Virus record (IMG/VR): IMGVR_UViG_3300032285_004073 | Span: 64,001 to 128,000 of that record | Origin: a virus | Length of the DNA stretch: 64,000 nt | Strand: one strand, 5' to 3' | Part shown: in pieces, positions 1 through 64,000 of the stretch | Layout: each line of letters opens with the position of its first letter | Position numbering within the stretch: the first letter of the stretch is position 1 | The notes under the pieces: generated by a model | Database searches by the model: none | The model's input: only the letters and a program-made list of their open reading frames with translations | What the model was told of the DNA's origin: nothing | Made by a program: the position numbers and the translations under genes

Positions 1-335
1 GATTGTCTATTTTTTTCAGATTGTATTCTCAATTCAAAAGGTTCAAAATCTGTAACAGGACTATATCTTTGACTAAATTCTTGAAAAGAAAAACTTCTGT
101 GACGAAGAATTTGAGCTGCTATAGCTCTGGATGTTTTAATTTCAACTGTAACACTAACCATTTCATATGGAGACCAGTGTTTATGTTCAATTAAATATTT
201 TAATAATTTAGGTGCTGTCTGTGTATTTAATTGATTAGAAGGGTTGGATACCCTTGCACAATAAACCACAAAATCTTCTGGTGATAAAACACCTTCTATT
301 ATAGGTTCTGTAATACCAACTATTCTTACTTGCAT
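1..335 (-). CDS. thyX: Flavin-dependent thymidylate synthase ThyX (runs off the left edge; not in the ORF track)
   Basis: Manual translation from ATG at 335: MQVRIVGITEP...YCARVSNP...HKHWSPYEMV...SRAIAAQILRHRSFSFQEFSQRY, containing the ThyX signature RHRx7S. Confidence 0.95.
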   Translation of the reverse strand, partial: MQVRIVGITEPIIEGVLSPEDFVVYCARVSNPSNQLNTQTAPKLLKYLIEHKHWSPYEMVSVTVEIKTSRAIAAQILRHRSFSFQEFSQRYSPVTDFEPFELRIQSEKNRQ

Positions 336-1195
336 AAAAGGATCTCTTTAAAAAGATTAATATTCTCTTCTACATATTCTAATTGAGAATCTGATATTTC
401 ATTTTCAAAAATATCTACCATCTTCTCTGTAATTTTATGTTCTAAATTAACATTATTTTCATAACTCTTAAGATTATATCCCATTAATACTGGATGTGAG
501 GTATCAATTGTTTCTATAAAAGAATAAAGTTCTCCTTTATAATTTATAAATTCAGTCGGCAAACCACATCCAAGTAAATGATGTGGTTTGGTATAATCTA
601 TAATACCATCTTCAATAAATTGTTGTAAAAGAATAGGTCTAAAAACTGAATAAGCAGTTGGTTTCCACACTTCTTTTATTCTTTTTTCATTATTAAGAGG
701 ACTAGAAGTAATAGCTGTGAAAACATCTCTGTCCATTTTTTCTAAAGCTTGCTGCCAAAAATAATCATAACCAAAGCTAATAGCTATTTTATCTGCATGT
801 TCTCTCATGAATAAATAGGAATCCTTTAATTCCTGGTAATTTTTTCCTTGGATAACTCCTATAGCCTTTCCGCGGAAAGTTCCTCTATCAAATTTTACTA
901 GGAACTCTTCAAAACTCTTAATATTTGCTTCATAATTCTGAAAAACATCTGGTATTATATACTCATCCGGCTCTAATTCATAGAGCCAATTAATAAATTT
1001 ATCATGGTTATAAGCTTCACCAAGTTCATAAAGACTATTATCTAAAATAATTTTGCGTCCTAACTTTTTTGATTTAAAGAAAAAATCTCTATATTCTTTA
1101 TTTTCTTCCAATAAATGAACTAATGCATAGTCATAATCGGTTAATCCTCTGACTCTTTCCATTATTTTTAATGGTGCTTCGTGTGCTACTAACAT
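326..1195 (-). CDS. TGT/DpdA-like TIM-barrel protein, candidate 7-deazaguanine DNA-insertion enzyme
   Basis: Motifs IILDNSLYELG, GVIQG, HHLLGCG and IDTSHP parallel the TGT-fold DSG, QG, HxLG and D(S/T)S motifs. The TGT CxCxxC Zn site is absent. ATG at 1195 is preferred over TTG at 1204, which abuts the -10 box. Confidence 0.55.
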   Translation of the reverse strand: MLVAHEAPLKIMERVRGLTDYDYALVHLLEENKEYRDFFFKSKKLGRKIILDNSLYELGEAYNHDKFINWLYELEPDEYIIPDVFQNYEANIKSFEEFLVKFDRGTFRGKAIGVIQGKNYQELKDSYLFMREHADKIAISFGYDYFWQQALEKMDRDVFTAITSSPLNNEKRIKEVWKPTAYSVFRPILLQQFIEDGIIDYTKPHHLLGCGLPTEFINYKGELYSFIETIDTSHPVLMGYNLKSYENNVNLEHKITEKMVDIFENEISDSQLEYVEENINLFKEILLCK

Positions 1196-1206
1196 ATATT
1201 TCAATT

Positions 1207-1234
1207 ATTATACTCTATTAAGAAAATAAATCAA
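1207..1234 (-). promoter_or_regulatory. Sigma70-like promoter TTGATT-N16-TATAAT
   Basis: Read directly on the minus strand, 11 nt upstream of ATG 1195. Confidence 0.7.
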
Positions 1235-3791
1235 ACAAATCTGTTTGAACTTCTGTGCCTAAAGCTGGTATATCCCATCCGATACACTCATAAACTCTTT
1301 GAATAGGAGGTGCAACCATCTTATCGAACATCATTTGGTGATTAATTTTGATGTGCTCGTTGAGTTCATCTGGGTATAAATCTATAAATGCCATTACTTT
1401 ATAATTAAATGGATTTTTAGATGCATAAAAATATTTCATTTTCATACCGCTTGTAATAGATTCATGCAAATGGTCAATCTTATAATGCTTTAATAAGTGA
1501 TTATAATGAATAGCTGCCTTGGCATGAATAGGAGTTCCTTTACCAATCTTGCCAAAATCATCCATTTTAGCTTCTTGTTTTTCTAAATCTGAAATTTTAC
1601 TTCTAATAGAAAGCTCTTCAGCTTTCATTTCTTTAAATTTGTTATAAGATTCTCTAAAAATTTCATTAGACTTCTTTTTATCCTCTGAAAGCATTGCTAA
1701 TTCAATAACATTTTTAATTAATTTTTTAACAGTATCTGATATAGATGAACGAGCTACTTCAACACCTACATATTTAAAAGGGTCTTTCGGTATATAACCT
1801 TCTTTATCTAAAATATGGAGTATATACCTTTTCTTTTCCATGAAGAGACCCACGTCACAAATGGTTTCTTGTTTAAATACAAATCTAGGATCTGAAGATT
1901 TTAATTGTTCTCTAGCCCAAACTAGAATTTCTGTATTGAGATAGGTATCAATTTCTTTTGTTATTTCCCTTGCTTCATCTGTCAATTTACCATCTTCAAC
2001 AAGTTTTATATTTAAATGTGTAAGAATAGGTTGTATGGAGAAATATGCTGAATCAGTGTCACCATAAAGATATATTTTTTCTTTATCAACTTTGCAACCT
2101 TTCTTTAAGGCATATTCATAAACGATCTCAGCTGCTTGTTTAACTACAGACTGACCCGTTAACGTAATACTAGCTGAATGATCTATATCAAATAATGGTG
2201 AATATTTTTGAGCAAATACTCCATAGATGGAATTCAATACAAGTTTATAAACATTTTGTTGTGTATCTAAATTAAGAATTTCTTGTTCTATTTTATTTTT
2301 TTCATCTTTATCTTTAATAGAACGTATCAATTTCTCTCTTTTAATCATTTCATTCTTAGCCTCGACACGCTCTTTATATAAGCGATCAATCAGATTAGGA
2401 ATGACTCCTTTAAACTTTTGTGTATATAATACGTTATATTTTGATATAGAAAGATTTTCTTTTTGTACAAGTCTATTAAATTTCTCTTCTGAAAGAGTTA
2501 CGGTTTTTTCATTGGCTAATTTAATAGTATATTGTTTATCTTCTATAGTGGTTATTTTGCCTATTTTTGTCTCTGGAGATATATTAAGAGTAATGATAGT
2601 GTTGGGATATAGACTATTTGCATCATAACTTACAACAGATTTACTCAAACCGCGTTCCGGTTCATGCACATATCCTCCAACATATTCATCTCGTTCTCCT
2701 TCATTTTTAAAAGTTGGTATTTTATATCCCTGTATAAAGGCTTGATGTGCTACAGCTCCGGTAATCATGGATACTTTGCCCATGGCCTGTTCAAAAGGAA
2801 TAAAACCTTTATAAGAAAGAGTACGAATCAATTTAATAAATTTTAATTTTTCATCAAGCTTAACTAAAATTCTTACGTCCTGAATATTATAATCAACAAA
2901 CAACTCCCAATTATCAATTGATAATTGGGCAAGATTGGATCCACCTGTATCAATCTTTCCTTCTTTTAATTCATATTCACCTACATAATTAAGAGAATAA
3001 GATTCTCTATCACCTCTTGAAAAGGTTTTATAAACTTCCATGTAATCAATGTTACTCACACCTCGGATGTACCAACGATTGATCATTTTACCAAATTTAT
3101 TCATGGCCACATTCTCTCTATAATAGAGAGAATTTACCGGTGAAAGTCTAGCTGCATCTTCTTCTCCAAATAGATTATGTAATCTATTCATGATATAAGG
3201 AATATCAAATCCTTCTCCATTCCAAGTACAAAGCATATCTGGAGGATCTTTCTCCCAAAATTCTAAAAATGCTTGAAGCATTTCTGTTTCTCTTGAATGG
3301 CAAAAATAGGTTATATTTTTTTCTTTAGGTTTATAAGGTTTCTGCCCCCAAGAATAATAATGATTGTTTATAGAATCATAAAGAGTAATAAGATTAATAG
3401 GATCCTTAGCTAATTCTGGAACCGGAAATTCATTAGGAGAATAGGTTTCTATATCCAAAAAGTAAACCTTTAACGGATGCTGACCAAAGTCTAATTTGTG
3501 AATTTCATCTTTATAAGTTGAAAGAAGAAAATCCTGTTCGCAACTAAGATTATTAAATAATCTTTTAATAGGTGTCTCATTGACAAATTTACTCCTATCA
3601 AACTGATTTTTAAATGTAACTTTCTTTAACGGTGTGTTAAAGATCGAAGTAGCATCATGAGCTGATGAAGACTCAATATAAAGATGAGGTTCGTAATCAG
3701 CCACAAGCTTAATGCGATTACCTTTTTCATCCCAAGTCCAAAGATGAATAACTCCTTGTCTTCCATCATAAAAAATATTTCTCCATGCCAT
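1218..3791 (-). CDS. gp43: Family B DNA polymerase (T4 gp43-like)
   Basis: Exonuclease motifs FLDIETY, WNGEGFDIPY, YNIQDV; polymerase motifs YDANSLYP, KLVLNSIYG, YGDTDS. Confidence 0.97.
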   Translation of the reverse strand: MAWRNIFYDGRQGVIHLWTWDEKGNRIKLVADYEPHLYIESSSAHDATSIFNTPLKKVTFKNQFDRSKFVNETPIKRLFNNLSCEQDFLLSTYKDEIHKLDFGQHPLKVYFLDIETYSPNEFPVPELAKDPINLITLYDSINNHYYSWGQKPYKPKEKNITYFCHSRETEMLQAFLEFWEKDPPDMLCTWNGEGFDIPYIMNRLHNLFGEEDAARLSPVNSLYYRENVAMNKFGKMINRWYIRGVSNIDYMEVYKTFSRGDRESYSLNYVGEYELKEGKIDTGGSNLAQLSIDNWELFVDYNIQDVRILVKLDEKLKFIKLIRTLSYKGFIPFEQAMGKVSMITGAVAHQAFIQGYKIPTFKNEGERDEYVGGYVHEPERGLSKSVVSYDANSLYPNTIITLNISPETKIGKITTIEDKQYTIKLANEKTVTLSEEKFNRLVQKENLSISKYNVLYTQKFKGVIPNLIDRLYKERVEAKNEMIKREKLIRSIKDKDEKNKIEQEILNLDTQQNVYKLVLNSIYGVFAQKYSPLFDIDHSASITLTGQSVVKQAAEIVYEYALKKGCKVDKEKIYLYGDTDSAYFSIQPILTHLNIKLVEDGKLTDEAREITKEIDTYLNTEILVWAREQLKSSDPRFVFKQETICDVGLFMEKKRYILHILDKEGYIPKDPFKYVGVEVARSSISDTVKKLIKNVIELAMLSEDKKKSNEIFRESYNKFKEMKAEELSIRSKISDLEKQEAKMDDFGKIGKGTPIHAKAAIHYNHLLKHYKIDHLHESITSGMKMKYFYASKNPFNYKVMAFIDLYPDELNEHIKINHQMMFDKMVAPPIQRVYECIGWDIPALGTEVQTDLFDLFS

Positions 3792-3797
3792 ATTAAG

Positions 3798-3826
3798 ATA
3801 TTATACTACCTTAATACCATTTTCAA
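3798..3826 (-). promoter_or_regulatory. Sigma70-like promoter TTGAAA-N17-TAATAT
   Basis: 6 nt upstream of the polymerase ATG at 3791. Confidence 0.55.
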
Positions 3827-4337
3827 TGAATTCTTTTACTTCATCATCAATAATAGGATTACCTTCGTGGAGGATATCTGAAACCTTTTTATACAAATCA
3901 AAGGCTTTACGCTCGAAGAAATTTGTAGCTTTCACAAAACCTAAGGTATCAATCCAACAATTCATCTGTGGATATTGTGGTGCTGCATGAAAAATACAAC
4001 CATTGTGAAAATTACCAATCCAACAAAGAAGAAAAATAGCACCTTTAAGCTCTTTGTCTTTAACCATATATTCAAAAAATACAGCTCTTTCTTCTGGAGC
4101 TTTGCCTACATATCTATTTAATTTGGTAATATATTCTCCGTCTAGAAAGATAATAGAACGTCCTTTAGTAGTCACATGCTCTTTAAGAACTTTGACATTA
4201 TTATCATTCATATAAACCTTTCTCAAAGTAGGCCATTTTACATTTACACCTCTTGTAGAGAAAAAGGGAGACTCCTGCAAAGGCTGTCTATTCATGGACA
4301 CTTTTTTATTTTGACGAAGGTCTAATGTATTACTCAT
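3801..4337 (-). CDS. Hypothetical protein
   Basis: 178-aa ORF fitting between the glycosyltransferase and polymerase genes; no motif recognised. Confidence 0.7.
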   Translation of the reverse strand: MSNTLDLRQNKKVSMNRQPLQESPFFSTRGVNVKWPTLRKVYMNDNNVKVLKEHVTTKGRSIIFLDGEYITKLNRYVGKAPEERAVFFEYMVKDKELKGAIFLLCWIGNFHNGCIFHAAPQYPQMNCWIDTLGFVKATNFFERKAFDLYKKVSDILHEGNPIIDDEVKEFIENGIKVV

Positions 4338-4381
4338 ACATTAATAGTATGATAAAACATTAGGAAAACCAACAAAATAAT

Positions 4382-5701
4382 TTACACCTTTTGATCCAAG
4401 TTATTTGCTATAAGAGTTGGGCTCTTTTCATTTCTTTCTTTAGATCCAAAATCTGTAAAATACAAAGCCTCATATTCATCTAAATGATCTTCTAACCAAA
4501 GACCTTCTGTAAATTTACGAGACTTATCTGAGAATTTCATATATCGATCAAAATCTGATGTGAGATATTCTAATTGCTGAATAAGATCTGATCCGTTTTT
4601 GAATGAAAAATCTGCACCCTCATATGTGCAAATATCTTGATAAGCGCCTGGCATACCAAAAGCTCCGGCTTCAATCATTTTAATATTGCTCTTAGATTTA
4701 TTAAAAACATTATCTTGGAGAGGTGCAAATGAAACATTACAGTCTGTGTCATACAATGCTTGAGGTAAATCCGGAAGAGGAGACCATTCTAGGTATTCCA
4801 TTTCACCATTATCAATATAAGGTTTAACAGCAAGAGGGAAACATCCCTTCCAAACAAATTTAAATTTCTTGCGAGCTTTAATAATATCTTGTACTACATG
4901 CTCAAAATCATCCTTCATTCCAGTTTTATTGACTACATCTATATGTGTGCCAGAACCTGCATAAAGAACGCGAGGACGCTTTTTATTTTTTTCAAAAAGC
5001 TCTATAATTCGATTTCTATTGTAGTAGCGATCAAGCCAAGATTTAGGCGCATAATTTGGAATAACTGTGATATTTTTATTGCCTGTCTTATCTATATAAT
5101 AATCTTTCATATATTGACAAGTGACGGATATTTCATCCATCATACTCATAATATCTAGAATACTAGAGATAATATCTTGACTTACAAAAGCTTCTTTACA
5201 ACGATTATAATCTGGAATATCATCTTTAAAAACTATATCGTCTACTTCATAAATCATGCGAAAACCCATATCCTTTTTAACTCTCGTAAGTTCTCTAATA
5301 AACTCTCTCTGAACTGGAGTTGCTTGTCTTTGCATTCTAATAGCCTTAATGCCTTGATAAAATCTAAGATCCAATACCATGCATGTAAGACCTGAAATAC
5401 AGGCTTTCTGATATTGATTTAAATTAAGCTCCGGCCAAATCATTCTCCAAAACCCGCATCCACCATAATCAGCATAATAATTTAGGGCTCTAGGTAAATT
5501 ACTTTCTGGCATCTCAACTGGTGGCGGAGATGGCATACTAATGGGATTGGCTGCTACATAAGAAAAATTGGGTGTTCCGTGAGGTAATGCAGGAGCATTG
5601 GGTATACCTGCACTAAATGCTTTGTATTCATAAACTATACGATTACTAGTATCAATACTATTTGAAGCAGGAGAAGCATTATTCTTAATTTTTAAAGCCA
5701 T
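4382..5701 (-). CDS. GT-B-type (GT4-like) glycosyltransferase with Pro-rich N-terminus
   Basis: ADYGGCGFWRM, IYEVDD, VTCQYM, VIPN, YAGSGTH, APLQDNVFNKSKSNIKMIEAG: the pattern typical of phage GT-B glycosyltransferases. Confidence 0.75.
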   Translation of the reverse strand: MALKIKNNASPASNSIDTSNRIVYEYKAFSAGIPNAPALPHGTPNFSYVAANPISMPSPPPVEMPESNLPRALNYYADYGGCGFWRMIWPELNLNQYQKACISGLTCMVLDLRFYQGIKAIRMQRQATPVQREFIRELTRVKKDMGFRMIYEVDDIVFKDDIPDYNRCKEAFVSQDIISSILDIMSMMDEISVTCQYMKDYYIDKTGNKNITVIPNYAPKSWLDRYYNRNRIIELFEKNKKRPRVLYAGSGTHIDVVNKTGMKDDFEHVVQDIIKARKKFKFVWKGCFPLAVKPYIDNGEMEYLEWSPLPDLPQALYDTDCNVSFAPLQDNVFNKSKSNIKMIEAGAFGMPGAYQDICTYEGADFSFKNGSDLIQQLEYLTSDFDRYMKFSDKSRKFTEGLWLEDHLDEYEALYFTDFGSKERNEKSPTLIANNLDQKV

Positions 5702-5708
5702 ATAGTTA

Positions 5709-5736
5709 AATTTATCTATCTACTATCTAAAATCAA
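5709..5736 (-). promoter_or_regulatory. Sigma70-like promoter TTGATT-N16-TAAATT
   Basis: 7 nt upstream of ATG 5701. Confidence 0.6.
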
Positions 5737-6495
5737 CTAGACTTTAAGGGCTTTATCCCAAACAAGAAGGTGTAATCTAGGACTAAAATTTACATGCATT
5801 GCTTTAGCATACTCTGCAACAACTGGAGCCTTTTCTATATGCTCTTCTCTAGAACCACAGCAAGGCATAAACCAAATACGGTCTCTAATTGCATTAATAT
5901 GATGCTTATCGTCAACATACTTTTCCCAAATTTCATTAATATCTTCTGATTTGTTAATAACAAATTTAAACCCTGATCCATTTCTTGCATGCCATTTAAG
6001 AACCTCTGGCTTGTAGGTTTTATCTTCTGGATCCCCGTTTGATCGGAGTTTAGGTGACGTTGTAAAAGTGGCATTAAAAGCATCTTTCCAAACTGGATCT
6101 GGCATTAAAGTAGCATTGGTTTCAAAATCAATACGCGGAACAATTTTATATTTCTCTATAAATGCTTGAATGAATTTAATTAATTGCTTCTGTTGAATAA
6201 GCGGTTCACCGCCTGTAAGCTTAAGAATAGCATTATGTGCTAAATGATTGATATAACCATTATCTTCCATAAGTTGAAAGATTTCAGCAAATGTCATTTT
6301 ATTCTTAACTGTCCAAGAAATAAATGAATCACATCCATTAGGAGAATCTTCTGAAGCAAATCCAATACACGTCAAATTACACATTGACATGCGCATAAAC
6401 ACTGAAGGTTGTCCTACAAATTCACCTTCACCTTCAATAGTATAAAAAACTTTATCATCCGACAAAAATAATGTCTCTGTATTAATATCAATCAT
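5737..6495 (-). CDS. queE: 7-carboxy-7-deazaguanine synthase QueE (radical SAM)
   Basis: FYTIEGEGEFVGQPSVFMRMSMCNLTC...CDS, LTGGEPL, FETNAT, SPKL, FSPRLHLLVW. Confidence 0.88.
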   Translation of the reverse strand: MIDINTETLFLSDDKVFYTIEGEGEFVGQPSVFMRMSMCNLTCIGFASEDSPNGCDSFISWTVKNKMTFAEIFQLMEDNGYINHLAHNAILKLTGGEPLIQQKQLIKFIQAFIEKYKIVPRIDFETNATLMPDPVWKDAFNATFTTSPKLRSNGDPEDKTYKPEVLKWHARNGSGFKFVINKSEDINEIWEKYVDDKHHINAIRDRIWFMPCCGSREEHIEKAPVVAEYAKAMHVNFSPRLHLLVWDKALKV

Positions 6496-6501
6496 ATGAT
6501 C

Positions 6502-6529
6502 ATATTATATTAAAAAGAATTTTAATCAA
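6502..6529 (-). promoter_or_regulatory. Sigma70-like promoter TTGATT-N16-TAATAT
   Basis: 6 nt upstream of the queE ATG at 6495. Confidence 0.6.
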
Positions 6530-8352
6530 CTCTCCTTTATTTGAGTTTTACCGTTATGCTTCTCTAGGGTAATAATATTGCTTACACCGGCTCCAGATAT
6601 GTGGGTCTTATTATGTGAGATAATATAGACCGATTCGTTATAATCTGCAACCCTTGTGTTTAAAATCTCCATTATCTTATTGGCCCCTCTTTCATCAATA
6701 GCTGAATCAAATAATTCATCGTACATACTAAGAGAAAAAGAAGAACCTGTTTGAGTTCTTAATAAATCTTGAAACATAAACAGCACAGCTAAATCTATTC
6801 TCTTTCTTTCTCCTCCACTAAAGTTAAAATATGAACATTCTTTACCTTGATCATTATGAATAATTTCTTCAAACATTTCATTGAATTCACATTTACAGGG
6901 CGCTTCCAAGGCATTCAAATAGTAATTAAGTCTAGCATTTAAGACGCCTAACATTTTTTTGATAATATAAGTCTTAACACCTTCTTCGGAAACAATATAT
7001 TTTGCATTTTCAAGAATGTTTAATTTCTTTTGCAATTCTTGAATTGTCTTTTCTGTCTCAATAATTTCTATTTCAATATTATCTATAAGCTCTAATACCC
7101 CATCTTTTTCATTTCTTAATTCATTAATTTCTTCTTCGATTTCTCTATTTCGTTCTTGTAATTGATTCAATTCTTGAGAAGCCAATTCTAAGGATGATTT
7201 TTCTGTATTAAGATTTTTAATAGACAGTCTGGTGGAAGTAATAGCATTGTTTATTAACTTTTCTTTAGAAATTAATTTTTGTAAATTGGATTTTACAGGT
7301 TGTTTACTATCTTCAAGAGGAGATATTTGATCATCTATTTCTTTAATACATTTATCTAAATCCAGGCTTTCATCATATTTCCTTTTGCATGTAGGGCATG
7401 CTGCACCTTTTTTTAAATCTCCTTTTTGTTTTTCTAATTGCTTGATTTCATAATCAATTTGTAATAAAACCCCATTTTCACCGGAAATTTTATCTTTAAT
7501 TTTAGTATGCCCCTCTTCTAAATCATTTAAATCTTTTTCTTTAGACTCAATGCTTAGTTTTAAGCTGTCTATTTTAGACGTTACAGAGCTATTATTAGAT
7601 ACTCTATCAATTTTTTCTTGATTGTTCTTAATTTTATCTTTTAAATTAAGAATTTTATTGTTGCGATTTTCTGTATTTTTATTAACTTGGTTTTTATACA
7701 ATGTTAAATTTTTTTGTTGATCAATAAATTTACTAGCTACAATATCATTTTCTTTTTTAGTATCGTTATAATCAGCTCTAACTTTAAGTAATATTTCACC
7801 AAAAATGCCTAAATTTAAAATACCTTCTACAAATTTTCTTTTATCTATTTTTTTCTGACCCATAAAGGGTGTGGTGTTATTAGCTGTCATGATAACAGCG
7901 TTTTGAAAAACTTCTTCGTTGGCACCTATTAATTCTTTAATATAATCATCTGTCTTAGGCATAGAAGACAAAGAAATATCTTCTACTCGATCTTCTACTC
8001 GATCTTCTAAATGAACTTCTAATTTAACAGAAGAAGGTTCTAGTGTTCTGGTAATAGTATATTGTGTATTTTGTATTCCATCATTAATATCAAAATTTAA
8101 TATTACTTCACATCCTTTTTTAACTTGATTGTGAATAATCCTATCTTTTTTAATATCCCTCATGGTGCTACCAAATAAACACCAGAATAAAGATTCTACT
8201 AACGTACTCTTTCCTACACCATTGCGTCCACCCTTATCCCTGTTTTCTCCTGTGATAAGATTAATACCAGATTTAAAATTTAAAGAAACTTTATTTTCTC
8301 CAATAGAAAGAAAATTTTTAATTTGTATTTTCTTAAAAATAATTCTTTTCAT
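6526..8352 (-). CDS. gp46: Recombination endonuclease ATPase subunit (T4 gp46, SbcC/Rad50-like)
   Basis: Walker A NGVGKST, coiled coil with Zn-hook CPTC, signature FSGGERKR, Walker B YDELFD, SH. Confidence 0.95.
   Translation of the reverse strand: MKRIIFKKIQIKNFLSIGENKVSLNFKSGINLITGENRDKGGRNGVGKSTLVESLFWCLFGSTMRDIKKDRIIHNQVKKGCEVILNFDINDGIQNTQYTITRTLEPSSVKLEVHLEDRVEDRVEDISLSSMPKTDDYIKELIGANEEVFQNAVIMTANNTTPFMGQKKIDKRKFVEGILNLGIFGEILLKVRADYNDTKKENDIVASKFIDQQKNLTLYKNQVNKNTENRNNKILNLKDKIKNNQEKIDRVSNNSSVTSKIDSLKLSIESKEKDLNDLEEGHTKIKDKISGENGVLLQIDYEIKQLEKQKGDLKKGAACPTCKRKYDESLDLDKCIKEIDDQISPLEDSKQPVKSNLQKLISKEKLINNAITSTRLSIKNLNTEKSSLELASQELNQLQERNREIEEEINELRNEKDGVLELIDNIEIEIIETEKTIQELQKKLNILENAKYIVSEEGVKTYIIKKMLGVLNARLNYYLNALEAPCKCEFNEMFEEIIHNDQGKECSYFNFSGGERKRIDLAVLFMFQDLLRTQTGSSFSLSMYDELFDSAIDERGANKIMEILNTRVADYNESVYIISHNKTHISGAGVSNIITLEKHNGKTQIKES
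7979..8009. repeat. In-frame 12-bp tandem duplication in gp46 (EDRV-EDRV-ED)
   Basis: TCTTCTACTCGA x2 plus TCTTCTA. Confidence 0.8.
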
Positions 8353-8361
8353 TGTTTATAG

Positions 8362-8389
8362 ATTATAAAGTATTTTTATAATTTATCAA
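8362..8389 (-). promoter_or_regulatory. Sigma70-like promoter TTGATA-N16-TATAAT
   Basis: 9 nt upstream of the gp46 ATG at 8352. Confidence 0.7.
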
Positions 8390-8398
8390 CTATGGAAA

Positions 8399-8926
8399 TT
8401 AATTATTAATGATTAAAAAACTTGTGCAAATATCTTCTGTTGTAGTATTTAAAGTTAAATTATTGTTTGATACAAATTCATCTACTGCTCTCATAACAGC
8501 AGTAAACATATTACAATAATCATGACCTGCTATTATACCGTTTTTTTTAACCTTTGTTTTTGCTAAATTTAAATCTATTTTACAGCCTTCGTAAGAATGA
8601 TCACCGTCTATATAAATAAAATCTAGATAATTATCTGGTAAAGAATTTAAAAAAATTTCGCTTTTTCCTTTAAAAAAAGATATTCGGTTTTCTTCTTTGT
8701 ATTTTTCTGTTAAAATTTTATAAGCATCTTCAAGAATGATATGCTTCATATTGCCCCCGTTTTTGTCTCCCGAACACATTGGACCTTCAAATAAATCAAC
8801 AAGATATAATTTTTTTGGATCTGTTGTGGAATATATAATTTCACTAAATGCTCCTTCAAATACTCCTATTTCTGCTCCAATGCCATTTTTTGGTATTAAT
8901 GTTAATAATTCTTCTCTAGTTTTCAT
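8399..8926 (-). CDS. Class I SAM methyltransferase (Methyltransf_24-like)
   Basis: GAEIGVFEG, LVD, DFIYIDGDHSY, GIIAGHDY. Confidence 0.85.
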   Translation of the reverse strand: MKTREELLTLIPKNGIGAEIGVFEGAFSEIIYSTTDPKKLYLVDLFEGPMCSGDKNGGNMKHIILEDAYKILTEKYKEENRISFFKGKSEIFLNSLPDNYLDFIYIDGDHSYEGCKIDLNLAKTKVKKNGIIAGHDYCNMFTAVMRAVDEFVSNNNLTLNTTTEDICTSFLIINN

Positions 8927-9642
8927 AATTCAGATATAATGCTATTTATATAATTTAAATCTTTTCCAGTATAACAAGCACCTAAAAAATGTATTATACT
9001 AGAATCTTTAATTGAAATTTTATTTATACTATCCCACGCACCTCCTATATTTTTTAAATAAACAAAATCTGAAAGTGTTGGTTGTATTAAATTTAAAGAC
9101 GAGAAAAATTCATTAAAAATTGGTTGATCACATACAGCTTTATTTTTTACTGAATTTATGTATTCTAATAAAATATTAAAACTATTTAAATTAATTTTAT
9201 TAAATCCAAAAGTACCTGCATTAAAACCTTTAATAGAAAGATCGTAATTTGTATCACTAAATTTAAAATAGCCAATATTAGTATTAAGGCAGTCTACTTC
9301 TTTAACTCCGTGTATAATATTTTTTTGATTTTCTATACACTCAAAAACAGATTCGAGGGATTTAACTGGTATAGCATCTACATCTAAATAAAGAAAATTT
9401 TCATAATTAGATGCTAAATTTAATTTATTTATAATAAATTTAGCTGTATATTTAAAATCAAAATTATCAACTTCTATAATATGTGTTGGTTTTAAATCAT
9501 TTTCTAAAAACTGAAACCCTTTAGGTACAATACAACATGTATCAATATCTTTGTTATTATTTTTATTAAAACATTTTAAATTTATTTGAAGAATATCTTT
9601 ATATGCATTATCACATATATAGTAAATTAAATTTTTTTTCAT
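8923..9642 (-). CDS. GT-A glycosyltransferase (GT8-like)
   Basis: FLYLDVD (DXD), FNAGTF, DQPIFN, IIHF. Confidence 0.75.
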   Translation of the reverse strand: MKKNLIYYICDNAYKDILQINLKCFNKNNNKDIDTCCIVPKGFQFLENDLKPTHIIEVDNFDFKYTAKFIINKLNLASNYENFLYLDVDAIPVKSLESVFECIENQKNIIHGVKEVDCLNTNIGYFKFSDTNYDLSIKGFNAGTFGFNKINLNSFNILLEYINSVKNKAVCDQPIFNEFFSSLNLIQPTLSDFVYLKNIGGAWDSINKISIKDSSIIHFLGACYTGKDLNYINSIISEL

Positions 9643-10505
9643 AAAGCATTAAATCTAGCATTAATTTTTTTTTCTAAAACATAAAATTTAGACCCTTCTT
9701 CTATTTCATCATCCCATCGATTGTGCCAATGCCATGCGAATGCACCATCAAATAATTCTACAGATTCTTGTTTTTTAAATGGATTTAAATTTGTTCTTTC
9801 AAATCCCCATTCAGAATCAAACCAAATTCCGGGCAATACAGTTAAGTCGTTTTCAGAAACTTTACTATATAGATGATTTCCCCATATGTTTGTATTTTTA
9901 TTTTTAGGAGAAGTAAGAAGGTTTTGTAATAATTCAATAGATAATGAAGATTCTTTATCTAATTTCATTATAGCACCATTCATTGTTATTGAAGGCTCGT
10001 CTGAATTGAATCCAGAAGTACCCCATTGATATAAAAATTCTAAATCAGATAAAGGAGATAGATTTCTCAAAACTAATACATCCATATCTATATAAAATCC
10101 ACCATATTTATATAATACTAAAAGTCTGAACAAATCTCCTTCAAGATAACAAAGATCATCTTGTATTTCTTGAATGTTTATTTTACCTTCTAGTAAAGTA
10201 TTTTTGGTTTCTTCTAACAAATCCCATATTTTAAAATTTACATATGAAGAAACTTCTTTAAAATATTCGTTTTCTCTTAAATCTACATTAGACCAAAGAT
10301 TTATTTCTACATCTCTATGATTTACTATTATAGATTTTAAAACAGCAAGCTGTTTTCTTCCAAAATCTTTTGGTACTCTCCAAAAACAGTGAAAAACCAT
10401 CGGAATTTCTTTTTCCTTTAAAGTTTTAGCATGTGCTAAAGATTTTAAATAGGAATTTCTGTCTGGTCTATAAAGATCTAAATTATTATTTAATATTTTA
10501 ATCAT
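9639..10505 (-). CDS. DXD sugar-binding glycosyltransferase (GT32/Gly_transf_sug-like)
   Basis: DLFRLLVLYKYGGFYIDMDV, AWHWHN. Confidence 0.85.
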   Translation of the reverse strand: MIKILNNNLDLYRPDRNSYLKSLAHAKTLKEKEIPMVFHCFWRVPKDFGRKQLAVLKSIIVNHRDVEINLWSNVDLRENEYFKEVSSYVNFKIWDLLEETKNTLLEGKINIQEIQDDLCYLEGDLFRLLVLYKYGGFYIDMDVLVLRNLSPLSDLEFLYQWGTSGFNSDEPSITMNGAIMKLDKESSLSIELLQNLLTSPKNKNTNIWGNHLYSKVSENDLTVLPGIWFDSEWGFERTNLNPFKKQESVELFDGAFAWHWHNRWDDEIEEGSKFYVLEKKINARFNAL

Positions 10506-11151
10506 TTAATGCTTCGTTTTTAAAAACCATTAAAGTGTTTTTAACATGCGAACCGTTTGGTAAAAACGGATCTAAAACATTTTCAAACTTACCAACCTCT
10601 CCATGTTCATTCTCAAATCTATTATTTCTATAAGCAAAAATAGGTAATAAACTTCTTAAATTTAAAGATAAACTCTCTTCATAGGAAAAATTACTTTTCT
10701 TAAACTTATCGATCCAAAAATCAGCTACTTGGCAATTTACATGATGAAATCCGGGTTGCCCGGGTAATGCATGTGTCATTGCTACTAATTTACAACCTTC
10801 AAAGGTTTTCATAAAATTAGCACTATATTGTTCTTCTACATGTTCAACAAATTCACAACACCAAGCTAGATCATATGTTTTTTCTAAAATATAAGGAGCT
10901 TCCGTATAATCATGAATTTTAATGTGAGATTTTACAGGAGAACTTTCTATAGCATCAATAAAACCTTCTATACCTATACCTTCAATATTTTTATCTATAA
11001 AATATTTTAAAGAATGTCCCGCACCACAACCAACATCTACCATGCTTTTGATTTTAAACTTTTCTATTAAAGCATCCCAAACTTGTGGAGCCCATGTTCC
11101 GATATCATTTGATATTATACATCCTCCTAAATGTGATTTTTCTGTACTCAT
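10498..11151 (-). CDS. Class I SAM methyltransferase
   Basis: HLGG, MVDVGCGAG, YDLAWCCEFVEHV, THALPGQPGFHHVNCQ. Confidence 0.8.
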   Translation of the reverse strand: MSTEKSHLGGCIISNDIGTWAPQVWDALIEKFKIKSMVDVGCGAGHSLKYFIDKNIEGIGIEGFIDAIESSPVKSHIKIHDYTEAPYILEKTYDLAWCCEFVEHVEEQYSANFMKTFEGCKLVAMTHALPGQPGFHHVNCQVADFWIDKFKKSNFSYEESLSLNLRSLLPIFAYRNNRFENEHGEVGKFENVLDPFLPNGSHVKNTLMVFKNEALND

Positions 11152-11927
11152 TGGTTATTTGTTTTTTCTAATATAAAATTTCTATATGTTATTGGCTTTC
11201 CGTCGAGTTGATGTCCACTATTACCTTGCCTTTCATTAACAAATGGTTTAAATTTATTATTAATAAATTCTATTTGTTTATCTGTATCTAAAGAATAGAT
11301 AGGCTCAAAATCTGCATTATAAAAGAATATACTAGGTCTTTCGGGTCTATTAAGATAACCATCATTATAAACATCAATTAGATTTTCCGTTTGCTGCCCC
11401 GGAATTAAAATAACATTATTAAAATCTAATACTTTTATTTTATAATTATATTTTTTAAGTATATCTTCTAGCATTCCTAGTGAATATCCGAAATAATGAC
11501 TACCATCCCAGAAATAATCTTCATCATATTTTACTGAAAATTTAATATTGGCTGGAATCTTTTCGTTTATTTCACTTACTATTACTGAAGGTTTATATTC
11601 ACTTAATATTTTATCTAAAACAAAAAAATCATATCCATCTATATCTAAAGTTAGATAAAACCCGTCTGGAACATTATTTTCTCTTAAAATTTTTAAAATA
11701 TTTTCGGGATTTACTTTTGTATTTAAAACTTTAACTTTAGTATTTTTTAACTTTTCTTCTTGTATAGGAAATTTTGCAGGGTCGCATTCAAACATTAAAC
11801 CTTCCCACCCATTACGAAATAGTAATTCAGATTCTGAAGCTTCTGTATAACATGAAGCGCCTATATCAACAAAGTACTTTACAGGAAGAGTTAAAACACT
11901 ATCTTTAATTTTATCAATGGTTGTCAT
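11148..11927 (-). CDS. FkbM-like methyltransferase
   Basis: FVDIGA, GWEGLMFE, LTLDIDGYD, PSVIVSE. Confidence 0.7.
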   Translation of the reverse strand: MTTIDKIKDSVLTLPVKYFVDIGASCYTEASESELLFRNGWEGLMFECDPAKFPIQEEKLKNTKVKVLNTKVNPENILKILRENNVPDGFYLTLDIDGYDFFVLDKILSEYKPSVIVSEINEKIPANIKFSVKYDEDYFWDGSHYFGYSLGMLEDILKKYNYKIKVLDFNNVILIPGQQTENLIDVYNDGYLNRPERPSIFFYNADFEPIYSLDTDKQIEFINNKFKPFVNERQGNSGHQLDGKPITYRNFILEKTNNQ

Positions 11928-12729
11928 AATTTTTATTTTTAATAAAGTCCGTCCAATAACTTATTTTAAGTTTTTCAAAATTCCACTCTTTTTGAATAAT
12001 TTCTGTATATTTTTCTTCCAAAAAATTTTTTTCTATTTGATTCCAATTTGTTATGAATAAAATTGGTAAATCGGTAAAAAGATGATGAGCATTTTCATAC
12101 CTTACGATAGGAATACTACCCATATAAAGTGTTTCCCATAGTCGGTGTGTATCAATACCATTTCCCTTTGGACAAAACACAAATTTTGATTTTTTTATAT
12201 CCTTTAAATATTTTTTTCTACCTTCTAAAGAACAGTCCACCGTTCCTTTATTTACCCACGATTCGTTTGAGAATTTTTCAAAAATTAAATTTCTTTCGGA
12301 ATGATTTGTTGATGTATTAATGTTTAAATAAGATAACTCAATTTTCTGTAAACTACTATCATTAAAAACATCAAACATAATATTTGTATTTCCATAAATC
12401 GGATGAAGATTGGATTCGTTAGAATTATTGGTTATACCAAGTGGTATTCCAAAACAATTATCTTCTTTATTATCTTTATTTATACAAAAAATTTTTTTAA
12501 ATTTTTTTGCTATATTAGTAGTTATGGGATAATCTGAATGCCCAACTACACAAATATTATCTACTCTAGTAGGATGAATACTACCTCTCCAATCAAAAAC
12601 TCCAGTATAAAAATAATCAGTTTTTATATAACATATATTATTTTCTAAACAAAATTTTAAATATTTATCTGTTGTAATAATATCAGATTCATCATATGTA
12701 AAATTTTCTATTTTCATACTAATATCCAA
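11914..12729 (-). CDS. Exostosin-like (GT47) glycosyltransferase
   Basis: SKFVFCPKGNGIDTHRLWETLYMGSIPIV. Confidence 0.85.
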   Translation of the reverse strand: MDISMKIENFTYDESDIITTDKYLKFCLENNICYIKTDYFYTGVFDWRGSIHPTRVDNICVVGHSDYPITTNIAKKFKKIFCINKDNKEDNCFGIPLGITNNSNESNLHPIYGNTNIMFDVFNDSSLQKIELSYLNINTSTNHSERNLIFEKFSNESWVNKGTVDCSLEGRKKYLKDIKKSKFVFCPKGNGIDTHRLWETLYMGSIPIVRYENAHHLFTDLPILFITNWNQIEKNFLEEKYTEIIQKEWNFEKLKISYWTDFIKNKNYDNH

Positions 12730-13388
12730 TTTAATTTAATTTTATGATTAGAATCAGGTCTTGCGGGTATATTATGATAATATACTTTTATATCTATATC
12801 TAGGCTATCTACAAAATCTTTGAAAGAAGAAGAAATACAATGAATTTCTTTTGCATTTTCTATTAATTTTCTATAATCAAACATTATATTTGTATGTTTT
12901 TCTACAAAAATTTTTTTTATTTTATCATCTATTAATTTGTATTTGATTCTATCGATACCGTCACTCCCTTTATTATGTATTAATACATAATCTTCTTTAT
13001 TAGGATTTAATTTATTAAAAAGATCTTCTTCAGATTCTTTGTTTCTTTTTATATAGAAAGATTCCCATCTTTTATTAAAATCTATACCAGCTTCTATATA
13101 AAAAAGTTGATCCCATGTTATATTTTCTGGAGGAGACTTAAATCCAACTTTAATACATGGGATATTATTGTTTATAATAATTTGATCAGCTTGCGAATCA
13201 TCATTAACAATAAAAAAAGATAAATTTTTAACATCTTCATACATAAACTTTACTGATGGTAAATTATGTTTTTTAACAATTAATTTGTAGAATTCAAATT
13301 GATTTTTTTTTATAATTTCACGAACTAGTCCATTACATATTATATGATCTCCTAATCCCAAATGGTGATATATAATAAGTTCTTTCAT
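12714..13388 (-). CDS. Putative GT-B-type glycosyltransferase
   Basis: N-terminal HHLGLGDHII motif (GLGD as in GT9-like enzymes), YVLIH, IENAKEIHCISSSF; position in the glycan operon. Confidence 0.5.
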   Translation of the reverse strand: MKELIIYHHLGLGDHIICNGLVREIIKKNQFEFYKLIVKKHNLPSVKFMYEDVKNLSFFIVNDDSQADQIIINNNIPCIKVGFKSPPENITWDQLFYIEAGIDFNKRWESFYIKRNKESEEDLFNKLNPNKEDYVLIHNKGSDGIDRIKYKLIDDKIKKIFVEKHTNIMFDYRKLIENAKEIHCISSSFKDFVDSLDIDIKVYYHNIPARPDSNHKIKLNWILV

Positions 13389-14269
13389 TTTATTAAAAAA
13401 TTTTTTAATGTTCTAGTTGCTTTCCATCCAAATATACAACACGTTTTTGATATATCTGCACAACTATGCTTTAGCTCTCCGATTTTTCCTTCTGTATATT
13501 CAATTTTATCAGAAATCCAAGAAGCTAATTGATTGATTGATATATCATTACCAGTGCCTACATTATAACAATCTCCATAAGAACTTAATTCTGTAGAAGA
13601 TGCTTTTATATTGATGTCCACGACATCATTTACATCAACAAAATCTCGTGTTTGAGTACCATCTCCATAAATCAATAAAGGTTTATCTTGGTTTTTATTA
13701 TTTAAAAAATTAACAAGCACTGAAGAGTATGGACTAATAGAATTATTTTTTCCATATACATTAAAATATCTCAGTGAGATTGTTTCTATCCCGTAAAGAT
13801 TATAATAAATCTTGCAAAGATTTTCTCCATATAATTTAGACACAGAATATAAATTTAAAGGATCAACTTCATCAAATTCTCTGTATACATATTTGTTATT
13901 TGATTGTTTATATACTGCTGAAGTAGAAGAAAATATAAATTTTTTTACATCCATTCTTCTACAAGCTTCCAAAACATTTAATGTAATATTTGTATTATTT
14001 AAACCACTTTCTCTTGGAAATTTATTACAATAATCTATTGATATGTCAGCTGCTAGATGGAAACACCTATCTACTGCATAAAAGCAGCTGAGTATCTCAT
14101 CGAAATTATTTAAATCATAATTATAATATATAGCACCATCTACAATATGATTATTTTTATTATTAGAGCTGTTATTATCGATAACGATTACGGTATCTCC
14201 AAGATCAACTAATCTTTTTACCAAATTACTACCAATAAATCCTTTACCGCCAGTAACTATACTTTTCAT
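13385..14269 (-). CDS. NAD-dependent nucleotide-sugar epimerase/dehydratase (extended SDR)
   Basis: VTGGKGFIG, HLAA, SSTSAVY, YSVSK (YxxxK), LRYFNVYG. Confidence 0.92.
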   Translation of the reverse strand: MKSIVTGGKGFIGSNLVKRLVDLGDTVIVIDNNSSNNKNNHIVDGAIYYNYDLNNFDEILSCFYAVDRCFHLAADISIDYCNKFPRESGLNNTNITLNVLEACRRMDVKKFIFSSTSAVYKQSNNKYVYREFDEVDPLNLYSVSKLYGENLCKIYYNLYGIETISLRYFNVYGKNNSISPYSSVLVNFLNNKNQDKPLLIYGDGTQTRDFVDVNDVVDINIKASSTELSSYGDCYNVGTGNDISINQLASWISDKIEYTEGKIGELKHSCADISKTCCIFGWKATRTLKNFLIK

Positions 14270-14926
14270 TTATTGTTTTAAAAAAACCATATCCCACTCT
14301 ATAGTTTTTATGGGTTTATATCCTTTATTACCTAGGAATTTTACTATTTCGTTTGAATTATAATTTTTTTCTATTAAAAAACAATATATATTTGTTTTTT
14401 CAAAATTTATAGAATTTAAAACTTGAAGTTCTGCACCTTCTACATCAATTGATACTAAATCAATATTTAATAAATTGTATTTTTCTAATAAAGTTTGTAA
14501 TTTAAATGTTTTTATTTTTATTTTTTTGTGTGTAGAATATAAATCGTGTCCTACTGGATAATCTTTATATTGATTTAATTCTCTATTAATTCTTTCTTTA
14601 TGTTCTTGTGGATAAAATTCAATTATTCCACTTAATACATTACAAGGACCTCCAATACTTAAAAATTCCACTTCTCTTTCTTCGTTAGAGATAGCACAAT
14701 TTTCTTTAAATGATAAAGGACGAGGATGTAGATCCATTTTATTAAATTCAATAGGATTTGGTTCTATTAATAAACCAGACCAATCCCTTTCTTTTTCAAA
14801 AAACCACGTATTAGATGCTCCAAATCCGTCCAATGCACCTACTTCTACAAAAGTTCCTTTTGTTTTTTTATTAAAAATTTGTTCATCTAAAATTATATCT
14901 TGATTTATTTGTGATTTACTATTCAT
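14270..14926 (-). CDS. FkbM-family methyltransferase
   Basis: FVEVGALDG, WSGLLIEPNP, IDLVSIDVEGAE. Confidence 0.88.
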   Translation of the reverse strand: MNSKSQINQDIILDEQIFNKKTKGTFVEVGALDGFGASNTWFFEKERDWSGLLIEPNPIEFNKMDLHPRPLSFKENCAISNEEREVEFLSIGGPCNVLSGIIEFYPQEHKERINRELNQYKDYPVGHDLYSTHKKIKIKTFKLQTLLEKYNLLNIDLVSIDVEGAELQVLNSINFEKTNIYCFLIEKNYNSNEIVKFLGNKGYKPIKTIEWDMVFLKQ

Positions 14927-14938
14927 GTTTATTATTGT

Positions 14939-15619
14939 TTAATAAATGTTTAAAGATTGTATATATTCATCTGCTGGCCCAAAGAATTTATCATTTTCAT
15001 CTATAGGTTGACCAACAAACCAAATTTTATCTCTTTCTACATTTCTTGGAGTCGGAAAATCACAATCATGGGTAATATTATCATATTGTGCATATTTTTC
15101 GTATATATATTGCAAGAAATATTGATCCATACCATGCATATCACTGTTATGTTGGATATAATGTTTTATATGGTCTTCTATATCCGGAACTATACCACCT
15201 TTAGAACCAAACATACCACCTAAAATAGGATAATCTGGTGTTCTGTGATATTTTGGATGGTCTTTCATTATATGAAAAGACTTCCCAGATTCTAACCATT
15301 GATCCACTGCTTCTTTTTCTCTTATGCTTAATCTACAGTCTGTATCTCTAGACATAAAATAACTGATATCCTTTTCTCCAAATGGTAAAAACCTATACAT
15401 CATAGAGTAGTGACTACCTTTTCTTTTACATAAAATAACTTCTGTATTGGGAAATTTTTCTAATTCTGGAATTAAATCAAAACATTCTTTAAAAATATAA
15501 AATCTGCATGTCCAATCTGGAAATAATTTTAACGCTAATTCTGCATTTTTTAATGCTCCTATGCTATACATAGGATGTGTTCCATAAACACAAAAGGTTA
15601 TTATTTTTTTAGTTTCCAT
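14939..15619 (-). CDS. Putative GT-A glycosyltransferase
   Basis: YSIGALKNA, MYRFLP, SRDTD (DXD), FHIMKDHP, ILGGMFG, DQYFL. Confidence 0.55.
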   Translation of the reverse strand: METKKIITFCVYGTHPMYSIGALKNAELALKLFPDWTCRFYIFKECFDLIPELEKFPNTEVILCKRKGSHYSMMYRFLPFGEKDISYFMSRDTDCRLSIREKEAVDQWLESGKSFHIMKDHPKYHRTPDYPILGGMFGSKGGIVPDIEDHIKHYIQHNSDMHGMDQYFLQYIYEKYAQYDNITHDCDFPTPRNVERDKIWFVGQPIDENDKFFGPADEYIQSLNIY

Positions 15620-16923
15620 TTTGCATCAAATTCTGCCCATTCTTCTGGGACACTTTCAAATTTATTATCTTCTAAATTTCCCCATCCAGTTGCTACTTTA
15701 ACATAATTTTCTTTTAAAAATTCATCAAAGTTTTTTTCTTTATTTTGGGTTTCTGTGTTTTCATTTACATAAATGCTAGGTTTTTCATTTTTTTCTACCT
15801 CGCATTGAATTTCTTCTATCATTTTATTATCAATTAAAGGTTTTAATGTTTTGAGAATAGCAAGGTCGTAGCCTTGTGTATCGCTTATATATGTTTTGAT
15901 ATAATTAATTTTATTTTCTTCTAAGAAATTTTTTAAATTTACTGTCGGAACTTTTATGGTTTGATTACTTTCAATTAAATCATATAAAATAGATTCTTTA
16001 TTAGCCTTTAATATAGAACTAGAATCTCCATTATTTTTAGAAATATTAAAATCAATAAAATCATTATGTTTTTCACATATTGCTGCGTTTATTATTGTTA
16101 CATTTTTATTATCTTTAAAGCGATTTTTTAAATGTTCACAAAAATTTGGATTCGCCTCAAATGCATATATTTCATCATATGAATTTACATAATTCTGTAA
16201 ACTATTTCCAACATGAGCTCCTACATAAATTAAAACGTTTTTTCTAGAAATAATTTCAGGAAATTCTAATTCTTTTCTTTTTGTATAAGTCTGTTGATCT
16301 ATCCCAAAATAAGATTCATTGCGAATATATAACTCATCAAAATTTGCTTTTTGCCAAGCTGGATGTTGGTGTTCAATTATTATTTTATTTGATCTATATA
16401 CTTTATTGAGTTTTAATGAAACATCTGTAAATTCATTATCACACCAAAGACTAATATAATCTGGGTGATATATATAATTAAATCTATCATAATATTTTTT
16501 CCCTAAAATAGAAAGAGTGTTAATGTTGTTTTGCCCTCCATCATTATACCAAAGAACACCATCACTATCTTTAAAATGATCATTCATATCCTTTCTGATG
16601 ATTTCATCATATCCCTGTTCGATAGGAATCATATCATCTGATGCTAACATAATAATATCCCAACCACTAATCTTATCTATGTCAGCATTACAAGCTTGAA
16701 TCTTTGTTTTGCTGTTTCCATAAAAATAGGCAATTTTTATATATTTTTTATAATCTTCAAATTTTTGCCTTACTATATTATTATTCATTTCAATATCATC
16801 AAGATCCATTGAAATTAAAAATGCTAGTCGAGATAAATCTGATGCTTTGGAAATATATTGATCTAAAACATTAAAAAATTTAATTGATCTTCCTCTGGTG
16901 GGAAATTTTATTAGTATTTTCAT
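15601..16923 (-). CDS. Fusion: GT2-like glycosyltransferase plus FkbM methyltransferase
   Basis: N-terminus KFPTRGR...ASDDMIP...WCDNEF...HQHP; C-terminus YVGAHVG, FEANP, SDTQGYD, IQCE. Confidence 0.75.
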   Translation of the reverse strand: MKILIKFPTRGRSIKFFNVLDQYISKASDLSRLAFLISMDLDDIEMNNNIVRQKFEDYKKYIKIAYFYGNSKTKIQACNADIDKISGWDIIMLASDDMIPIEQGYDEIIRKDMNDHFKDSDGVLWYNDGGQNNINTLSILGKKYYDRFNYIYHPDYISLWCDNEFTDVSLKLNKVYRSNKIIIEHQHPAWQKANFDELYIRNESYFGIDQQTYTKRKELEFPEIISRKNVLIYVGAHVGNSLQNYVNSYDEIYAFEANPNFCEHLKNRFKDNKNVTIINAAICEKHNDFIDFNISKNNGDSSSILKANKESILYDLIESNQTIKVPTVNLKNFLEENKINYIKTYISDTQGYDLAILKTLKPLIDNKMIEEIQCEVEKNEKPSIYVNENTETQNKEKNFDEFLKENYVKVATGWGNLEDNKFESVPEEWAEFDAKWKLKK

Positions 16924-16941
16924 ATTATAAAAATAATTTTA

Positions 16942-17484
16942 TTAATTTGTTGACGGATAATAATAATATATCGGACCTTTTATAAAAACTTCTGTTTTAA
17001 GTTTGCCTTTTAATCTTTGAGAAAAATCTTTATCTTCTTGCCAATATTTGTCTGGAAACTTTGCATCTAAAGCTATCTCTCTTTTAATAGGATTTAAATG
17101 ATTAGGACATCTATAATAAATTTCATTTTCTTCATACCAATCTGTATACTGCAAAGAGTGAATAAATTTCTTTGGTCCTATATCTTTTAAAGTTATTATG
17201 CCTTCTATTCCTACACAATCCGGACTTTGTTGAATAGCATTCAGTATCCCAAAAACATAAAAAGGGGAAATCATATCATCATCATCAATAAAGACTACAT
17301 AATCACCCTTTGCTGCTTCTAAAAGTTCATTTCTTTTAGCTCCTACACTCTTTTCACCGTTATCACAATTAGCTAACATTTCTATGTGTGAATTGGATTG
17401 AGCTTTTAAGACTCTTGCTAGATTCTCAAATACAGGTTTTCTTGATTCTAATGTTGCAGTTAATATAGAAAGTTTTTTACTCAT
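16942..17484 (-). CDS. GT2 glycosyltransferase
   Basis: LSILTAT, GAKRNELLEAAKGDYVVFIDDDD. Confidence 0.85.
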   Translation of the reverse strand: MSKKLSILTATLESRKPVFENLARVLKAQSNSHIEMLANCDNGEKSVGAKRNELLEAAKGDYVVFIDDDDMISPFYVFGILNAIQQSPDCVGIEGIITLKDIGPKKFIHSLQYTDWYEENEIYYRCPNHLNPIKREIALDAKFPDKYWQEDKDFSQRLKGKLKTEVFIKGPIYYYYPSTN

Positions 17485-17485
17485 T

Positions 17486-18961
17486 TTAATTTACAATGTA
17501 ATGACTTATATTATTATTACTATTTTTCAATGTTATATTGTTTATTTTTTCAAGACAATTAGAAACACCATCTTTTTTATGGTAATTTTCTCCTAATTTA
17601 CCTGATTCATAATTTCTAAATCTTTCACCGTTTTTTAAATGAAGTTCATTTTCTATAGGATTATTTAAACGGTGCTCGTGTGGAATACTATAATATTTTC
17701 CATAAGGATGTTTGTAAGGTGTTAATTTTTCTTTGATACATCTTTCATAAAGATCATCATCTTCTTTACCCCATCCCACAAATTCATTACTATAACCATT
17801 TACTTGTCCATAATGTTCTTTAGAGAAAGTTATAACTCCACCCATGATTTTATCTGGAATATTAATATAATTGAATTGACTACAATGACTGCTAAGATGA
17901 GCCGGCTTTTCTGGATAACTATAATCTGAAATTTCCGGTATTAAATCTACATCATGAAAACAAATATAATCACCAGTAGCTTTAGTAAAACCTATATTAT
18001 TTAATAATCCTTTATTAAAGGCTTTTTTATCACCTTGTTCCACTATTATTATTTCAAAGTCTTCTACTTGTTTAGAAAGATACTTTTGCAATAAAGGAAC
18101 CATGTTTTCAAGTGCTAATTCTCTATCTCTATAAGGAATTATAACTGATAATTTTTTGCCTTTATTAACTATTTTTTTTCTACTATAGTGAGTTTGTAAT
18201 TCTATTAAACTTACTAAGACTTCTTTAAGGCTTGGTTCTTGTATACTGCTCGTAAAATGTCCCCATTTTTTAACAAAGTAAATGGCTGATTTTTCTAAAT
18301 TTTCATTATATCCAGGTTTATTAGTAATAGAAGAATTTTCATTACTACCTTCTATATCCGTAAGATATTCTTCACTATTTAATAAATCCGGAAAATACCA
18401 AAAAGGCGGAGCTACATTTTTCTTTATTAAGTTATAAGCAAAGTCTATATGCTCGAAAGCATTAGTATATCCTTCATCAAAATAACCTAATTTAGTTATA
18501 AGATTAGCATGAACATACATAAATGCACCTTGAGGATTTTTATAAAATCCGATTTTTACACCATCTGGTTGCTCTAGAGTATATTTTAAAGTATCACCAT
18601 TATTGTTTATTTTTTCAAAACATAGATGATGTATGCCAGTAGAATTTGCAGCTTTAATATAATGCTGAAATACTTTAGGATCTTTAATTAAGATATCATC
18701 TTCTATAAGAAAAAGATGCTTATATCCCTTTTCTATTAAAATTTTAAGAGCTTTGTTTTTAGTTTTGGCAATACCAAGTTGCTCATTATTTAATATAACC
18801 TCATCTGCATCTCCTTTTTGAACATAAGGATTAGTTCCATCATTTACTACAACTAAACAGCCAATTTCATTCCTAGGAATGGTTTTTAATACCTGGGAAT
18901 AGTAGTCTGGTCTGTTATAGGTGAGTATTGCTACTCCTATTTCTGATGGTATTGTTTCCAT
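17486..18961 (-). CDS. Fusion: GT2 plus GT7 (beta-1,4-galactosyltransferase-like)
   Basis: N-terminus ILTYNRP...LIEDD...GYFDE; C-terminus IIPYRDR, FNKGLLNNIG, CFHDVD, GGV, GWGKEDDD. Confidence 0.85.
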   Translation of the reverse strand: METIPSEIGVAILTYNRPDYYSQVLKTIPRNEIGCLVVVNDGTNPYVQKGDADEVILNNEQLGIAKTKNKALKILIEKGYKHLFLIEDDILIKDPKVFQHYIKAANSTGIHHLCFEKINNNGDTLKYTLEQPDGVKIGFYKNPQGAFMYVHANLITKLGYFDEGYTNAFEHIDFAYNLIKKNVAPPFWYFPDLLNSEEYLTDIEGSNENSSITNKPGYNENLEKSAIYFVKKWGHFTSSIQEPSLKEVLVSLIELQTHYSRKKIVNKGKKLSVIIPYRDRELALENMVPLLQKYLSKQVEDFEIIIVEQGDKKAFNKGLLNNIGFTKATGDYICFHDVDLIPEISDYSYPEKPAHLSSHCSQFNYINIPDKIMGGVITFSKEHYGQVNGYSNEFVGWGKEDDDLYERCIKEKLTPYKHPYGKYYSIPHEHRLNNPIENELHLKNGERFRNYESGKLGENYHKKDGVSNCLEKINNITLKNSNNNISHYIVN

Positions 18962-19767
18962 ATTTCTTTTAAATTATCCAATACTTCTGATTCTGTAGCT
19001 ATTTTTTCAGCTGGTCCATAGCCTTGTGATACTGAAAAATTATTTTTTTCTATAAAATAATCAAGAGCTATCTTAAAAGTCTTCATAAAATCCTCTTGTG
19101 ACCTTATTTTGCTATCTTGGTGATTAGCTTTAATATCTGAAATACAATCTGAGGAACCATTTATATCCGCAAACCATCTAAAAGGAGGGTGATAACCTGC
19201 TTTGATAATTTGATAAGTATGATCAACATGCTCTAAAGCATTGTAATACTTTTCATCCATATAACCACAATCGGTAATTGTGTCTTTGTGGTAGTAACTA
19301 AGGGCTCCTAATACATTTTCATAGAGGTCAATTTTTAAATCTGATGGGTAATTTATAGTCTTTTTAATATTAGGAAGTCCGTATCCGTTTAGATTATGGT
19401 GTCCGTGTAATGCAAAATTAAAATGTTTAATACCAGTAGCTTCAGATGCTTCTATGTATTTCTGAAATATTTTACCATTGGTTATGGTAATATCGTCTTC
19501 CATTAAAAAGATATGCTTACAATTATTTTCTAATAGGTATTTTAAAGCTGCATTTTTGGCTTTACCAACACCTTGATAACCTATTGTGTCTATAATCTTT
19601 AATGAATCATCTTTTATTTTTATAGATCCGTCATTAATAATGATTATTTCATAGTCAGGATAATCCTTTAAAGCTTTAACCAAACTATCTTTGGCTTGAT
19701 TAAAGAACTCTATTCTATCACAGGTTATAAGACCTACACCAATTTTAGACGATGTTTTTTTTGGCAT
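18937..19767 (-). CDS. GT2 glycosyltransferase
   Basis: LITCDR, KNAAL, FLMEDD, GYMDEKY, EHVDH. Confidence 0.85.
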   Translation of the reverse strand: MPKKTSSKIGVGLITCDRIEFFNQAKDSLVKALKDYPDYEIIIINDGSIKIKDDSLKIIDTIGYQGVGKAKNAALKYLLENNCKHIFLMEDDITITNGKIFQKYIEASEATGIKHFNFALHGHHNLNGYGLPNIKKTINYPSDLKIDLYENVLGALSYYHKDTITDCGYMDEKYYNALEHVDHTYQIIKAGYHPPFRWFADINGSSDCISDIKANHQDSKIRSQEDFMKTFKIALDYFIEKNNFSVSQGYGPAEKIATESEVLDNLKEIWKQYHQK

Positions 19768-20512
19768 AATTCTTTTGAATGTCTTCCATATGTTTTAACA
19801 ATTCTTCTTGTGTAACACCTGCTGGGTCATTCTGACCTGGAATATATTGATGGTTATGCATAAAAAATGCATAAGAAATTTGTACACTTTTATCTAAATC
19901 GGGGATATCTTTAAACCCTATTTTTTGAATAGGAGTATTTGATTTTTGTAAACCCTTTTCTATAGATGGGTGATAATGATTAGGAGGATATATACCCTTC
20001 TTTCTCATTTTTAATATATAATCTAAAGTATCTAAATTTTTTGAATTACAATATCTTTCATCAAAATAACCATTATTTTTGATAACTCCGGTATATAAGA
20101 ATATAAATTCATCATTTAATTCCGGAGTAAGATATAAAGTAACACCAGCTTCGTCGTCTTCTACTGGCAAAGATTTAGTTCCTGGTCCCAACATAAACCA
20201 AGTGCCAAAGGTTTCTGCTGTTTTAATAGTATTAGTAAATAGTTCAGGATCTGTTACTACTTGATTAGAATGAATAAGAAACAAAAATTTATAATCTTTG
20301 ATTCTTAATTGAGATATTAACCAATTTTTAAGTGTAGCAAAAGAAACATCCTTATCATAATTTCTACTGTTTTCATTTTTCAAAAATTTATTTTTAGTAT
20401 TTGATACTACAAAAACATTATTTTGCAAATCTTTGGGTATAGAAGAGTAGCAATTTTGCAGATCTTCCGGTGAATATATATCTAGAATACCTATGCCTAT
20501 TTTATCATTCAT
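19745..20512 (-). CDS. Degenerate GT2-like protein (DXD motif lost)
   Basis: Colinear with the two neighbouring GT2 domains (IGIGIL, KNWL, GYFDERY) but has LFLIHSN where they have LFLIEDD/IFLMEDD. Confidence 0.55.
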   Translation of the reverse strand: MNDKIGIGILDIYSPEDLQNCYSSIPKDLQNNVFVVSNTKNKFLKNENSRNYDKDVSFATLKNWLISQLRIKDYKFLFLIHSNQVVTDPELFTNTIKTAETFGTWFMLGPGTKSLPVEDDEAGVTLYLTPELNDEFIFLYTGVIKNNGYFDERYCNSKNLDTLDYILKMRKKGIYPPNHYHPSIEKGLQKSNTPIQKIGFKDIPDLDKSVQISYAFFMHNHQYIPGQNDPAGVTQEELLKHMEDIQKNYAKKNIV

Positions 20513-21561
20513 GTTAATTTATTATAAATTTCGTTAAGATAATTTATTATCTCTGGTTTATGTTGCACTTCAAGAGAAGATACAAAATCTTCTATACTTT
20601 GCAAAATATCTATAGCAGTATATTCTTTAGAGGATTGTGATAAATTATCTAAATCATCTTTAATTTTGTAATCTATACGAAAAAATTTAGGATTTAAATT
20701 TTGTATTTTGCTGGATAATAAAGGCACTTTATCTGAAGATATATTTTCATCTATAATAAAGCTTACCATATTATTAGGAACATTATTTTTTAAATAATAA
20801 GCATCTTGAGTACCATTCTGTAATTGACTTAAATTAATTTTAATATGTTTGGGTGATATATTATTTTCAAAAAAATTGATTTCTTCGGTTTCTAAATTAA
20901 GAATATACACACCTCTCTCATCACCTACATCACCAAAATTTTGCTGATAGGGGCTACCTACGTAATAAATTTTACCTTTATCATATTTTCTTAATTCTCT
21001 TTTATGAAAATGACCTGATAAAACAAATGGTGCTTTGTCTAATAAAGAACATGATTCAACGCCATGATCACAAACCTTAAAAGAATTCATATAAAATGAA
21101 TTAATTTCAAAATGACCAAAACAGATATCACTAACAGGAATATCTGTTATATCTGTTCCCCATGGAATTAAAGAAATAGTCTTGTTACAGCCTTTAATTA
21201 ATAAAGGTTCTTTGTCAACAATGATTATGTTATTCCAACCACTAAGCATGTTAATAGAATTAACATCTGAGCGATCTTTATAATAACAATCATGGTTACC
21301 TGTAGAAATAAAAATACGAAAATCTTTTAAAATAGTAAAGAATTCTTTAGCAATGGTTAAGGTATTGACTGATATTTCATTGCGATTATGAAATATATCA
21401 CCAGGTATGATAATATCATTAATGCCTTTAGAAATATAAAGGTCTCTTACCCAGGTAGCAAATTCCAAAACACACTTATGCCAAATAGAACTATCTTGAC
21501 CTAAGCCAATATGAACATCAGAAAATATTCCTATTTCCTTACTCTTTATATTATACTTCAT
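20509..21561 (-). CDS. gp47: Recombination endonuclease nuclease subunit (T4 gp47, SbcD/Mre11-like)
   Basis: SDVHIG, GDIFHNR, GNHD, GHFE, SGHFH, GSPYQ. Confidence 0.93.
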   Translation of the reverse strand: MKYNIKSKEIGIFSDVHIGLGQDSSIWHKCVLEFATWVRDLYISKGINDIIIPGDIFHNRNEISVNTLTIAKEFFTILKDFRIFISTGNHDCYYKDRSDVNSINMLSGWNNIIIVDKEPLLIKGCNKTISLIPWGTDITDIPVSDICFGHFEINSFYMNSFKVCDHGVESCSLLDKAPFVLSGHFHKRELRKYDKGKIYYVGSPYQQNFGDVGDERGVYILNLETEEINFFENNISPKHIKINLSQLQNGTQDAYYLKNNVPNNMVSFIIDENISSDKVPLLSSKIQNLNPKFFRIDYKIKDDLDNLSQSSKEYTAIDILQSIEDFVSSLEVQHKPEIINYLNEIYNKLT

Positions 21562-22257
21562 TTACTCCCTATTTTTTTCTTTCATTATTTTGATCTGATT
21601 GTTTTTCATTAAATTGTTATAATTTTCAGACATCATCATAACTTCTGCTTGATACTTTTCATGAGTATCTCTCATATGTTTTTCTTTTTTAATACGGTTT
21701 CTAAAAGCATTAAAAGCTATACGAGTAAAATAAGAAAATGGATTTGTTCCCTTGTCTCTATCATATTTTTTTGACATTAAAGCTTTAAACATTCTTATAA
21801 TACCATCTCCCACCATCTCTTCTCTGTAGGTGTAATTAATAAAATTAGGTGCATAACTAAGTTTATGAGAAATTTTACTGACCATTTCCGCTAAATCATT
21901 AGACATAATTCCGGAGTCATAATATCTAACAATTTCATCATCAAAATGCTTAGGATCTACATAGAATTTTTCTTTGTCTGCAGGTTTCTTCCCTCTTTTC
22001 TTTTTAACAGGTTCTTCTGGAACCACAATAGCTTTGATAATTTCTTCTGCTGGAATTTCATCTATGTTTTCCAGCTCTTCAATTTCCTCTTCGTCTATAT
22101 CCGTGTCATCTTCTAAATATCCTATATTTTCACCATCTTCATCGATAATATCATCTTCCATAGATAAACCGAGATGCTCGGCTTCTTCTTCTGAATAATT
22201 GATATTGTCATCATTGTCTAATAATTTTTTACGATAATTCTTTTTCCGTGTATTCAT
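21562..22257 (-). CDS. gp55: Late-transcription sigma factor (T4 gp55-like) with acidic N-terminal extension
   Basis: YVDPKHF, LSYAPNFINYTYREEM, NPFSYFTRIAFNAFRNRIKKEK. Confidence 0.9.
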   Translation of the reverse strand: MNTRKKNYRKKLLDNDDNINYSEEEAEHLGLSMEDDIIDEDGENIGYLEDDTDIDEEEIEELENIDEIPAEEIIKAIVVPEEPVKKKRGKKPADKEKFYVDPKHFDDEIVRYYDSGIMSNDLAEMVSKISHKLSYAPNFINYTYREEMVGDGIIRMFKALMSKKYDRDKGTNPFSYFTRIAFNAFRNRIKKEKHMRDTHEKYQAEVMMMSENYNNLMKNNQIKIMKEKNRE

Positions 22258-23653
22258 ATTTTTCTAAAGTATAAAGTTTTTTTCTTTCCGATAAGTGTAT
22301 TTTACCATATTTTGTATTATCTGCAATATCAAATATAGTGGCTATTTTTTTTGTAGGGTGTAAACGTAAAGCTCTGCCTATAGATTGCATAATTTTAATT
22401 TTAGCCTTTCCTGCTGATGCAAAAATAATATTATGAAGGTTAGGAATATTGATTCCTGTACTAAATATCTTTGAGACGGCAATGACAATAACGTCGTTTC
22501 TATTATCCATCAATGATCTTATTCTTTCCCTTTCCTGTATATCCGTTAACCCTTGTATAAAATAGATAGGTCTAGAAGTATCACAAACTCTTCTAAGTTC
22601 TCTTTCTATGGATTCTCCGTGAAGAATTCTATCAACCATAATAAGGGTGTTTTGATTTAACTTGTTAGCCAGGTTGGATATAATATTATTGCGCCTTGCA
22701 TGCCCCATTAAGAATTCCAATTCTTGTTGATAAGCTAGAGCTGGAGTTTCACTAGAAACTCTTAAAGAAGGTAAGGACTCATGTTTAATATTGAGTATTA
22801 TTATTTTAAAATTAGAGACATAAGTTTGTTTCTTTAAATCATCCGTCTTCTGTTCATAGGTAATGGGTCCTAATTTGCCGACAATGTTCCATTGATCTAT
22901 CTCAGATGATGGCATAGTTCCTGTAAAACCAAATTTATAAGGTGTATCTATAAAGTTTAAAATTTTATTAAGTTTATTACCCCTCTTTAAAGAATGAGCT
23001 TCATCCATTAACAAAATTTTAACATCAGCTAATTTAGATAAATCTGAACTTTCACTTAATAAAATCTGTGTACCTGCTACTATTACGGTAGCTGTTGGAT
23101 CTGGTTTATTATTTCCAGACCATTTAGTAACATTTTTTAATCCATAAGAAGTAAAATCATTTGCCGTCTGTTCTACCAATTGAAGTGAAGGTACGGTAAC
23201 TAACACTAAAGCATTAGGATCATTTAAATTTTCTCTCAGACTTTCAATAAGAGTCGCACAAATTAATGTTTTACCACCAGCAGTAGGAATTAAGGTCACA
23301 CCTCTTCCTTGTTTTATTGCTGATATAACAGATTTTTCCTGATAATCTCTTAATTGTAAATTTAAAGATTTTATTTTTGGGTTACCAAAACCAGGATTAA
23401 ATTCTTTTTTAATATTATTATCTAATTCATATTCATAATGATTTAATTCTACAAATTCTAAAACATCTCTAAAAAGTCCTATATCAAATTTTCCAGATGG
23501 GGTTATGCAATAAAGTCTTGGTTGCATAAAGGGCACGTTTTTTCTATACGCTGGATTGGCTATAGAAAACTTCTCCCTTATCAAAGAGATACTTTTTAGA
23601 TCTCCTTGAATCTGAACTTGTTTATTTTTACTTGTTAAACTAAAAGATAACAA
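22229..23653 (-). CDS. uvsW: SF2 DNA helicase UvsW
   Basis: LRDYQ, PTAGGKT, DEAH, GFTGT, FSTGINIPNLH, QSIGRALR. Confidence 0.93.
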   Translation of the reverse strand: MLSFSLTSKNKQVQIQGDLKSISLIREKFSIANPAYRKNVPFMQPRLYCITPSGKFDIGLFRDVLEFVELNHYEYELDNNIKKEFNPGFGNPKIKSLNLQLRDYQEKSVISAIKQGRGVTLIPTAGGKTLICATLIESLRENLNDPNALVLVTVPSLQLVEQTANDFTSYGLKNVTKWSGNNKPDPTATVIVAGTQILLSESSDLSKLADVKILLMDEAHSLKRGNKLNKILNFIDTPYKFGFTGTMPSSEIDQWNIVGKLGPITYEQKTDDLKKQTYVSNFKIIILNIKHESLPSLRVSSETPALAYQQELEFLMGHARRNNIISNLANKLNQNTLIMVDRILHGESIERELRRVCDTSRPIYFIQGLTDIQERERIRSLMDNRNDVIVIAVSKIFSTGINIPNLHNIIFASAGKAKIKIMQSIGRALRLHPTKKIATIFDIADNTKYGKIHLSERKKLYTLEKYEYTEKELS

Positions 23654-24052
23654 TTAGGTAGTCTCCAATTTATTAATTTCTATGATATTTTTTAAATCAT
23701 AAGTCATACTTCTAAAGATAGACTCCACTTTTTCCAAGTAGACTATAGCAATTTCTGTATCTTGTATTTCTTCTTCTATGTCTAAAAGAGATTTAGTATT
23801 TTCAATTTTTTTATCTAAAGAAGATTTAGGTATTCCGGGAGGTATACCGTCTTTTTCTAAAGTAGCTATTACTGCTGCTCTAATAGTTTTCTTTTTTCTA
23901 TTAAGGTTATTAAGATGTCTCTTAGAATCTATAAGACGAGCCACCCATTTATGTTTAATAGCTGGTAATTGTAATTGTTTTTGTAATAGATTTAATTCAT
24001 CTACTTGAGTATCTATTTCTAATTCTTCTTTGAATTTATCAATTATAACCAT
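23654..24052 (-). CDS. uvsY: Recombination mediator UvsY-like
   Basis: Adjacent to uvsW; DELNL...LP..KHKW, YLEKV..IF.SMTYDLKNIIE. ATG at 24052 is preferred over TTG at 24064. Confidence 0.75.
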   Translation of the reverse strand: MVIIDKFKEELEIDTQVDELNLLQKQLQLPAIKHKWVARLIDSKRHLNNLNRKKKTIRAAVIATLEKDGIPPGIPKSSLDKKIENTKSLLDIEEEIQDTEIAIVYLEKVESIFRSMTYDLKNIIEINKLETT

Positions 24053-24064
24053 AAATATAAGCAA

Positions 24065-24092
24065 ATTATAATATATGTCAAGTAAATTTCAA
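24065..24092 (-). promoter_or_regulatory. Sigma70-like promoter TTGAAA-N16-TATAAT heading the uvsY-uvsW-55-47-glycan operon
   Basis: Read directly; 12 nt upstream of ATG 24052. Confidence 0.7.
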
Positions 24093-24320
24093 CAAATAGT
24101 AGAAAAAATATTAGAAAATATGAACAGTGCTGCACCTGGTGGGTCTTTAGGCACTCCACAACAAGCTATATATAATCCTCCTTCTAATATAGATTCAGGT
24201 GATACTTATGCACCTAACAATGCTATAAATGTTTTTGGATATTCCGGTGTAACTAAAAGGAAAAAACCAGAATTATTAGCTTTAGGGAAGTCTAAAAAGA
24301 GACCTAAAAAGAAAAAATAA
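24075..24320 (+). CDS. Small hypothetical protein, possible internal head protein
   Basis: Begins MSSKFQQIVEKILE; basic C-terminus; TAAATA at 24052-24057 upstream. Confidence 0.6.
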   Translation: MSSKFQQIVEKILENMNSAAPGGSLGTPQQAIYNPPSNIDSGDTYAPNNAINVFGYSGVTKRKKPELLALGKSKKRPKKKK

Positions 24321-24754
24321 TGGATACTGGACATTGGATTTTAGAAGAAGGTATACAAATAAAAGAAGATACCTTCGGATTTATATATGAGATAACTAAT
24401 ACAGTTACTAATAAAAAATATATAGGTAAAAAACAATGCATTTCTCGCTTTAAACGCAAACCCTTAAAGGGTAAAAAGAATAAACGTATAGATTACAAAG
24501 AATCTGATTGGAGAAAATATACAAGTTCTTCTAATGAGTTAAATGCTGATATAGAAAAATATGGCAAAGATAAATTTATTTTTAAAATATTGAGAGCTTG
24601 TGGTTCTAAATGGGAAAATGCTTATTTTGAAATAAGGGAACAATTAGAACGTAATGTATTATTAAGAGATGATTATTATAATGGAATTATCAATGTAAGA
24701 ATAGGCACTCCTCCAAAAGAAATTAAGACAAAGTTCTTATCTGAGGTTAAGTAG
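24320..24754 (+). CDS. GIY-YIG nuclease-domain protein
   Basis: GFIYEITNTVTNKKYIGKK, YTSSS, YYN. Confidence 0.85.
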   Translation: MDTGHWILEEGIQIKEDTFGFIYEITNTVTNKKYIGKKQCISRFKRKPLKGKKNKRIDYKESDWRKYTSSSNELNADIEKYGKDKFIFKILRACGSKWENAYFEIREQLERNVLLRDDYYNGIINVRIGTPPKEIKTKFLSEVK

Positions 24755-24758
24755 TAAA

Positions 24759-25316
24759 ATGGCTAGAACTGAATGTATATATTGTGGATCTTCAACCTAC
24801 GGAAGACCTTGTATTTTTTCCCCTACTAATACTCATGTTCATATGGATGAACCTGGTAAATGTATTTATTGTGGATCTCAATATCAAGGTGGCGGATGTA
24901 TATGGAACCCTTACGGCAAAAATCATGTAAAGGGGCCAGAATATCTTAATAGAGCTGTGGTAAAAACCGAAAAAGCTATTGTTTTAAATTATGTTTTAAA
25001 TAAAATAAAAACACCTTTAGTTGAAGAATCTTATATATCCCCTTTAGATAGATTTTATAAAAGAATAATAGGCATAATGGCTAATGTAGCTGAACCTTTA
25101 TTAGAAGCTCTTTCTTTAAATAATACATCTGCTTATTCAAAGATATCTAAGACAGAGATGATTAAAGCTGTAGAATTTAAACAAAAATTGAAAACCCAGC
25201 TTTTAGAGATGACCAAGACCTTACACGAAGCAGAATTGCAATTACCACCAGAAATAGTAGAAGAATATCTAATTGAGGCTATAATAGATAGCCAAGATGA
25301 CAAATATAAGGATTAA
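24759..25316 (+). CDS. Hypothetical protein with two CX2CX8CX7-8H motifs
   Basis: CIYCGSSTYGRPCIFSPTNTH and CIYCGSQYQGGGCIWNPYGKNH. Confidence 0.75.
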   Translation: MARTECIYCGSSTYGRPCIFSPTNTHVHMDEPGKCIYCGSQYQGGGCIWNPYGKNHVKGPEYLNRAVVKTEKAIVLNYVLNKIKTPLVEESYISPLDRFYKRIIGIMANVAEPLLEALSLNNTSAYSKISKTEMIKAVEFKQKLKTQLLEMTKTLHEAELQLPPEIVEEYLIEAIIDSQDDKYKD

Positions 25317-25773
25317 AGATTATTTGGTGTATTATATGCATCAAAGGGTTATTATTTTCCCTATTCAAGAATACCAAGATATTTTAATTAGTAAAATTAT
25401 AAAAAATTTTATTGAGTGGGGTTTATTAGAAAATAAACAAATTACCTGTAAAGAAAAATATTTTAAATATTTTTTAGAAAAAGAATTAGATTCTATTTTA
25501 GATACTTTTAGAATGATGTTTTCTGATTTAAATATTAAAATATTAACAATTTATAAAGACAAAGAAATGTCTTTAGACTATCAATCTTTTTTTGTAACAC
25601 CAACAGATTTTAATAAAGCCTTGACAAAATCTTTGAAGAAAAAGACAAAATATTTTAAGCATGTAAAAAAAGATAACTTGTTGTTTATCAACACTCAAGG
25701 TGCATTTAAAGGGATAAAAATAGGCAATCCGAACGGAGAAGAAATAGAATTTTTACAAAAAGCCCTTGCATAA
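25297..25773 (+). CDS. Hypothetical protein
   Basis: 158-aa ORF overlapping the previous gene. Confidence 0.65.
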   Translation: MTNIRIKDYLVYYMHQRVIIFPIQEYQDILISKIIKNFIEWGLLENKQITCKEKYFKYFLEKELDSILDTFRMMFSDLNIKILTIYKDKEMSLDYQSFFVTPTDFNKALTKSLKKKTKYFKHVKKDNLLFINTQGAFKGIKIGNPNGEEIEFLQKALA

Positions 25774-25861
25774 TTGAATTCAAGAAGTAATTAGAGAGAA
25801 GACTCGGTACCTCTTCTATAAAAAAACTTACTCTTTATACCCAGAATCATAAGTATAAAAA

Positions 25862-26341
25862 ATGTATTATCCTAATAACTCGCTTAGTGATGAATTAACA
25901 AATAATAAAGATTCTTTTACTATAAAAGCTAAGCCTTTTTTAAAAAATGCTACACCATTAACGATTAATTCTTCGTATAATAATGTATCATCTTGCAATT
26001 TGACGGTGTATGGGAAAAATTTCTTTTCATTAAATAATGTATATATTAGTGCATCTAATAGTAATATGTTAGATAATGTTACATTATTTAACCCTTTTTC
26101 ATCTTTTAATAATTTATACCCAAATAATCCCCCTTTTCATGCTCAGGTAATTCCATCTTTTACACAGATAGATAATATAATACAATTTTATCTACCTAAT
26201 ATACATCATACTGGCTTTTTAGATATCATTATACAAAATGACGCTGGATATGCATTGTTAACAAGAGATTGTAAAAATTTAAGCTTAAGTTCTAATAACC
26301 CCTTTTTATTACTTTGTTTATCTGGTATACGAATCATTTAA
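25862..26341 (+). CDS. Asn-rich putative virion protein, IPT/TIG Ig-like
   Basis: LTVYGKNF and DIIIQNDAG patterns typical of IPT/TIG domains; TAAGTA 6 nt upstream. Confidence 0.5.
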   Translation: MYYPNNSLSDELTNNKDSFTIKAKPFLKNATPLTINSSYNNVSSCNLTVYGKNFFSLNNVYISASNSNMLDNVTLFNPFSSFNNLYPNNPPFHAQVIPSFTQIDNIIQFYLPNIHHTGFLDIIIQNDAGYALLTRDCKNLSLSSNNPFLLLCLSGIRII

Positions 26342-26343
26342 AG

Positions 26344-26371
26344 GTGATTTATTTTTAAATTGTATTAAGTT
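26344..26371 (+). promoter_or_regulatory. Sigma70-like promoter GTGATT-N16-TAAGTT heading the second glycan arm
   Basis: 6 nt upstream of ATG 26378. Confidence 0.45.
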
Positions 26372-26377
26372 AGATTA

Positions 26378-27331
26378 ATGTCTGACAAATACGTAATTTT
26401 TCATATTGATGGTGGTTGTGGTAAAAATATTGTTGCTACATCTATAATAAAATCGATTAAACAAGCTTATCCGGACCATAAACTTATAGTAGTTACTGCT
26501 TGGCCTGAAGTTTTTGTTCATAATCCTAATATTTTTAGGGTTTATAAATTTGGAATGATTCCTTATTTTTATGATGATTATATAAAAGATAAAGAATCAG
26601 TTATACTGAGAACCGAACCATATCATACAGGTGCTGTATTATATGGAACTAAATCCTTGGCAGAAGCTTGGTGTGATGTTTTTAGTATAGATGGTGTAAA
26701 AATTCCTTTTATAAATAACAAACCAGAAATTTATCTTTCAGAAAGAGAATTATTATTTGCTCAAAACAATTTACAAAAGGACGGACCTGTTTTATTGGTG
26801 CAATCAAGTGGTGGAGCTGAACAGCAAAGCCATCCTTATTCCTGGTCAAGGGATTTGCCGCCTCAATTTGCAGCTGAAATAGTAAATGATATTAAAGATA
26901 ATTTTTCTAAAATACTTCATATCAGAAGAGATAATCAACCCGAGATACCAGGTACTATTAAAATAACGGATAATTTTAGAAATCTTTTTTGTTATATAGC
27001 TTTATCTGATAAATTTCTCTGCATAGATTCTTTTACTCAACATGCAGCAGCAGCTTTTAATAAAAAAGCCACAGTAGGATGGATATCTAATTCACCCACG
27101 GTATTTGGATATGATATTCATGATAATATTTTAGCTACAGGAACAGAATCTTTCCGCCACCGTATTGATTCGTATTTAGAACAAGATGATTGGACCGGAG
27201 GAAGATTTCATGAATGTCCTTATGATAATATTAATAATCTCTTTGATAAAGAAAAGTTTATTGAATCTATCTTAGGATCTAAGAATGAATTATTGTTTGA
27301 TGCAAATCCAAATTCAACATTTAATTTTTAA
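26378..27331 (+). CDS. GT9 (heptosyltransferase)-like glycosyltransferase
   Basis: IDGGCGKNIV, SIKQAYPDHKLIV, VFVHNP, IDSFTQHAAAAFNKKA. Confidence 0.7.
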   Translation: MSDKYVIFHIDGGCGKNIVATSIIKSIKQAYPDHKLIVVTAWPEVFVHNPNIFRVYKFGMIPYFYDDYIKDKESVILRTEPYHTGAVLYGTKSLAEAWCDVFSIDGVKIPFINNKPEIYLSERELLFAQNNLQKDGPVLLVQSSGGAEQQSHPYSWSRDLPPQFAAEIVNDIKDNFSKILHIRRDNQPEIPGTIKITDNFRNLFCYIALSDKFLCIDSFTQHAAAAFNKKATVGWISNSPTVFGYDIHDNILATGTESFRHRIDSYLEQDDWTGGRFHECPYDNINNLFDKEKFIESILGSKNELLFDANPNSTFNF

Positions 27332-27337
27332 TCTTAT

Positions 27338-28015
27338 ATGATATCATATTTAGGAAATGATAAAGATCCTAATCATCTTTATCAGGAAGATTTGGGTAAA
27401 CAATTATATAATGAAATAATAACTTTAGATTCATATTATTTAAGAGAATTTTTTAAAAATGATAATAGAGAAATTAATACTATTATAGATATAGGAGCAA
27501 ATATAGGTTACTATACATTATTAGCATCTATTTTATATCCCTATGCTAATAAAATCTTACTAGAACCGAATCCGGAAAATGTAAAAGTATTAAATGCTAA
27601 TTTCAAAGATTTCCAAAATATAAACATTATACCGAAAGCTTTAGGTGACAAGTCCAAGGTCAGTATGAAATTTGATCAAAGATGGAGTGGTTCTGATAGC
27701 GTTGTCAACGACATAAACGGTAATATAGATACTATAGAATTTAAAGATATTATACCACGTAATATTGGAAATTTTATATTAAAAGTAGATTGTGAAGGTG
27801 GTGAAAAATTTTTATTAAAGTCGGATCCTAGTTTTTTTAAAAACTGCGTTTATTTTACTTGTGAATTTCATGAAAATGAATATAATAATATTACAGAATG
27901 GGAGCACTGGTTAAAAAATACCTTTGCGTTCAATTACAATGTAATCAAAAAACCGCTTGGTAGGGATATGAATAATAATTTATATCTTTATTACGCTTAC
28001 AAAAAAACAAAATGA
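27338..28015 (+). CDS. FkbM-family methyltransferase
   Basis: IIDIGANIGY, LEPNPEN, LKVDCEGGE, CEFH. Confidence 0.88.
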   Translation: MISYLGNDKDPNHLYQEDLGKQLYNEIITLDSYYLREFFKNDNREINTIIDIGANIGYYTLLASILYPYANKILLEPNPENVKVLNANFKDFQNINIIPKALGDKSKVSMKFDQRWSGSDSVVNDINGNIDTIEFKDIIPRNIGNFILKVDCEGGEKFLLKSDPSFFKNCVYFTCEFHENEYNNITEWEHWLKNTFAFNYNVIKKPLGRDMNNNLYLYYAYKKTK

Positions 28016-28836
28016 AAAACATATTTTTTAATTCCTCAATGCCTCGTAGTATGAGTACATTATTTCAATGTATTCTCAATCAACATCCAGAAATTCAAGC
28101 AACACAAACCGATCCAGTTTTAGAATATCTGTATGGGGCTAGAATAAATTATACAGATACCCCAGAAGCTAAGGCCATGGATAGAGACCTTGCTTTAAGG
28201 ACATGGAGAGGGTTTTGTCTCGGTGGACTAAATGGATATGCGGAAGCCTATACAGATAAGCCCAATCTTTGTATTAAAACTCGAGGAGGCACTATTCACT
28301 ATAAATGGTTTGAAGCCTTTTTGCCTTATAAACCAAAAATGATTTGTTTAGTAAGGAATTTAAAAAGTATTTTTGCATCTATGGAAAAGATCTATAGAAG
28401 AAATCAAGAATTCCATCAATCAATTCAAAATCATTCTGAAATGAGAGGTACCAACACAGCAAAAAGAATTGATACCTGGATTGCAGGACCACCTCTTGGA
28501 CTTGCCTTGGAAAGACTTCAACAGACCTTTTTAGAAGGTATTAATAAAGATGTTCATTATATAAGAGCTGAAGATTTAACAAGCTATCCACAAAAAGAAA
28601 TGGATAAGGTTTATCAATATTTGGGTATTGAGTCATTTAAACATGACTTTGATAATGTTGAGCAGACCGTTAAAGAGGATGATTCAGTTTATGGTTTAAC
28701 ACCAGATTTACATACTATTAGACAAAAGGTTCAACCTCTAACACCAGATTATAATACTATCTTAGGTAAGCAAGTATGTGATTGGATTGATAATAACTTT
28801 GCCTGGTATCAGCAAGGATTTGGCTATACAAAATAA
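28012..28836 (+). CDS. Sulfotransferase
   Basis: 5'-PSB-like SSMPRSMSTL, 3'-PB-like LVRNLKSIFAS, IRAEDL...P..EMDKVYQYLG. Confidence 0.8.
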   Translation: MKNIFFNSSMPRSMSTLFQCILNQHPEIQATQTDPVLEYLYGARINYTDTPEAKAMDRDLALRTWRGFCLGGLNGYAEAYTDKPNLCIKTRGGTIHYKWFEAFLPYKPKMICLVRNLKSIFASMEKIYRRNQEFHQSIQNHSEMRGTNTAKRIDTWIAGPPLGLALERLQQTFLEGINKDVHYIRAEDLTSYPQKEMDKVYQYLGIESFKHDFDNVEQTVKEDDSVYGLTPDLHTIRQKVQPLTPDYNTILGKQVCDWIDNNFAWYQQGFGYTK

Positions 28837-28842
28837 TGAGAT

Positions 28843-29511
28843 ATGGTAAAGGTGTTTCATTTTGGTTCTTGTAGAACAGTTTTAGCACCTAAATTTAATA
28901 CTGATGAATATTATTTTGATAAGAATTACGACTTAACACACTCTACTAGAGAGATATTTACCTATTTGGATTTATATGATGGAATCCAAACAATGGATGA
29001 TATTCTCTTTCCGGAATGCTTAATGTATAATCCAGAAAAGTTTTCTATTCCTGGATATGCAAAAAGGTTAAAAGAGTCTGATGTTGTAATGATAGAAATC
29101 GCTACAGTTAAGCTTGTAGAGTATAAAGGTGTACACTATCAACAAAATAGAGTTAATCAGAATCCAAATGATTTTGTTAAGAACTATAGACAAACACGAG
29201 AAGAACTTATTGATGATTTAGAATTATTAAAATATAGAATTAGAAAACCTATTATATTCTTTGGTCATACAGATTTAAATTTTTATGATGTTCCTAACAT
29301 CTACGGTCATGTAGCCGAGAGACAAAGAATGGATGAAATTATAAGGAACAATACTGAACACCATATTATTATAGGGGACTTATTTGCAGGAAAGGACTAC
29401 AAAGAAGTCTGTGAAACTAATTTAGAAAAAACAGATACACATCATATAACAGATAAATCAAAAGAAGTTATATATAATGCTGTAGTTCAAAAAATTAAAA
29501 GTATATTATGA
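28843..29511 (+). CDS. Hypothetical protein in glycan arm (possible SGNH-like fold)
   Basis: N-terminal FGSCRT and C-terminal DTHH. Confidence 0.4.
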   Translation: MVKVFHFGSCRTVLAPKFNTDEYYFDKNYDLTHSTREIFTYLDLYDGIQTMDDILFPECLMYNPEKFSIPGYAKRLKESDVVMIEIATVKLVEYKGVHYQQNRVNQNPNDFVKNYRQTREELIDDLELLKYRIRKPIIFFGHTDLNFYDVPNIYGHVAERQRMDEIIRNNTEHHIIIGDLFAGKDYKEVCETNLEKTDTHHITDKSKEVIYNAVVQKIKSIL

Positions 29512-30275
29512 AAAATTTATCTATATGTACAGTTATAAAAAATGAAGCTCTTTATTTAGAGGAATGGATAGCTTATCATCGTCATATAGGGTTCGATCAT
29601 TTTTATATATACAATAATAATAGTAATGATAATCCATATCCTATATTTCAAAAATATAGAGACATTGTAACATTTAAAGAATGGGATTTAAATGATTGGC
29701 AACAAAAATTAGCTTATAAAGATTATTGTGAAAATTATAGCAACGATTCTAAATGGACTGCATTTATAGATGTAGATGAGTTTATTGTTTACAAAGGTAA
29801 TAAAGGATTACTTCAACATTTAATTGAGGAGGAAGTAGATGTAGCTTATGCTCACTGGAAAATATTTGGAACTAATGGCCATGTTAAAAGACCAAATGGT
29901 TTAGTTATTCAAAATTATACAGCTACTCACTCTGTGTGTCCCAACCCACTATGGAAAACGATATGTCGTTCTAGTCTTATAGATTCTGATCTTATAGATT
30001 CTCCGCACAGATTTAAATATAAAACTGATAAAATTAAATATCATTTCGATAAAGACATTTTAAATTTGTATCATTATATGCTAAAAAGTGAAGAAGATTT
30101 AAAATATAGATATACAAAGGGTGATGTATGGAACGCTAAAAATGCTAAAATAAGATCTTCGTATGTTGATCAAAATGTTAAATCATCTTTGAACAAATAT
30201 AACAATACAGATATAATAGATGATTATATGTTAAAGTATGTACCTTTGATAAAGAATAGAATAGCTGCTAAATAA
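29508..30275 (+). CDS. GT92/GT2-like glycosyltransferase
   Basis: IKNEALYLEEWIAYH, FDHFYIYNN, WTAFIDVDEF, HY..KSEED. Confidence 0.82.
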   Translation: MKNLSICTVIKNEALYLEEWIAYHRHIGFDHFYIYNNNSNDNPYPIFQKYRDIVTFKEWDLNDWQQKLAYKDYCENYSNDSKWTAFIDVDEFIVYKGNKGLLQHLIEEEVDVAYAHWKIFGTNGHVKRPNGLVIQNYTATHSVCPNPLWKTICRSSLIDSDLIDSPHRFKYKTDKIKYHFDKDILNLYHYMLKSEEDLKYRYTKGDVWNAKNAKIRSSYVDQNVKSSLNKYNNTDIIDDYMLKYVPLIKNRIAAK

Positions 30276-30279
30276 TGTA

Positions 30280-31152
30280 TTGAAAACAAAACCTATATAT
30301 TTTTTAATAGACCCTAGATTTGGTTCTTCATACTTACGAGGGGAGCAAATATGTAATGCTTTAAAAGCTAAAGGTTATAATTGTAAATTAGCAACCAGAA
30401 TTGATCCCAATACTAAAAGATCTATTATATTCATTATTAAAAATATGATGGGTACAAGATCTTGGCTTACACCTAAATTCCATAAAAGCAATTTTGTTAT
30501 ATGGGATGTGGTTGATTATGTTTATGATGGAGACACACATGGTTTATTTTTAGAGAAGTACGATTATGCAGATTTGCTTATATTTCATAATAAAACATTT
30601 CCTTTATTTCTTGAAGAAGAATATAATGTTAAAAAAGATTATGCTGTAATACCTCACCATTGGGATAAAAGATTAAAGATATTTGATGTACCAAAAGATA
30701 AATTTAGATTTGGCTATATTGGAGATTTTAATTCGAGTATATTTTTAGAATTAGTAGACAGAAAGTACAACACAGGCTCACCAAATATCAATTGTAGGAC
30801 TAGTAATTTCTTAGCTCATTTTGAATTATATAATTGTCATTTTGATATAAAAGACCCAGACTGTTTAAAGTTTAAAAGTTGTTCTTCTATGAAGTTATCA
30901 ACAGCAGCAGCTTTAGATTGTGGAATTATATTGAATAAAACTTGGTCCAATATTGAATTATTACCAGAAGACTCTATTTTCTATTGTGATGAAATATCTG
31001 AGAAAGGTATTAAGAATAAAATAAAAGAGATAAAAAGTATATATGGTACAACAGAATGGGATCTAGCAATGAAACCTATTCAAAAAATTAAAAAGAGAAC
31101 TCATATAGACAATATTATAAAACTTTACGAAAATATAATCAATGAATATTAA
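30280..31152 (+). CDS. Putative GT-B glycosyltransferase (TTG start)
   Basis: SSYLRGEQI, IWDVVD, VIPHH, GYIG, KLSTAAAL. Confidence 0.55.
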   Translation: MKTKPIYFLIDPRFGSSYLRGEQICNALKAKGYNCKLATRIDPNTKRSIIFIIKNMMGTRSWLTPKFHKSNFVIWDVVDYVYDGDTHGLFLEKYDYADLLIFHNKTFPLFLEEEYNVKKDYAVIPHHWDKRLKIFDVPKDKFRFGYIGDFNSSIFLELVDRKYNTGSPNINCRTSNFLAHFELYNCHFDIKDPDCLKFKSCSSMKLSTAAALDCGIILNKTWSNIELLPEDSIFYCDEISEKGIKNKIKEIKSIYGTTEWDLAMKPIQKIKKRTHIDNIIKLYENIINEY

Positions 31153-31798
31153 AGTAGTTACATCCATTGTAGGTAATGGAAGGGATAGATTAACAGATAA
31201 AATTATTAAGGAAGATAATGTTGAATATGTTGCTTACACTGAACAACATTCAGATTTGTGGACAGTTAAACCTCCCTGTAACATCTTTAACGAAAATAAA
31301 AAGAATGCTAAGATACATAAGATATTAATTCATCAGTACGAACCTTGTGATGTATCTATTTGGATGGATGGAAATGTAGATATTTTAAAACCCCCTACTC
31401 AAGTAGTAAATGAATTACTAGGCGATGCGGATATAGCAATTTGTAGACACCCTAAACGAACTAATGAATTAGAAGAAGGCGCTCATATCATAAAAGAAAA
31501 AGTAGAACGAGAGGGTATAGTTTTAAAACAACTTAAGAAGTATAAAGAAGATAAACAATATATGCTTTATACTCCAGACTTACTTTGTTTTGCTACAGTT
31601 CTAATAAGAAGACATACCAAAGAAGTTGAAGCTTTTAACAATCATTGGTGGTCTGAAATAACAACAGGGTCATTCAGAGATCAAATATCACTTCCTTATG
31701 TTATTAGCAAACATAAGTTAAAGTATAATATTTTTAGCAATAATGAACTTAATGAAAACTTTTTAAGAGTTCATCACGAACCTATTAGATATTCTTAA
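31142..31798 (+). CDS. DUF616/TOD1-MUCI70-like glycosyltransferase
   Basis: KILIH, SIWMDGN, HPKR, WWSEI, RDQISLPY. Confidence 0.8.
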   Translation: MNIKVVTSIVGNGRDRLTDKIIKEDNVEYVAYTEQHSDLWTVKPPCNIFNENKKNAKIHKILIHQYEPCDVSIWMDGNVDILKPPTQVVNELLGDADIAICRHPKRTNELEEGAHIIKEKVEREGIVLKQLKKYKEDKQYMLYTPDLLCFATVLIRRHTKEVEAFNNHWWSEITTGSFRDQISLPYVISKHKLKYNIFSNNELNENFLRVHHEPIRYS

Positions 31799-32054
31799 CC
31801 CAAGGAATAGAAGAAAGAGAAAGAACTTCTACCAATTTAGCAGAAGCTGTTTCATTAGTCCAATTACCTGCTGAGGTATATTCATCATCACCTTTCCAGA
31901 GATAAACACTTAAAGGTAATTCAGGTATTTTAGCTATAATCTCTTTATCAGAAAAAGAATCTATAATTTTTACATCAGTAATTGAACTAATATCTAAATT
32001 AATTTTTTGTTCTGGTTTGACAACAATATATTGTGTTGGTATTGTAATTTCCAT
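31785..32054 (-). CDS. Small late protein downstream of the fibre genes
   Basis: 89-aa ORF with a perfect TATAAATA upstream. Confidence 0.65.
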   Translation of the reverse strand: MEITIPTQYIVVKPEQKINLDISSITDVKIIDSFSDKEIIAKIPELPLSVYLWKGDDEYTSAGNWTNETASAKLVEVLSLSSIPWVKNI

Positions 32055-32063
32055 ATTTTTTAA

Positions 32064-32071
32064 TATTTATA
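32064..32071 (-). promoter_or_regulatory. T4-type late promoter TATAAATA
   Basis: Exact T4 late consensus just upstream of ATG 32054; gp55 is encoded in the window. Confidence 0.7.
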
Positions 32072-33733
32072 CTAGCTAGGATAATATGGCACCATTCCAA
32101 GATAATAACCGTTAGCATCGTAAATAGGAAATTTGCCTATTGGTCCGCCATTTGGATAACTAGAATAATATGTACATACACCAATATTTCCCATAACTCT
32201 TAAATTGTTTACATAGGTAACATTACATTCACTACCAACCGACATATTACTACCTATAACAAATATATTTTCACCAGAACTAATTGTATTATTACTTCCT
32301 AATATACCGGTATTAGTTGAGAAATGTATATAATTATTTTCTCCTCCTAATATGGTAGACTTATCCCCTCCTGTATGATTATTTTTTCCACCAAGAATAC
32401 TTGAATAAGTGGCTATTATTCTATTTTTTCTTCCACCACCTACAAAAGAATAGTGCCCATAAGCTTCATTATAACATCCGCCTACAACAGCTGAATGTCC
32501 CAACCAGGTTTTATTATATTTTCCCCCTCCGATAAAAGAATAATCTCCTGTAGCAATATTACATCTACCTCCAAATACAGATGAAGCCCAGGTGCAAGCA
32601 ACATTTCCAGCTCCACCTCCTATAGTTGAAAATCTACCATAAGCGGTATTATAGGCTCCACCACTTATAGTTGTTTCATATCCACAAGCATTATTACAAT
32701 AGCCCCCTTGAATAACAGAATATTTTCCGTCATAACAATCACACCCACCTATTATACAATTATATTTACCTCCACCTATTATGCTGCAATTTCTCCAAAT
32801 AGCATTATTTCCTCCACCAATAATAGCAGACCCAGCACCCTCACCAATAGTATTGCACATACCTCCTAATATTATAGATAAAGGATCTGTACATATATTG
32901 TTACAACATCCACCTCCAATATATGAACAATCCGCGTGTGTACAGTTAAAAGCTCCTCCTCCTATAAAAGAGTACCAACCAGAAGCGCTATTAGCTGTTC
33001 CTCCGACAACACTAGAATAATCTCCAGAAACTGTATTACCCCCTCCACCTCCTGCATGTGATGCATATCCCAGAGCACTATTGGTATTGCCACCTGCTAC
33101 AGTAGCAAAACTTATACAAGCCCTGTTATGTGCCCCTCCCCCAACACTAGCAAAATCACCAAAAGTAACATTATTATATCCGCCCGCAATATTAGAATAA
33201 CATCCATCAGCAGTATTAGAGTCCCCTCCTCCTATACTAGCATAATTACAACAGGCTTTATTATAAGATCCTCCTGCTATATTAGATACACGCCCATAAG
33301 TAGTGTTGCGACAACCACCAGATATATTAGAATATTCTACAGAAGCATTATTAGAAGCTCCACCAGCAACATTAGAATAATCGCAAGTAGTATTACCGAA
33401 ACCCCCGGCAATATTAGAATAAATTCCAGAAGCGGTATTAACAACCCCACCTGCAATATTAGAATAACACCCACTAGTTGTGTTGCTTCCATATATTGGT
33501 AATATTCTTGTGTTATCAGCACCATATTTATAAACTATACTACTTAGTCTAGCAAATATAGATCCTGTGATTTTAGTATCTGCTAAAGATGTAATCCAAG
33601 AAGGATTAGAATAAGAATTGTTGGTATAAACATTATTAGATCCTAATAATACACCATTAGCATATACAGCAGTTGCTGCAGAAATAGTACCAAATACAGT
33701 TAATGCTTGAGGTATTTTAAAAGTAAGTGCCAT
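32072..33733 (-). CDS. Tail-fibre/adhesin-like protein with GGxxN beta-solenoid repeats
   Basis: About 26 repeats of 14-16 aa, consensus S-x-I/V-x-G-G-x-x-N-x-A-x3-Y; about 24 Cys. Confidence 0.75.
   Translation of the reverse strand: MALTFKIPQALTVFGTISAATAVYANGVLLGSNNVYTNNSYSNPSWITSLADTKITGSIFARLSSIVYKYGADNTRILPIYGSNTTSGCYSNIAGGVVNTASGIYSNIAGGFGNTTCDYSNVAGGASNNASVEYSNISGGCRNTTYGRVSNIAGGSYNKACCNYASIGGGDSNTADGCYSNIAGGYNNVTFGDFASVGGGAHNRACISFATVAGGNTNSALGYASHAGGGGGNTVSGDYSSVVGGTANSASGWYSFIGGGAFNCTHADCSYIGGGCCNNICTDPLSIILGGMCNTIGEGAGSAIIGGGNNAIWRNCSIIGGGKYNCIIGGCDCYDGKYSVIQGGYCNNACGYETTISGGAYNTAYGRFSTIGGGAGNVACTWASSVFGGRCNIATGDYSFIGGGKYNKTWLGHSAVVGGCYNEAYGHYSFVGGGRKNRIIATYSSILGGKNNHTGGDKSTILGGENNYIHFSTNTGILGSNNTISSGENIFVIGSNMSVGSECNVTYVNNLRVMGNIGVCTYYSSYPNGGPIGKFPIYDANGYYLGMVPYYPS
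32270..33463 (-). repeat. Imperfect ~45-bp coding repeat array (GGxxN units)
   Basis: Periodic cctcc/ccacc...att units on the plus strand. Confidence 0.85.
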
Positions 33734-33750
33734 AATAATATTTAAGTATA

Positions 33751-33791
33751 TTTACAACCCATTTAGAAGTTAACACTAAACAGGTTGCAAA
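33751..33791 (-). other. 16-bp RNA hairpin between fibre genes
   Basis: Minus strand TTTGCAACCTGTTTAG-9 nt-CTAAATGGGTTGTAAA pairs fully, with three G-U wobbles. Confidence 0.65.
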
Positions 33792-33793
33792 TA

Positions 33794-35482
33794 TTATACT
33801 AAAGTTGAGACTAAAACACTGCCGTAATATAAATTAGAACCCCCAACAAAAGGTACATATATTGATAAAACATTCGTTGTATGGTTTGTAACTATATCAA
33901 TAAAATTTGTATTTAAAATATTAGAAGGGTCTATTACACCATATACCGTACCAACCCAATTGGTAGTTGCTGGATCATAATTAACCAACAATTCAAATAA
34001 AGCCGATGCGGTTCCACCACTAGCTCCCTGAGAAACTCTCACAACGTATTTTGCAGCTTTATAAATTGATGTAGAAAAATTAAAAGTATCTATATATAAT
34101 GATGTACCAGAAGCAGTAGTACCACTATAGACCGCAGAATCAGATTTAGCTGTACCACTATTAATAGTATTTGGAGTCAATGTACCTACAGTAACATCAC
34201 CAAACTGAGCACTGCTATTTGTATTTAAATTTAATTGAGTAGCAATTGCACTAAATGTTACTGCAGCATAATTTACACCGGTACTAGCTGAATTATTACC
34301 AAGTACAGAATAGGCAGTAGTGGCATTGACTAATTTTGGTAATGTTACTGCATTATTAGCAATTGTTAATGGAAGAGTGACTGCAGCGGATCCATTAAAT
34401 GCTTGTGCAGAATCAGTTGTTACGTCGCCAGTAGCTGTAAAGTTACGAGAGGTTTGTAAAGTTGTTGCTGTTGTAGCATTACCAGTATGAGAACCAGATG
34501 TATTAGCAACAAGGGTGTCAATTGTTTTTGTATTTGACGCTACTGAATTTGCACTAGGCTCTGTAACCATACTACTGAAGAGATACCAATTTTTTGTACT
34601 ATTACTTCTTAGTAAACCAGTATGAGCATAAGAACCAGAAACATAATGTCCAGCAAAACCGATGTCTAAAGAATCCGAAGGATTGGATTCTCCCATATAA
34701 ACTATTGGAGCGTTAATTACAAGTTCTCCTTGTACTAATTGTATTGCTGAGCCTCCAAAATATAAACTTCCGGCAACACTAAGATCTTGCCCAACACTAA
34801 CACTTCCAGTAAAATTAGCAGATGCTGCTTGGAATGATGCGGCGGTTGTAACAATACCTGTTCCATTGGGACTTAAAGTAATATTACCATTTGATGCAGT
34901 TGAAATTGTAATACCAGAAGAACCTGTGATATTACCAACGCCTGTTAAATTTCCTATAATATCTTGAGTTCCATTAAATGTTTGTCCCCATAATGTATGA
35001 GAAGTTGTAAGAGATGCAGCACTGCCTGTTGTATTTTGGTTTAATGTTGGAACATCTGATGCTTGAATTGCAGACATTGTTACATTTGTACCATTACCTC
35101 TTAAATAATAAGTATTTGTTGTTGCACCTGCTAAAGCATTAATAGCACCTTGAGCTGTAGTAGCACCCGTGCCACCATATCCTAAACCGATTGTATTACC
35201 ATTCCATGTACCAGAAGCAATTGTACCAACTGTTGTTAAACTGGAACTACCAGCAAGCGGAGACGCTCCAATTGTATTATAAGATACAGTTTTCGCAGAA
35301 GACCCATCAAATGTTAAACCCGATGCTCCACCACTACCTCCATTGTTAAAGGTAATTGCATTTGGAGTCGCAGCACCAGCACCAGCAGCTGCAAATATAC
35401 TTGTAAGATTAGTGCCAGCAGATAGTATATTTCCTAAAGTGTTAAAATTATTTTTAACTAAGAAAGTTTGATTTAAAGCCAT
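33794..35482 (-). CDS. Tail fibre protein (Gly/Ser/Thr/Ala-rich)
   Basis: GTGATTAQGAINAL, ATTATTLQTSR, DIGFAGHY..GLLR segments typical of myovirus fibres. Confidence 0.75.
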   Translation of the reverse strand: MALNQTFLVKNNFNTLGNILSAGTNLTSIFAAAGAGAATPNAITFNNGGSGGASGLTFDGSSAKTVSYNTIGASPLAGSSSLTTVGTIASGTWNGNTIGLGYGGTGATTAQGAINALAGATTNTYYLRGNGTNVTMSAIQASDVPTLNQNTTGSAASLTTSHTLWGQTFNGTQDIIGNLTGVGNITGSSGITISTASNGNITLSPNGTGIVTTAASFQAASANFTGSVSVGQDLSVAGSLYFGGSAIQLVQGELVINAPIVYMGESNPSDSLDIGFAGHYVSGSYAHTGLLRSNSTKNWYLFSSMVTEPSANSVASNTKTIDTLVANTSGSHTGNATTATTLQTSRNFTATGDVTTDSAQAFNGSAAVTLPLTIANNAVTLPKLVNATTAYSVLGNNSASTGVNYAAVTFSAIATQLNLNTNSSAQFGDVTVGTLTPNTINSGTAKSDSAVYSGTTASGTSLYIDTFNFSTSIYKAAKYVVRVSQGASGGTASALFELLVNYDPATTNWVGTVYGVIDPSNILNTNFIDIVTNHTTNVLSIYVPFVGGSNLYYGSVLVSTLV

Positions 35483-35515
35483 ATATGTATATATTTATGT
35501 ATTAAAAGGTCTTAA

Positions 35516-36508
35516 TTATGATTTATAATGATTAGTTCTTAAACCCTTTATAATAAGGTAATCTGTATTGTTATTGTTATGTTCTGCTATATAATTTATA
35601 TATAAATATAATATACCAGCACTTACCTGTACACTATAACCTAATACGTTATTAAGATCATTGATTTGCCCGTATTCACTTACAACCCCATTTTGGTTAA
35701 TCGTAGACCCTACCACATTTAATTCAGAATAATATATACTTTGATCAAAATTTGTTCCCACCTGCAATGTATATTTTGATGTAGCAAAATCAGATAAGAA
35801 AAAATGATCAACAATCATAGAATTACCAGAAGATAAAGGCACAGTAACGTATATAGGAGAAAACGGATTTGCATTTATTTCTAAATAATGATCTGGATTA
35901 GATGTATCAGTTCCAGCAAATGTATAAACTTTCCCATTATATAAGGTAACATTAAAACCTTTAGCTAAACCACTTGGATGTGAAGCGGCAAATTCTTTAA
36001 TAGTAGTATAAACATTCGAAGCGGATATATTGGAATAAGATAAGCTTGAAAGTGAAACTGTATTAGAATTAGATATACTTAAATTATTAGTTACATTATC
36101 AAAATTTAATGTTTGTGTAGCAACAGTTTGCCAATTAGCGCTCAGAGTGTTTACACTATTATAAACAGAATTCCAATTACCACTTAAATTATTAACTATA
36201 AATGAAACACTATCCCAATTTCCGTATTTTGTTAATATAAAATTATTTAAAACATTAAACGCAGAAAGATCTGCCTTTAATAATAGGGCTGTTAAAGTAG
36301 CATGAGAAATGGGTTTATTATAATCACTGGTGTTATTAACTAAACCCAAACCCAAATCATTAGGTGTTAAAACAACAATACCGATTTTTCCATTAACACT
36401 TAAAACAGCTGTTCCCTGGTTAACAAAAATTTGATCATTTGTAGTGTTTTGATTTATATTTAAAAATTGACCATTTACAATTTCATTTATGGTTATCTGA
36501 TCACTCAT
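35516..36508 (-). CDS. Putative structural/fibre-associated protein
   Basis: SVNGKIGIVVL, SxNW pseudo-repeats; the C-terminal domain (SKYTLQV...SELNV) resembles that of the adjacent fibre. Confidence 0.6.
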   Translation of the reverse strand: MSDQITINEIVNGQFLNINQNTTNDQIFVNQGTAVLSVNGKIGIVVLTPNDLGLGLVNNTSDYNKPISHATLTALLLKADLSAFNVLNNFILTKYGNWDSVSFIVNNLSGNWNSVYNSVNTLSANWQTVATQTLNFDNVTNNLSISNSNTVSLSSLSYSNISASNVYTTIKEFAASHPSGLAKGFNVTLYNGKVYTFAGTDTSNPDHYLEINANPFSPIYVTVPLSSGNSMIVDHFFLSDFATSKYTLQVGTNFDQSIYYSELNVVGSTINQNGVVSEYGQINDLNNVLGYSVQVSAGILYLYINYIAEHNNNNTDYLIIKGLRTNHYKS

Positions 36509-36512
36509 TTTA

Positions 36513-36851
36513 TCATGTGTATTTAACTACTGGCCAAATTCCAGTTACAAAAGTATCTTTTTGTCCGGAAGATAATGTTACTTTTATTGTATAAACGTAA
36601 TTTGCTGGAGGTATATCTACTATTTGTGGTGGTACCACAATTATTCCTGCTGATGCAGGTTGAGAAATAACCATAGTACCATTTGAAGTACTAAAAAAAG
36701 CAACTGTAGGAGCATCTAATTGAAATTTTACTTTCATTTCAGCATAAGCACCTGTAAGATCCAATGCTGAATTATCTCTAGTTATCGTAACTCCGCTTAT
36801 ACCATTCCAAGTATCTCCCGCTATATATTGAGATAAATTATACGTTTCCAT
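36513..36851 (-). CDS. BppU-N-like baseplate/receptor-attachment domain protein
   Basis: GDTW...LDLTG...YVYTIKV.LSSG..DT.VTG pattern. Confidence 0.55.
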   Translation of the reverse strand: METYNLSQYIAGDTWNGISGVTITRDNSALDLTGAYAEMKVKFQLDAPTVAFFSTSNGTMVISQPASAGIIVVPPQIVDIPPANYVYTIKVTLSSGQKDTFVTGIWPVVKYT

Positions 36852-36889
36852 TACGTAATATTTATCCTTATAGAAACTTTATTTTACTT

Positions 36890-38755
36890 TTAAGTTTCTG
36901 GTGGTGTTTCTGGAGTATTAGGGGCTGGAGTTGCTTCTGGTGTACCTTCACCTGTCTCTGGAGTTTCTGGTGTCTCTGGAGTTTCTGGTGTTTCAGGTGT
37001 TGTTTGGCCAAATTCCGGAATTTCTGAAGATGTTGAGCCACCTCCTCCTTCACCGCCTTCACCACCACTATTTTCCACATTAGCAGCGGTAGCTTCTGCA
37101 GCTTCTAAATGTTCTCTCCAATTAGGACCATTAGATTCAATTTGACTTAATTCCCAATTAAGAGCCGCATCTTTGCGCAACCATTCCATGTTTTCTGAAA
37201 TTTTAGCATCAGAATAATCGAGATAATGACGCTGTGCAAACGTATTAGAAATGCTTTCATTATTACTCAAATCACTAAAATTCTTTTGTTTTAATTCAAA
37301 AAGTTGTTGTTGACGTATAGCAAAGAAATTAGAAGGAGGATTGAAATCTAAATTAATATAAGACTCATGCAACCTTAATTCTTTCCACCAACCTCTTAAT
37401 TTTAAATGTGATACGAAAGCATTCTTTAATCCTTGTGCAAATTGATATTGCAAAGAAATAATAAATTTAGCAAAACGTAATTCTTCTCTAAGAATTTCCG
37501 ATCCGTCCTTAAACGGTTCATTGGGATTAAGTCTTGTAAGAGGTACTTTAAGACTCTTGTATAATTTATTAACAAAATACATTAAATCATCCAATTGACC
37601 TAAATTTTGACCTCCTTGCATTACCTCAACATCAGAACCCACTTCTCCGTTTCTTCTTGCAAACCAATAACCATCCAACATAGATTGTGGATTATATATA
37701 TTACCTGTTTTACTCGATGAAGAAGTGTCTTCATAAGTTTGTTTAGACCAAAATTGTTGCATAAGCTGTTTGAGATAAGCTTCTGCTTTTGCTGGAGGCA
37801 TATTACCCACATCAATTTTAAATTTAAGACGCTCCGGAGCTCTAACTAATCTATAGATAATAATAGAATCTTCCAATAATGATAATTGTTTGTATGCTCT
37901 ACGACAATTCTCTAAAAAGGGAATACGAATAGACATATCTTCATTCCACATACCAGAATTAATATAGGTAACCTGATTCCCTTGCAGAGTTAATATTTGC
38001 ATATGCAACGAATTAGTTTGACTAACGTTGCTTTGTTGTTGTGAAAGAGCTCCAGCAGGATTATTCAAGAGACTTGTAGGCTTCTGAAAAATAAAATTTT
38101 CTATAACATTATTTTGTACATTATCATAAACTGGATTAATAAGTTCTCCTGGAATGTTAAGAACACCTATAATACCATAATCCTTCTTTTCATTATGAGT
38201 TATATTTTCAAAAAATACTTCACCTTCTGTTAATAATTGTCTGCAATACCCTCTACCCTTATGTTCTAGATCGTAAATATTGATAAATTTAGCAAATTCT
38301 TTTCTTAATTCATTTTTTTCTTCTTGTGATAAATTTGCAAAAGTAGAAAATCTTAAATGAACAATTTCATGATTTTCATCCTTAACAATGAATTCATCAC
38401 AAATTTCATCCAAACAATCTGCCACTTCAGCAAAGGCACCCATTCGACGATATTCAGCCAGGCGTCGTGTTTTGTCAGTATCTACATTAGCATAGATATA
38501 ACGATGATAAGCTTGGTCTGAACCAAATTTACCCGGTTGATAATAATCTGCATTTAAAGCTGGGCCCGTAATAACCGACTGCTGCATTAATCTAAGATCA
38601 GTTCTTTTTGCTAAACGATCAAAAAGTTCATATTTAGGATTGCCCTGATCTGCACTAACAGCTCCTGCCACGTAAGGTAATCTTTGTAAAATTGAAGCTA
38701 CGAAATTTCTACTAGCATCTGGAACTCTATTTGCTGTTGGAAGAAGGTCTGCCAT
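36890..38755 (-). CDS. gp20: Portal protein (T4 gp20-like)
   Basis: EVADCLDEICDE, LEDSIIIYRLVRAPERLKFKIDVGNMP, DVEVMQGGQNLGQLDD, LYKSLKVP, LREELRFAKFI. Confidence 0.95.
   Translation of the reverse strand: MADLLPTANRVPDASRNFVASILQRLPYVAGAVSADQGNPKYELFDRLAKRTDLRLMQQSVITGPALNADYYQPGKFGSDQAYHRYIYANVDTDKTRRLAEYRRMGAFAEVADCLDEICDEFIVKDENHEIVHLRFSTFANLSQEEKNELRKEFAKFINIYDLEHKGRGYCRQLLTEGEVFFENITHNEKKDYGIIGVLNIPGELINPVYDNVQNNVIENFIFQKPTSLLNNPAGALSQQQSNVSQTNSLHMQILTLQGNQVTYINSGMWNEDMSIRIPFLENCRRAYKQLSLLEDSIIIYRLVRAPERLKFKIDVGNMPPAKAEAYLKQLMQQFWSKQTYEDTSSSSKTGNIYNPQSMLDGYWFARRNGEVGSDVEVMQGGQNLGQLDDLMYFVNKLYKSLKVPLTRLNPNEPFKDGSEILREELRFAKFIISLQYQFAQGLKNAFVSHLKLRGWWKELRLHESYINLDFNPPSNFFAIRQQQLFELKQKNFSDLSNNESISNTFAQRHYLDYSDAKISENMEWLRKDAALNWELSQIESNGPNWREHLEAAEATAANVENSGGEGGEGGGGSTSSEIPEFGQTTPETPETPETPETPETGEGTPEATPAPNTPETPPET
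36893..37003 (-). repeat. Pro-Glu-Thr repeats at the portal C-terminus
   Basis: TPETPETPETPETGEGTPEATPAPNTPETPPET; imperfect 9-bp repeat. Confidence 0.85.
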
Positions 38756-38856
38756 GATATTATAATTTATTTATTATAGTTTACTTACTATCAACCATCA
38801 ACTTATTATATAAAATAGTTTAAAAATACAAATTTTAACCCTAAATAAATTATATT

Positions 38857-39189
38857 ATGAGTAAATTTTTAGATTTAGTTTATGCAACCCATCCTTTATT
38901 AAAGGAAGAAGACGAAACAAATATTGATAAGGTTGATGAACCCCTCCCTACATCAAGCAAAGAAGATTCAGCACTTCCTTCACCTAAAGATAAATCCACA
39001 GAAGTTCAATTAGTAGGATTAGCTAAGACTGCTTTATTCATTGATAAATCTCATTTAGAAGAGAGTAATCCATCAGCTCGTACTATTATTAACAGAATAT
39101 CTCAAATAGATCCTATAGATATTACTAATGTAGATCAAGTACAAAAGTTATTAGAAGAATTAATAGCTCTGGTAGAAATGCCATCGTAA
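38857..39189 (+). CDS. Hypothetical protein, possible internal head protein
   Basis: Begins MSKFLDLV...LLKEE; TAAATA at 38842-38847. Confidence 0.6.
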   Translation: MSKFLDLVYATHPLLKEEDETNIDKVDEPLPTSSKEDSALPSPKDKSTEVQLVGLAKTALFIDKSHLEESNPSARTIINRISQIDPIDITNVDQVQKLLEELIALVEMPS

Positions 39190-39194
39190 TATAG

Positions 39195-39222
39195 TTGATA
39201 TTAATACCTACTACCATAAAGT
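39195..39222 (+). promoter_or_regulatory. Sigma70-like promoter TTGATA-N16-TAAAGT
   Basis: 5 nt upstream of ATG 39228. Confidence 0.6.
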
Positions 39223-39227
39223 AGGGT

Positions 39228-39503
39228 ATGACCGAAAAGGTTTATAATCTTAATAATTTAACTCAAAACCAAATTAAATTAATTCTTGAAGCTTTGCTTT
39301 ATGCTGGTTCTGTCGACATTAACAGTGCCTGGTATAAAGAAGAAATAGAAAATATGGTTGATTTGGCTATTGATATTAGAAAAATTTCTTCTAATATTCC
39401 TTTAGAAAGTATATACGCCTTTGAAGAAGAATATTTTGATTCAACTACTAAAAAAATTGTTGAATTCTTTCCAGAGATTTTATATAATAAACCAAATTTA
39501 TGA
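39228..39503 (+). CDS. Hypothetical protein
   Basis: 91-aa ORF, ATGA-coupled to the next gene. Confidence 0.65.
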   Translation: MTEKVYNLNNLTQNQIKLILEALLYAGSVDINSAWYKEEIENMVDLAIDIRKISSNIPLESIYAFEEEYFDSTTKKIVEFFPEILYNKPNL

Positions 39504-40132
39504 AAATAGCTGTTTCAGGTGCTCAAAATACTGGTAAGTCAACTTATATTAAAGACTTTTTAAAAAAATGGACCATGTATGAAACTCCTAAAGAATCCTA
39601 CAGAGATCTTCTTAAGGAAAAAAATTTACCTCATAGTACAGAAGGCAATGAAGAATCTCAAAGAATTATATTAGATTTTCTTATTGATCAGTGTCAAAAA
39701 TATTCTAAAGAAGATAATGTAATTTTTGATAGATGTGTATTAGATAATTTAGCATATTCATCTTGGTTAAATCTTAATGGAAAGGTTTCTGATAAATTTC
39801 TAGATGAATCTAGAATTATTGTAAGAGAAACATTAAGCATGTTTGATATTGTTTTCTTTGTACCTTTAACTAAAGTAGCCCCTATTGATATAGAAGAAGA
39901 TGGATTAAGAAACACAGACCCTGTGTTTAGAGAAGAAATTGATAATATCTTTAAAGTATTTGAACAATCTTACCATCAAGGTGATGGGAGAGTGTTTCCT
40001 AAAAATGACAGTCCTCCTATTATAGAAATTTATGGTAATCCAGAACAAAGAATAATGCTTACAAGTCTTTATATCAATGAAGACGGTAAACAATACGGTG
40101 AAGAAGAAACTTTAATTAAGCCCGCCTTCTAG
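39500..40132 (+). CDS. P-loop nucleotide kinase-like protein (AAA_28/dNMP kinase-like)
   Basis: VSGAQNTGKST, IFDRCVLDNLAY, DGLRNTD. Confidence 0.78.
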   Translation: MKIAVSGAQNTGKSTYIKDFLKKWTMYETPKESYRDLLKEKNLPHSTEGNEESQRIILDFLIDQCQKYSKEDNVIFDRCVLDNLAYSSWLNLNGKVSDKFLDESRIIVRETLSMFDIVFFVPLTKVAPIDIEEDGLRNTDPVFREEIDNIFKVFEQSYHQGDGRVFPKNDSPPIIEIYGNPEQRIMLTSLYINEDGKQYGEEETLIKPAF

Positions 40133-40145
40133 GTAAGTAAAAGAA

Positions 40146-40970
40146 ATGTCTAAATTTAATCTTCTTGTAGAAAATATCTTAACCGATCTTAATGAGGGTC
40201 GTATCCCTAAATCTGCTCAATATTCTAATATTGAAATAGATGCATCTTCATTTGCTTCTAAATTAGAAGCAGGAGACATGAATGAATTTATTGAAGCATG
40301 GTCTTCCAAAAAATGGCTTGGCGGATTGTCTCAAGAAAGAATTAAAGACATTCTTAAAAATATAGCAGACGATTTAACAGAATATCCCCCACGTTCATTT
40401 ACAGAACTTTGGTCTCAAATTGAAACTAAAGTCAGAGATGCTATTCCTACACGCAAAGATCTTGTAGAAAAAATTACAAGACAGATTTCCAATCTATTAA
40501 CTAATCCAGCATTTGGATTGACAAAAACAGTAGAAGCTCCAGCTGCAACAGAACATGAAGGTGAAAAGGAAGAAACTTCAAAGACAGTAACAGATGAAAG
40601 TGAACTTTCAGAAGTTGCAGAAAAAACTTTGGAATATATTCGCCAAGCAGAGGAACCTTCGGAGGAAAGTGATGTTGTAAAATATATTACAAGTTCTTTC
40701 GGAAAAGAAGAAAATGAAGCAAATGATGTTATTAAAGAATTAATTGCTAAGAAATTAGTAGAAAAACAAGGTAATACATTGGTTGCCAAAGAAGAAGAAG
40801 GCGGAGCTATCTTGGATACAGACGAGGAACCAGAAGAAACAGGTGACCCAGTACATGATGCCGAATTACGCAGATCCAGAGCATTAGAATATGATCCAGA
40901 TGTAGAAGCTGCTTATAGAGAGTATCTCTCTACGGATTATTCTTCCGATAATTATAACTACAACGATTGA
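40146..40970 (+). CDS. Acidic hypothetical protein with a winged-helix-like segment, possible internal head protein
   Basis: Begins MSKFNLLVENIL; EANDVIKELIAKKLVEKQGNTLV; TAAGTA 6 nt upstream. Confidence 0.55.
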   Translation: MSKFNLLVENILTDLNEGRIPKSAQYSNIEIDASSFASKLEAGDMNEFIEAWSSKKWLGGLSQERIKDILKNIADDLTEYPPRSFTELWSQIETKVRDAIPTRKDLVEKITRQISNLLTNPAFGLTKTVEAPAATEHEGEKEETSKTVTDESELSEVAEKTLEYIRQAEEPSEESDVVKYITSSFGKEENEANDVIKELIAKKLVEKQGNTLVAKEEEGGAILDTDEEPEETGDPVHDAELRRSRALEYDPDVEAAYREYLSTDYSSDNYNYND

Positions 40971-40995
40971 TATTCCGTTTAATTTATAATATAAT
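40967..40995 (+). promoter_or_regulatory. Sigma70-like promoter TTGATA-N17-TATAAT
   Basis: 6 nt upstream of the primase GTG at 41002. Confidence 0.65.
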
Positions 40996-41001
40996 ATACA
41001 G

Positions 41002-41964
41002 GTGAGACAATTACCTGGTAGTTATATTTTAAATAAATTTTACACCTATTCAGGTGCGCCTGTGCATAACAAATATACAGGCATATATAATGCTTCGTGT
41101 CCAGTTTGTAGAGAAGGCAAAAGTTTTTTAAAAAAGAAAAGACTATACTATTATCCTACTACTAATACATTTTATTGTTTTCATTGTAGCAAATCTTGGA
41201 ATGCATTTAATTGGATAGAAGCTGTAAGTGGTATGTCTCGAGAGGAGATAGAAGCAGAAGTCTTATCAGGCAATACTTCTTTAGATATAACAGATGATAT
41301 TAAAAATATTAAGACAAAGAAAAGAGAATTACCTTCTTTGCCTTTAGATTCTATTAATCTTTGTGACCCCTTACAAAAACAATATTACGGAACTAATGTT
41401 TATTTTCAAAAAGCACTAGAATATATTACAGAAAGAAAATTAAACACAGCAATTAATCGTAGTTCTTCTTATTTTATAAGTCTTACAGATTATTTTCATA
41501 AAAATAGACTTTGTATACCTTATTATAATAGAGATAAAAAAATTGTATTTTATCAAACAAGATCTTTAGATGGTTCAGAACCTAGATACCTTAACAAAGT
41601 AGGATATGATAAAACTATTTTTGGAATAGACAGGGTAGATACTTCTTTAGATTATTTATTTTTATTCGAAGGTCCTATGGATGCCATGTTTGTAACTAAC
41701 GGAGTATCTGTAGCCGGTCTTGTATTAACCAATGAGCAAGAAAAACAATTAATAGAGTTTCCCTTTCATGAAAAAATCTGGGTTTTGGATAATCCTAGAT
41801 TTGATGAAGCTGCCAAAGATAATATTTATAAATTAGTATCTAACAAACAAAAAGTCTTTAAATGGCCTGCTAATAAACCATATAAAGACTTTAATGAATG
41901 GTGTGTTAAAGAAAATGTAAATTCAATAGATTACAATTTTATTTTAAAAAATTTGTATTCTTAA
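41002..41964 (+). CDS. gp61: DNA primase (T4 gp61-like)
   Basis: Zn ribbon CPVC...CFHC, RLCIPY, FEGPMDAMF TOPRIM, YKDFNE. Confidence 0.92.
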   Translation: MRQLPGSYILNKFYTYSGAPVHNKYTGIYNASCPVCREGKSFLKKKRLYYYPTTNTFYCFHCSKSWNAFNWIEAVSGMSREEIEAEVLSGNTSLDITDDIKNIKTKKRELPSLPLDSINLCDPLQKQYYGTNVYFQKALEYITERKLNTAINRSSSYFISLTDYFHKNRLCIPYYNRDKKIVFYQTRSLDGSEPRYLNKVGYDKTIFGIDRVDTSLDYLFLFEGPMDAMFVTNGVSVAGLVLTNEQEKQLIEFPFHEKIWVLDNPRFDEAAKDNIYKLVSNKQKVFKWPANKPYKDFNEWCVKENVNSIDYNFILKNLYS

Positions 41965-42605
41965 GAAGTGACAGATTGTTCTTGATCTCTTAACTTTTTA
42001 GGAGCTGTAATAATAAATGAATTTAATACTTCTTTTAATTTATCCAATTCACCTGTGGTACGAGTAATATTGTCAGAAGATTTACGCATGATACCACGAA
42101 GTAAACTTCCAGCCTTATCATTATCTGATAAAAATTTGTGTAAAGAATCTATTTTAGGATCATTTAATCTAGCAGTAAATTCATCTAATATATTTGACCA
42201 CTTTTCAATTTCTTCAATATTTTTGCTTATAACTTCTGCCGGAATACCTTCAATTTCATATGCATCTTTTGGTGTTTCTGGTTCTAATGATTTTTCAAAA
42301 GCTTCTTTGTCAGATTCTGGAGTAAACTCTTCTGGAGTTTTTTCATCCGGTTCAGATTCTGGTGTAATTTCTTTTTCTTCTGCTTCGCCGATTAAATAAG
42401 ATAAAAATCTGCCAGCAAATGGAATTTCATAATTTTCCTCATGACAACAATTGCAATCTCCTATACATTTGCACATGGGTTTGTAATTTGAATCTAGTAT
42501 TCTTTTTACATCCTTTTCCACCTTTGAATTCTTAGCTGGTATAACATTTTTTACAGAATATTTTTTCTGTGCTTTAGGTTTAAATTTGACTTTCTTGTTG
42601 TTCAT
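41961..42605 (-). CDS. Hypothetical late protein with Cys cluster and TPE repeats
   Basis: CKCIGDCNCCH; TPESEPDEKTPEEFTPES; TAAATA upstream on the minus strand. Confidence 0.6.
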   Translation of the reverse strand: MNNKKVKFKPKAQKKYSVKNVIPAKNSKVEKDVKRILDSNYKPMCKCIGDCNCCHEENYEIPFAGRFLSYLIGEAEEKEITPESEPDEKTPEEFTPESDKEAFEKSLEPETPKDAYEIEGIPAEVISKNIEEIEKWSNILDEFTARLNDPKIDSLHKFLSDNDKAGSLLRGIMRKSSDNITRTTGELDKLKEVLNSFIITAPKKLRDQEQSVTS

Positions 42606-42626
42606 CGTTAGAATATATACTATATT
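42598..42626 (+). promoter_or_regulatory. Sigma70-like promoter TTGTTC-N17-TATATT
   Basis: 6 nt upstream of the queC ATG at 42633. Confidence 0.45.
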
Positions 42627-42632
42627 TACCTT

Positions 42633-43349
42633 ATGAGTGTCAAAAAACCAAAAGCAATTGTAATTTATAGTGGTGGTTTAGATTCTACGTGTCTTTTATA
42701 TAAAATTCACAAAGATAGAGAAGTTATAGCATTAATCTTTAATTATGGACAAAGGCATTCCATTGAAATAGACAATGCAATTAATAACTGTAAGAAATTA
42801 GAAATACCATATAAGGTATTAGACATTTCTTTCTTTAAAGATATAGCATCTTCCTCTGCTTTATTGGATTATAATAAAGAAATTCCCAATATCAGGGATA
42901 TAGCAGGTCATGCCCAACCTCCGACCTATGTCCCTAATAGGAACATGATGTTTTTATCAATTGCCACAGCAGCTGCAGAGTCAGCAGGGGCAGATAAAGT
43001 TTATTATGGAGCAGCTGAGGTAGACACCCATAGTGGTCATTGGGATTGTTCTTTAGATTTTTTAAAATATATTAATGAAACTATTTCTCTTAATAGAGAA
43101 CATCAAATCAAAATAGAAGCACCTTATATAACATATTCTAAGGCAGATATTATTAAAGATGGTATTAGTAATAATGTAGATTTTAATAACACCCATACCT
43201 GTTATAAGGGTGAAGAAATTGCATGTGGCACTTGTACAGCATGTTCTTCTCGTATTCAAGGTTTTCTTGAGGCTGGATATATTGATCCTAAACAATATGT
43301 AATATCAGATAAAATACCATGGAAAGATCACAACTGCCAAATCGTATAA
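42633..43349 (+). CDS. queC: 7-cyano-7-deazaguanine synthase QueC
   Basis: YSGGLDST PP-loop, YGQRH, YVPNRNMMF, Zn site HTCY...CGTCTAC..R. Confidence 0.95.
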   Translation: MSVKKPKAIVIYSGGLDSTCLLYKIHKDREVIALIFNYGQRHSIEIDNAINNCKKLEIPYKVLDISFFKDIASSSALLDYNKEIPNIRDIAGHAQPPTYVPNRNMMFLSIATAAAESAGADKVYYGAAEVDTHSGHWDCSLDFLKYINETISLNREHQIKIEAPYITYSKADIIKDGISNNVDFNNTHTCYKGEEIACGTCTACSSRIQGFLEAGYIDPKQYVISDKIPWKDHNCQIV

Positions 43350-44008
43350 AAACACAGCATATTGTTTGTGCTACACCTCTTTCTCTAGAAGATTTTTATG
43401 AGAAAAGCCAATTGGGTTTATTTATAGACAAATATAATTTCCAAAAACAAAGCACAATAGTAGCTAACAACAAAGAAGGATTGCCTAAAGTTTACAATTC
43501 TTTTATAACTGAAGAAAACAGAGACAAAAATATTATATTTGTTCATGATGATGTTCTTATAGAAGATCTTTTCTTTGCCGAGAAATTAGAAATTGCTTTT
43601 GAGAAATATGATATTATAGGATTAGCTGGTTCTAAGGTTTGTGATTTAGATAGCATTAACCCGGCTTGGCATCAAATGTGTGAAAAGAAAGACATGGTCG
43701 GAGAAGTAGCACATGCTCATAATAAAAAAGTATGGACTTCTGTATTTGGACCTACAGATTCTAGAGCCCTTATTCTTGATGGATTGTTTATAGGTGTCAA
43801 TGTTGCTCGCTTATTAAAAACACAAACATTTTTTGATGAGGATTTTGATTTTCACCATTATGATATTTCTTTTTGTTTAAAAGCCAATGCTAATAAATTA
43901 AAAATGGGTGTAGCTCCGATCAGGGTTATTCATTTTGGATTAGGTGATAGTATGAATACAAAAGAATGGAGAGAGAGTGCAGCTCGTTTTAAATTAAAGT
44001 ATAATTGA
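43319..44008 (+). CDS. GT2-like glycosyltransferase (Glyco_tranf_2_5-like)
   Basis: IFVHDDV, IIGLAG, LDGLFIGVN, FDEDFDFHHYDISFC. Confidence 0.8.
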   Translation: MERSQLPNRIKTQHIVCATPLSLEDFYEKSQLGLFIDKYNFQKQSTIVANNKEGLPKVYNSFITEENRDKNIIFVHDDVLIEDLFFAEKLEIAFEKYDIIGLAGSKVCDLDSINPAWHQMCEKKDMVGEVAHAHNKKVWTSVFGPTDSRALILDGLFIGVNVARLLKTQTFFDEDFDFHHYDISFCLKANANKLKMGVAPIRVIHFGLGDSMNTKEWRESAARFKLKYN

Positions 44009-44011
44009 TTT

Positions 44012-44665
44012 ATGTGCGGAATATACGGAAATATAAATCATGCTGAATTTTATAGACTTTACAAATTAAATAAATCTCGTGGCAGTTATAGTACTGGGTT
44101 TCTTTTTATTGATAATAAAGAATATGAAGTGAAGAAAACCAATGAAGATGTTTCTTATTATCCTATAGCTTTAAAAAAATATTATTTAGGACATAACAGA
44201 GCCCCTACTACAGATGAAAATGGCAAAGGATTGACTGGTTGTCACCCTTTTATCTATGGTAAAGCTATAGCAGCTCATAATGGTATTATTTCCAATACAG
44301 ATATTTTAGAAAATGAATATAAAATTAAATTTGATGTAGATAGTCAATGGATACCTTTTCTTTATGATTATTTTAAAAGGAATAATAATCAATCAGAAAA
44401 TGCATTCCGTCTCGCTTTATTGGAATTAGAAGGAACATATGGAATTTGGCTTTATGATATAGATGAAGAAATTGTATTTGTATCAAGAAGTGATAATACA
44501 GTTTACTGGGATGATGAAAAAATATCCTTTACATCCATTAGAGATGATATGCATAAAAATTTAATGCCGCAGGGCGCTATTTACAAAAAAGAAAATAATG
44601 AACCGTTTAAAGATATAAACGAAAACAATAGGTTGAATATTAAACAGAAGTATTTTATTATATAA
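44012..44665 (+). CDS. Stand-alone class II (Ntn) glutamine amidotransferase
   Basis: N-terminal MCGI, GHNRAPT, HPF, HNGII, DSQ; no SIS or synthetase domain. Confidence 0.88.
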   Translation: MCGIYGNINHAEFYRLYKLNKSRGSYSTGFLFIDNKEYEVKKTNEDVSYYPIALKKYYLGHNRAPTTDENGKGLTGCHPFIYGKAIAAHNGIISNTDILENEYKIKFDVDSQWIPFLYDYFKRNNNQSENAFRLALLELEGTYGIWLYDIDEEIVFVSRSDNTVYWDDEKISFTSIRDDMHKNLMPQGAIYKKENNEPFKDINENNRLNIKQKYFII

Positions 44666-44668
44666 GTT

Positions 44669-45238
44669 ATGAGTTATTTTAAACAAGATTACAATGGTGA
44701 TTTAATCCACAAGAGATTTGGATACGAGCATTTTAAAAAAGATTATAATCCCTTAGGAGTTATTATTGCCTTTAGAGGCAATATGGATGTTACAACCAAT
44801 CTCATTGATTTAGAAGATAAAATTAATAATGATTTTATTTATTCAGATGATGCTTTAAACTTTTGCTGGGAAATCCCTAATATTTGTCCTATCGGTGCAG
44901 TTTTCTTTCAGAGACTTTTTGCTCGTTATATCGGAGATGAATTAGCTAGCGGTCGTTATGGAAAATTAAATGTTAAGGTAGATGGAGATGATATAATGAT
45001 CATTAGACCAGGCGACGCAAAGTACGGCAAAGCTAGTGTTAGTATTACTATGGTTACTAATAATGCAGCAGTAGGACATCTTGGTTTAAATATTAAAGCA
45101 GGACCTAAGGCTCCTACCTTTGCATTTTCACTCTTATTAGATGATGCAGATACTGCTTGGCTAACCAATAGAGTTAAAGAAATATTTTATGAGACTATTA
45201 AAGATTGTTTCACCGCCACTACAAAGGTTTGTGTTTAA
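44669..45238 (+). CDS. DUF366-like protein (BPL/LplA/class II aaRS-like fold)
   Basis: Y.G..I, IIAFRG.MDV, IDLED, FQRL, GDDI, K.SVSI, HLGLNI match the recalled DUF366 pattern. Confidence 0.7.
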   Translation: MSYFKQDYNGDLIHKRFGYEHFKKDYNPLGVIIAFRGNMDVTTNLIDLEDKINNDFIYSDDALNFCWEIPNICPIGAVFFQRLFARYIGDELASGRYGKLNVKVDGDDIMIIRPGDAKYGKASVSITMVTNNAAVGHLGLNIKAGPKAPTFAFSLLLDDADTAWLTNRVKEIFYETIKDCFTATTKVCV

Positions 45239-45630
45239 TGGTTAAGAAAAATATCATAGACGGATTATTTCCATTATTGGATTGGATTCTTAAAAAGAAA
45301 GGTAAATTACCTACAGACGTTAATTTACCAGGAACATTTATTATTAATAGATGGTTATCTATGGCAGATTCTTCATCTGCTCAAATTATTAATGCAACCA
45401 CTAATAGATGGATTAATAAAACAGAATTAACTAAAGAAAATATTTTATTATATAAATTTTATTATTCAGTTTTACCCAAATCGTTTAAAAAAATTTTTTA
45501 TATTAAAAAGCCTACCAAAGAGCAACAAGCAGAAGATTTAACAGGAATAGCATCAGCCATGGAATGCTCCACCAGAGAAATAGAATGTTATAACAAAACC
45601 CTTGCAGAATTAAAGAAGAATCTTAAATAG
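45238..45630 (+). CDS. gp62: Clamp-loader small subunit (T4 gp62-like)
   Basis: FIINRWLSM, YKFYYSVLPK...YIKK; start taken as the ATG overlapping the upstream TAA (TAATG). Confidence 0.7.
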   Translation: MVKKNIIDGLFPLLDWILKKKGKLPTDVNLPGTFIINRWLSMADSSSAQIINATTNRWINKTELTKENILLYKFYYSVLPKSFKKIFYIKKPTKEQQAEDLTGIASAMECSTREIECYNKTLAELKKNLK

Positions 45631-45637
45631 ACAATAT

Positions 45638-46033
45638 ATGATAGAAAGACCACAACAAGAAGATAGAATTCATGGACTAGTACAAATAGATAATTACAAA
45701 GGTAATTCCTTAGAATTGGATGACTGGACTTTGACCAAAGTCATGGATGATATCATTATGGTGCAATATATTGATATTAGTGAGGACGGCACTGAGGTCA
45801 ATCGCAATGGTATTTGGTTGCCTATTAATGCAGTCAATCATGTTTGGAGAATAGGCAGAGTTATATTAGCAGGACCTAATTGTAAAACAGTAAAAGAAGG
45901 AGATAATATTGTATTCCCAAATGATAAAGGCATACAAGTTTCGAGTTTAAATGATTTGAAGCATATTGTTTTCTTGAATGAAGCTCGCATATTTGGAGTA
46001 TGCGAACCTAAAAAGCGTAAGAAAACTAAGTGA
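45638..46033 (+). CDS. GroES/cpn10-like co-chaperonin (T4 gp31 analogue)
   Basis: DDIIMV, NGIWLP, GRVILAGPNCKTVKEGDNIVF, FLNEARIFGV. Confidence 0.8.
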   Translation: MIERPQQEDRIHGLVQIDNYKGNSLELDDWTLTKVMDDIIMVQYIDISEDGTEVNRNGIWLPINAVNHVWRIGRVILAGPNCKTVKEGDNIVFPNDKGIQVSSLNDLKHIVFLNEARIFGVCEPKKRKKTK

Positions 46034-46413
46034 AACTTTCTTTAGGTGGTTTAAAAACTTTATGTGAAACTAATGTGGTTGAAATTAAATTTCAACGCCG
46101 CTTAATAGTTTCAGGAAAACCGCCTACAAGAAGAATATTAGCAACTTTAGATCGAAAGATTTTAGATTCTAAATTAGGTAGAGATATTTTACATTTCAAA
46201 CAACCAACTCAATCACCAGCCTACAACACAGCTGCAAAAGGGTTATTAACTGTTTGGGATATTTTATATCAAAATTGGAGAAACATACCTGTAGCTAATT
46301 GTGACGTTGTTTCAGTTATACCTTCCACGCCACCAGAAAAATTTTGGGAATATTTTAATAAAACAATAGCTAATATGTCTGCGGCACAGAAAGCTGCGTT
46401 TATGGATAAATAA
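46030..46413 (+). CDS. DUF2693/WYL_2-like SH3-fold protein
   Basis: VEIKF, RRILATL, VWD...WRNI pattern. Confidence 0.5.
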   Translation: MKLSLGGLKTLCETNVVEIKFQRRLIVSGKPPTRRILATLDRKILDSKLGRDILHFKQPTQSPAYNTAAKGLLTVWDILYQNWRNIPVANCDVVSVIPSTPPEKFWEYFNKTIANMSAAQKAAFMDK

Positions 46414-46414
46414 A

Positions 46415-46771
46415 ATGAATATCAACGGAACAATTATAGAAGATGCTTGTAAATTTTTATTACAAAAAAAGATAACATTAGAATTTGGAAACAAAATTTA
46501 TAAACAAGGTAAATTTATTCTTTTTTATCAAAAGAATTTTTATATTATGTTTATAATAGATACACAACGCAAAGAAAAAGAAAAAATTGAAATCCCCATT
46601 CCCTATGACGTTGAAATTCACAAGGAGGACGGATTAATATATTTTGATTACCGAATTAAAACATTAGCAAAACATGCACCAGAAATTGAAAATTATCTTA
46701 GAGTATATCCAAACAAAACTTCTGGTAATAGGTTTTGGGATTCGATTTTAACCATTAATACCAATGAATAA
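46415..46771 (+). CDS. Hypothetical protein
   Basis: 118-aa ORF in an operon. Confidence 0.65.
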   Translation: MNINGTIIEDACKFLLQKKITLEFGNKIYKQGKFILFYQKNFYIMFIIDTQRKEKEKIEIPIPYDVEIHKEDGLIYFDYRIKTLAKHAPEIENYLRVYPNKTSGNRFWDSILTINTNE

Positions 46772-47009
46772 AATATTAATATATAGTGCCTTTTCTGGAA
46801 CCTATTATGAGATTCTAGAATCAGACATTTCTTTATTAGATATCGGTCAAATACCACTTCTTAATAAACCTAAATCAAATTGTAATAAATGTCAAGGCCG
46901 CGGTCATACAGGCAGAGACACTCAAAATTACACTTATGCAGTATGTTCCTGCGTGAGAAAAGTCATAAACTTTAATATAATTAAGAGTGCAGAAAATATT
47001 AAACTCTAA
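46764..47009 (+). CDS. Small protein with DnaJ-type Zn motif
   Basis: CNKCQGRG...CSC. Confidence 0.55.
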   Translation: MNKILIYSAFSGTYYEILESDISLLDIGQIPLLNKPKSNCNKCQGRGHTGRDTQNYTYAVCSCVRKVINFNIIKSAENIKL

Positions 47010-48657
47010 ATTTCTTCAAACCTTTTCAGGTACACCTCGTCCCCAGCAGATAGAGGCTTTAGGAAAAATAGAGAAAGCTTTTGAAGCCGGTAAAAAATAT
47101 GTAATAGCTTGTTTGCCTACAGGATCTGGTAAATCTCATATAGGAGTTGCAGTAGCGGCTTCTGCAAAAAAAATAGATAAAGAGCGTAAAGATATTTTAG
47201 AAAATTATGGTATCTATAAAAGAGATCGTAATGGTGGATATCTTTATGAATCAGATTTCTTAGACAAGCCATCTTATGGAAGTTTTATTTTTACAGTTAC
47301 CAAATCCCTACAAGATCAATACCAAGAACTTTTTAAAGACATTGTTTTAGGTAAAGGTAAAAATAATTACATTTGTGATGTAGATCAAAACCTTACAGTA
47401 GACTTTGCTCCGTGCATGTTCTCTGCCAATTTAAGAGAAGATTGTTTTAGCAAAAATAGATGTCCTTATTACAAGAGCCGCAATGAGTCTCTAATGTCAC
47501 AATACTCGGTTTTAAATTACAAGTACCTGATAAATCTTCCCCCTTATTTAAGAAAAAGAGAGATTTATATTTGTGATGAAGCTAGTGAAATAGAAGATGA
47601 ATTGGTAGGACAATATTCAGTAACTATTTCTTATGCATTTCTTGCAGCAGAAAATATAATGTTTAAGAAAATTATTTCAGATGACTCAGATGAAGCTGGT
47701 AGGTGGTTACAGGATATTTATATTCAGCTTAAAAATGAATTAGCAGATTTGAAACATAAAGTGTCTTTAATGTCACAAAAGAAAAATTCTTTTTCTGGTC
47801 TACAATTTAAGCAAATGCAAAGGCTTAGTAAAATGACTGGTATGGTTAATACTATAGGAGATGCAGTTGAGTCTTGGCATGAATGTGAATACATGATTGA
47901 AAAGAAAGATTCAGAATCAGTTACTTTTACACCTTATGATATTAAACCTCTAGCAAAAAGAATATTTGATGGTGCAGACAAAGTTTTAATGATGTCCGCC
48001 ACTATTAGTAATCCAAAAGAATTTGCAAAAAGCTTGGGTATTAAAGAAAATGATTTTGAATATATTGAAGTAGCTTCAACCTTTGATCCTAAAAAATCCC
48101 CCATTTACTGTTCTACAAAATATAGTCTTTCTTACAATAATATGGTCAAGGACCTCCCGAAGGTTTTAGATATGGCTTTAACTGTTTGCGACAACCACAA
48201 AGGGGAAAAAGGCATTATTCATACTCATACAAATCAAATTACAGAATCTTTAAAAAAGAAAAGTAAAAATAAAAATAGACAATTTCTTTTTAGGGAAGTC
48301 GGGTCATCCAATGAAGATATAGTTAAAGCTCATAAAGATGATATTAATAACGACACAATTTTAGTAAGTCCCTCCTTAGATACGGGTCTAAGTCTTGATG
48401 GAGATCTGGGAAGATTTCAAATTATAATCAAAGCACCTTATTTGCCGTTGGGCTCAAAAAGAATTAAAAAGCTCTTTGAAAAGAATAAAGAGCATTATTC
48501 CATGAAGATGTTAGATTCTTTGATTCAAATGTCAGGTAGATGCACCAGATCCATAGACGATCATTCAACTACCTATATCTTAGATGGGGTTGCAGTCAAG
48601 GCTATTATGGCCAATAAAAGAAATTTACCTAAACATTTTCTAGATCGTTTCGTCTAA
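46987..48657 (+). CDS. DinG/XPD-family Fe-S helicase
   Basis: RPQQ, PTGSGKS, four-Cys cluster (C..APC..C..CPY), DEAS, MSAT, SLDTGL, IKAPY, QMSGRCTR. Confidence 0.88.
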   Translation: MQKILNSKFLQTFSGTPRPQQIEALGKIEKAFEAGKKYVIACLPTGSGKSHIGVAVAASAKKIDKERKDILENYGIYKRDRNGGYLYESDFLDKPSYGSFIFTVTKSLQDQYQELFKDIVLGKGKNNYICDVDQNLTVDFAPCMFSANLREDCFSKNRCPYYKSRNESLMSQYSVLNYKYLINLPPYLRKREIYICDEASEIEDELVGQYSVTISYAFLAAENIMFKKIISDDSDEAGRWLQDIYIQLKNELADLKHKVSLMSQKKNSFSGLQFKQMQRLSKMTGMVNTIGDAVESWHECEYMIEKKDSESVTFTPYDIKPLAKRIFDGADKVLMMSATISNPKEFAKSLGIKENDFEYIEVASTFDPKKSPIYCSTKYSLSYNNMVKDLPKVLDMALTVCDNHKGEKGIIHTHTNQITESLKKKSKNKNRQFLFREVGSSNEDIVKAHKDDINNDTILVSPSLDTGLSLDGDLGRFQIIIKAPYLPLGSKRIKKLFEKNKEHYSMKMLDSLIQMSGRCTRSIDDHSTTYILDGVAVKAIMANKRNLPKHFLDRFV

Positions 48658-48668
48658 GTATTAGACGG

Positions 48669-49367
48669 ATGCAAAATTATACCTTTGGATTTGAAATACA
48701 AACCATATTAGAACAATTTGTAGGAGCTTTTAATGATATTATTATTAAAAGATATGATAATACAAAAACCTTAACTACACCTACATCTGGAATTGGTGTA
48801 AAATTTGTATATGCCCCTAAACAAAGAGTCTATGAAGCAATTAACACTCCAGCTCCTGGTGGTATAACACTTCCAGTAGTATCTGTTAATATAACTAATT
48901 TATCCAGAGATAACTCTAGAGTTTTTAACAAATTAGAAGGATTTGCTATAGAAACTGGATCTCATTATAATAGATCTGGTGTATTACAGCATATACCGCA
49001 ACCAGTACCGGTTAATATCGGAGTTAATATGACTATTGTCACAAAATTTCAATCAGACATGGATCAAATTATTAGCAATTTTGTTCCATACTGTGATCCT
49101 TATATTATTATCTCTTGGAAATTGCCATCCCCTTCTAAATCGACAGTTCCTTATGAATTAAGAACTGAAGTATTATGGAATGGAACCATCAATACGACTT
49201 ATCCAACAGAATTAAATAATACACAAGCTCAAAGATTGGTAGCAGAAACTTCATTTACTATTAAAGGCTGGTTATTTAAGAATGTTAACGAAACAATAAA
49301 TCGTATATATACTATAAATTCAGATTTTACTACAGATAATAATACTTCTATTTTTGATACTCTTTAA
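48669..49367 (+). CDS. gp15: Tail completion/sheath stabiliser (T4 gp15-like)
   Basis: FVGAFNDIIIKR, YAPKQR, PVPVNIGVNM, QIISNFVPY, FTIKGWLF. Confidence 0.8.
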   Translation: MQNYTFGFEIQTILEQFVGAFNDIIIKRYDNTKTLTTPTSGIGVKFVYAPKQRVYEAINTPAPGGITLPVVSVNITNLSRDNSRVFNKLEGFAIETGSHYNRSGVLQHIPQPVPVNIGVNMTIVTKFQSDMDQIISNFVPYCDPYIIISWKLPSPSKSTVPYELRTEVLWNGTINTTYPTELNNTQAQRLVAETSFTIKGWLFKNVNETINRIYTINSDFTTDNNTSIFDTL

Positions 49368-49390
49368 TTTTAAGGATAAGTAATATTATA

Positions 49391-50269
49391 ATGGATCCAG
49401 TATTACCTAATAGTTTTCACGGTTCTTCTACATTTGCACCTAAAATCACCACATATGATGCTTTAGCTCAAAGAGTAAGAAGATCTTTAGGAGAACCTTT
49501 AATTCAAATAGAAGTTAGTAGTGAGCAAATGTATGAAAACATAGATTATGCTTGCGAGTATTTTACTAAATTTGCAGGTACTACGGAAGAATTTTTAATT
49601 TTTAGATCAGATCTTTATGTCCCTGGAGTAGGACTTCCGGTAGGAAGATTAATGAATATTACTCCTCAATTATATAATTCAGCTAATCCAGATTCTGCCA
49701 CCGCAAGTGTAAGTGCTGGATGGGATATGGATAGAAATGCTTATAGACCAGTTGTTGATGTCTATTCATTCGCAGAGGGTAATAATACAGGTGTTAATAC
49801 TTTGTTTACTATAGAGCATACAATTGCTCAACAAGCATATTTTGGTCATCTTCTCGGTAATGTTGGTTATGATCTTATTACTTGGCAAGCTCTCAAAGGA
49901 TGGTTGGATACAAGAGACAAAGTTTTAGCCTTAACACCTTATATGCGTTTTGATCCTTATAATCAAGTATTAAAACTCATACCAGAACCACAAACACTTC
50001 CTCCTTATTACGGATTAATTGGTTGTCATATGCAATTACCTATTAAAGACATTGTCAGCCAATTATGGGTTTATAGATATGTGTTAGCTTTGACTAAAAT
50101 AAGTGTAGCTCATGTAAGAAGCAAATATGCCGGAACTAATATTTTTGGCGGACAAACAGTTAATGCTACAGATCTTTTCAGACAAGGAGAAAAGGAAAAA
50201 GACGAATTAGAAGCAGAACTTAAGAAGGAAATGGTTGATACCTTGCCTCCTAAATTCTTTATTGGATAA
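49391..50269 (+). CDS. gp13: Neck protein (T4 gp13-like)
   Basis: RSLGEPLIQIEV, WVYRYVLALTK, SKYAG..GGQTVN. Confidence 0.85.
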   Translation: MDPVLPNSFHGSSTFAPKITTYDALAQRVRRSLGEPLIQIEVSSEQMYENIDYACEYFTKFAGTTEEFLIFRSDLYVPGVGLPVGRLMNITPQLYNSANPDSATASVSAGWDMDRNAYRPVVDVYSFAEGNNTGVNTLFTIEHTIAQQAYFGHLLGNVGYDLITWQALKGWLDTRDKVLALTPYMRFDPYNQVLKLIPEPQTLPPYYGLIGCHMQLPIKDIVSQLWVYRYVLALTKISVAHVRSKYAGTNIFGGQTVNATDLFRQGEKEKDELEAELKKEMVDTLPPKFFIG

Positions 50270-50271
50270 TT

Positions 50272-50736
50272 TTGAAAATTCCAATTAAAAAGAAAAATAG
50301 AAAGTTTCTGCAAGGAACTTTTAATGCTCGTAATATAAACAAATACAAAGGTTCTTTACCTATTATATATAGAAGTTCTTTGGAACTAGCAGCTTTTCGT
50401 TGGATGGATAATAACCCTAATGTAATTTCTTGGGGTTCAGAATCTGTGATTATACCTTATCAATCACCTTTAGATGGAAGAGTTCACAGGTATTTTGTTG
50501 ATTTAGTTGCCTTGTTAAAAGATAAAGATGGAATTGATAAAAAACTTTTGATAGAAATTAAACCTTCTAAACAAACAGTCAAACCAATTGTTTCTGATCG
50601 CAAGAGTAATAAAACAATGATATATGAACAAACTCAATTTGTTCTTAATCAAGCCAAGTGGTCTGCAGCAGAGCAATGGGCTAAAAATAAAGGTTATATC
50701 TTTTTAATTTTAACAGAAAAAGATTTAATTCAGTGA
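50272..50736 (+). CDS. gp4: Head completion protein (T4 gp4-like, TnsA-N fold; TTG start)
   Basis: KYKG, YRSSLE, WGSE, HRYFVD, IEIKP, NQAKW.AA. Confidence 0.9.
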   Translation: MKIPIKKKNRKFLQGTFNARNINKYKGSLPIIYRSSLELAAFRWMDNNPNVISWGSESVIIPYQSPLDGRVHRYFVDLVALLKDKDGIDKKLLIEIKPSKQTVKPIVSDRKSNKTMIYEQTQFVLNQAKWSAAEQWAKNKGYIFLILTEKDLIQ

Positions 50737-50752
50737 TTGTGACGACTCGGAG

Positions 50753-50760
50753 TATAAATA
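50753..50760 (+). promoter_or_regulatory. T4-type late promoter TATAAATA
   Basis: Exact consensus upstream of gp21. Confidence 0.75.
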
Positions 50761-50776
50761 TTTCCAGTAAATTATT

Positions 50777-51451
50777 ATGAGTCAAAATGTTTATCGTCTT
50801 TTAGTAGAGGAACCCACCTATGAGGTCAAGTATCTTATAGAAGAAAAAAACAGAAACACTCCTTCCATCCTCCATATTGAAGGAGATTTCTTAATGGCCA
50901 ATGAGCCTAATAGAAATAAAAGAGTTTATCCGTTAGAAGAAATGGCTAAAGAAGTTTCTCGTTATGAAAAAGATATGATTTTAAATAACAGGGCTACCGG
51001 TGAATTAAATCACCCTAATGAACCAGAAATTAATTTAGAGAGAGTTTGTCATATGGTGACCTCTCTTAGACAAGAGGGAAATATTTTTAAAGGTAAGTCT
51101 CGTGTGCTTTCCACACCTATGGGTCAAATAGTCCGTTCATTAATTATGGATGGTGTTAAACTCGGTGTTTCCAGTAGAGCTCTTGGGCGATTAGAGCCAG
51201 ATGGCAACGGCACCAATAGAGTTGCTGATTTTAAATTAGTTGCAGTCGATGTTGTAGCCGATCCTTCTGTACCATCTGCTTTTGTAAATGGTATTTTAGA
51301 ATCCAAACAATGGATTTTAGCCGATGATGGTAAATTTGCTCCTGTATATGATAAATTTGAAAAGAGCATATCATCTTTGCCTAAGAAACTCACAGATCAA
51401 TACCTCAGAGAGCAAGTCATTAATTTTATTAATGCATTAAAAACTCTTTAA
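50777..51451 (+). CDS. gp21: Prohead protease (T4 gp21-like)
   Basis: NRNKRVY, GELNHP, TPMGQIV, LGVSSRALG, DVVADPS. Confidence 0.95.
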   Translation: MSQNVYRLLVEEPTYEVKYLIEEKNRNTPSILHIEGDFLMANEPNRNKRVYPLEEMAKEVSRYEKDMILNNRATGELNHPNEPEINLERVCHMVTSLRQEGNIFKGKSRVLSTPMGQIVRSLIMDGVKLGVSSRALGRLEPDGNGTNRVADFKLVAVDVVADPSVPSAFVNGILESKQWILADDGKFAPVYDKFEKSISSLPKKLTDQYLREQVINFINALKTL

Positions 51452-51485
51452 TTTACATTGTCTAAGGGTAAATAAATAATATAAC

Positions 51486-51749
51486 ATGAGTATTCGTTCC
51501 ATTATATCAAAATTTGTAGCACAGATTTGTGAAAAAAATTACAAAGCTGCTAATTCTACTTTAGATCAAATAGTTTCCGAAAAAGTTACGGCTCGTATCA
51601 AAAAAACAGCCGAAACACAAAAAGCCAAAAAACAGAAAAAAATTGGCAAAGTAATCGAAAAAGAAGTTAAGAAAGGTCATCCTGTAAAGCAAGCTGCTGC
51701 CATTGCTTACAAAAAAACAGAAAAAAAGGCCCCTAAGAAGAGTAAGTAA
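51486..51749 (+). CDS. Small basic prohead-core-like protein
   Basis: Lies between gp21 and gp22; Lys-rich tail; TAAATA upstream. Confidence 0.55.
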   Translation: MSIRSIISKFVAQICEKNYKAANSTLDQIVSEKVTARIKKTAETQKAKKQKKIGKVIEKEVKKGHPVKQAAAIAYKKTEKKAPKKSK

Positions 51750-51766
51750 TTGCACAATTAAATTAT

Positions 51767-52645
51767 ATGGATCTCTCATCTATTCTCAAAAATATCGACA
51801 GTAATGTTTTAAATGAAGAAACAGCCACAGCTATTGCCGAGGCGTTTAAAAGTGCAGTTGATGAAAAAGTCAATAATAGAGTAACTCTTGAACTTGAAAG
51901 TGCTCTTAGCAAACAAGATGAAGAGCATGCCACAAAATTAGAAAATCTTTTAGAAGCCATTGACACTGATCATTCAGCTAAATTAGAAACAGTTGTTAAT
52001 GCTATTAATGAAAATCATACAGCCAAGTTAGAAAAGCTTGTTGAATATTACCGCAAGGCTCTTAATGAGAAAGCAGAAAACTTCAGCAACAAGGTTGTAG
52101 AAGAGCTTAGTAACTTTATCGATCTTTATATAGATAAAGCCATTCCTCAAACCCAATTAGAAGAAGCTGTTGCTAATACAACAGCTCGTCAACAGCTCGA
52201 GCAAATCAAAAACATTTTAGCCTTTGATCCATCTCACTTAAATGAAGATGTTAAAAAGATTATCACCCAAGGTAAAAACAAAGTTGATGAATTACAAAAT
52301 CAATTAAATGAATCTTATAGGGAAAATTTAACCCTTAAAGAACATCTTATCCATACACAATCAGCCCTTCTCTTAGAGGAGAAAACTAAGGGCATGCGTA
52401 CAGCTAAAAAGAATTTTATTACAAAAATATTGAGCGACAAGTCACCTGAGTATATTTCAGAGAACTTAAATTATGTCGTTGAGATGTTCGAGAGAGAAGA
52501 GAAGGAAACTTCAGCTTCCCTTGTAGAAGAAGCAAAAGAAGCTTCCTTATCCAAGGGTGTTAAAGTACCTGCCGCTGTAATTTCTGAGAAAAAAGAAATT
52601 GACAGTCCAGTCTCCGGATATCTTACAGCTTTAAAGTCGGTCTAA
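51767..52645 (+). CDS. gp22: Prohead scaffold (T4 gp22-like)
   Basis: Acidic coiled-coil protein (LNEE, FKSAVDEKV, Y.NYVVE-like) between protease and capsid genes. Confidence 0.85.
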   Translation: MDLSSILKNIDSNVLNEETATAIAEAFKSAVDEKVNNRVTLELESALSKQDEEHATKLENLLEAIDTDHSAKLETVVNAINENHTAKLEKLVEYYRKALNEKAENFSNKVVEELSNFIDLYIDKAIPQTQLEEAVANTTARQQLEQIKNILAFDPSHLNEDVKKIITQGKNKVDELQNQLNESYRENLTLKEHLIHTQSALLLEEKTKGMRTAKKNFITKILSDKSPEYISENLNYVVEMFEREEKETSASLVEEAKEASLSKGVKVPAAVISEKKEIDSPVSGYLTALKSV

Positions 52646-52706
52646 GGCCGCTTTTATACGTTGGAGAAGAGCAATTAAGCACTTCCCGAATTCTATTCAA
52701 ATAGGA
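52638..52706 (+). promoter_or_regulatory. Structured 5' leader of the major capsid gene with an SD (AGGAG)
   Basis: Hairpins CGGTC-TAA-GGCCG, GGAGAAGAGC-AATTAA-GCACTTCCC and TTCTAT-TCAA-ATAGGA. Confidence 0.55.
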
Positions 52707-52715
52707 GAACTATAT

Positions 52716-54194
52716 ATGAACAATGTCAAACCAGCCCCTGGTTTCATCGATCGCTCTCGCGCCACTCAACTCTTAGAGAAGTGGGCCCCTGTTCTTGATT
52801 ATTCAAGTGACAAGGTTTCCCCAATCCAAGATGAGCATGCCCGTCTTTCAACAGCAATGTTGATGGAAAACCAAGAGCGTTGGTGCTTAGAGGAAGGTAG
52901 TGCTAATTCTTATGGTGGCAGTGCCTTTGGCTCTGTCCCAGCAGGAGCTAACATCTACAATCCAGCTAATACCCAATATGCTTCTAGTGATAATTATGCG
53001 CAGAATGATGCTCGCTTACCAAAGGTATTAATCCCAATGGTTCGCCGTACATTCCCAGAACTTATCACTAATGAGATCGTCGGTGTACAACCAATGAGTG
53101 GCCCAGTCGGACTTGCGTTCGCATTACGTTATCGCTATGAGGCAGATAGTTTAGGCTCAACGGGAGTTGATGGCTGGACCAGTGGTGTTTCACAAACCAG
53201 CAACACAGGCATCAGTCGTACAGGTGCAAACCCAACGACAGATGGCTCAGAACTTGGCTATAACTATCTTGATACTCGCTTTACTGGTACTTCAGCTGCC
53301 GCCCTTACAGGTAACACGGATTTTTACTTCCCTGATTCCGATAAAGGTGTCGCTGCATTACTCAGTCAATTCGAGTTATCTGGAAACATTCCACAGGTCA
53401 CTGTAGAGTTCAGTAAGACAGCAGTTGAAGCCGGCACACGCCGTCTCGCAGCTCGCTGGTCTGTTGAGCTCGAGCAGGATCTTAAGAACATGAACGGTCT
53501 CGATATCGACTCTGAATTAACAAATGCCATGAGCTATGAAATTCAAGCCGAAATCGATCGTGAAATGGTCATCAGAATGATCCAGACCTGTCTCAATGCC
53601 GGTTCTACAAATGGATATAGCTTCTGGTACGCTGCTTCAGCCGACGCTCGTTGGCTCGGAGAGCGTAATCGTGACTTCTACAGCAAGGTAATCGTACAAG
53701 CCAATCGTATTGCTATCCGCAATCGTCGTGGTAGCGCTAATTTCATTATCGCTACACCTAAGGTTTGTGCTATCCTTGAGATGTTACCCGAGTTCCAGTG
53801 GATGCCTGTAAATGGCAACATCAACACCCAACCAACTGGCATTGCCAAGGTTGGCACACTTGGTGGCCGTTTCAACGTCTACCGTGATACTCGTACAGAT
53901 GCTCAATTCCTCGCAGGACAACGCAGTGCAGCTCAAGCTATTGACTATGCCCTCTTAGGCTACAAAGGCACAGAGTACTACGATACAGGTATCGTATACT
54001 GCCCATATATCCCTGTCATGATTCAACGTACAATCGGGCCTAATGACTTCTCACCTCGCGTGGGACTCATGACCCGTTACGGTGTCGTAGATTATATCTT
54101 CGGTGCTAGCTTGTACTATCACGTAATCATCGTTAGCGGATTGGGTACCTCTTTTGCCGGCGGAGCCAATGGCCAGAGTACAATTTACATCTAA
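52716..54194 (+). CDS. gp23: Major capsid protein (T4 gp23-like)
   Basis: LLEKWAPVL, LIPMVRRTFP, GVQPMSGPVGLAFALR, AGTRRLAARWSVELEQDL, YCPYIP, TRYG. Confidence 0.98.
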   Translation: MNNVKPAPGFIDRSRATQLLEKWAPVLDYSSDKVSPIQDEHARLSTAMLMENQERWCLEEGSANSYGGSAFGSVPAGANIYNPANTQYASSDNYAQNDARLPKVLIPMVRRTFPELITNEIVGVQPMSGPVGLAFALRYRYEADSLGSTGVDGWTSGVSQTSNTGISRTGANPTTDGSELGYNYLDTRFTGTSAAALTGNTDFYFPDSDKGVAALLSQFELSGNIPQVTVEFSKTAVEAGTRRLAARWSVELEQDLKNMNGLDIDSELTNAMSYEIQAEIDREMVIRMIQTCLNAGSTNGYSFWYAASADARWLGERNRDFYSKVIVQANRIAIRNRRGSANFIIATPKVCAILEMLPEFQWMPVNGNINTQPTGIAKVGTLGGRFNVYRDTRTDAQFLAGQRSAAQAIDYALLGYKGTEYYDTGIVYCPYIPVMIQRTIGPNDFSPRVGLMTRYGVVDYIFGASLYYHVIIVSGLGTSFAGGANGQSTIYI

Positions 54195-54220
54195 TCTTTA
54201 GTTGTAAATTGTTAAAAGAT

Positions 54221-54257
54221 TTGCCTACCTTGATTGCTCGGGGTAGGCAATTTTTTT
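54221..54257 (+). terminator. Rho-independent terminator after gp23
   Basis: TTGCCTACCTTGA-TTGC-TCGGGGTAGGCAA followed by T7. Confidence 0.92.
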
Positions 54258-54259
54258 GC

Positions 54260-54288
54260 TTGTATTTTCCTTTACTATATATTAATAT
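54260..54288 (+). promoter_or_regulatory. Sigma70-like promoter TTGTAT-N17-TAATAT
   Basis: 6 nt upstream of ATG 54295. Confidence 0.55.
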
Positions 54289-54294
54289 ATTTGT

Positions 54295-54840
54295 ATGAAA
54301 TATGCTTTAACAGGATCTCATGGAGTAGGTAAGACTACTATTATTAATGAGCTATATGATTATCTAGAAGAATCTAAGATTAAACCTATTATTAATAGCA
54401 GTAATGCTCGTAAGATTGCTTTGTCTGGAAGAACAATTAATGATACAGGAGATGATATTGTTCAAATGATTGTTGAATGTAGTCATGTTAGTAAATTCTG
54501 TGAGGATAATTGGTTTGCAGATCGAAGTGTTTTAGATGGTTATGCATATACGAAATATCTTCATGCTACTGGAAAGGTATCAGATGAAGTAATGAATGTA
54601 GTAGGTAAGCTTATGTCTACATTTGTTAAGCTTTATGATAATATCTTTTATATTCCAGTGGAGTTTGATATGATTAAAGATGGTGTTAGAAAAGAAGATT
54701 CTAAATTTCAAAAGAATATTGATAATATTATTTTTAATACGATGTATGATAATAATGTTCATTTTAATACTATTAGAGGTTCTGTGACAGAAAGAGTGGA
54801 AAAGATTAAGAGTATTATTCACCCTCACTTTGACTTCTAA
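54295..54840 (+). CDS. Second P-loop nucleotide kinase-like protein (AAA_28-like)
   Basis: LTGSHGVGKTT, ADRSVLDGYAY, DGVRKED. Confidence 0.78.
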   Translation: MKYALTGSHGVGKTTIINELYDYLEESKIKPIINSSNARKIALSGRTINDTGDDIVQMIVECSHVSKFCEDNWFADRSVLDGYAYTKYLHATGKVSDEVMNVVGKLMSTFVKLYDNIFYIPVEFDMIKDGVRKEDSKFQKNIDNIIFNTMYDNNVHFNTIRGSVTERVEKIKSIIHPHFDF

Positions 54841-54852
54841 GCCTTAAAAATT

Positions 54853-55308
54853 ATTCAAACTTTCGTCCCATACCCTGATTTTGTAGAGTCTGTTAAGTGC
54901 CTAGACATGAGACGTCTAGGGAAACAAAGAGCTGAAGTATACGGATTGCTTCGGTCTTTTGAAATGGATCCAGAACAAGACAAGAAGCTTGGATTTAGAG
55001 ATCCTAATAAATGGATGTGGTGGGGTCATTTCAATCAATTGATTGATTATGGTATTGCCGCTTGTGATGAATGGATCTCTCGAGGATATAAAGATACCTG
55101 TAGAGAGAAGATAGCAGCTTACAGAGATGTTTTTTCAAAGAATAATGAACTTCCTTTTTGGTTTGGTAATGCCAAAGTGCATTATTCACATCAATGTGTT
55201 TTGTTGAAAAAGGATCCGGAACATTATAGTAAACATTTTCCCTTTGCAGACCCTAATCAAGGTTATATTTGGCCAGACTGCAGACATAACTTCTATTGGT
55301 ATAAGTAA
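54853..55308 (+). CDS. Pyrimidine-dimer DNA glycosylase/DenV-related protein (MSMEG_6728-like), probable ATT start
   Basis: The open frame upstream of ATG 54907 reads IQTFVPYPDFVESVKCLDMRRLGKQRAE, matching the family N-terminus MQTFLPYPDF..S...LD.RRLGKQRVE; later PFWFG..VH.SHQ..LLKKDP..Y. Confidence 0.75.
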   Translation: MQTFVPYPDFVESVKCLDMRRLGKQRAEVYGLLRSFEMDPEQDKKLGFRDPNKWMWWGHFNQLIDYGIAACDEWISRGYKDTCREKIAAYRDVFSKNNELPFWFGNAKVHYSHQCVLLKKDPEHYSKHFPFADPNQGYIWPDCRHNFYWYK

Positions 55309-55314
55309 TAGACA

Positions 55315-55764
55315 ATGGATTTTAAGAGTTATTATAATTTGAATGAAAATGTAAACAAATTTGATATTAATTGGCAAATAGTTCGCACTGATGCCAGAGA
55401 TATTAAAGACGTATCAGAAAAAATTTCTTTTGTTATGAAATTTTTAAATGGTCATCCTACAAAAGAAAACTACGGAAGAGTTCATAATTGGCTCCGAATG
55501 ACTAAACTTGGTTATAAATCAGAACCAGAAAAAGCTCAAGAATTTGAACACGCTCTGGATCACATAGAAAACAATAAAGAAAAATATTCCTCACAAGAGG
55601 AACAAGGTGATATATCTTCTATTGATACTTCAAAACTTTTAAAAGTTTATAAAGATTTAAAGAAAAGAAAATATGGATTTCAGATTAAAACAGTACCCAA
55701 AGCACATACAGATTTTCTTCTAAAATTAGAAGATGAACTTAAAAAAAGAAAAATTAATCTTTAA
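55315..55764 (+). CDS. Hypothetical late protein
   Basis: Begins MDFKSYYNLNE; TATAAGTA upstream. Confidence 0.65.
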   Translation: MDFKSYYNLNENVNKFDINWQIVRTDARDIKDVSEKISFVMKFLNGHPTKENYGRVHNWLRMTKLGYKSEPEKAQEFEHALDHIENNKEKYSSQEEQGDISSIDTSKLLKVYKDLKKRKYGFQIKTVPKAHTDFLLKLEDELKKRKINL

Positions 55765-55775
55765 TATTATTTCTG

Positions 55776-56255
55776 TCATAATTGAGGATCTGTACCCTCA
55801 ATTAGTTCTATCTTTTCTCTTTTAGACGTTTTGTCATATAATTTAGACATTACTTCGTCTCGAGTTGCTATTAATACGTTGGTAGTAGCCGGTTTAAGAC
55901 TTTTAACAGCAGTAACTTCCATCTGTTTAAGTTCTTTATCACTTTTAATTTGTTTATTCTGAAGATTAATTTTATTTAAGCTATCTAAAGCCTTGGTAGT
56001 AGCATTAATTAAAGATGCTAGCGCAGCAATTTCTTGAGGATTTTGTCCTGTAATGACGATGTCTTTCAAAGAATTGACCGCATCTAACCCAGCTTCTATA
56101 TTTTCTGTAGTCTTTTTAAGAATATATTCATTAACATTATCATCAGTAACCTGTTCTTGTGGAACTATTTCTCTGCTTTGTATGTGTGGAGTGCTTGGTA
56201 TAGAATCTGCTCTTAACTGCTCTACAATAGCATCTATTTCATTATTAGAATCCAT
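55776..56255 (-). CDS. gp16: Terminase small subunit (T4 gp16-like)
   Basis: Helical pattern ENIEAGLDAVNSL...PQEIAALASLINATTKALDSL and TTNVLIATRDEV resemble gp16. Confidence 0.65.
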   Translation of the reverse strand: MDSNNEIDAIVEQLRADSIPSTPHIQSREIVPQEQVTDDNVNEYILKKTTENIEAGLDAVNSLKDIVITGQNPQEIAALASLINATTKALDSLNKINLQNKQIKSDKELKQMEVTAVKSLKPATTNVLIATRDEVMSKLYDKTSKREKIELIEGTDPQL

Positions 56256-56256
56256 G

Positions 56257-56284
56257 TTGATTTATTATACACTTATATTAAAAT
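56257..56284 (+). promoter_or_regulatory. Sigma70-like promoter TTGATT-N16-TAAAAT
   Basis: 6 nt upstream of ATG 56291. Confidence 0.65.
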
Positions 56285-56290
56285 ATAGCA

Positions 56291-56467
56291 ATGACAACGA
56301 AAATACTTATTGAAAACGGTGGAGAATTTCATATTCCCCATGAAAAAGTTGCAGAATTGATTAATTGGTTAAATCACGCTCAGGCAATTCGCACGACACC
56401 AAAAACAGAGCAAGTCAAAGAAATTATTAACAATCAATTTACTGGAAAAGAATTGATTAATGGTTAA
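56291..56467 (+). CDS. 58-aa hypothetical protein (below the ORF-track cutoff)
   Basis: MTTKILIENGGEFHIPHEKVAELINWLN...KELING*; fills the gap and has its own promoter. Confidence 0.7.
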   Translation: MTTKILIENGGEFHIPHEKVAELINWLNHAQAIRTTPKTEQVKEIINNQFTGKELING

Positions 56468-56476
56468 AATACCTTT

Positions 56477-56926
56477 ATGGACGAATTTAAAATAGAACCG
56501 ATAAAGATACACTTTATCAAAACACATCCCGATGCAGTTCTTCCTTCCAAGAAGAATGTTAACGATACGGGATATGATCTTACAGCAGTTGAAAATGTTA
56601 CCATTCCAGCTAAGGGTGCAGCTGTAGTTCCTACAGGATTACAAGTAGCAAAGACGGAAAGAGGTTTATGGTATTTAATTTTACCAAGATCTGGTATGGG
56701 ATTCAAACATAGCATTCAACCGCATTTAGGTGTTATTGATAATGGATATAGAGGAGATTTAGCAGTAAAGCTTTATAACTTTTCAGACATTGATTATAAT
56801 GTTAATAAAGGAGATCGCATAGCGCAGATAGCTTATTTTCCTTTATTGTGTATTGAATCATTTTGGGCTACAGAAACAGAAACAACAGATCGCGGAGATA
56901 ACGGATTCGGCAGCTCAGGAAATTGA
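56477..56926 (+). CDS. dut: Trimeric dUTPase
   Basis: GYDL, LPRSG, GVIDNGYRGDL, GDRIAQ, RGDNGFGSSG. Confidence 0.95.
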   Translation: MDEFKIEPIKIHFIKTHPDAVLPSKKNVNDTGYDLTAVENVTIPAKGAAVVPTGLQVAKTERGLWYLILPRSGMGFKHSIQPHLGVIDNGYRGDLAVKLYNFSDIDYNVNKGDRIAQIAYFPLLCIESFWATETETTDRGDNGFGSSGN

Positions 56927-57864
56927 TGACAAATCATTACGAAAAACTTTGGGTTGAGAAATATCGTCCTAAAACATTAAAGGATATTATTCTCTCAGAA
57001 GAGAATAGAAAGCATTTTGAAACCCTCGGAGAAGATACTCCTAATATTCTTTTCCACGGTTCGCCAGGAACTGGCAAAAGTACTTTAGCAAAAATTATTG
57101 TTAATGACATTCTTAAATGCCAATATCTTTATATTAATGCTTCGGATGAAAGTGGAATTGATACTATTAGAAACAAAGTCATTAGTTTTGCCCAGACACG
57201 TTCAGTAGATGGTAAGAAAAAAGTAGTAATATTAGAAGAAGCAGATGGTCTTACAGGAGATGCATTACGCATTCTTCGCAATGTTATGGAAGAATATGTC
57301 GACACTACTCGTTTTATTCTTACAGCTAATTATCTTAATAAGATAATAGAACCTATTAGATCCCGTTGTTTGCTTTTCAAATTACAACCCGATGTTTTAG
57401 ACTGCGTATCAAGAGTAGTTGATATTATCAAAGCAGAAAATATAACACTAGACGCTAGTGTTAAGTCTAAATTAGTAGAATGGACAAGTAATAGATATCC
57501 AGATCTTAGAAGAATTATTAATGATCTTCAAAAATGTTCCGTCACAGGAACCTTAACATTCTCAGAAGAAAATTTAGTGTCAGATCTCGCTGGGTTTATT
57601 ATAAAGGGATTGACAACTGCTAAGATATCAGCTTTAGATCTCAGGAAGAAAGTTATTGAATCTGAAAAAACGTTTAATAATGATTACCAAACACTTTTAA
57701 AACAAATATTTGATTATATCTATGATTCTGATTTACCAGAGAAGGAAAAGAAAATACTCCTCGTAGACACTGGAGAATATCTTTATAGAGATAACTTTGT
57801 TCTAGACCATGAAATTAATTTCTTTTGTTGTCTTCTTGCTATGGAAGCTTCTTTAAGAAATTAA
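56923..57864 (+). CDS. gp44: Clamp-loader large subunit (T4 gp44/RFC-like)
   Basis: LWVEKYRP, GSPGTGKST, INASDE, LEEAD, IIEPIRSRC. Confidence 0.93.
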   Translation: MMTNHYEKLWVEKYRPKTLKDIILSEENRKHFETLGEDTPNILFHGSPGTGKSTLAKIIVNDILKCQYLYINASDESGIDTIRNKVISFAQTRSVDGKKKVVILEEADGLTGDALRILRNVMEEYVDTTRFILTANYLNKIIEPIRSRCLLFKLQPDVLDCVSRVVDIIKAENITLDASVKSKLVEWTSNRYPDLRRIINDLQKCSVTGTLTFSEENLVSDLAGFIIKGLTTAKISALDLRKKVIESEKTFNNDYQTLLKQIFDYIYDSDLPEKEKKILLVDTGEYLYRDNFVLDHEINFFCCLLAMEASLRN

Positions 57865-58424
57865 GCGTAACGTTTTTCAAATGCTCCAGAAGCTGGAATA
57901 GAAGTATTTTTAGTAGGTAAAGATTGATCTTTCGGTCTATTGCCTAAAGCCCCAAAATCATTTTTTAATTCCTCCGGTTTAGACCCAATGGGTTGTTCAT
58001 ATTTATTAGGAACACCTTGGACCGGTGGTAAATTATTACCAAAACGCAATACTTCAATATATTTTAAATCTCCAGGAACCTCAAATTCATTAAATTCTGT
58101 AGGATATTGAACAGTTCGAGGATCACATTTTAAAACTAATACAACATTATTAGAACCGGCAATACTATTTGCATCTTTAGCATTAGCATTATTGGAATTG
58201 CCATTTACTTCACTAATAAAGAAAAAGGTATCAGGGTTTTGTTGTAAAATGTTTTGAATCCAAGAATGGAACAATTCATCTGTTTCATATCTTTGTTTAT
58301 AGAAATCAGACTTAAAAAACTCTGGTCTGAGTTTTACTGGTGTTCCGGTGCGAAAACCTCCGTTTGTATAGTGGGCAAAGGCTCTTTCACATAAGGTTTC
58401 GAATTTATTGAATTTTTGACTCAT
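57861..58424 (-). CDS. Hypothetical late protein
   Basis: Begins MSQKFNKFETLCE; TAAATA upstream. Confidence 0.65.
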   Translation of the reverse strand: MSQKFNKFETLCERAFAHYTNGGFRTGTPVKLRPEFFKSDFYKQRYETDELFHSWIQNILQQNPDTFFFISEVNGNSNNANAKDANSIAGSNNVVLVLKCDPRTVQYPTEFNEFEVPGDLKYIEVLRFGNNLPPVQGVPNKYEQPIGSKPEELKNDFGALGNRPKDQSLPTKNTSIPASGAFEKRYA

Positions 58425-58443
58425 AGATATTGTATGTTAGACC

Positions 58444-58453
58444 TAAATATTTA
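58444..58453. promoter_or_regulatory. Palindromic bidirectional late promoter TAAATATTTA
   Basis: TAAATA on both strands between divergent late genes. Confidence 0.55.
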
Positions 58454-58461
58454 CCTCCGAC

Positions 58462-58968
58462 ATGGCAACTATTCACATAGATAATTTAATTAACCCTCGT
58501 CAAGTTAATTCAAAGGCTACAGTTTTGACTCAACCTAATAAACCAACTGTAGCTGTTTATACAGATTTACACTTAGATTTATCCGAAATTTATAATATTG
58601 GAATAGGAACAAATCCACAAAAATCTAATGATATTAAAGTAGATAATGATGCAGCTGCTATAAAAAATTCTTTATATAATATTTTTACAACTATTCCCGG
58701 ACAAAAAATATTAAATCCTTCTTTTGGTTGTAATCTTAATCAATTTGTATTTGAAGAAGTATCTGAAATTAAAGGTAAAATAATAGGTGATACTATTTTA
58801 AATGCTATTAATGTCTATGAACCCAGAGTTCAAGTCCTAAATATACAAGTATATCCTTTACCAGATCAACTGATGTATTACATTATTATGTCATATCAAA
58901 TGGTTGGGATAGCTAGCACATTTTCAACGCAAATACAAATATTTCCAAATAATATCTTAATAGTATGA
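58462..58968 (+). CDS. gp25: Baseplate wedge protein (T4 gp25-like)
   Basis: AIKNSLYNIFTTIPGQKILNPSFGCNL..FVFE, YEPRV. Confidence 0.9.
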   Translation: MATIHIDNLINPRQVNSKATVLTQPNKPTVAVYTDLHLDLSEIYNIGIGTNPQKSNDIKVDNDAAAIKNSLYNIFTTIPGQKILNPSFGCNLNQFVFEEVSEIKGKIIGDTILNAINVYEPRVQVLNIQVYPLPDQLMYYIIMSYQMVGIASTFSTQIQIFPNNILIV

Positions 58969-60764
58969 GTAACATCCCTTCCACACCAAATGATTATGTA
59001 GCCTTTGATGCTACTAATATTAGCGATTTAATAATCAATCGTTTAAATCAAGGTCAGGTATTCACTGATCAAAATTATCAGGGATCTAATATGTCTGCTA
59101 TTATAGACATTATTAGTTATTCTTTTAGTACCTTATTATTTTATCTTAATAAAACAGCTTCAGAAAGTCTTTTTTCAGAAGCTCAGGTGTATGAAAACAT
59201 GAATAGAATTGTTAAACTTTTAAATTATAATCCTCTTGGTAGAATTACACAAAACGTACCTTATACTTTAAACTCTTCATCTTCCTTACCAGCTGGGAAC
59301 TATATAATCCCTCGTTACAGTTATATAAAAGTAGGAGCTGATACGTATTCATTTAATACAGACATAGCTTTTACAAATTCAGCAAACGGAGTAATTGAAT
59401 TACAAAATGTAAATTCTGATTTTTTCCTTTACCAAGGCCAATTTCAAGAATATCCTATATATTCGGCTCAAGGAATTAATAATGAAATACTTTATATTAG
59501 CTTGGGATCTGACACTTATGTAGACCATTTTAATTTATTTGTTTATGTTAAAGATGTAAACACCGGATTATGGACTCAATGGAAACAAACTCCTAATTTA
59601 TTTTTAAATAAATCCACAGATAAAAATTATGAAATAAGATTTAATGCAAATAAAAATTATGAAATTAAATTTGGTGATAATATTAACGGATCAGCATTAA
59701 ATGATGGCGACAAAGTCTTGGTATATTATTTAAATATAAATCCAAACGCTACAGCATTAGCAGCCAATACATTAAACAAATTACCAATTGCTCTCTATAA
59801 TAGTGTAAATTACAATCAAATTTTAAATAACACTATTTCTAACCCAACATATATAATACCTCAAAATTATTTAAAATATGTAACTATTAATAATGATTAT
59901 CCTTCTAATCCTTATTCTGAAGAGGAAAGCGTTGATAGCATAAGAAATAACGCACCTAAAAATTTTAGTTTCCAACAAAGATTGGTCACAGCTAATGATT
60001 TTCAATCGTATATAAATTCAAATTATGCTCATTTATTTGCCAATAGTTCCGTAGTTAATAATGACGATTATTTAAGTGGCCATATAAAATATCTATATAA
60101 CATAGGTATAGATTCTCCGCAATCTGATAATAATATTTTATACAGCCAAATTAAATTTGCGAATAGTTGCAATTTTAATAATGTATACGTTTATCTTGTT
60201 CCTAAAAATTCCACACAACAATACGTAGCAGCTTCGCAAAAGGAATTTATAATATCTGAACTACAAGAAAAAAAGGTTTTAACATCAGAAGTTGTGATTA
60301 TAGATCCGGTTTATATGGCTTTAGATTTCTATGCCAAATCACCTTATTCTAAACCTTCAACTAATGACATTAATAATAGTAAACTTTTAATTTACAAACA
60401 ATCTCATAGTAGAAGATCTCCAGCTGGGATTCAAGCTGATGTAATAGCTTTAATTAAAAAGACATTTAATAATCAGACATCGACATTAGGTCAAATGATT
60501 GATTTGCATAAATTGACAAATGATATTTTAAATATTGATGGAGTAGATCATATTCAAACATATAGAAGTGATACAGATTCTTATGCAGAAGGTATTTCCC
60601 TTTTAGTTTGGAATAATTCTTATCCTCAATTAGACGTTTATACAACATCTCAAAATATACAATTACAATACTTTCAATTTCCAGTATTTAATAACATAAA
60701 CAATTTAATTAATAGAATTCAAATTGTTGATAACAGTGGTGTAATTCAAGTTTCGGATTACTAA
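58965..60764 (+). CDS. gp6: Baseplate wedge protein (T4 gp6-like)
   Basis: FTDQNYQGSN, SEAQ, YEIKFGD, ESVDSIRNNAP, QRLVTANDF. Confidence 0.9.
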   Translation: MSNIPSTPNDYVAFDATNISDLIINRLNQGQVFTDQNYQGSNMSAIIDIISYSFSTLLFYLNKTASESLFSEAQVYENMNRIVKLLNYNPLGRITQNVPYTLNSSSSLPAGNYIIPRYSYIKVGADTYSFNTDIAFTNSANGVIELQNVNSDFFLYQGQFQEYPIYSAQGINNEILYISLGSDTYVDHFNLFVYVKDVNTGLWTQWKQTPNLFLNKSTDKNYEIRFNANKNYEIKFGDNINGSALNDGDKVLVYYLNINPNATALAANTLNKLPIALYNSVNYNQILNNTISNPTYIIPQNYLKYVTINNDYPSNPYSEEESVDSIRNNAPKNFSFQQRLVTANDFQSYINSNYAHLFANSSVVNNDDYLSGHIKYLYNIGIDSPQSDNNILYSQIKFANSCNFNNVYVYLVPKNSTQQYVAASQKEFIISELQEKKVLTSEVVIIDPVYMALDFYAKSPYSKPSTNDINNSKLLIYKQSHSRRSPAGIQADVIALIKKTFNNQTSTLGQMIDLHKLTNDILNIDGVDHIQTYRSDTDSYAEGISLLVWNNSYPQLDVYTTSQNIQLQYFQFPVFNNINNLINRIQIVDNSGVIQVSDY

Positions 60765-60769
60765 AATAG

Positions 60770-63700
60770 ATGCAAGCTACTCAGGATCCATTAATATTAA
60801 ACGAATCAATTTATTTTGATTATTCCCCTCCTCCTACTTTTTCTGGGCATTATAATAGGCATCCTTTTAGAATTCACATAACATCTTCTCATAGCGATCA
60901 ACATATTATTTCTTTAGATGCAAAATATTCAAGATCTTACAACCCTCAACCTAATCCTAATAAATGGTCTTTTTTAAGACCTGAATATAGATTTTTAGAT
61001 TTAAGTGGCAATAAAATTAATTACATAACCACTCAAGATACACCATTTTATATTGGTTCAGACGGTAATTTAAATAATGTTAGCGGAACCTTTATTGGTG
61101 TTAGTGGGTTTGCGGAATTTTATTTTATAGATGATATTTATAATTTTGACTTAGCCATAAACAATCAACCTTATACTACTATTATAGCTACTCTACAAAC
61201 AAGTGGTATAAATTATTTTTTCAATAACAATGAATATATTTCTACCTCATATGCCAATAGTTTAGCAACAGCATATCAACCTCATATTTTTTATTATCGA
61301 AATCCAGATTATATAAAAATATCAGAAAATGGCGGTAGAGATTTTATTAACCCAAGATGGTCTGCCACAACACAACCAATTGTGTTTACTCTTAATTGGA
61401 ATGGAAATTATATCTACAATGATGTAAACATACCAACCTATAATGAACCTTATAATTTTTGTCATTATTTCCCCAATTCTCAAAATCAACAAATACAAAT
61501 TAAAGCTAATACAGTTGGCGTAAGTTCCAATTTTAATGATAATCTAGTAATATCCTATAGTAATAAAGATGGTTATCGTTCTCAGAGTTATTGTAAGACA
61601 TATTTTAATATACCCAATAGTCAAACATCTCTCGGAGCTTATATTACAGCATCTGTTAATTTTGATTCTGGTCTAGATTTTACTGGAAATGCGTTTAGTC
61701 CCAAGATTTGGATATCAAATCCTAATGCTGGTACAGTGACTATTGCTGAGTATAATGACCCTAGCATTTTTAATACTACAGATCCTAACTTTACATCGAC
61801 TCAATTTAAAAATTTTAATGTACCTATTGTTATAAATCCAGATTATACCAAAGATAATTTTTCCACAATAGGATTTCATGGCATTAATAGTATAGCAGTT
61901 TTACCTCCTCCGGATTTTAAAGCATGGGCTTGTGACGGTGAATTAAATTACCTTTACAAATTTTCCACAGAGGGAAGTATAATTTCTGCAATTGATATTA
62001 ACCAAATAGTAAAAACACAAAAATTAGGTTTCTTTGTAGAAAATCAAGTTTCTCCAGCTTCTATTACATTAGATAGCAATCTTAATATTTGGATGACTTT
62101 ATATGATACAGCATCTGTTTTAAAATTAGATCCTAATGGAAATTTCTTATTTGCTTTAAACCCATTATCATCCATCAATTATACACTTCCTCCTAATATA
62201 AATTATAATTGGTATCTCTACAATGAAATGCAGCCATTATCTGGTGAGGTGCAAAACTTTATTGAACCTACCTATGTTGAAACAGATTTAAACAATAATA
62301 TCTGGGTAACATATTCCAATTACGCTAGTGGATTTTTAATAAAATATGATACCAATGGCAATTTACTTAAAACTATTAGTTATCCAGTTCTTTCAAGTCC
62401 ACAAGATTTAGTAGTAGATAATGCAAATAATGTATGGGTTGCATTATCTAATAACTCTGGTGACACTTTAGGCACTTTGGAAAAAAGAAATTCCTTTGGA
62501 GTATTACTAAGCTCCTTTGGAAATATTACTGGATTGAATAATTTGACTTTAGATTTAAATCAAAATATTTGGTTCACATATTCATATTCTAGAATAGCAA
62601 CTATAGATAATAACACCGCAAATATAACAACAATTAATGTATCAGATTATGATAATACACCTTTAGTAATTCCGAGAGACAACAATTCTCAAATATTTTA
62701 TTCCTCATCACCTCAGACCAAAATAGTATCCAATAGTATTAGTAACATCAACAGAATTATTTATAGCCTTTCAGATGTACCTGCAACAACACCAAGTGGA
62801 ACTATTGCCAATTCCTCTTATACAACAGCTAGCCAACAAATTTTAGCAGCAAAGGCTCAGATTCAGCAAGCAGTTATTAACTATGCGGTGACTAATTACC
62901 CAAATGCCATGAGTAATAATCCAACTCTTACAGCGTATTGCTACAGAGATACTGGATTTATAGTAGATGCATTAGCTGCGGACATAGCCAATAATACAAA
63001 TCATCGATCAATTGAAGTGGGTAATTTTTACTACAAAGGTGTAACAAAAAATGTTAATGTACCTTATGGACAATTAATTCTGCCTTCTTACGAATTATCA
63101 GCAACAATAAATTCTATTAATTACATTGCATCTTATATTAATTCCAATGTAGTTACAGATACTTCTAGAAAAACTGATGTGACATCACGTATGGCTGATG
63201 TAGTATACCCTCTTCAAACCGGAGGAGCTTTAAAGGCATATTCTCCTGCTGGATCACCTACTACAGACGATATTAATATAGCCAATCTTATAGCTGCTAA
63301 TAGATCTGCCCTTCAAGATAAAGTTTCTTATTATGTAATACAAAAGGGATATTTGTTTGATAGTGCTCTTTTACAAATTTGTAAAAGAGATGTTGGGTTG
63401 ATTGTAGATGCTATATACAATGATCTAGTATCCGGAGTCAATGCTAGGTCTATAGAATACGGCTTGGCATATTGGAATGGAAGCACTACAAGATTGCCAG
63501 ACAGTCTTGTACCTAATCATAAAGAAAAAACAACAGATACATTTAATTATCTTAACACTTGTATTAAAGATCTTTTAGTTGCTAATGGGTATTTACAAGA
63601 CACAACACCTTCTCCTTACAATATATATGCAGATAAAGGATTAACTGTACCAGATGAATATACATCAGAAACAGCTTTGGAAGGTATAGCTGCCGATTAT

Positions 63701-64000
63701 AAGGGCAATATATATGTTATAAATTCTGTTGAAAATCAAGTATATATGTTTAATTCAACAACTAAGAATTTTACAAATAAATTTTATATTAATCCTCAAG
63801 GATTTAATTTCTTCTACCAGAACAATATTAATAGCATAGATTATAATGTTTGGACTAAATCAGCTCAAGCTTATGGTGACTGGACTGGGTTTAGATGGAT
63901 TAATAAATATTATAAATATCAAAACTCAAGAATAATATCTTTAACTGGAAGATCTACTAATTTAGATTTTTACGGAAATCATGCGTTTGATGTTTTTAAA
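60770..64000 (+). CDS. Large baseplate-associated structural protein (gp7 position), runs off the right edge; beta-propeller plus helical repeats
   Basis: Open from ATG 60770 to the end (over 1070 aa, not in the ORF track). NHL/Vgb-like blades (SPASITLDSNLNIW, PTYVETDLNNNIW, SPQDLVVDNANNVW) and two CxRD.G.IVDA repeats. Confidence 0.8.
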   Translation, partial: MQATQDPLILNESIYFDYSPPPTFSGHYNRHPFRIHITSSHSDQHIISLDAKYSRSYNPQPNPNKWSFLRPEYRFLDLSGNKINYITTQDTPFYIGSDGNLNNVSGTFIGVSGFAEFYFIDDIYNFDLAINNQPYTTIIATLQTSGINYFFNNNEYISTSYANSLATAYQPHIFYYRNPDYIKISENGGRDFINPRWSATTQPIVFTLNWNGNYIYNDVNIPTYNEPYNFCHYFPNSQNQQIQIKANTVGVSSNFNDNLVISYSNKDGYRSQSYCKTYFNIPNSQTSLGAYITASVNFDSGLDFTGNAFSPKIWISNPNAGTVTIAEYNDPSIFNTTDPNFTSTQFKNFNVPIVINPDYTKDNFSTIGFHGINSIAVLPPPDFKAWACDGELNYLYKFSTEGSIISAIDINQIVKTQKLGFFVENQVSPASITLDSNLNIWMTLYDTASVLKLDPNGNFLFALNPLSSINYTLPPNINYNWYLYNEMQPLSGEVQNFIEPTYVETDLNNNIWVTYSNYASGFLIKYDTNGNLLKTISYPVLSSPQDLVVDNANNVWVALSNNSGDTLGTLEKRNSFGVLLSSFGNITGLNNLTLDLNQNIWFTYSYSRIATIDNNTANITTINVSDYDNTPLVIPRDNNSQIFYSSSPQTKIVSNSISNINRIIYSLSDVPATTPSGTIANSSYTTASQQILAAKAQIQQAVINYAVTNYPNAMSNNPTLTAYCYRDTGFIVDALAADIANNTNHRSIEVGNFYYKGVTKNVNVPYGQLILPSYELSATINSINYIASYINSNVVTDTSRKTDVTSRMADVVYPLQTGGALKAYSPAGSPTTDDINIANLIAANRSALQDKVSYYVIQKGYLFDSALLQICKRDVGLIVDAIYNDLVSGVNARSIEYGLAYWNGSTTRLPDSLVPNHKEKTTDTFNYLNTCIKDLLVANGYLQDTTPSPYNIYADKGLTVPDEYTSETALEGIAADYKGNIYVINSVENQVYMFNSTTKNFTNKFYINPQGFNFFYQNNINSIDYNVWTKSAQAYGDWTGFRWINKYYKYQNSRIISLTGRSTNLDFYGNHAFDVFK

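Follow-up and report, generated by a model that had tools for sequence, protein, structure and literature searches.

The gene studied here lies at the beginning of the window (the whole stretch of 64,000 nucleotides that was analysed), which belongs to an uncultured T4-like phage whose record is 82% complete. The features of this end of the window, all on the minus strand, are as follows.

3..335, minus strand: 5' part of thyX (Pfam Thy1, 6.2e-23; the whole gene is at genome positions 63670-64335)
326..1195, minus strand: DpdA3-family transglycosylase gene, 289 aa from the ATG at 1195 (from homology and the AF2 model)
1218..3791, minus strand: polB, T4 gp43-type family B DNA polymerase (Pfam DNA_pol_B and exo domains; PHROG 262, 1.6e-187)
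5737..6495, minus strand: QueE-like radical SAM enzyme, CDG synthase (PHROG 2076 'QueE-like radical SAM', 8.6e-42)

The longest open reading frame (326..1204, minus strand) encodes 292 aa from a TTG codon. This in-frame TTG at 1204 adds three residues to the 289 aa obtained from the ATG at 1195, which is the start used by the homologues and by the database copy P0001, and the span of 326-1195 given in the first-pass annotation agrees with it. The stop of polB at 1218 is followed by a spacer of 22 nt and then by the ATG of the DpdA3 gene, the TAA of which (328-326) is located inside the start region of thyX (ATG at 335), the two genes overlapping by 10 nt. No terminator-like sites were found on the minus strand between polB, DpdA3 and thyX, and a sigma-70-like match at 1234-1207 was not above the shuffled expectation; co-transcription of the three genes is plausible from the sequence. 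The order polB, DpdA3, thyX on one strand, with queE 4.5 kb upstream on the same strand, was thus read correctly at first pass. Five NCBIfam QueE models matched the queE product, none of them reaching its cut-off. A conserved glycosyltransferase gene lies between queE and polB, and the order gp46-QueE-GT-PolB-DpdA3-ThyX is fixed in the clade, with DpdA3-ThyX kept in seven clade loci. ThyX and PolB are conserved as neighbours of DpdA3 only within this clade; of 81 viral loci, 27 have PolB immediately upstream of DpdA3.

Motifs, fold and family of the DpdA3 protein

The four catalytic motifs previously proposed for the product (LDNS, QG, HLLG and DTS) are all present in the 289-aa frame, in whose numbering they comprise LDNS (D52 to S54), IQG (Q116 and G117), HHLLG (residues 205-209) and IDTS (D231 and T232). 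Across 44 homologues with 39-79% identity to the query, no substitution is seen at D52, S54, Q116, H206-G209, D231 or T232, and the motifs therefore represent a conserved family signature and not a chance match. The lack of a zinc site, also recorded in the first-pass annotation, was borne out. The protein has only two Cys (C210 and C288) and 58 residues from D231 to the C-terminus, and no conserved Cys/His cluster was found after D231. All six bacterial TGTs compared have the Zn ligands of E. coli TGT (C302, C304, C307 and H333) unchanged; this protein has no equivalent residues, and the structural CxCxxC...H site is missing. The family is acidic, with a median pI of 5.2.

Sequence searches of the protein gave only a sub-threshold Gemin6 match in Pfam, and no match in NCBIfam, among PDB sequences (by phmmer and by profile) or to PF01702 (TGT) at E 0.1, the last being unmatched genome-wide at E 1; PHROG 19058 matched at 1.7e-44. 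The AF2 model (pLDDT 92.4) is an eight-stranded TIM barrel. Foldseek against the PDB returned 191 matches at E <= 0.001, and all 50 listed were bacterial TGTs (best 4e-8). In VIA-align, DpdA (7ui4) scored Z 16.8, ArcTGT 15.6, TGT 15.3 and QTRT2 14.9, with generic TIM barrels below them at 12-14 (highest 14.1); this margin, 16.8 vs 14.1, is modest. The TGT-like TIM barrel suggested at first pass is accordingly what both aligners rank first. Using hhalign against the six bacterial TGTs (66% probability, E 5.6e-5), GVIQG was paired with GIIQG and KPHHLLGCGLP with KPRYLMGVGKP, and in the relaxed alignment only, IDTSHP was paired with FDCVMP, where the nucleophile D264 of E. coli TGT is located. 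Neither global mode nor the N-terminal halves alone aligned D52 with the TGT Asp; D52 is predicted to be the equivalent of TGT Asp89 by strand order and motif likeness only. Both D52 and D231 are located at strand ends of the AF2 model.

Our model superposed with TM 0.80/0.88 on that held in BFVD for phiST M4SLA5, probably CGPG_00065, the founding DpdA3 member. By tblastn, the closest named proteins were the 'DNA guanine transglycosylase DpdA' of Flavobacterium phage immuto_2-6A (37.5% identity, 96% query coverage, E 4e-47) and gp056 of Campylobacter phage CP220 (37% identity, 91% coverage, E 4e-40), both of which were named DpdA3 previously (PMC10516641, Nucleic Acids Res 2023). In the tree, the protein formed a separate clade with eight other dereplicated metagenomic sequences (support 90/71), sister to the group that includes immuto and CP220. 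Based on these results, the protein can be added to the known DpdA3 family as a new member, placed in a distinct clade; of the two affiliations first offered, the DpdA3-like one stood, and the new subfamily did not, as the clade falls inside DpdA3. Two fusions of DpdA3 to a DpdN-like formyltransferase exist, other long forms carry a NUMOD3 homing-endonuclease motif or DUF3310, and no kinase fusion was found in the long members P0186 and P0134. DpdA1, DpdA2 and DpdA4 were absent among the listed matches of the tblastn and profile searches with the protein, and E. coli TGT searched against phages by tblastn retrieved bacterial-type TGTs only, with no DpdA1 or DpdA2 sequences.

7-Deazaguanine genes and the kinase linked to DpdA3

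Further genes considered here are located on the plus strand of the window.

39500..40132, plus strand: second AAA_28 kinase paralogue (Pfam AAA_28, 9.8e-13), 2.5 kb upstream of QueC
42633..43349, plus strand: canonical QueC, preQ0 synthase (Pfam QueC, 1e-58)
44012..44665, plus strand: stand-alone class II glutamine amidotransferase near QueC (Pfam GATase_6; GlmS/PurF N-terminal models)
44669..45238, plus strand: DUF366 protein (Pfam DUF366, 1.7e-21)
54295..54840, plus strand: P-loop nucleoside/nucleotide-kinase-like protein (AAA_28), 36% identical to the DpdA3-neighbour kinase cluster

Besides QueE, the phage genome encodes FolE2, QueD and QueC, with the que genes dispersed through the replisome block; searches of the record (82% complete) for QueF, type I FolE and PF01702 TGT gave no match. 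QueC scored 179 bits with TIGR00364, above the cut-off of 150 bits, and has a four-Cys cluster (C190, C198, C201 and C204). As FolE2, QueD, QueE and QueC are present and QueF is absent, a preQ0-type base would be expected and the pathway should not continue to preQ1. Considering FolE2, QueC without QueF, and DUF366 together, the base is probably neither fdPreQ1, dADG-by-QueC* nor dDG, and QueC without QueF points to a preQ0-type or still unknown base. An amidotransferase homologue adjoins QueC in four of five related records, including QueF-bearing ones, and the enzyme may therefore only feed ammonia to QueC; a split Gat-QueC making archaeosine was set aside on the same ground. The DUF366 protein is 59-61% identical in two QueF-less records (G002 and G003) and absent from two QueF-bearing ones (G008 and G013), and could possibly be a preQ0-tailoring enzyme of the QueF-less clade. 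A literature search on DUF366 gave matches to DUF3669 papers only.

Homologues occurring apart from que genes were sought and not found: all 20 long viral records with a DpdA3 homologue carried que genes (QueD, QueC or QueF). We are highly confident that the protein belongs to the DpdA3 family and has a role in the 7-deazaguanine pathway.

In 62 of 81 viral loci, an AAA_28 kinase gene lies directly downstream of DpdA3 on the same strand; these loci span 20 of 32 DpdA3 clusters at 70% identity, all one cluster at 50% identity. In CP220 the kinase gp057 adjoins DpdA3, in immuto gp203 is the second gene downstream, between DpdN and QueF, and the very remote phages of Bacillus and Weizmannia have a P-loop kinase-like gene immediately before a DpdA3-like gene and PolA. 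The DpdA3-kinase pair is thus conserved in at least three unrelated phage lineages. At E 1e-5 the marine kinase matched, among 50,697 phage records, only Campylobacter phage genomes, and the same phages carry DpdA3; the kinase family occurs in 18 of 21 DpdA3 records and in all three complete ones. Its fold matches were NadR RNK (Z 18.1), dGK (15.2) and TMK (15.0), and its profile matched dNK (2.9e-6), TMK (2.6e-5) and NadR RNK (3.8e-5) in the PDB. An HD phosphohydrolase gene also adjoins DpdA3 in CP220, and a dUTPase/MazG gene is near it in phiST. The kinase by DpdA3 is absent from the account of the family published in 2023 (PMC10516641).

In the present clade the kinase is not adjacent to DpdA3. 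Of the proteins encoded in this genome, the 54295..54840 product is closest to the kinase adjoining DpdA3 elsewhere, and its best cultured-phage matches are CP220 gp057 and immuto gp203; the second paralogue is also present in G002 and G003, where about 3 kb separate it from QueC. Streptomyces phages that lack DpdA3 also have related AAA_28 kinases. The gene beside the kinase of Streptomyces phage Yaboi was considered as a hidden DpdA3 and rejected, being a real FkbM methyltransferase. The family-wide kinase link is better support for action at the nucleotide level, one of the two levels proposed at first pass, than was then available.

Possible levels of guanine exchange and comparison with known systems

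In the model that we adopt, a preQ0-type base would be made from GTP by the phage's own FolE2, QueD, QueE and QueC, and the DpdA3 protein, a minimal TGT-fold barrel without the zinc subdomain, would most likely use double displacement as in TGT and DpdA. D231 would attack C1' of a 2'-deoxyguanosine unit and displace guanine, with D52 serving as general acid and base, and the 7-deazaguanine would then attack the covalent intermediate; in DpdA, Asp95 is the acid/base and Asp256 the nucleophile (PMC10164549). The deoxyguanosine unit is placed in phage DNA, near the replisome, which is a narrow commitment to the published view; three tested DpdA3 phages have fully modified DNA (PMC10516641). The outcome would be bulk replacement of G and a genome protected from restriction. 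In favour of the DNA level, DpdA is the top structural match of the model. Apart from Cap10, the PDB entry of which is bound to a protein partner, we know of no TGT-family transglycosylase acting on anything but a polynucleotide. Several findings were counted against a DNA substrate, i.e., the missing Zn subdomain, the acidic family, replacement reaching 100% and the kinase as the most conserved neighbour, and for the explanation as a whole we see about an even chance.

The same findings could be explained if DpdA3 exchanged guanine for 7-deazaguanine on free dG or dGMP, with the RNK/dNK/TMK-like kinase phosphorylating the product towards the dNTP and the polymerase writing it into DNA. Such a pre-replicative route would explain complete replacement, as in hmC, hmU and Z genomes. 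The adjacency of the kinase in the 62 loci, CP220, immuto and the distant Bacillus and Weizmannia phages, its small-molecule type, its phyletic link to DpdA3, and the HD phosphohydrolase and dUTPase/MazG genes all favour it, as do 100% replacement with DpdA3 only, the ADG nucleoside seen in the cytoplasm of CP220-infected cells and the failure of the authors' attempts at heterologous DNA modification with DpdA3 in E. coli (PMC10516641). However, in the clade of this phage DpdA3 has no kinase beside it, the marine-clade adjacency may be partly inherited synteny given the single cluster at 50% identity, and the Streptomyces phages have related kinases without DpdA3. The P-loop protein could also serve as a helper ATPase, like DpdB with DpdA (PMC10164549). 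MazG, HD and dUTPase_2 were sought for the removal of dGTP and none was found in the 82%-complete record, and a literature search found no paper showing a nucleotide-level route. To our knowledge, no TGT-fold enzyme uses a mononucleotide. We consider this route a serious possibility, to be held tentatively; DpdA3 enzymes, including the present one, would then perhaps be the first TGT-fold enzymes to exchange the base of deoxyguanosine as a free nucleoside or nucleotide, and a compact enzymatic way to 7-substituted 7-deaza-dNTPs. The DpdA3-kinase pair makes the question of how 100% replacement is reached testable at the bench.

Two further readings leave DNA modification by the protein aside. 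It could be a TIM-barrel enzyme of other activity, e.g., a glycosidase or nucleotide-sugar enzyme tied to neighbouring glycosyltransferases, with an indirect que link, as the generic TIM barrels at Z 12-14, the lack of Pfam, NCBIfam and PDB sequence matches, and the conserved glycosyltransferase between QueE and PolB might suggest. This is very unlikely, considering that two independent aligners rank the TGT family first, that the invariant motifs appear to match the TGT strand-end motifs one for one, that que genes occur in all 20 long viral records and that fusions to a DpdN-like formyltransferase exist. Modification of a host or phage tRNA as by TGT, leaving DNA untouched, would agree with the TGT-like fold and with the 10 tRNAs encoded in the genome, including a possible substrate, tRNA-Tyr (GUA). 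The Zn subdomain, which in TGT takes part in tRNA binding, is however absent, PF01702 is not matched, and the tRNA cluster, at genome 15-21 kb, is a long way from the replisome block in which the gene lies. With the cultured DpdA3 phages having fully modified DNA (PMC10516641), the tRNA reading can hardly be entertained.

The best structural match is bacterial DpdA (Salmonella Montevideo, PDB 7UI4; rmsd 3.1 over 230 residues), which inserts preQ0 into DNA as part of the Dpd restriction-modification system. The present protein has a TGT-type barrel, and would be expected to have a two-Asp double-displacement chemistry, in common with it. However, DpdA has 413 aa vs 289 aa here, where the Zn site is absent and the sequence identity is 12%; it depends on the ParB-like ATPase DpdB, whereas the P-loop protein linked to DpdA3 has a nucleoside/nucleotide-kinase fold; and it modifies <1% of G, at specific sites. 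Bacterial Tgt (PF01702) and archaeal ArcTGT have the same barrel, with the proposed motif pairs LDNS/TDSGG, PDV/FDE, IQG/IQGG, HLLGCG/YLMGVG and IDTS/FDCV (DpdA3/TGT), but the DpdA3 protein lacks a PF01702 match, the CxCxxC...H zinc site and the C-terminal tRNA-binding parts, and is associated with DNA replication genes.

Phage DpdA1 and DpdA2 and archaeal-virus DpdA4 act likewise in 7-deazaguanine modification of phage DNA, but replace 0.1-30% of G, whereas in CP220, phiST and immuto, the only DpdA3 phages where this is known, genomic G is fully replaced by a 7-deazaguanine (PMC10516641). Among DpdA types, only DpdA3 has been linked to complete guanine replacement, and with this locus it gains a well-supported member that represents a new clade of uncultured T4-like phages. 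The named members (phiST CGPG_00065, CP220 gp056 YP_009169190 and immuto YP_010114477) resemble the present protein in length (~260-290 aa), in the single TIM barrel without a Zn subdomain, and in the FolE, QueD and QueE genes and the nearness to a DNA polymerase. In contrast to them, the clade described here has its own synteny, PolB-DpdA3-ThyX, with no kinase, QueF or DpdN adjoining the gene, and this phage has FolE2 instead of type I FolE, QueC without QueF, and an added DUF366 gene.

Target gene and gene order

The target gene was placed at exactly the coordinates proposed in the first-pass annotation (326-1195), with an ATG at 1195 and a product of 289 aa; the same start is used in the homologues and in P0001, the database copy. 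The window covers bases 64001-128000 of an IMG/VR virus record (176,807 bp), which is 82% complete by CheckV, and the GC content of the window is about 30%. The relevant features are as follows.

Genome 56270-57178: FolE2
Genome 61516-62079 (-): QueD, 1.9-2.5 kb before the window start
Window 326..1204 (-): target open reading frame, counted from a TTG
Window 328-326 (-): target stop codon TAA, inside the thyX start region
Window 1218 (-): stop of polB, adjoining the target
Window 5737-6495 (-): queE, PHROG 2076 (8.6e-42)
Window 39500-40132: kinase paralogue 2, not adjacent to DpdA3
Window 42633-43349 (+): canonical QueC, TIGR00364 above cut-off, four-Cys cluster
Window 54295-54840: kinase paralogue 1, not adjacent to DpdA3

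The thyX ATG lies at 335, an overlap with the target of 10 nt. No terminator-like site was found on the minus strand among polB, the target and thyX, and a promoter-like match at 1234-1207 was not above shuffled-sequence expectation. The location of queE on the same strand, as first annotated, was borne out, and the order gp46-QueE-glycosyltransferase-PolB-DpdA3-ThyX-129aa-UvsX-QueD-gp41 is kept in the target's clade down to about 47% DpdA3 identity. The 439-aa glycosyltransferase (PHROG 7162; 4382-5701, minus strand) keeps its place between QueE and PolB in 17 related loci; this prompts the question of an additional glycosylation, of either the deazaguanine or the DNA. A 298-aa DHH/DHHA1 phosphoesterase, which could supply mononucleotides, lies before the window in the replisome block, flanked by gp41 and gp32 (genome 59008-59904, minus strand), and is kept in five clade loci. 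In two related loci (L008 and L011) the upstream neighbour of DpdA3, PolB, is broken into pieces of ~132 aa and ~780 aa; in L008 these are separated by a 269-aa ORF, which may be an insertion of the homing-endonuclease or intein type. One DpdA3 family member (P0082) carries a fused NUMOD3 motif. No tRNA genes were found within the 64-kb window.

Family assignment, fold and predicted chemistry

The target matched no family in Pfam or NCBIfam and no PDB entry by phmmer or by profile, and PF01702 (TGT) had no match over the whole genome record. A tblastn search of 50,697 phage records gave two informative match groups. One is a protein of Flavobacterium phage immuto_2-6A annotated 'DNA guanine transglycosylase DpdA', 37.5% identical over 96% of the target; the other, labelled hypothetical, belongs to the Campylobacter CP220 group (37% over 91%). 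Both, together with CGPG_00065 of Cellulophaga phage phiST, were classified as DpdA3 by Cui, Hutinet and colleagues (PMC10516641). The family is sizeable, with no fewer than 1510 clusters when grouped at 90% identity and 3736 representatives when grouped at 50% (E <= 0.001). In the maximum-likelihood tree, the target and eight other dereplicated metagenomic sequences formed their own clade (support 90/71), sister to a group with immuto, CP220 and marine sequences.

The AlphaFold model of the target, built on 44 sequences, has eight strands and a pLDDT of 92.4. Foldseek returned 191 PDB matches at E <= 0.001, and the 50 listed were all bacterial TGTs (best 4e-8). With VIA-align, an aligner independent of Foldseek, the top match was the DNA preQ0 insertase DpdA (7ui4, Z 16.8), followed by ArcTGT (15.6), TGT (15.3) and QTRT2 (14.9), with generic TIM barrels behind these at 14.1 and lower. 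The BFVD model of M4SLA5 of phiST, which is presumably CGPG_00065, gave TM 0.80/0.88.

The four catalytic-type motifs reported for the target are present, and vary little or not at all among 44 homologues 39-79% identical to it. Profile comparison with six bacterial TGTs was modest (66% probability, E 5.6e-5); GVIQG paired with GIIQG of TGT and KPHHLLGCGLP with KPRYLMGVGKP. Only in a relaxed profile alignment did IDTSHP pair with FDCVMP, where the E. coli nucleophile D264 lies, and D52 (LDNS) was matched to TDSGG of TGT by strand order only, direct N-terminal alignment having failed. By analogy with TGT and DpdA, D231 would most likely be the nucleophile that attacks C1', with D52 serving as acid and base, so that guanine would leave and 7-deazaguanine enter; DpdA is the precedent for such two-Asp exchange chemistry (PMC10164549). 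The zinc ligands C302, C304, C307 and H333, invariant in bacterial TGTs, have no counterpart in the target, which contains two Cys and extends 58 residues beyond D231, in agreement with the absence of a Zn site noted earlier.

Que genes and the DpdA3-linked kinase

The phage genome encodes QueE besides FolE2, QueD and QueC, while QueF, type I FolE and a PF01702 TGT were not found in the 82%-complete record; the base is therefore expected, from gene content, to be preQ0 or a derivative of it. In the QueD homologue the motif reads CQYVHGY (CxxxHGY), which differs from both the CxxxHGH signature of QueD and the LxxxHRHxF signature of DpdL. QueC is tightly packed with a GT2-like glycosyltransferase, a stand-alone class II amidotransferase and DUF366 (42633-45238, plus strand). 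The QueF-less relatives G002 and G003 have a DUF366 protein at 59-61% identity, and the QueF-bearing G008 and G013 have none; DUF366 may thus take over the tailoring of preQ0 from QueF. The amidotransferase adjoins QueC in both kinds of phages. The proposed link to que genes stands, since all 20 long viral records with a DpdA3 homologue carry at least one of QueD, QueC and QueF and two family members carry a fused DpdN-like formyltransferase. The three records at least 90% complete all have both QueD and QueC.

Among 81 viral loci, the commonest DpdA3 neighbour was a ~184-aa AAA_28 P-loop protein, which immediately follows DpdA3 on the same strand in 62 (median gap 14 bp; 20 of the 32 DpdA3 clusters at 70% identity). 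A bimodular QueF comes next in 59 loci, 34 contain a DpdN-like gene, and PolB was directly upstream in 27. The cluster of this P-loop protein includes CP220 gp057 and immuto gp203, each of which is annotated 'thymidylate kinase'. In the PDB, the profile of the P-loop protein matched deoxynucleoside kinase (2.9e-6), thymidylate kinase (2.6e-5) and NadR ribosylnicotinamide kinase (3.8e-5), and its model (pLDDT 90.8) NadR RNK (Z 18.1 and 16.9), deoxyguanosine kinase (15.2) and TMK (15.0), so that a kinase acting on small molecules is predicted. The marine kinase, compared with all phage records at E 1e-5, matched only genomes of those Campylobacter phages which carry DpdA3 as well. In two very distant phages, Bacillus BSTP12 and Weizmannia Youna2, the genes after the que operon are, in order, a P-loop kinase-like gene (hhalign 80%, 1.3e-5), a DpdA3-like gene (98.6%, 7.6e-16) and PolA. 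The adjacency within the marine clade may be inherited synteny, and related kinases also occur in Streptomyces phages without DpdA3. The P-loop protein may instead serve as a helper ATPase, in the way that DpdB serves DpdA. The linked kinase gene reads through one TGA in the related records G009 and G010 and one TAA in G014, which could be sequencing error, pseudogene or recoding. In the window, GC rises to 0.43 at 52001-54000 (~0.30 elsewhere), coinciding with a 492-aa ORF (52716-54194) just upstream of paralogue 1.

DNA or free nucleotide as substrate

That DpdA3 acts on DNA, the published model, has in our judgement an even chance of being correct. It is supported by DpdA being the best structural match and by no TGT-family transglycosylase except Cap10 being known, to our knowledge, to use a substrate that is not a polymer. 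A free nucleoside or nucleotide as substrate is a serious but tentative possibility, short of even probability, for which the linked kinase, the adjoining HD phosphohydrolase in CP220, dUTPase/MazG near DpdA3 in phiST, and the missing Zn subdomain and acidic character of the protein would all speak. Published results also point towards the free nucleoside or nucleotide: all G was replaced in three tested DpdA3 phages, 100% replacement being found with DpdA3 only, ADG nucleoside occurred in infected cells, and heterologous DNA modification failed (PMC10516641). In the phage studied here, however, the kinase is not adjacent to DpdA3, and MazG, HD and dUTPase_2 were not found in the 82%-complete record. 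Action on tRNA or some other activity takes the small probability left.

The original observation as a whole was thus confirmed and its interpretation supported. Of the suggested 'DpdA3-like or new subfamily', DpdA3 membership held by homology and tree, but novelty was reduced to a distinct clade within DpdA3. The word 'kinase' is absent from the 2023 DpdA3 paper (PMC10516641), and the conserved kinase partner makes the choice between DNA and nucleotide directly testable. The target is a new member of the known DpdA3 family, and its locus is no new kind of system but one of a family whose mechanism is itself only predicted.

Follow-up and report, generated by a model that had tools for sequence, protein, structure and literature searches.

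Two gene arms for glycan building and tailoring in an uncultured, distant T4-like phage: a tentative case for virion glycosylation

Related systems of two kinds have been described. In the mycobacteriophages Che8 and Corndog, capsid and tail-tube proteins are glycosylated (PMC12363180, PMC11256854). In pelagimyophages and cyanomyophages, glycosyltransferase (GT)-rich hypervariable regions lie beside the tail fibres, and the published reading of the pelagimyophage regions is O-chain modification (PMC7029224); a cyanomyovirus carrying 13 GTs has also been published (PMC12801897). T4-like phages rich in GTs are already known from this literature, and an earlier note on the DNA studied here overstated its novelty.

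The window analysed here, 64,000 nucleotides in all, covers bases 64,001-128,000 of a 176.8-kb IMG/VR record. The source is an uncultured, distant relative of T4. That it is T4-like had been proposed, and it carries gp23, gp20, gp46, gp47, a gp55-like sigma factor, gp32, gp41, gp43, UvsW, UvsX, and UvsY. On re-inspection, the ORF layout was the same as first described. Arm 1 (8399-20512) occupies the gp47-gp46 junction with 15 co-directional minus-strand ORFs, abutting or overlapping; arm 2 (26378-31798) has seven plus-strand ORFs and converges on fibre genes; together they make up 17.5 kb. This enzyme clustering is far beyond chance, and both arms are dedicated gene sets for glycan building and tailoring. 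A survey of part of the remaining genome found only three glycan-related genes outside the arms: an APS kinase (E 2e-45), a UDP-galactopyranose mutase (Glf, E 1.7e-57), and a weak Fringe-like ORF. GT2 matches were confined to the arms. The features, by position in the window, are:

6526..8352, minus: gp46-like SMC/Rad50 ATPase, bounding arm 1 on its downstream side (Pfam SMC_N 1.7e-13)
8399..8926, minus: class I SAM methyltransferase, variable part (Pfam Methyltransf_24 2.9e-14; weak TylF)
8923..9642, minus: GT8-family glycosyltransferase, variable part (Pfam Glyco_transf_8 2.3e-8)
9639..10505, minus: GT32-type glycosyltransferase, DXD sugar-binding region, variable part (Pfam Gly_transf_sug 3.2e-11)
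10498..11151, minus: probable class I SAM methyltransferase (Methyltransf_23 2.1e-5, below cut-off; VDVGCGAG motif I)
11148..11927, minus: possible FkbM-like methyltransferase, weak (Methyltransf_21 E 0.0019, 18.8 bits, below cut-off)
11914..12729, minus: GT47 (exostosin)/RXYLT1-like glycosyltransferase (Pfam Exostosin_GT47 and RXYLT1_C, 5.7e-9 and 6.4e-9)
12714..13388, minus: conserved protein of about 222 aa, no family assignment
13385..14269, minus: SDR NDP-sugar epimerase/dehydratase, GalE/WbpP/UXS-like (Pfam Epimerase 6e-52)
14270..14926, minus: FkbM-family methyltransferase (Pfam 5.7e-17)
14939..15619, minus: GT-A fold glycosyltransferase of a family without a Pfam model (AF2 pLDDT 94.7 and Foldseek)
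15601..16923, minus: fusion of a GT domain (N-half, clade core) and an FkbM methyltransferase (C-half)
16942..17484, minus: small GT2-like protein, 180 aa, core gene (Pfam GT2 7.5e-7)
17486..18961, minus: two-domain core enzyme, N-terminal GT2-like and C-terminal GT7
18937..19767, minus: GT2-like paralogue with intact EDD motif, core gene (phrog_2456 1.4e-23)
19745..20512, minus: GT2-like paralogue without DXD motif, adjoining gp47 (weak PHROG match 6e-6; alignment)
20509..21561, minus: gp47-like Mre11 phosphoesterase, bounding arm 1 on its upstream side (Pfam Metallophos; 168 related viral loci)
25862..26341, plus: small Asn/Ser-rich protein preceding arm 2 (family search)
26378..27331, plus: GT9-like GT-B glycosyltransferase, paired with the sulfotransferase across the clade (AF2 pLDDT 64; 305 homologues)
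27338..28015, plus: FkbM methyltransferase in arm 2 (Pfam 1.4e-7)
28012..28836, plus: sulfotransferase with PAPS-binding motifs, PAPS-loop (Pfam Sulfotransfer_3 6.7e-10)
28843..29511, plus: TviD N-terminal/SGNH/GSCFA-like protein (ESM Atlas feature score 0.95, structure TM 0.79-0.82)
29508..30275, plus: GT92/GT2_4 glycosyltransferase (Pfam Glyco_tranf_2_4 and GT92, 1.1e-19 and 1.6e-15)
30280..31152, plus: GT-B (GT1/GT4-like) glycosyltransferase, lead only (ESM Atlas look-alikes 0.95-0.98)
31142..31798, plus: TOD1/MUCI70 glycosyltransferase-like domain, 'DUF616-like' in the earlier note (Pfam 5.8e-19)
31785..36851, minus: fibre-like late operon, convergent to arm 2 (89, 553, 562, 330, and 112 aa)

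Most of the ORFs match GT or methyltransferase families or folds. Profile or fold evidence supports 12 of the 14 GT-like ORFs first counted. The ORF at 30280, which matched nothing in Pfam or PHROG, ranks as a lead because language-model look-alikes are its sole support, and the one at 12714 has no GT assignment. The latter's family is large and metagenomic, and its HxGLGDH..C motif is invariant; a Pfam domain was found in none of 1065 homologues and there was no PDB match, and hhalign against the GT9-like family of 26378 gave a faint collinear resemblance (E 0.01, probability 4%). Four of the six proposed methyltransferase domains are firm (8399, 14270, the C-half of 15601, and 27338), and those at 10498 and 11148, the second with a VDIGAS motif at its N-terminus, are weaker. 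The sulfotransferase and the SDR epimerase were both correctly recognized; the epimerase falls under all NCBIfam equivalog cut-offs, with Pal and UDP-glucose 4-epimerases as its best PDB matches.

Fold comparison was informative for two further enzymes. The GT-A protein at 14939 retrieved glycogenin, Skp1 AgtA, and PBCV-1 A64R from the PDB with Foldseek, and TM values of 0.72-0.75 against BFVD. It has a conserved RDTD motif and 66 homologues, and its relatives are from uncultured phages and giant viruses. For the GT9-like protein, Foldseek matched 3tov (3e-9), and VIA Z scores were 15.9 for 3tov (GT9), 14.2 for WaaF, and 12.8 for TibC, where generic GT-B folds score about 10. The GT9-like fold takes in the protein heptosyltransferase TibC (PMC4358343).

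The synteny survey of 70 related gp47 loci placed a GT immediately downstream of gp47 in 65. Five genes next to gp47 form the clade-wide core: the DXD-less paralogue at 19745, the GT2-like 18937, the GT2-GT7 enzyme 17486, the small GT 16942, and the GT of 15601, which in this phage is fused to the FkbM methyltransferase (phrog_14945 1.7e-12 for the N-half, Methyltransf_21 1.1e-10 for the C-half). The 17486 product (63-73% identity to relatives) combines a GT2-like domain (phrog_2456, 8e-28) with a beta-1,4-galactosyltransferase-like GT7 domain (Glyco_transf_7C 2e-19; beta4GalT7 1e-24). The EDD motif of 18937 is retained in all 57 relatives; in 19745, xSN stands in its place, as in 41 of 41 orthologues, and the product is probably a non-catalytic subunit. 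The non-core island genes swap between relatives but stay within glycan enzymes: a sample of 104 such ORFs drawn from 17 relatives falls into glycan families in a top-25 Pfam tally, amino-sugar genes (DegT and FdtA) occur in the relatives' islands, and one related locus (L026) holds an 87% identical copy of the GT32-type ORF. In distant relatives, a lone small GT-like ORF occupies the gp47-gp46 interval. A fixed core with swapping glycan genes is the pattern expected of a diversifying surface structure.

By sequence comparison, two core domains are homologous to proteins of the Che8/Corndog glycosyltransferase cassette. Over 188 aa, ORF 16942 and the N-terminal half of Che8 gp108 are 30% identical (BLASTP E 1.4e-23), and Corndog gp37 (5e-7) and Che8 gp109 (2e-4) both resemble the GT7 domain of 17486. 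The same domain logic, a GT fused to a methyltransferase, is seen in 15601 and in Che8 gp108. No homologue of the third Che8/Corndog GT (gp110/gp38, reported essential) was detectable in this phage.

Arm 2 does abut Ser/Thr/Asn-rich fibre genes: the convergent operon encodes fibre-like proteins rich in Gly, Asn, Ser, and Thr, its ORF 35516 matches tail-fibre PHROGs, TAAATA-type motifs lie upstream, and the portal gene comes next (36890-38755, phrog_213). These fibre-like proteins are candidate glycan acceptors. The GT9-like/sulfotransferase pair adjoins convergent fibre-like ORFs in three different genome arrangements. The sulfotransferase is 72-84% identical in relatives, and the pair is conserved more than gp47: in one relative (G008), where it sits within the head/portal module, the sulfotransferase is 76% identical and gp47 51%. 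The FkbM gene at 27338 splits the pair in this phage only, relatives having no counterpart at the site. The small protein at 25862 is possibly a virion protein; family matches were sought and none found, and its homologues lie beside the pair in two loci (L009 and L010) and near head genes in G008.

Neither gaps nor terminators interrupt arm 1, whose sequence suggests read-through, together with uvsW, gp55, and gp47, from a sigma70-like promoter ahead of uvsY. The arm looks like part of an early/middle replication-recombination transcription unit. Early/middle timing is typical of DNA- or host-directed functions and less so of late virion genes. The gp46-like gene has its own sigma70-like promoter at 8389-8362 (11/12 matches in a promoter scan of upstream sequence).

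Our best reading, held tentatively and a little short of an even chance, is that virion proteins are glycosylated in the cytoplasm. All being predicted soluble, the enzymes would act in the cytoplasm of the infected cell, using host nucleotide sugars, phage-made UDP-galactofuranose (Glf), an epimerised or dehydrated sugar from the SDR enzyme, SAM, and PAPS, whose supply the phage APS kinase would raise. The core beside gp47 would lay down a conserved oligosaccharide, with the DXD-less paralogue as a likely non-catalytic partner. The strain-variable GT8, GT32, GT47, and GT-A enzymes and the methyltransferases would then extend and O-methylate it, and arm 2, built round the GT9-like protein and the sulfotransferase, would add sulfate and further sugars, with an acyl group as a possible third addition. 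The glycan would go onto at least one virion protein, the adjacent fibres being first candidates, before or during assembly, giving a particle with a strain-specific, methylated, and sulfated coat. Gene content, conservation, homologies, and the lack of export and ThyA-type genes are observed; we infer the donors, the sequence of reactions and their chemistry, and, most of all, the acceptor. The glycan would be methylated and probably sulfated, and the proposal of an O-methylated, possibly sulfated product stays plausible from the FkbM domains, the PAPS motifs, and the APS kinase; the 'large' and 'branched' parts of that description were not borne out.

The earlier note had named virion and host envelope as possible acceptors and, from the lack of export genes, favoured virion proteins. 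A virion acceptor is favoured by the Che8/Corndog homology, the linkage of the pair to fibre genes, and the lack of export or lipid-carrier genes and of a DNA-acceptor route. Against it stand the early/middle look of arm 1 and host lipid-linked intermediates, on which soluble GTs could act as well. Also against it are the missing gp110/gp38 homologue, the O-chain precedent, the 82% completeness of the record, and the finding of neither a mucin-like Ser/Thr tract nor general N-x-S/T enrichment in structural proteins. The serious rival, though rather unlikely, is host-envelope remodelling: soluble enzymes would act at the inner membrane face on undecaprenyl-linked or lipid A-core intermediates, and host flippase, ligase, and exporter would display a changed O-chain or capsule at the surface of the infected cell, for superinfection exclusion or to spare progeny from loss on cell debris. 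It is the published reading for GT-rich pelagimyophage and cyanomyophage regions (PMC7029224, PMC12801897), and it fits the transcription of arm 1 with replication genes, the GT8, GT9-like, GT2, and FkbM families typical of LPS/O-antigen loci, and the O-antigen-typical DegT and FdtA. However, as first noted for flippase, polymerase, and exporter, the entire 177-kb record, itself 82% complete, showed no initiating polyprenyl-phosphate transferase, flippase, polymerase, ligase, ABC exporter, or NTP_transferase; a hydropathy scan gave no multi-pass membrane protein, none exceeding four candidate transmembrane segments in either arm or elsewhere in the record. Host export is still conceivable despite the missing exporter, because peripheral GTs of LPS/capsule pathways likewise lack transmembrane segments. 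A clade-wide core with a pseudo-GT would be odd if it must suit many host glycans, and the company of fibre, head, and portal genes and the Che8/Corndog homology also speak against the host envelope.

A free glycoconjugate is improbable: a methylated or sulfated sugar chain in soluble form (oligo- or polysaccharide), or else a glycolipid, made inside the cell as a metabolic sink, decoy, signal, or lysis-time modulator. Possible analogues are cytoplasmic polymethylated polysaccharides and Nod-factor-like sulfated and methylated oligosaccharides. Nod-factor tailoring likewise joins a sulfotransferase, an FkbM methyltransferase, and GTs, and a weak NoeE N-terminal match, the solubility of all enzymes, and the missing carrier and exporter agree with it. 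However, enzymes that would make a primer or aglycone were not seen, the fibre/head linkage and the Che8/Corndog homology are left unexplained, and we know of no phage precedent. Highly improbable is DNA hypermodification, in which some or all core GTs near gp47 would glycosylate a modified base and block host nucleases, on the model of the T4 alpha- and beta-glucosyltransferases and newly described multi-sugar DNA glycan clusters. The T4 map reads 46, 47, a-gt, 55, with the alpha-glucosyltransferase gene in the equivalent neighbourhood; a weak match to phrog_842 (beta-glucosyl-HMC-alpha-glucosyltransferase, 1e-5), the single small GT-like gene of distant relatives, and the early look of arm 1 point the same way. 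Glycans of one to three sugars can be attached to DNA by phage GTs, and the published routes begin with a hydroxylated pyrimidine made via a ThyA homologue, or with a C5-methyltransferase and a TET-type dioxygenase (bioRxiv 10.1101/2023.12.21.572611; PMC13326640). Against this, the ThyA/dCMP-hydroxymethylase family is absent from the record and from four relatives at least 99% complete, a C5-methyltransferase is absent from the record, and Tet_JBP was not found, although a positive control in one of its searches also gave no match. The 7-deazaguanine genes of the record suggest that the DNA is modified by another route, and about 20 tailoring enzymes, including the sulfotransferase, FkbM, and SGNH-like proteins, far exceed those of any known DNA glycan.

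Within arm 2, the ORF at 28843 had no name in the earlier note. Its model-based likenesses make it a lead, as a putative glycan O-acyl transferase or esterase.

At the enzyme level, the view that the two arms assemble and tailor a glycan is well supported. The layout described in the earlier note was exact: 15 co-directional ORFs, abutting or overlapping, lie on the minus strand (8399-20512, arm 1) and seven on the plus strand (26378-31798, arm 2). Its reading of these ORFs as glycosyltransferases (GTs), methyltransferases, and related enzymes held for most of them in Pfam/PHROG profile checks, and five were left without a family. In family searches of the genome, GT2 and epimerase matches were confined to the arms.

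Enzymes assigned in the two arms (ORFs named by window start coordinate; four methyltransferases are firm and two weaker)
8399, minus strand: methyltransferase, firm
8923, minus strand: GT8, Pfam/PHROG profile
9639, minus strand: GT32 type, Pfam/PHROG profile
10498, minus strand: methyltransferase, weaker, with a clear SAM motif I
11148, minus strand: methyltransferase, weaker
11914, minus strand: GT47/RXYLT1, Pfam/PHROG profile
13385, minus strand: SDR sugar epimerase/dehydratase
14270, minus strand: methyltransferase, firm
15601, minus strand: GT and FkbM fusion, Pfam/PHROG profile; the C-half is a firm methyltransferase
16942, minus strand: small GT2, Pfam/PHROG profile
17486, minus strand: GT2 and GT7 fusion; the GT7 half matches animal beta4GalT7 and beta4GalT1 (1e-24)
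18937 and 19745, minus strand: two more GT2-like paralogues, Pfam/PHROG profile
27338, plus strand: methyltransferase, firm
29508, plus strand: GT92/GT2_4, Pfam/PHROG profile
31142, plus strand: TOD1/MUCI70, Pfam/PHROG profile

Each of the five ORFs without a family (14939, 26378, 28843, 30280, and 12714) was taken further. The model of 14939 (pLDDT 94.7) presented a GT-A fold resembling glycogenin, Skp1 galactosyltransferase, and PBCV-1 A64R, and its closest viral relatives were uncultured phages and giant viruses. For 28843, the resemblance was to the TviD N-terminal region and the SGNH fold, and 30280 displayed only language-model look-alikes among GT1/GT4-type enzymes. Searches of Pfam, PHROG, NCBIfam, and the PDB (phmmer and profile) retrieved nothing for 12714, whose metagenomic family has over 1000 members; its hhalign comparison to the GT9-like family of 26378 gave a likeness that is at most suggestive.

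The earlier note had also stated that no flippase, polymerase, or exporter was present. This holds for the DNA in hand, since a crude hydropathy scan found no multi-pass membrane protein among the 212 ORFs of the record (82% complete): the maximum was four candidate transmembrane segments, none of them in the arms. The arms share with O-antigen and capsule clusters a typical combination of several GTs and nucleotide-sugar modifying enzymes (the epimerase and UDP-galactopyranose mutase, Glf), and the same scan found no hallmark set of such clusters, that is, an initiating polyprenyl-phosphate sugar transferase with a flippase and a polymerase or an ABC exporter.

Arm 1 occupies the gp47-gp46 junction. 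We scanned viral contigs and retrieved 168 loci related by gp47 and 46 related by the GT2-GT7 fusion. The synteny survey proposed in the earlier note showed a shared core of genes beside a variable remainder. Of the 70 loci in which gp47 is followed by 4 kb or more of sequence, 65 have a GT2-like gene directly after it. The distance between gp47 and gp46 forms a graded series, from 9-15 bp to ~0.8 kb (one small GT-like gene), 4.3 kb, and up to the 12.1 kb of this phage, the largest seen among related loci. The smallest multi-gene island, in a complete relative of 225,756 bp, presents the core only: three GT2-like paralogues (one fused to GT7), a GT equivalent to the N-half of 15601, and a small GT like 16942.

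Within this core, the gp47-adjacent paralogue (19745) lacks the EDD metal-binding motif and carries xSN instead in all 41 orthologues, whereas its two sister paralogues keep EDD in every relative. From this pattern, 19745 is a conserved partner that is probably non-catalytic. Outside the core, island content varies even between close relatives, yet it is glycan-related: among 104 island ORFs from 17 relatives, the best 25 of the Pfam tally were GT2, FkbM, GT1, GT47, GT7, other methyltransferases, epimerases/dehydratases, DegT, and FdtA. An assembly artefact as the origin of the islands is ruled out, because those of the relatives are fully coding on a single strand and come from many independent contigs.

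For arm 2, only two genes are conserved, the GT9-like 26378 and the sulfotransferase 28012. Their conservation is striking: five relatives have a sulfotransferase 72-84% identical to 28012, and in one of the five, a complete record, gp47 is only 51% identical. In three genome arrangements (this window and the relatives G003 and G008), the pair adjoins convergent large fibre-like ORFs rich in Gly/Asn/Ser/Thr, and in G008 it sits within the head/portal module. Elsewhere among the relatives, more tailoring genes come after the pair: a second sulfotransferase and GT2_4, or two DUF1501 proteins and a methyltransferase. The latter arrangement is seen in the relative's contig L024, where the two DUF1501 genes (189-1550 and 2367-3635, E 1e-117 to 1e-135) and the methyltransferase come directly after the pair; DUF1501 is a member of the sulfatase/alkaline-phosphatase superfamily.

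The content of the arm 2 and fibre region differs among relatives, and the whole block (25862-39189) is missing at the same site in two of them, L092 and L025. Thus, arm 2 and the fibres behave like the host recognition cluster of pelagimyophages, as described in the available text of PMC7029224: a hypervariable region of a T4-like aquatic phage with tail-fibre and GT genes. Two structural proteins of this block carry repeats. The fibre-like protein at 32072-33733 (553 aa) presents Gly/Asn/Ser repeats of ~14 residues (YSNIAGG type), many Cys, a weak match to an ice-binding beta-roll, and a segment 35% identical to part of the 1191-aa fibre of G008. At the C-terminus of the portal gp20 (36890-38755), an acidic Gly-rich stretch precedes tandem Thr-Pro-Glu repeats of ~50 residues, a tail unusual for T4-type portals.

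The sulfotransferase assignment comes from matches to Pfam Sulfotransfer_3 and Sulfotransfer_1 and from recognisable PAPS-binding motifs (5'-PSB and 3'-PB), namely a PRSMST loop and an RN..S motif; a sequence search of the PDB gave no match. Its partner 26378 belongs to a family with 305 metagenomic homologues, and its model, of modest confidence (pLDDT 64), found only GT9-type structures as best matches, with VIA Z of 15.9 (3tov), 14.2 (WaaF), 13.0 (WaaC), and 12.8 (TibC) against ~10 for other GT-B enzymes. The model points to a GT-B fold closest to GT9 structures, and by sequence 26378 falls outside GT9, with no Pfam hit and 15.7 bits to NCBIfam heptosyltransferase III (cut-off 170).

Outside the arms, the genome carries genes for APS kinase (G000:C1:10330-10872, E 2e-45), the enzyme whose product is PAPS, the sulfate donor, and for Glf (C1:15092-16102, E 1.7e-57). 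No ATP sulfurylase, CysD, or nucleotidyltransferase was found in family searches of the genome. APS kinase was present in two of six records with the sulfotransferase and in none of six without it, a sample too small for a test. Both donor genes are far from the arms; the mutase gene lies within a cluster of eight tRNA genes, and a weak Fringe-like ORF (possibly GT31, C1:9268-10050) adjoins the APS kinase gene.

Virion proteins are, tentatively, the likeliest receivers of this glycan. The reading draws on the homology of two core domains to GTs of mycobacteriophage cassettes, on the tie of the pair to fibre genes, and on the GT9-like fold class, which takes in protein heptosyltransferases acting on repeat-rich adhesins (PMC4358343). 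All the enzymes are predicted to be soluble and would act without lipid-carrier or export machinery, and a conserved core with variable decoration would be the architecture expected of a surface structure under diversifying selection.

Several results speak against a virion target. Arm 1 runs without internal gaps or terminators, and its transcription apparently starts at a sigma70-like promoter before uvsY and takes in uvsW, gp55, and gp47 as well; this apparent promoter and the co-transcription with replication genes suggest early or middle expression. No homologue of the GT reported as essential in mycobacteriophages (Che8 gp110/Corndog gp38) was found by BLASTP in the whole genome. Finally, acceptor markers (enrichment of N-x-S/T sequons and Ser/Thr-rich tracts) gave no general signal in structural proteins. 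One of two outliers among the tested ORFs of at least 150 aa was the gp15-like tail sheath stabiliser/completion protein (48669-49367), with 11 N-x-S/T sequons where 3.8 were expected (z 4.2), an excess that may be chance.

Regarding late transcription, the T4 late promoter TATAAATA was not enriched (17 matches vs. 23 expected). The TAAATA hexamer is about two-fold depleted in the whole window (117 vs. 214 expected) and located 10-20 nt upstream of many structural genes, as would be expected if it were the core of a late promoter and avoided elsewhere. With no clear TAAATA at the head of arm 2 and no enrichment of TATAAATA, a late promoter could not be confirmed for this arm. In the variable half of arm 1, the hexamer is not depleted on the sense strand and GC content is lowest (0.24-0.27), and both features hint at a recent acquisition of this half.

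Other receivers can be weighed against virion proteins. Remodelling of the host O-chain or capsule via host export is a serious but less probable rival; it is the published guess for related phages (PMC7029224 and PMC12801897, whose available text favours host O-chain or DNA targets). A free glycan or small-molecule product is improbable. DNA glycosylation appears highly improbable, despite GT genes near gp47 in the early region, as for the T4 alpha/beta-glucosyltransferases. The ThyA family makes hmC, hmU, and 5hoC precursors. This family (PF00303) is absent from the record and from four relatives at least 99% complete that carry the GT core, with positive controls; the C5-methyltransferase PF00145 is absent from the record, and TET-type PF12851 (Tet_JBP) gave no match, though control genomes likewise gave none. 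No known way to make the hydroxylated base that these systems glycosylate was found here, the genome carries a different DNA-modification route (7-deazaguanine genes), and the tailoring enzymes are far more than any DNA glycan needs. Phage clusters for DNA glycan hypermodification share with the arms the recruitment of GTs from LPS-type families (10.1101/2023.12.21.572611; PMC13326640).

Virion proteins as receivers have their closest precedent in mycobacteriophages. Che8 and Corndog glycosylate capsid and tail-tube proteins, and the Che8 gp110/Corndog gp38 GT is the one reported essential, according to the available text of PMC12363180 and PMC11256854. Both their cassettes (Che8 gp108-110 and Corndog gp35-38) and the arms combine soluble phage GTs with a methyltransferase, without an exporter. 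The N-half of Che8 gp108 is 30% identical to 16942 over 188 aa (BLASTP, E 1.4e-23), and the GT7 domain of 17486 matches Corndog gp37 (E 5e-7) and Che8 gp109, a 'galactosyl transferase' (E 2e-4), at a remote ~22% identity. Che8 gp108 is itself a GT and methyltransferase fusion, as is 15601, and the Corndog cassette adjoins a capsid gene, as arm 2 adjoins structural genes. However, those cassettes have three or four genes rather than ~22, and belong to siphoviruses of Actinobacteria rather than a T4-like myovirus; arm 1 lies amid replication and recombination genes; and sulfotransferase, APS kinase, Glf, GT9-like, GT8, GT32, GT47, and GT92 are unannotated in the Che8 and Corndog stretches compared. 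As counterparts of Che8 gp110, 14939 and the N-half of 15601 were rejected, with no relation by hhalign or BLASTP.

Among aquatic T4-like phages, pelagimyophages and cyanomyophages carry a host recognition cluster and 'LPS-related' genes (PMC7029224), and cyanomyophage S-SCSM2R has 13 GTs (PMC12801897). In the available text of both papers, these phages resemble ours in their many GTs and sugar epimerases and in hypervariable regions partly beside tail-fibre genes. They are distant relatives only (gp23 here is ~35% identical to cyanophage gp23), and the gp47-gp46 site, the five-gene core with its pseudo-GT, and the sulfotransferase/APS-kinase pair were not met in that text. The GT2-GT7 fusion protein occurs in no isolate of the phage collection.

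PBCV-1 and giant viruses glycosylate their capsids autonomously and bear methylated glycans on virion proteins. They share with the arms virus-encoded cytoplasmic GT-A enzymes and methyltransferase domains. The model of 14939 matches A64R-type GT-A folds, and its closest viral structural relatives include giant-virus proteins; we take A64R to be the PBCV-1 GT behind the PDB matches 2p6w/2p73. TviD_N-like proteins (compare 28843) are commonest in giant viruses. These viruses infect eukaryotes, the likeness is one of shared folds and families rather than orthology, and the glycan here is predicted from genes.

TibC and Aah are bacterial autotransporter heptosyltransferases acting on beta-helical adhesins (PMC4358343). 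The model of 26378 aligns to the TibC catalytic domain over 251 residues (Z 12.8), and the gene adjoins genes for fibre-like proteins full of repeats, one of them the Gly/Asn/Ser repeat protein 32072. However, LPS-type GT9 enzymes fit 26378 better (Z 14-16), the TibC alignment begins at residue 96 and leaves the N-terminal beta-barrel uncovered, and no ADP-heptose genes were seen in this genome.

GT-rich aquatic T4-like phages (PMC7029224; PMC12801897, available text), four core GTs in 'moraphages' (PMC12619734), and, in the text available, virion glycosylation in mycobacteriophages are already published, and sulfotransferases are already listed among viral auxiliary genes. In the literature as available, we found no published account of the gp47-gp46 site with graded island sizes, of a core that the whole clade shares and that includes a conserved pseudo-GT, of sequence homology to the Che8/Corndog enzymes, or of a link between fibre genes and the sulfotransferase, GT9-like gene, and APS kinase. 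To our knowledge, no sulfated glycan has been reported on a phage before.

For the many GTs in aquatic T4-like phages, the roles published so far (host O-chain, DNA) amount to guesses. Our results provide a concrete set to test: the five-gene core (~4.3 kb in the minimal relative), the fibre-tied pair, and the phage APS kinase. A broader, doubtful extension of the virion-protein reading is that, throughout a clade of uncultured aquatic T4-like phages, the particles bear a glycan coat made by a conserved core (gp47-side GTs and a dedicated pseudo-GT partner) and bearing strain-specific O-methylated, sulfated, and possibly acylated decorations, with fibres as the first candidate acceptors. If true, it would be the first sulfated glycan reported on a phage, made with a PAPS step that the phage itself provides, and a viral counterpart of bacterial serotypes. 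With the virion as the target, lake and ocean phage particles would carry variable sulfated and methylated glycans, with a bearing on adsorption, aggregation, grazing, and recognition, and the enzymes, among them the GT2-GT7 and GT-FkbM fusions, would offer soluble biocatalysts for glycan tailoring. With the host envelope or DNA as the target, the arms would still be a new, large example of those strategies.

The phage itself is a distant T4-like one. The window covers bases 64,001-128,000 of a linear IMG/VR record (176,807 bp, 82% complete by CheckV estimate), with a GC content of 31.6%. Compared with 50,697 phage records, the whole region had no megablast match, and the gp23 capsid protein (52716-54194) reached only ~35% identity to its best matches, the cyanomyophages; no close isolate is among these records. 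A T4-type gene set surrounds the arms: gp43 polymerase, gp46 (SMC_N), a QueE-like radical-SAM gene, ThyX, UvsX, QueD, gp41, gp32, FolE2, gp47, a gp55-like sigma factor, UvsW, UvsY, portal gp20, and a tail-fibre-related protein. Outside the window, profile annotation covered about half of the remaining genome. Glf was tried as a guide to the host and gave none; it is only ~37% identical to proteins of very diverse bacteria. The IMG sample numbers give a faint impression of a freshwater source.

Some minor observations concern DNA metabolism. The ORF at 326-1204 had no Pfam match. Precursor genes for 7-deazaguanine are spread over the replication module (FolE2, L004:6273-7178; QueD/PTPS, L004:11519-12079; QueE-like Fer4_12, window 5737-6495) and suggest deazaguanine-modified DNA. 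A short adenylosuccinate-synthetase homologue (332 aa, G000:C1:17381-18379, L001:17381-18376, Pfam E 9e-80) lies near the tRNA cluster and three calcineurin-like phosphoesterases; in length and surroundings it is reminiscent of the PurZ of 2-aminoadenine (Z-base) phages, for which it is a candidate. Finally, homing-endonuclease-type genes (phrog_447/7363-like, LAGLIDADG and HNH) are located at window 24320-24754, L001:6574-7410, and L002:2666-3253, and the first of them adjoins uvsY and is 72-92% conserved across relatives.

What the first reader, a model, noticed from the sequence alone, without database searches (positions are those of the whole stretch)
42633..45238. QueC-glycosyltransferase-amidotransferase-DUF366 operon: candidate new hypermodified deazaguanine pathway
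Seen: four co-oriented, tightly coupled genes behind a promoter: QueC, a GT2-like enzyme, a stand-alone class II glutamine amidotransferase and a DUF366-like protein. Established: QueC makes preQ0, and GAT-QueC fusions (crenarchaea, coliphage 9g) make archaeosine (G+), which phages place in DNA against restriction. Inference: this is a split GAT plus QueC predicting dG+ (or an amide such as ADG). The GT between them and the ligase-fold DUF366 suggest a further glycosylated or acylated 7-deazaguanine; I know of no such derivative described in phage DNA. FolE and QueD are not in this window.
Basis: partly seen in the sequence, partly recalled or inferred. Interest (0 to 1): 0.85.

Follow-up and report, generated by a model that had tools for sequence, protein, structure and literature searches.

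The report
Phage QueC operon with DUF366 partner
An uncultured T4-like phage that probably replaces guanine in its DNA with a 7-deazaguanine carries QueC together with a free-standing glutaminase and an unstudied ligase-fold protein (DUF366) that also sits inside the preQ0 operons of hundreds of bacteria, while the sugar transferase between them looks like a bystander, so there is no real sign of a new glycosylated base.

Summary
The four genes are there exactly as described (QueC, GT-A glycosyltransferase, class II glutaminase, DUF366). They are tightly packed behind a sigma-70-like site. The genome also encodes FolE2, QueD, QueE and a DpdA3-type DNA transglycosylase, and no QueF.

- In 34 long records of related phages, QueC, the glutaminase and DUF366 occur in the same 17 and are absent from the same 17.
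- The GT occurs in all 34. These include three 92-100% complete genomes with no QueC, QueD, DpdA3, glutaminase or DUF366.
- On the GT tree, que-linked and que-less loci interleave. The GT is therefore not que-dependent.
- DUF366 is not a tailoring marker. In 80 bacterial genomes from several phyla it lies in queD-queC-DUF366-queE-folE.
- Its fold is that of biotin/lipoate protein ligases, and the ligase lysine and GxN motifs align weakly.

Most likely QueC, the glutaminase (a split Gat-QueC) and DUF366 make preQ0, or G+/ADG, from CDG with glutamine as nitrogen donor. A glycosylated or acylated deazaguanine is unlikely (about 0.08).

This scan has met the DUF366-QueC link before on other DNA (43 notes, at least 37 genomes). 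I found no paper on it.

The parts
42586..42614 (+). sigma-70-like promoter candidate ahead of QueC
   Evidence: TTGACT-17-TAGAAT, 10/12, best + strand site of the region. The number of such sites is not above the shuffles, so this is only a candidate.
42633..43349 (+). QueC (7-cyano-7-deazaguanine synthase), canonical-type
   Evidence: PF06508 E 1e-58; TIGR00364 179 bits, above the cut-off. PP-loop SGGLDS and four C-terminal Cys are kept. Best isolated-phage relative is 41% identical (KVP40 group).
43319..44008 (+). GT-A fold glycosyltransferase (PF13712), probable bystander
   Evidence: Pfam 35.6 bits. Model pLDDT 89; best PDB match is majastridin 2qgi/2nxv with UDP, TM 0.67. HDD (D77 D78) is invariant. 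Found in 34/34 related records, including que-less complete genomes. The tree interleaves que-linked and que-less loci.
44012..44665 (+). stand-alone class II (Ntn) glutamine amidotransferase domain, partner of QueC
   Evidence: Invariant M1-C2, R23-G24, H89-N90-G91 and D110-S111. hhalign to the 9g Gat-QueC GAT domain gives probability 91%. Present in exactly the 17 of 34 records that have QueC, always within about 2.6 kb of it. In the viral loci the median gap between the two genes is 26 nt.
44669..45238 (+). DUF366 protein with biotin/lipoate-protein-ligase-like fold, conserved partner of QueC
   Evidence: PF04017 77 bits. Model pLDDT 90; 2ddz TM 0.79, then BPL/LplA. Same 17/34 phyletic pattern as QueC. 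Lies in queD-queC-DUF366-queE-folE in bacteria.
45205..46033 (+). orf141 and GroES/gp31-like gene: continuation of the transcription unit, not que-specific
   Evidence: Cpn10 match. orf141-GroES follow DUF366 or the GT in nearly all related loci, including que-less ones.
326..1204 (-). DpdA3-type DNA guanine transglycosylase (same pathway, elsewhere in the window)
   Evidence: 37% identity over 91-96% of the length to Flavobacterium phage immuto_2-6A 'DNA guanine transglycosylase' and to Campylobacter phage CP220. Homologues in 5/5 QueC+ genomes that are 99-100% complete and 0/5 que-less records (three of them 92-100% complete).
5737..6495 (-). QueE-like radical SAM enzyme (same pathway)
   Evidence: Best NCBIfam matches are five QueE models (E 1e-14 to 2e-7), all below their cut-offs. 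Fer4_12 match.

Best explanation
The block is part of a DpdA3-type 7-deazaguanine DNA-modification pathway of an uncultured T4-like phage.

FolE2, QueD and QueE are encoded elsewhere in the genome and make 7-carboxy-7-deazaguanine (CDG). The genes of this block carry out the last steps of base synthesis.
- QueC is a PP-loop ATPase. It activates the CDG carboxylate and converts it, through the amide ADG, to the nitrile preQ0.
- The free-standing class II glutaminase hydrolyses glutamine and hands ammonia to QueC. The pair is a Gat-QueC split into two genes, with the same domain logic as asparagine synthetase B. It may also take preQ0 on to the amidine G+.
- DUF366 has a biotin/lipoate-ligase-like fold. 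It is a conserved helper of this same small-molecule step. Most likely it binds or adenylates the carboxylate substrate.
- DpdA3 then puts the base into DNA in place of guanine.
- The glycosyltransferase between QueC and the glutaminase is a resident gene of this phage group. It probably works in glycan synthesis and not on the base.

Shown here: the genes, their families and folds, their co-occurrence and their neighbourhoods. Inferred: every enzymatic step and the identity of the final base (dPreQ0, dG+ or dADG). preQ1 derivatives are not expected, because this genome has no QueF.
For: - Families and folds.
- Rest of the pathway in the genome: QueD, FolE2, QueE, DpdA3. No QueF.
- Phyletic pattern in 34 long related records: QueC, the glutaminase and DUF366 are in the same 17 and absent from the same 17. 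This holds when DUF366 is 25-40 kb from QueC. DpdA3 is in 5/5 QueC+ genomes that are 99-100% complete and in 0/5 que-less records, three of them 92-100% complete.
- Glutaminase: catalytic residues invariant. Profile match to the 9g Gat-QueC GAT domain. Next to QueC in 33/37 loci.
- DUF366 in at least 556 bacterial genomes. In the 80 best loci QueC lies directly upstream in 59, QueE directly downstream in 48 and QueD is present in 48, with FolE following, across Bacillota, Desulfobacterota, Nitrospirota, Chloroflexota, Melainabacteria and Actinomycetota.
- DUF366 profile aligns GDD..K-x-S-x-S..GH-x-G-x-N with the PND..K..GIGxN core of a biotin protein ligase (weak, E 0.18).
- GT: in 34/34 records. 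Closest homologues are in que-less phages. Que-linked and que-less loci interleave on its tree. The same module is fused to GT4/GT2 domains in other phage proteins.
Against: - No biochemical data exist for DUF366 or for the split glutaminase.
- Wherever the glutaminase exists, the GT lies right beside it. This also holds in phages where QueC-GAT-GT sits at a different genomic place, between uvsX and the helicase. The bystander reading does not explain this.
- E. coli and B. subtilis QueC need neither a glutaminase nor DUF366 (established knowledge), so DUF366 is not essential to the chemistry.
- The bacterial QueC next to DUF366 is a sequence variant, and the phage QueC is not.
- The ligase-motif alignment is weak.
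- The phyletic pattern in phages may reflect few evolutionary events.
- The glutaminase scores just below Pfam's gathering threshold.
Confidence: 0.62

Rival explanations
1. First reader's reading. The GT and the ligase-fold DUF366 tailor the deazaguanine, as free base or in DNA, into a new glycosylated or acylated derivative. QueC plus the glutaminase supply its dG+/ADG core.
For: - The GT lies beside the glutaminase in 33/34 loci. It travels with QueC-GAT to a second genomic location.
- The four genes are translationally packed.
- N-glycosylated preQ0 natural products exist (huimycin, dapiramicin; from my own knowledge, not checked here).
Against: - The GT is present in 34/34 related records. 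Genomes G001-G003 (92-100% complete) lack QueC, QueD, DpdA3, the glutaminase and DUF366.
- These que-less GTs are the closest homologues (56-69% identity) and keep all invariant residues.
- The tree shows at least 2 and up to 5 switches of que linkage around an unchanged GT.
- DUF366 sits in ordinary bacterial preQ0 operons with no GT.
Confidence: 0.08
2. The glutaminase works with DUF366 and not with QueC. DUF366 adenylates CDG and the glutaminase supplies ammonia to give the amide ADG. QueC only dehydrates ADG to preQ0, or ADG itself is inserted, giving dADG as in Campylobacter phage CP220.
For: - In this phage the glutaminase and DUF366 are adjacent with a 3-nt gap.
- The two have the same 17/34 phyletic pattern.
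- DUF366 has a ligase fold with the aligned lysine motif.
- CP220, also a DpdA3 phage, has dADG (PMC10516641).
Against: - In bacteria DUF366 occurs without any glutaminase.
- In many phages DUF366 is 25-40 kb from the glutaminase, while the glutaminase stays within about 2.6 kb of QueC, with at most one gene between them.
- Known fusions join the glutaminase to QueC.
- No long fused form of DUF366 was found.
Confidence: 0.15
3. DUF366 has nothing to do with deazaguanine in this phage. It is simply a core gene at the edge of the gp31 block and of a variable glycan island.
For: - In about 49 unique related loci DUF366 is preceded by sugar-nucleotide and glycan genes, and there are no que genes within 8 kb.
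- It is always followed by orf141-GroES.
Against: - All nine DUF366-selected long records have QueC somewhere, five of them 30-40 kb away.
- All 17 records without QueC lack DUF366.
- The independent bacterial queC-DUF366-queE adjacency.
Confidence: 0.05

Closest known systems
Gat-QueC of Enterobacteria phage 9g (gp06) and Crenarchaeota, linked to archaeosine (G+)
   Same: A class II glutaminase combined with QueC in a deazaguanine pathway. The profile of the stand-alone glutaminase matches the 9g GAT domain (hhalign probability 91%, E 1e-6). QueC aligns with the 9g QueC domain at 26% identity.
   Different: Here there are two separate genes, separated in this phage by a GT gene. QueC is of the canonical sequence type, whereas the 9g QueC domain resembles the bacterial DUF366-linked variant. 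The partner transglycosylase is DpdA3, not DpdA1. DUF366 is present here and absent from 9g.
DpdA3-type 7-deazaguanine DNA modification (Campylobacter phage CP220: dADG; Flavobacterium phage immuto_2-6A: fdPreQ1; Cellulophaga phage phiST: dDG; Cui et al. 2023, PMC10516641)
   Same: T4-like or large myophage genomes with FolE, QueD, QueE and a DpdA3 homologue (37% identity).
   Different: Those phages have no detectable homologue of DUF366 or of this GT. Records of those phages were not among the 25 listed of the 31 that match the glutaminase. The final base of the present phage is unknown.
Bacterial preQ0 operons queD-queC-DUF366-queE-folE (e.g. Desulfosporosinus, Desulforamulus, Carboxydothermus islandicus)
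   Same: DUF366 lies beside QueC within the precursor pathway.
   Different: There is no glutaminase, no GT and no DpdA. The QueC is a sequence variant. The product serves tRNA.
PH0223 of Pyrococcus horikoshii (PDB 2DDZ), and the biotin/lipoate protein ligase fold
   Same: TM 0.79 to 2DDZ. Foldseek E about 1e-5 to BPL/LplA catalytic domains. The GDD..K..GxN segment aligns with Aquifex BPL.
   Different: No function is known for PH0223. I did not see the biotin-binding GRGRxGR loop of BPL in the alignment, though I made no motif search. Sequence similarity to BPL is marginal (E 0.18).
Majastridin (PDB 2NXV/2QGI), a GT-A protein of the Rhodobacter blasticus ATPase operon
   Same: Best structural match of the GT (TM 0.67, UDP complex).
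   Different: 17-18% identity. The acceptor of majastridin is itself unknown.

Membership tests
QueC (PF06508 / TIGR00364) | Score above the curated cut-offs | tested here: met
   PF06508 198.7 bits (cut-off 22); TIGR00364 179.4 bits (cut-off 150.3).
QueC (PF06508 / TIGR00364) | PP-loop SGGxDS motif and C-terminal zinc-binding cysteines | tested here: met
   S13-G14-G15-L-D17-S18 and C190, C198, C201, C204 align with E. coli QueC.
Class II (Ntn) glutamine amidotransferase | N-terminal catalytic Cys directly after Met, Asn-Gly oxyanion pair, Asp that binds the glutamine amino group | tested here: met
   M1-C2, H89-N90-G91 and D110-S111 are invariant in 9 homologues. The assignment of roles rests on knowledge of PurF/GlmS.
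Class II (Ntn) glutamine amidotransferase | Pfam gathering score | tested here: not met
   GATase_6 25.1 bits against a cut-off of 27. Weak glmS/purF N-domain matches. hhalign to the 9g GAT domain gives 91%.
Gat-QueC | GAT and QueC fused in one polypeptide | tested here: not met
   Two ORFs, with the GT gene between them here. They are adjacent but separate in the relatives.
Gat-QueC | Leads to G+ (archaeosine base) in nucleic acid | not testable with these tools
   Needs mass spectrometry of DNA.
DUF366 (PF04017) | Score above the cut-off and the fold of PH0223 | tested here: met
   77 bits against a cut-off of 29.9. TM 0.79 to 2ddz.
Biotin/lipoate protein ligase superfamily | Catalytic-domain fold | tested here: met
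   Foldseek E 1e-5 to 3e-4, TMq 0.42-0.58, to many BPL and LplA chains.
Biotin/lipoate protein ligase superfamily | Catalytic lysine and adenylate-binding GxN motif | tested here: inconclusive
   The profile alignment to Aquifex BPL places K-x-S-x-S and GH-x-G-x-N on KKVSG and GIGIN, but E is only 0.18. No coordinates were available to check the pocket.
GT-A glycosyltransferases (PF13712) | Score above the cut-off, GT-A fold, acidic DxD-type motif | tested here: met
   35.6 bits against a cut-off of 27. Majastridin/SpsA/GalNAc-T matches. H76-D77-D78 invariant.
DpdA3-type 7-deazaguanine DNA modification system | DpdA3 homologue plus FolE, QueD, QueE (and QueC) in one genome | tested here: met
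DpdA3-type 7-deazaguanine DNA modification system | Guanine in virion DNA replaced by a 7-deazaguanine | not testable with these tools
   The phage is uncultured and known only as an IMG/VR contig.

The most novel reading that the evidence does not exclude
In the QueC-bearing phages the GT, which always lies beside the glutaminase even after the cluster has moved, has been recruited together with DUF366 to decorate the 7-deazaguanine, for example with an N-glycosylated amidine or amide. This would give a DNA base not yet described.
Probability: 0.08. Interest if true: 0.85.

Novelty: new variant of a known kind. Interest (0 to 1): 0.55.

Why it matters
Phage 7-deazaguanine DNA modifications protect against restriction, and their enzymology is still being mapped.

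This block shows a widespread, uncultured T4-like lineage that pairs DpdA3 with a split glutaminase/QueC and with DUF366. At least 444 viral contigs carry DUF366.

The wider point is DUF366. A small ligase-fold family with a solved structure but no known function turns out to be built into preQ0 operons of many bacterial phyla and into phage DNA-modification pathways. That places its action at the shared small-molecule stage, around CDG and QueC. It can be tested directly with purified proteins.

The work also removes an attractive but unsupported claim of a glycosylated deazaguanine.

Tried and rejected
- blastn of the block against isolated phages gave no match.
- tblastn of DUF366 against isolated phages hit only Microcystis phage MaAM05. 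The neighbours there are bacterial housekeeping genes (secF, glyS, fliM), so the hit says nothing about phages.
- Pfam TGT (PF01702) and Radical_SAM (PF04055) searches of the genome were negative, although DpdA3 and QueE are present. Both proteins are too divergent for those models (resolved).
- Bacillus phage BSTP12 'GATase/QueC' is only a 224-aa QueC, so it could not serve as a Gat-QueC reference. I used 9g gp06 instead.
- A search for longer, fused forms of DUF366 found none. This is weak evidence.
- Idea that the GT glycosylates hydroxymethyl-pyrimidines: there is no ThyA-type hydroxymethylase in 9 genomes, so the idea has no support.
- Idea that DUF366 replaces QueD in bacteria: rejected, because QueD (PTPS) sits in the same operons.
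- Idea that DUF366 always goes with a 'variant' QueC: true of the bacterial loci but not of this phage.
- Literature searches for DUF366, PF04017, COG2029 and PH0223 found nothing relevant.
- The first genome contigs attempt with a too-diverse alignment failed and was repeated with a tighter one.
Full report
**Observation.** The window is bases 64001-128000 of a 176.8-kb IMG/VR virus record (82% complete). It has T4-like replication and structural genes: PolB, UvsX, gp46, primase, gp31-like GroES and gp23. Four + strand ORFs lie exactly where stated: QueC 42633-43349, a GT-A glycosyltransferase 43319-44008, a class II glutaminase domain 44012-44665, and a DUF366 protein 44669-45238. Family assignments come from Pfam, NCBIfam and PHROGs. 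The genes overlap or are 3 nt apart. A sigma-70-like site lies 19 nt before QueC, but such sites are no more frequent here than in shuffles. The unit continues into orf141 and the GroES-like gene.

**Rest of the pathway.** The genome also encodes:
- QueD at genome 61516-62079(-);
- FolE2 at genome 56306-57088(-);
- a QueE-like radical SAM enzyme at window 5737-6495(-);
- a DpdA3-type transglycosylase at window 326-1204(-), 37% identical to those of Flavobacterium phage immuto_2-6A and Campylobacter phage CP220.

According to Cui et al. 2023 (PMC10516641), guanine is completely replaced in the DNA of both those phages. There is no QueF in this genome. So this is a DpdA3-type 7-deazaguanine DNA-modification phage whose base stops at the preQ0/G+/ADG level.

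**Related phage loci.**
- DUF366 relatives occur on 444 viral contigs, GT relatives on 310 and glutaminase relatives on 55.
- I scored all fetched loci with the window's proteins. This gave the following unique local patterns:
  - 52 loci with the GT alone (primase-orf214m-GT-orf141-GroES);
  - 49 loci with DUF366 alone, preceded by a hypervariable sugar-nucleotide and glycan island: GDP-mannose dehydratase/epimerases, DegT, GT10/GT11, UDP-galactopyranose mutase and pyruvyl transferase;
  - 30 loci with QueC, GAT, GT and DUF366 together;
  - 10 loci with QueC-GAT-GT and no DUF366 nearby.
- The glutaminase has QueC beside it in 33 of 37 loci with enough flank (median gap 26 nt). It has the GT beside it in 33 of 34 (median gap 68 nt).

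**Whole-record searches.** I searched 34 long records of this phage group.
- QueC, the glutaminase and DUF366 are in the same 17 records and absent from the same 17.
- In seven of the 17, DUF366 lies 25-40 kb from QueC. In four inspected in detail (L298-L301), QueC-GAT-GT sits between uvsX and the gp41-like helicase.
- The GT is in all 34 records, one copy each.
- The three que-less records that are 92-100% complete also lack QueD and DpdA3. DpdA3 is found in five of five QueC+ genomes that are 99-100% complete.
- On a quick maximum-likelihood tree of 87 GT sequences, que-linked and que-less loci interleave. There are 5 changes, at least 2 of them forced by well-supported branches. The careful search did not finish.
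- This phage's GT clade is nested among que-less GTs.

The GT therefore keeps its sequence and invariant residues whether or not a deazaguanine pathway exists. Its fold is GT-A, closest to majastridin with UDP. The same module occurs fused to GT4 and GT2 domains in other phage proteins. This phage carries a very large glycan gene island of its own. I read the GT as a resident glycan-type enzyme. Its constant adjacency to the glutaminase, even after relocation, remains unexplained.

**DUF366.**
- The AlphaFold model (pLDDT 90) matches PH0223 (2DDZ, TM 0.79). After that it matches the catalytic domains of biotin and lipoate protein ligases.
- A profile of cellular and phage members aligns GDD..K-x-S-x-S..GH-x-G-x-N with the PND..KKVSG..GIGIN core of Aquifex biotin protein ligase. 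In biotin protein ligases this segment holds the catalytic lysine and the adenylate contacts (from my own knowledge). The alignment has only E 0.18.
- A scan of one genome per prokaryotic species found at least 556 bacterial genomes with DUF366.
- In the 80 best loci the gene order is queD-queC-DUF366-queE-folE. QueC is directly upstream in 59, QueE directly downstream in 48 and QueD is present in 48. Pfam confirmed PTPS and GTP cyclohydrolase I, and NCBIfam gave QueE models as the best matches, below their cut-offs.
- The phyla include Bacillota, Desulfobacterota, Nitrospirota, Chloroflexota, Melainabacteria, Actinomycetota and Margulisiibacteriota.

DUF366 thus accompanies pathways that end in tRNA (bacteria, archaea) and in DNA (these phages). 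Its role must therefore lie in the shared small-molecule part. Its position beside QueC and its carboxylate-activating fold point to the CDG-to-preQ0 step. It is not a sign of hypermodification. Isolated deazaguanine phages lack it, and E. coli and B. subtilis QueC work without it, so it is an accessory and not an essential part. The bacterial QueC beside DUF366 is a recognisable sequence variant. This phage's QueC is of the canonical type.

**Glutaminase.** All residues expected of an Ntn class II glutaminase are invariant. The protein is only the glutaminase domain, so it needs a synthase partner. Three things make QueC the most likely partner: its fixed place beside QueC, the profile match to the GAT domain of 9g Gat-QueC, and the parallel with asparagine synthetase B (class II GAT plus PP-loop domain; established knowledge). 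Several relatives with the same glutaminase also carry bimodular QueF-like genes. This fits a role in making preQ0 from glutamine at least as well as a role in making G+.

**Verdict.** The operon is real and belongs to a deazaguanine DNA-modification pathway. QueC, the glutaminase and DUF366 form a functional module, and the GT is probably a bystander. There is no positive evidence for a glycosylated or acylated base. My estimates for the final base, from analogy only, are dG+ about 0.4, dPreQ0 about 0.35, dADG about 0.15 and something else about 0.1.

The DUF366-QueC link has been noted many times by this scan on other DNA, including a very similar T4-like phage locus, and my independent tests agree. 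I found no paper that names it.

Noticed in passing
L300:6190-6933 (record G012): The QueC of this related phage has lost the C-terminal zinc-binding cysteines (…EEKPDAYSASSSLR… where the others have CGxCxxC). It may be an altered or inactive QueC.
   Followed up: no
G010:C1:161400-162008, G008:C1:228725-229333 and four more related records: Bimodular QueF-like genes (about 300 aa, two QueF-domain matches) in six QueC+ relatives and none in this genome. Those relatives may carry preQ1-type bases.
   Followed up: partly
L298:9675-11540, L300:6923-8179, L301:7220-8707: Unknown ORFs of 418-621 aa with no Pfam match are inserted on the opposite strand between QueC and the glutaminase in three related phages.
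   Followed up: partly
L014-L082, upstream of DUF366: In about 49 related loci DUF366 marks the end of a hypervariable island of sugar-nucleotide and glycan genes (GDP-mannose dehydratase/epimerases, DegT aminotransferase, GT10/GT11 fucosyltransferase-like, UDP-galactopyranose mutase, pyruvyl transferase). The content of the island differs from contig to contig.
   Followed up: partly
window 39500-40132: A small AAA_28/thymidylate-kinase-like gene lies beside the primase here. In relatives (L049, L078, L082, L032) it lies directly beside QueE.
   Followed up: no
L287:3638-4633 and cluster c19 in the bacterial loci: A 2-hydroxyglutaryl-CoA dehydratase D-component-like gene follows queE in several bacterial DUF366 operons.
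   Followed up: no
L002 (MW495066.1, 'Microcystis phage MaAM05'): The region around its DUF366 gene is annotated with secF, glyS, mtgA, fabI and fliM. It looks like bacterial DNA within a phage record.
   Followed up: no
window 52716-54194: The GC-rich stretch of the window (43% against about 30%) is the gp23 major capsid protein gene.
   Followed up: yes
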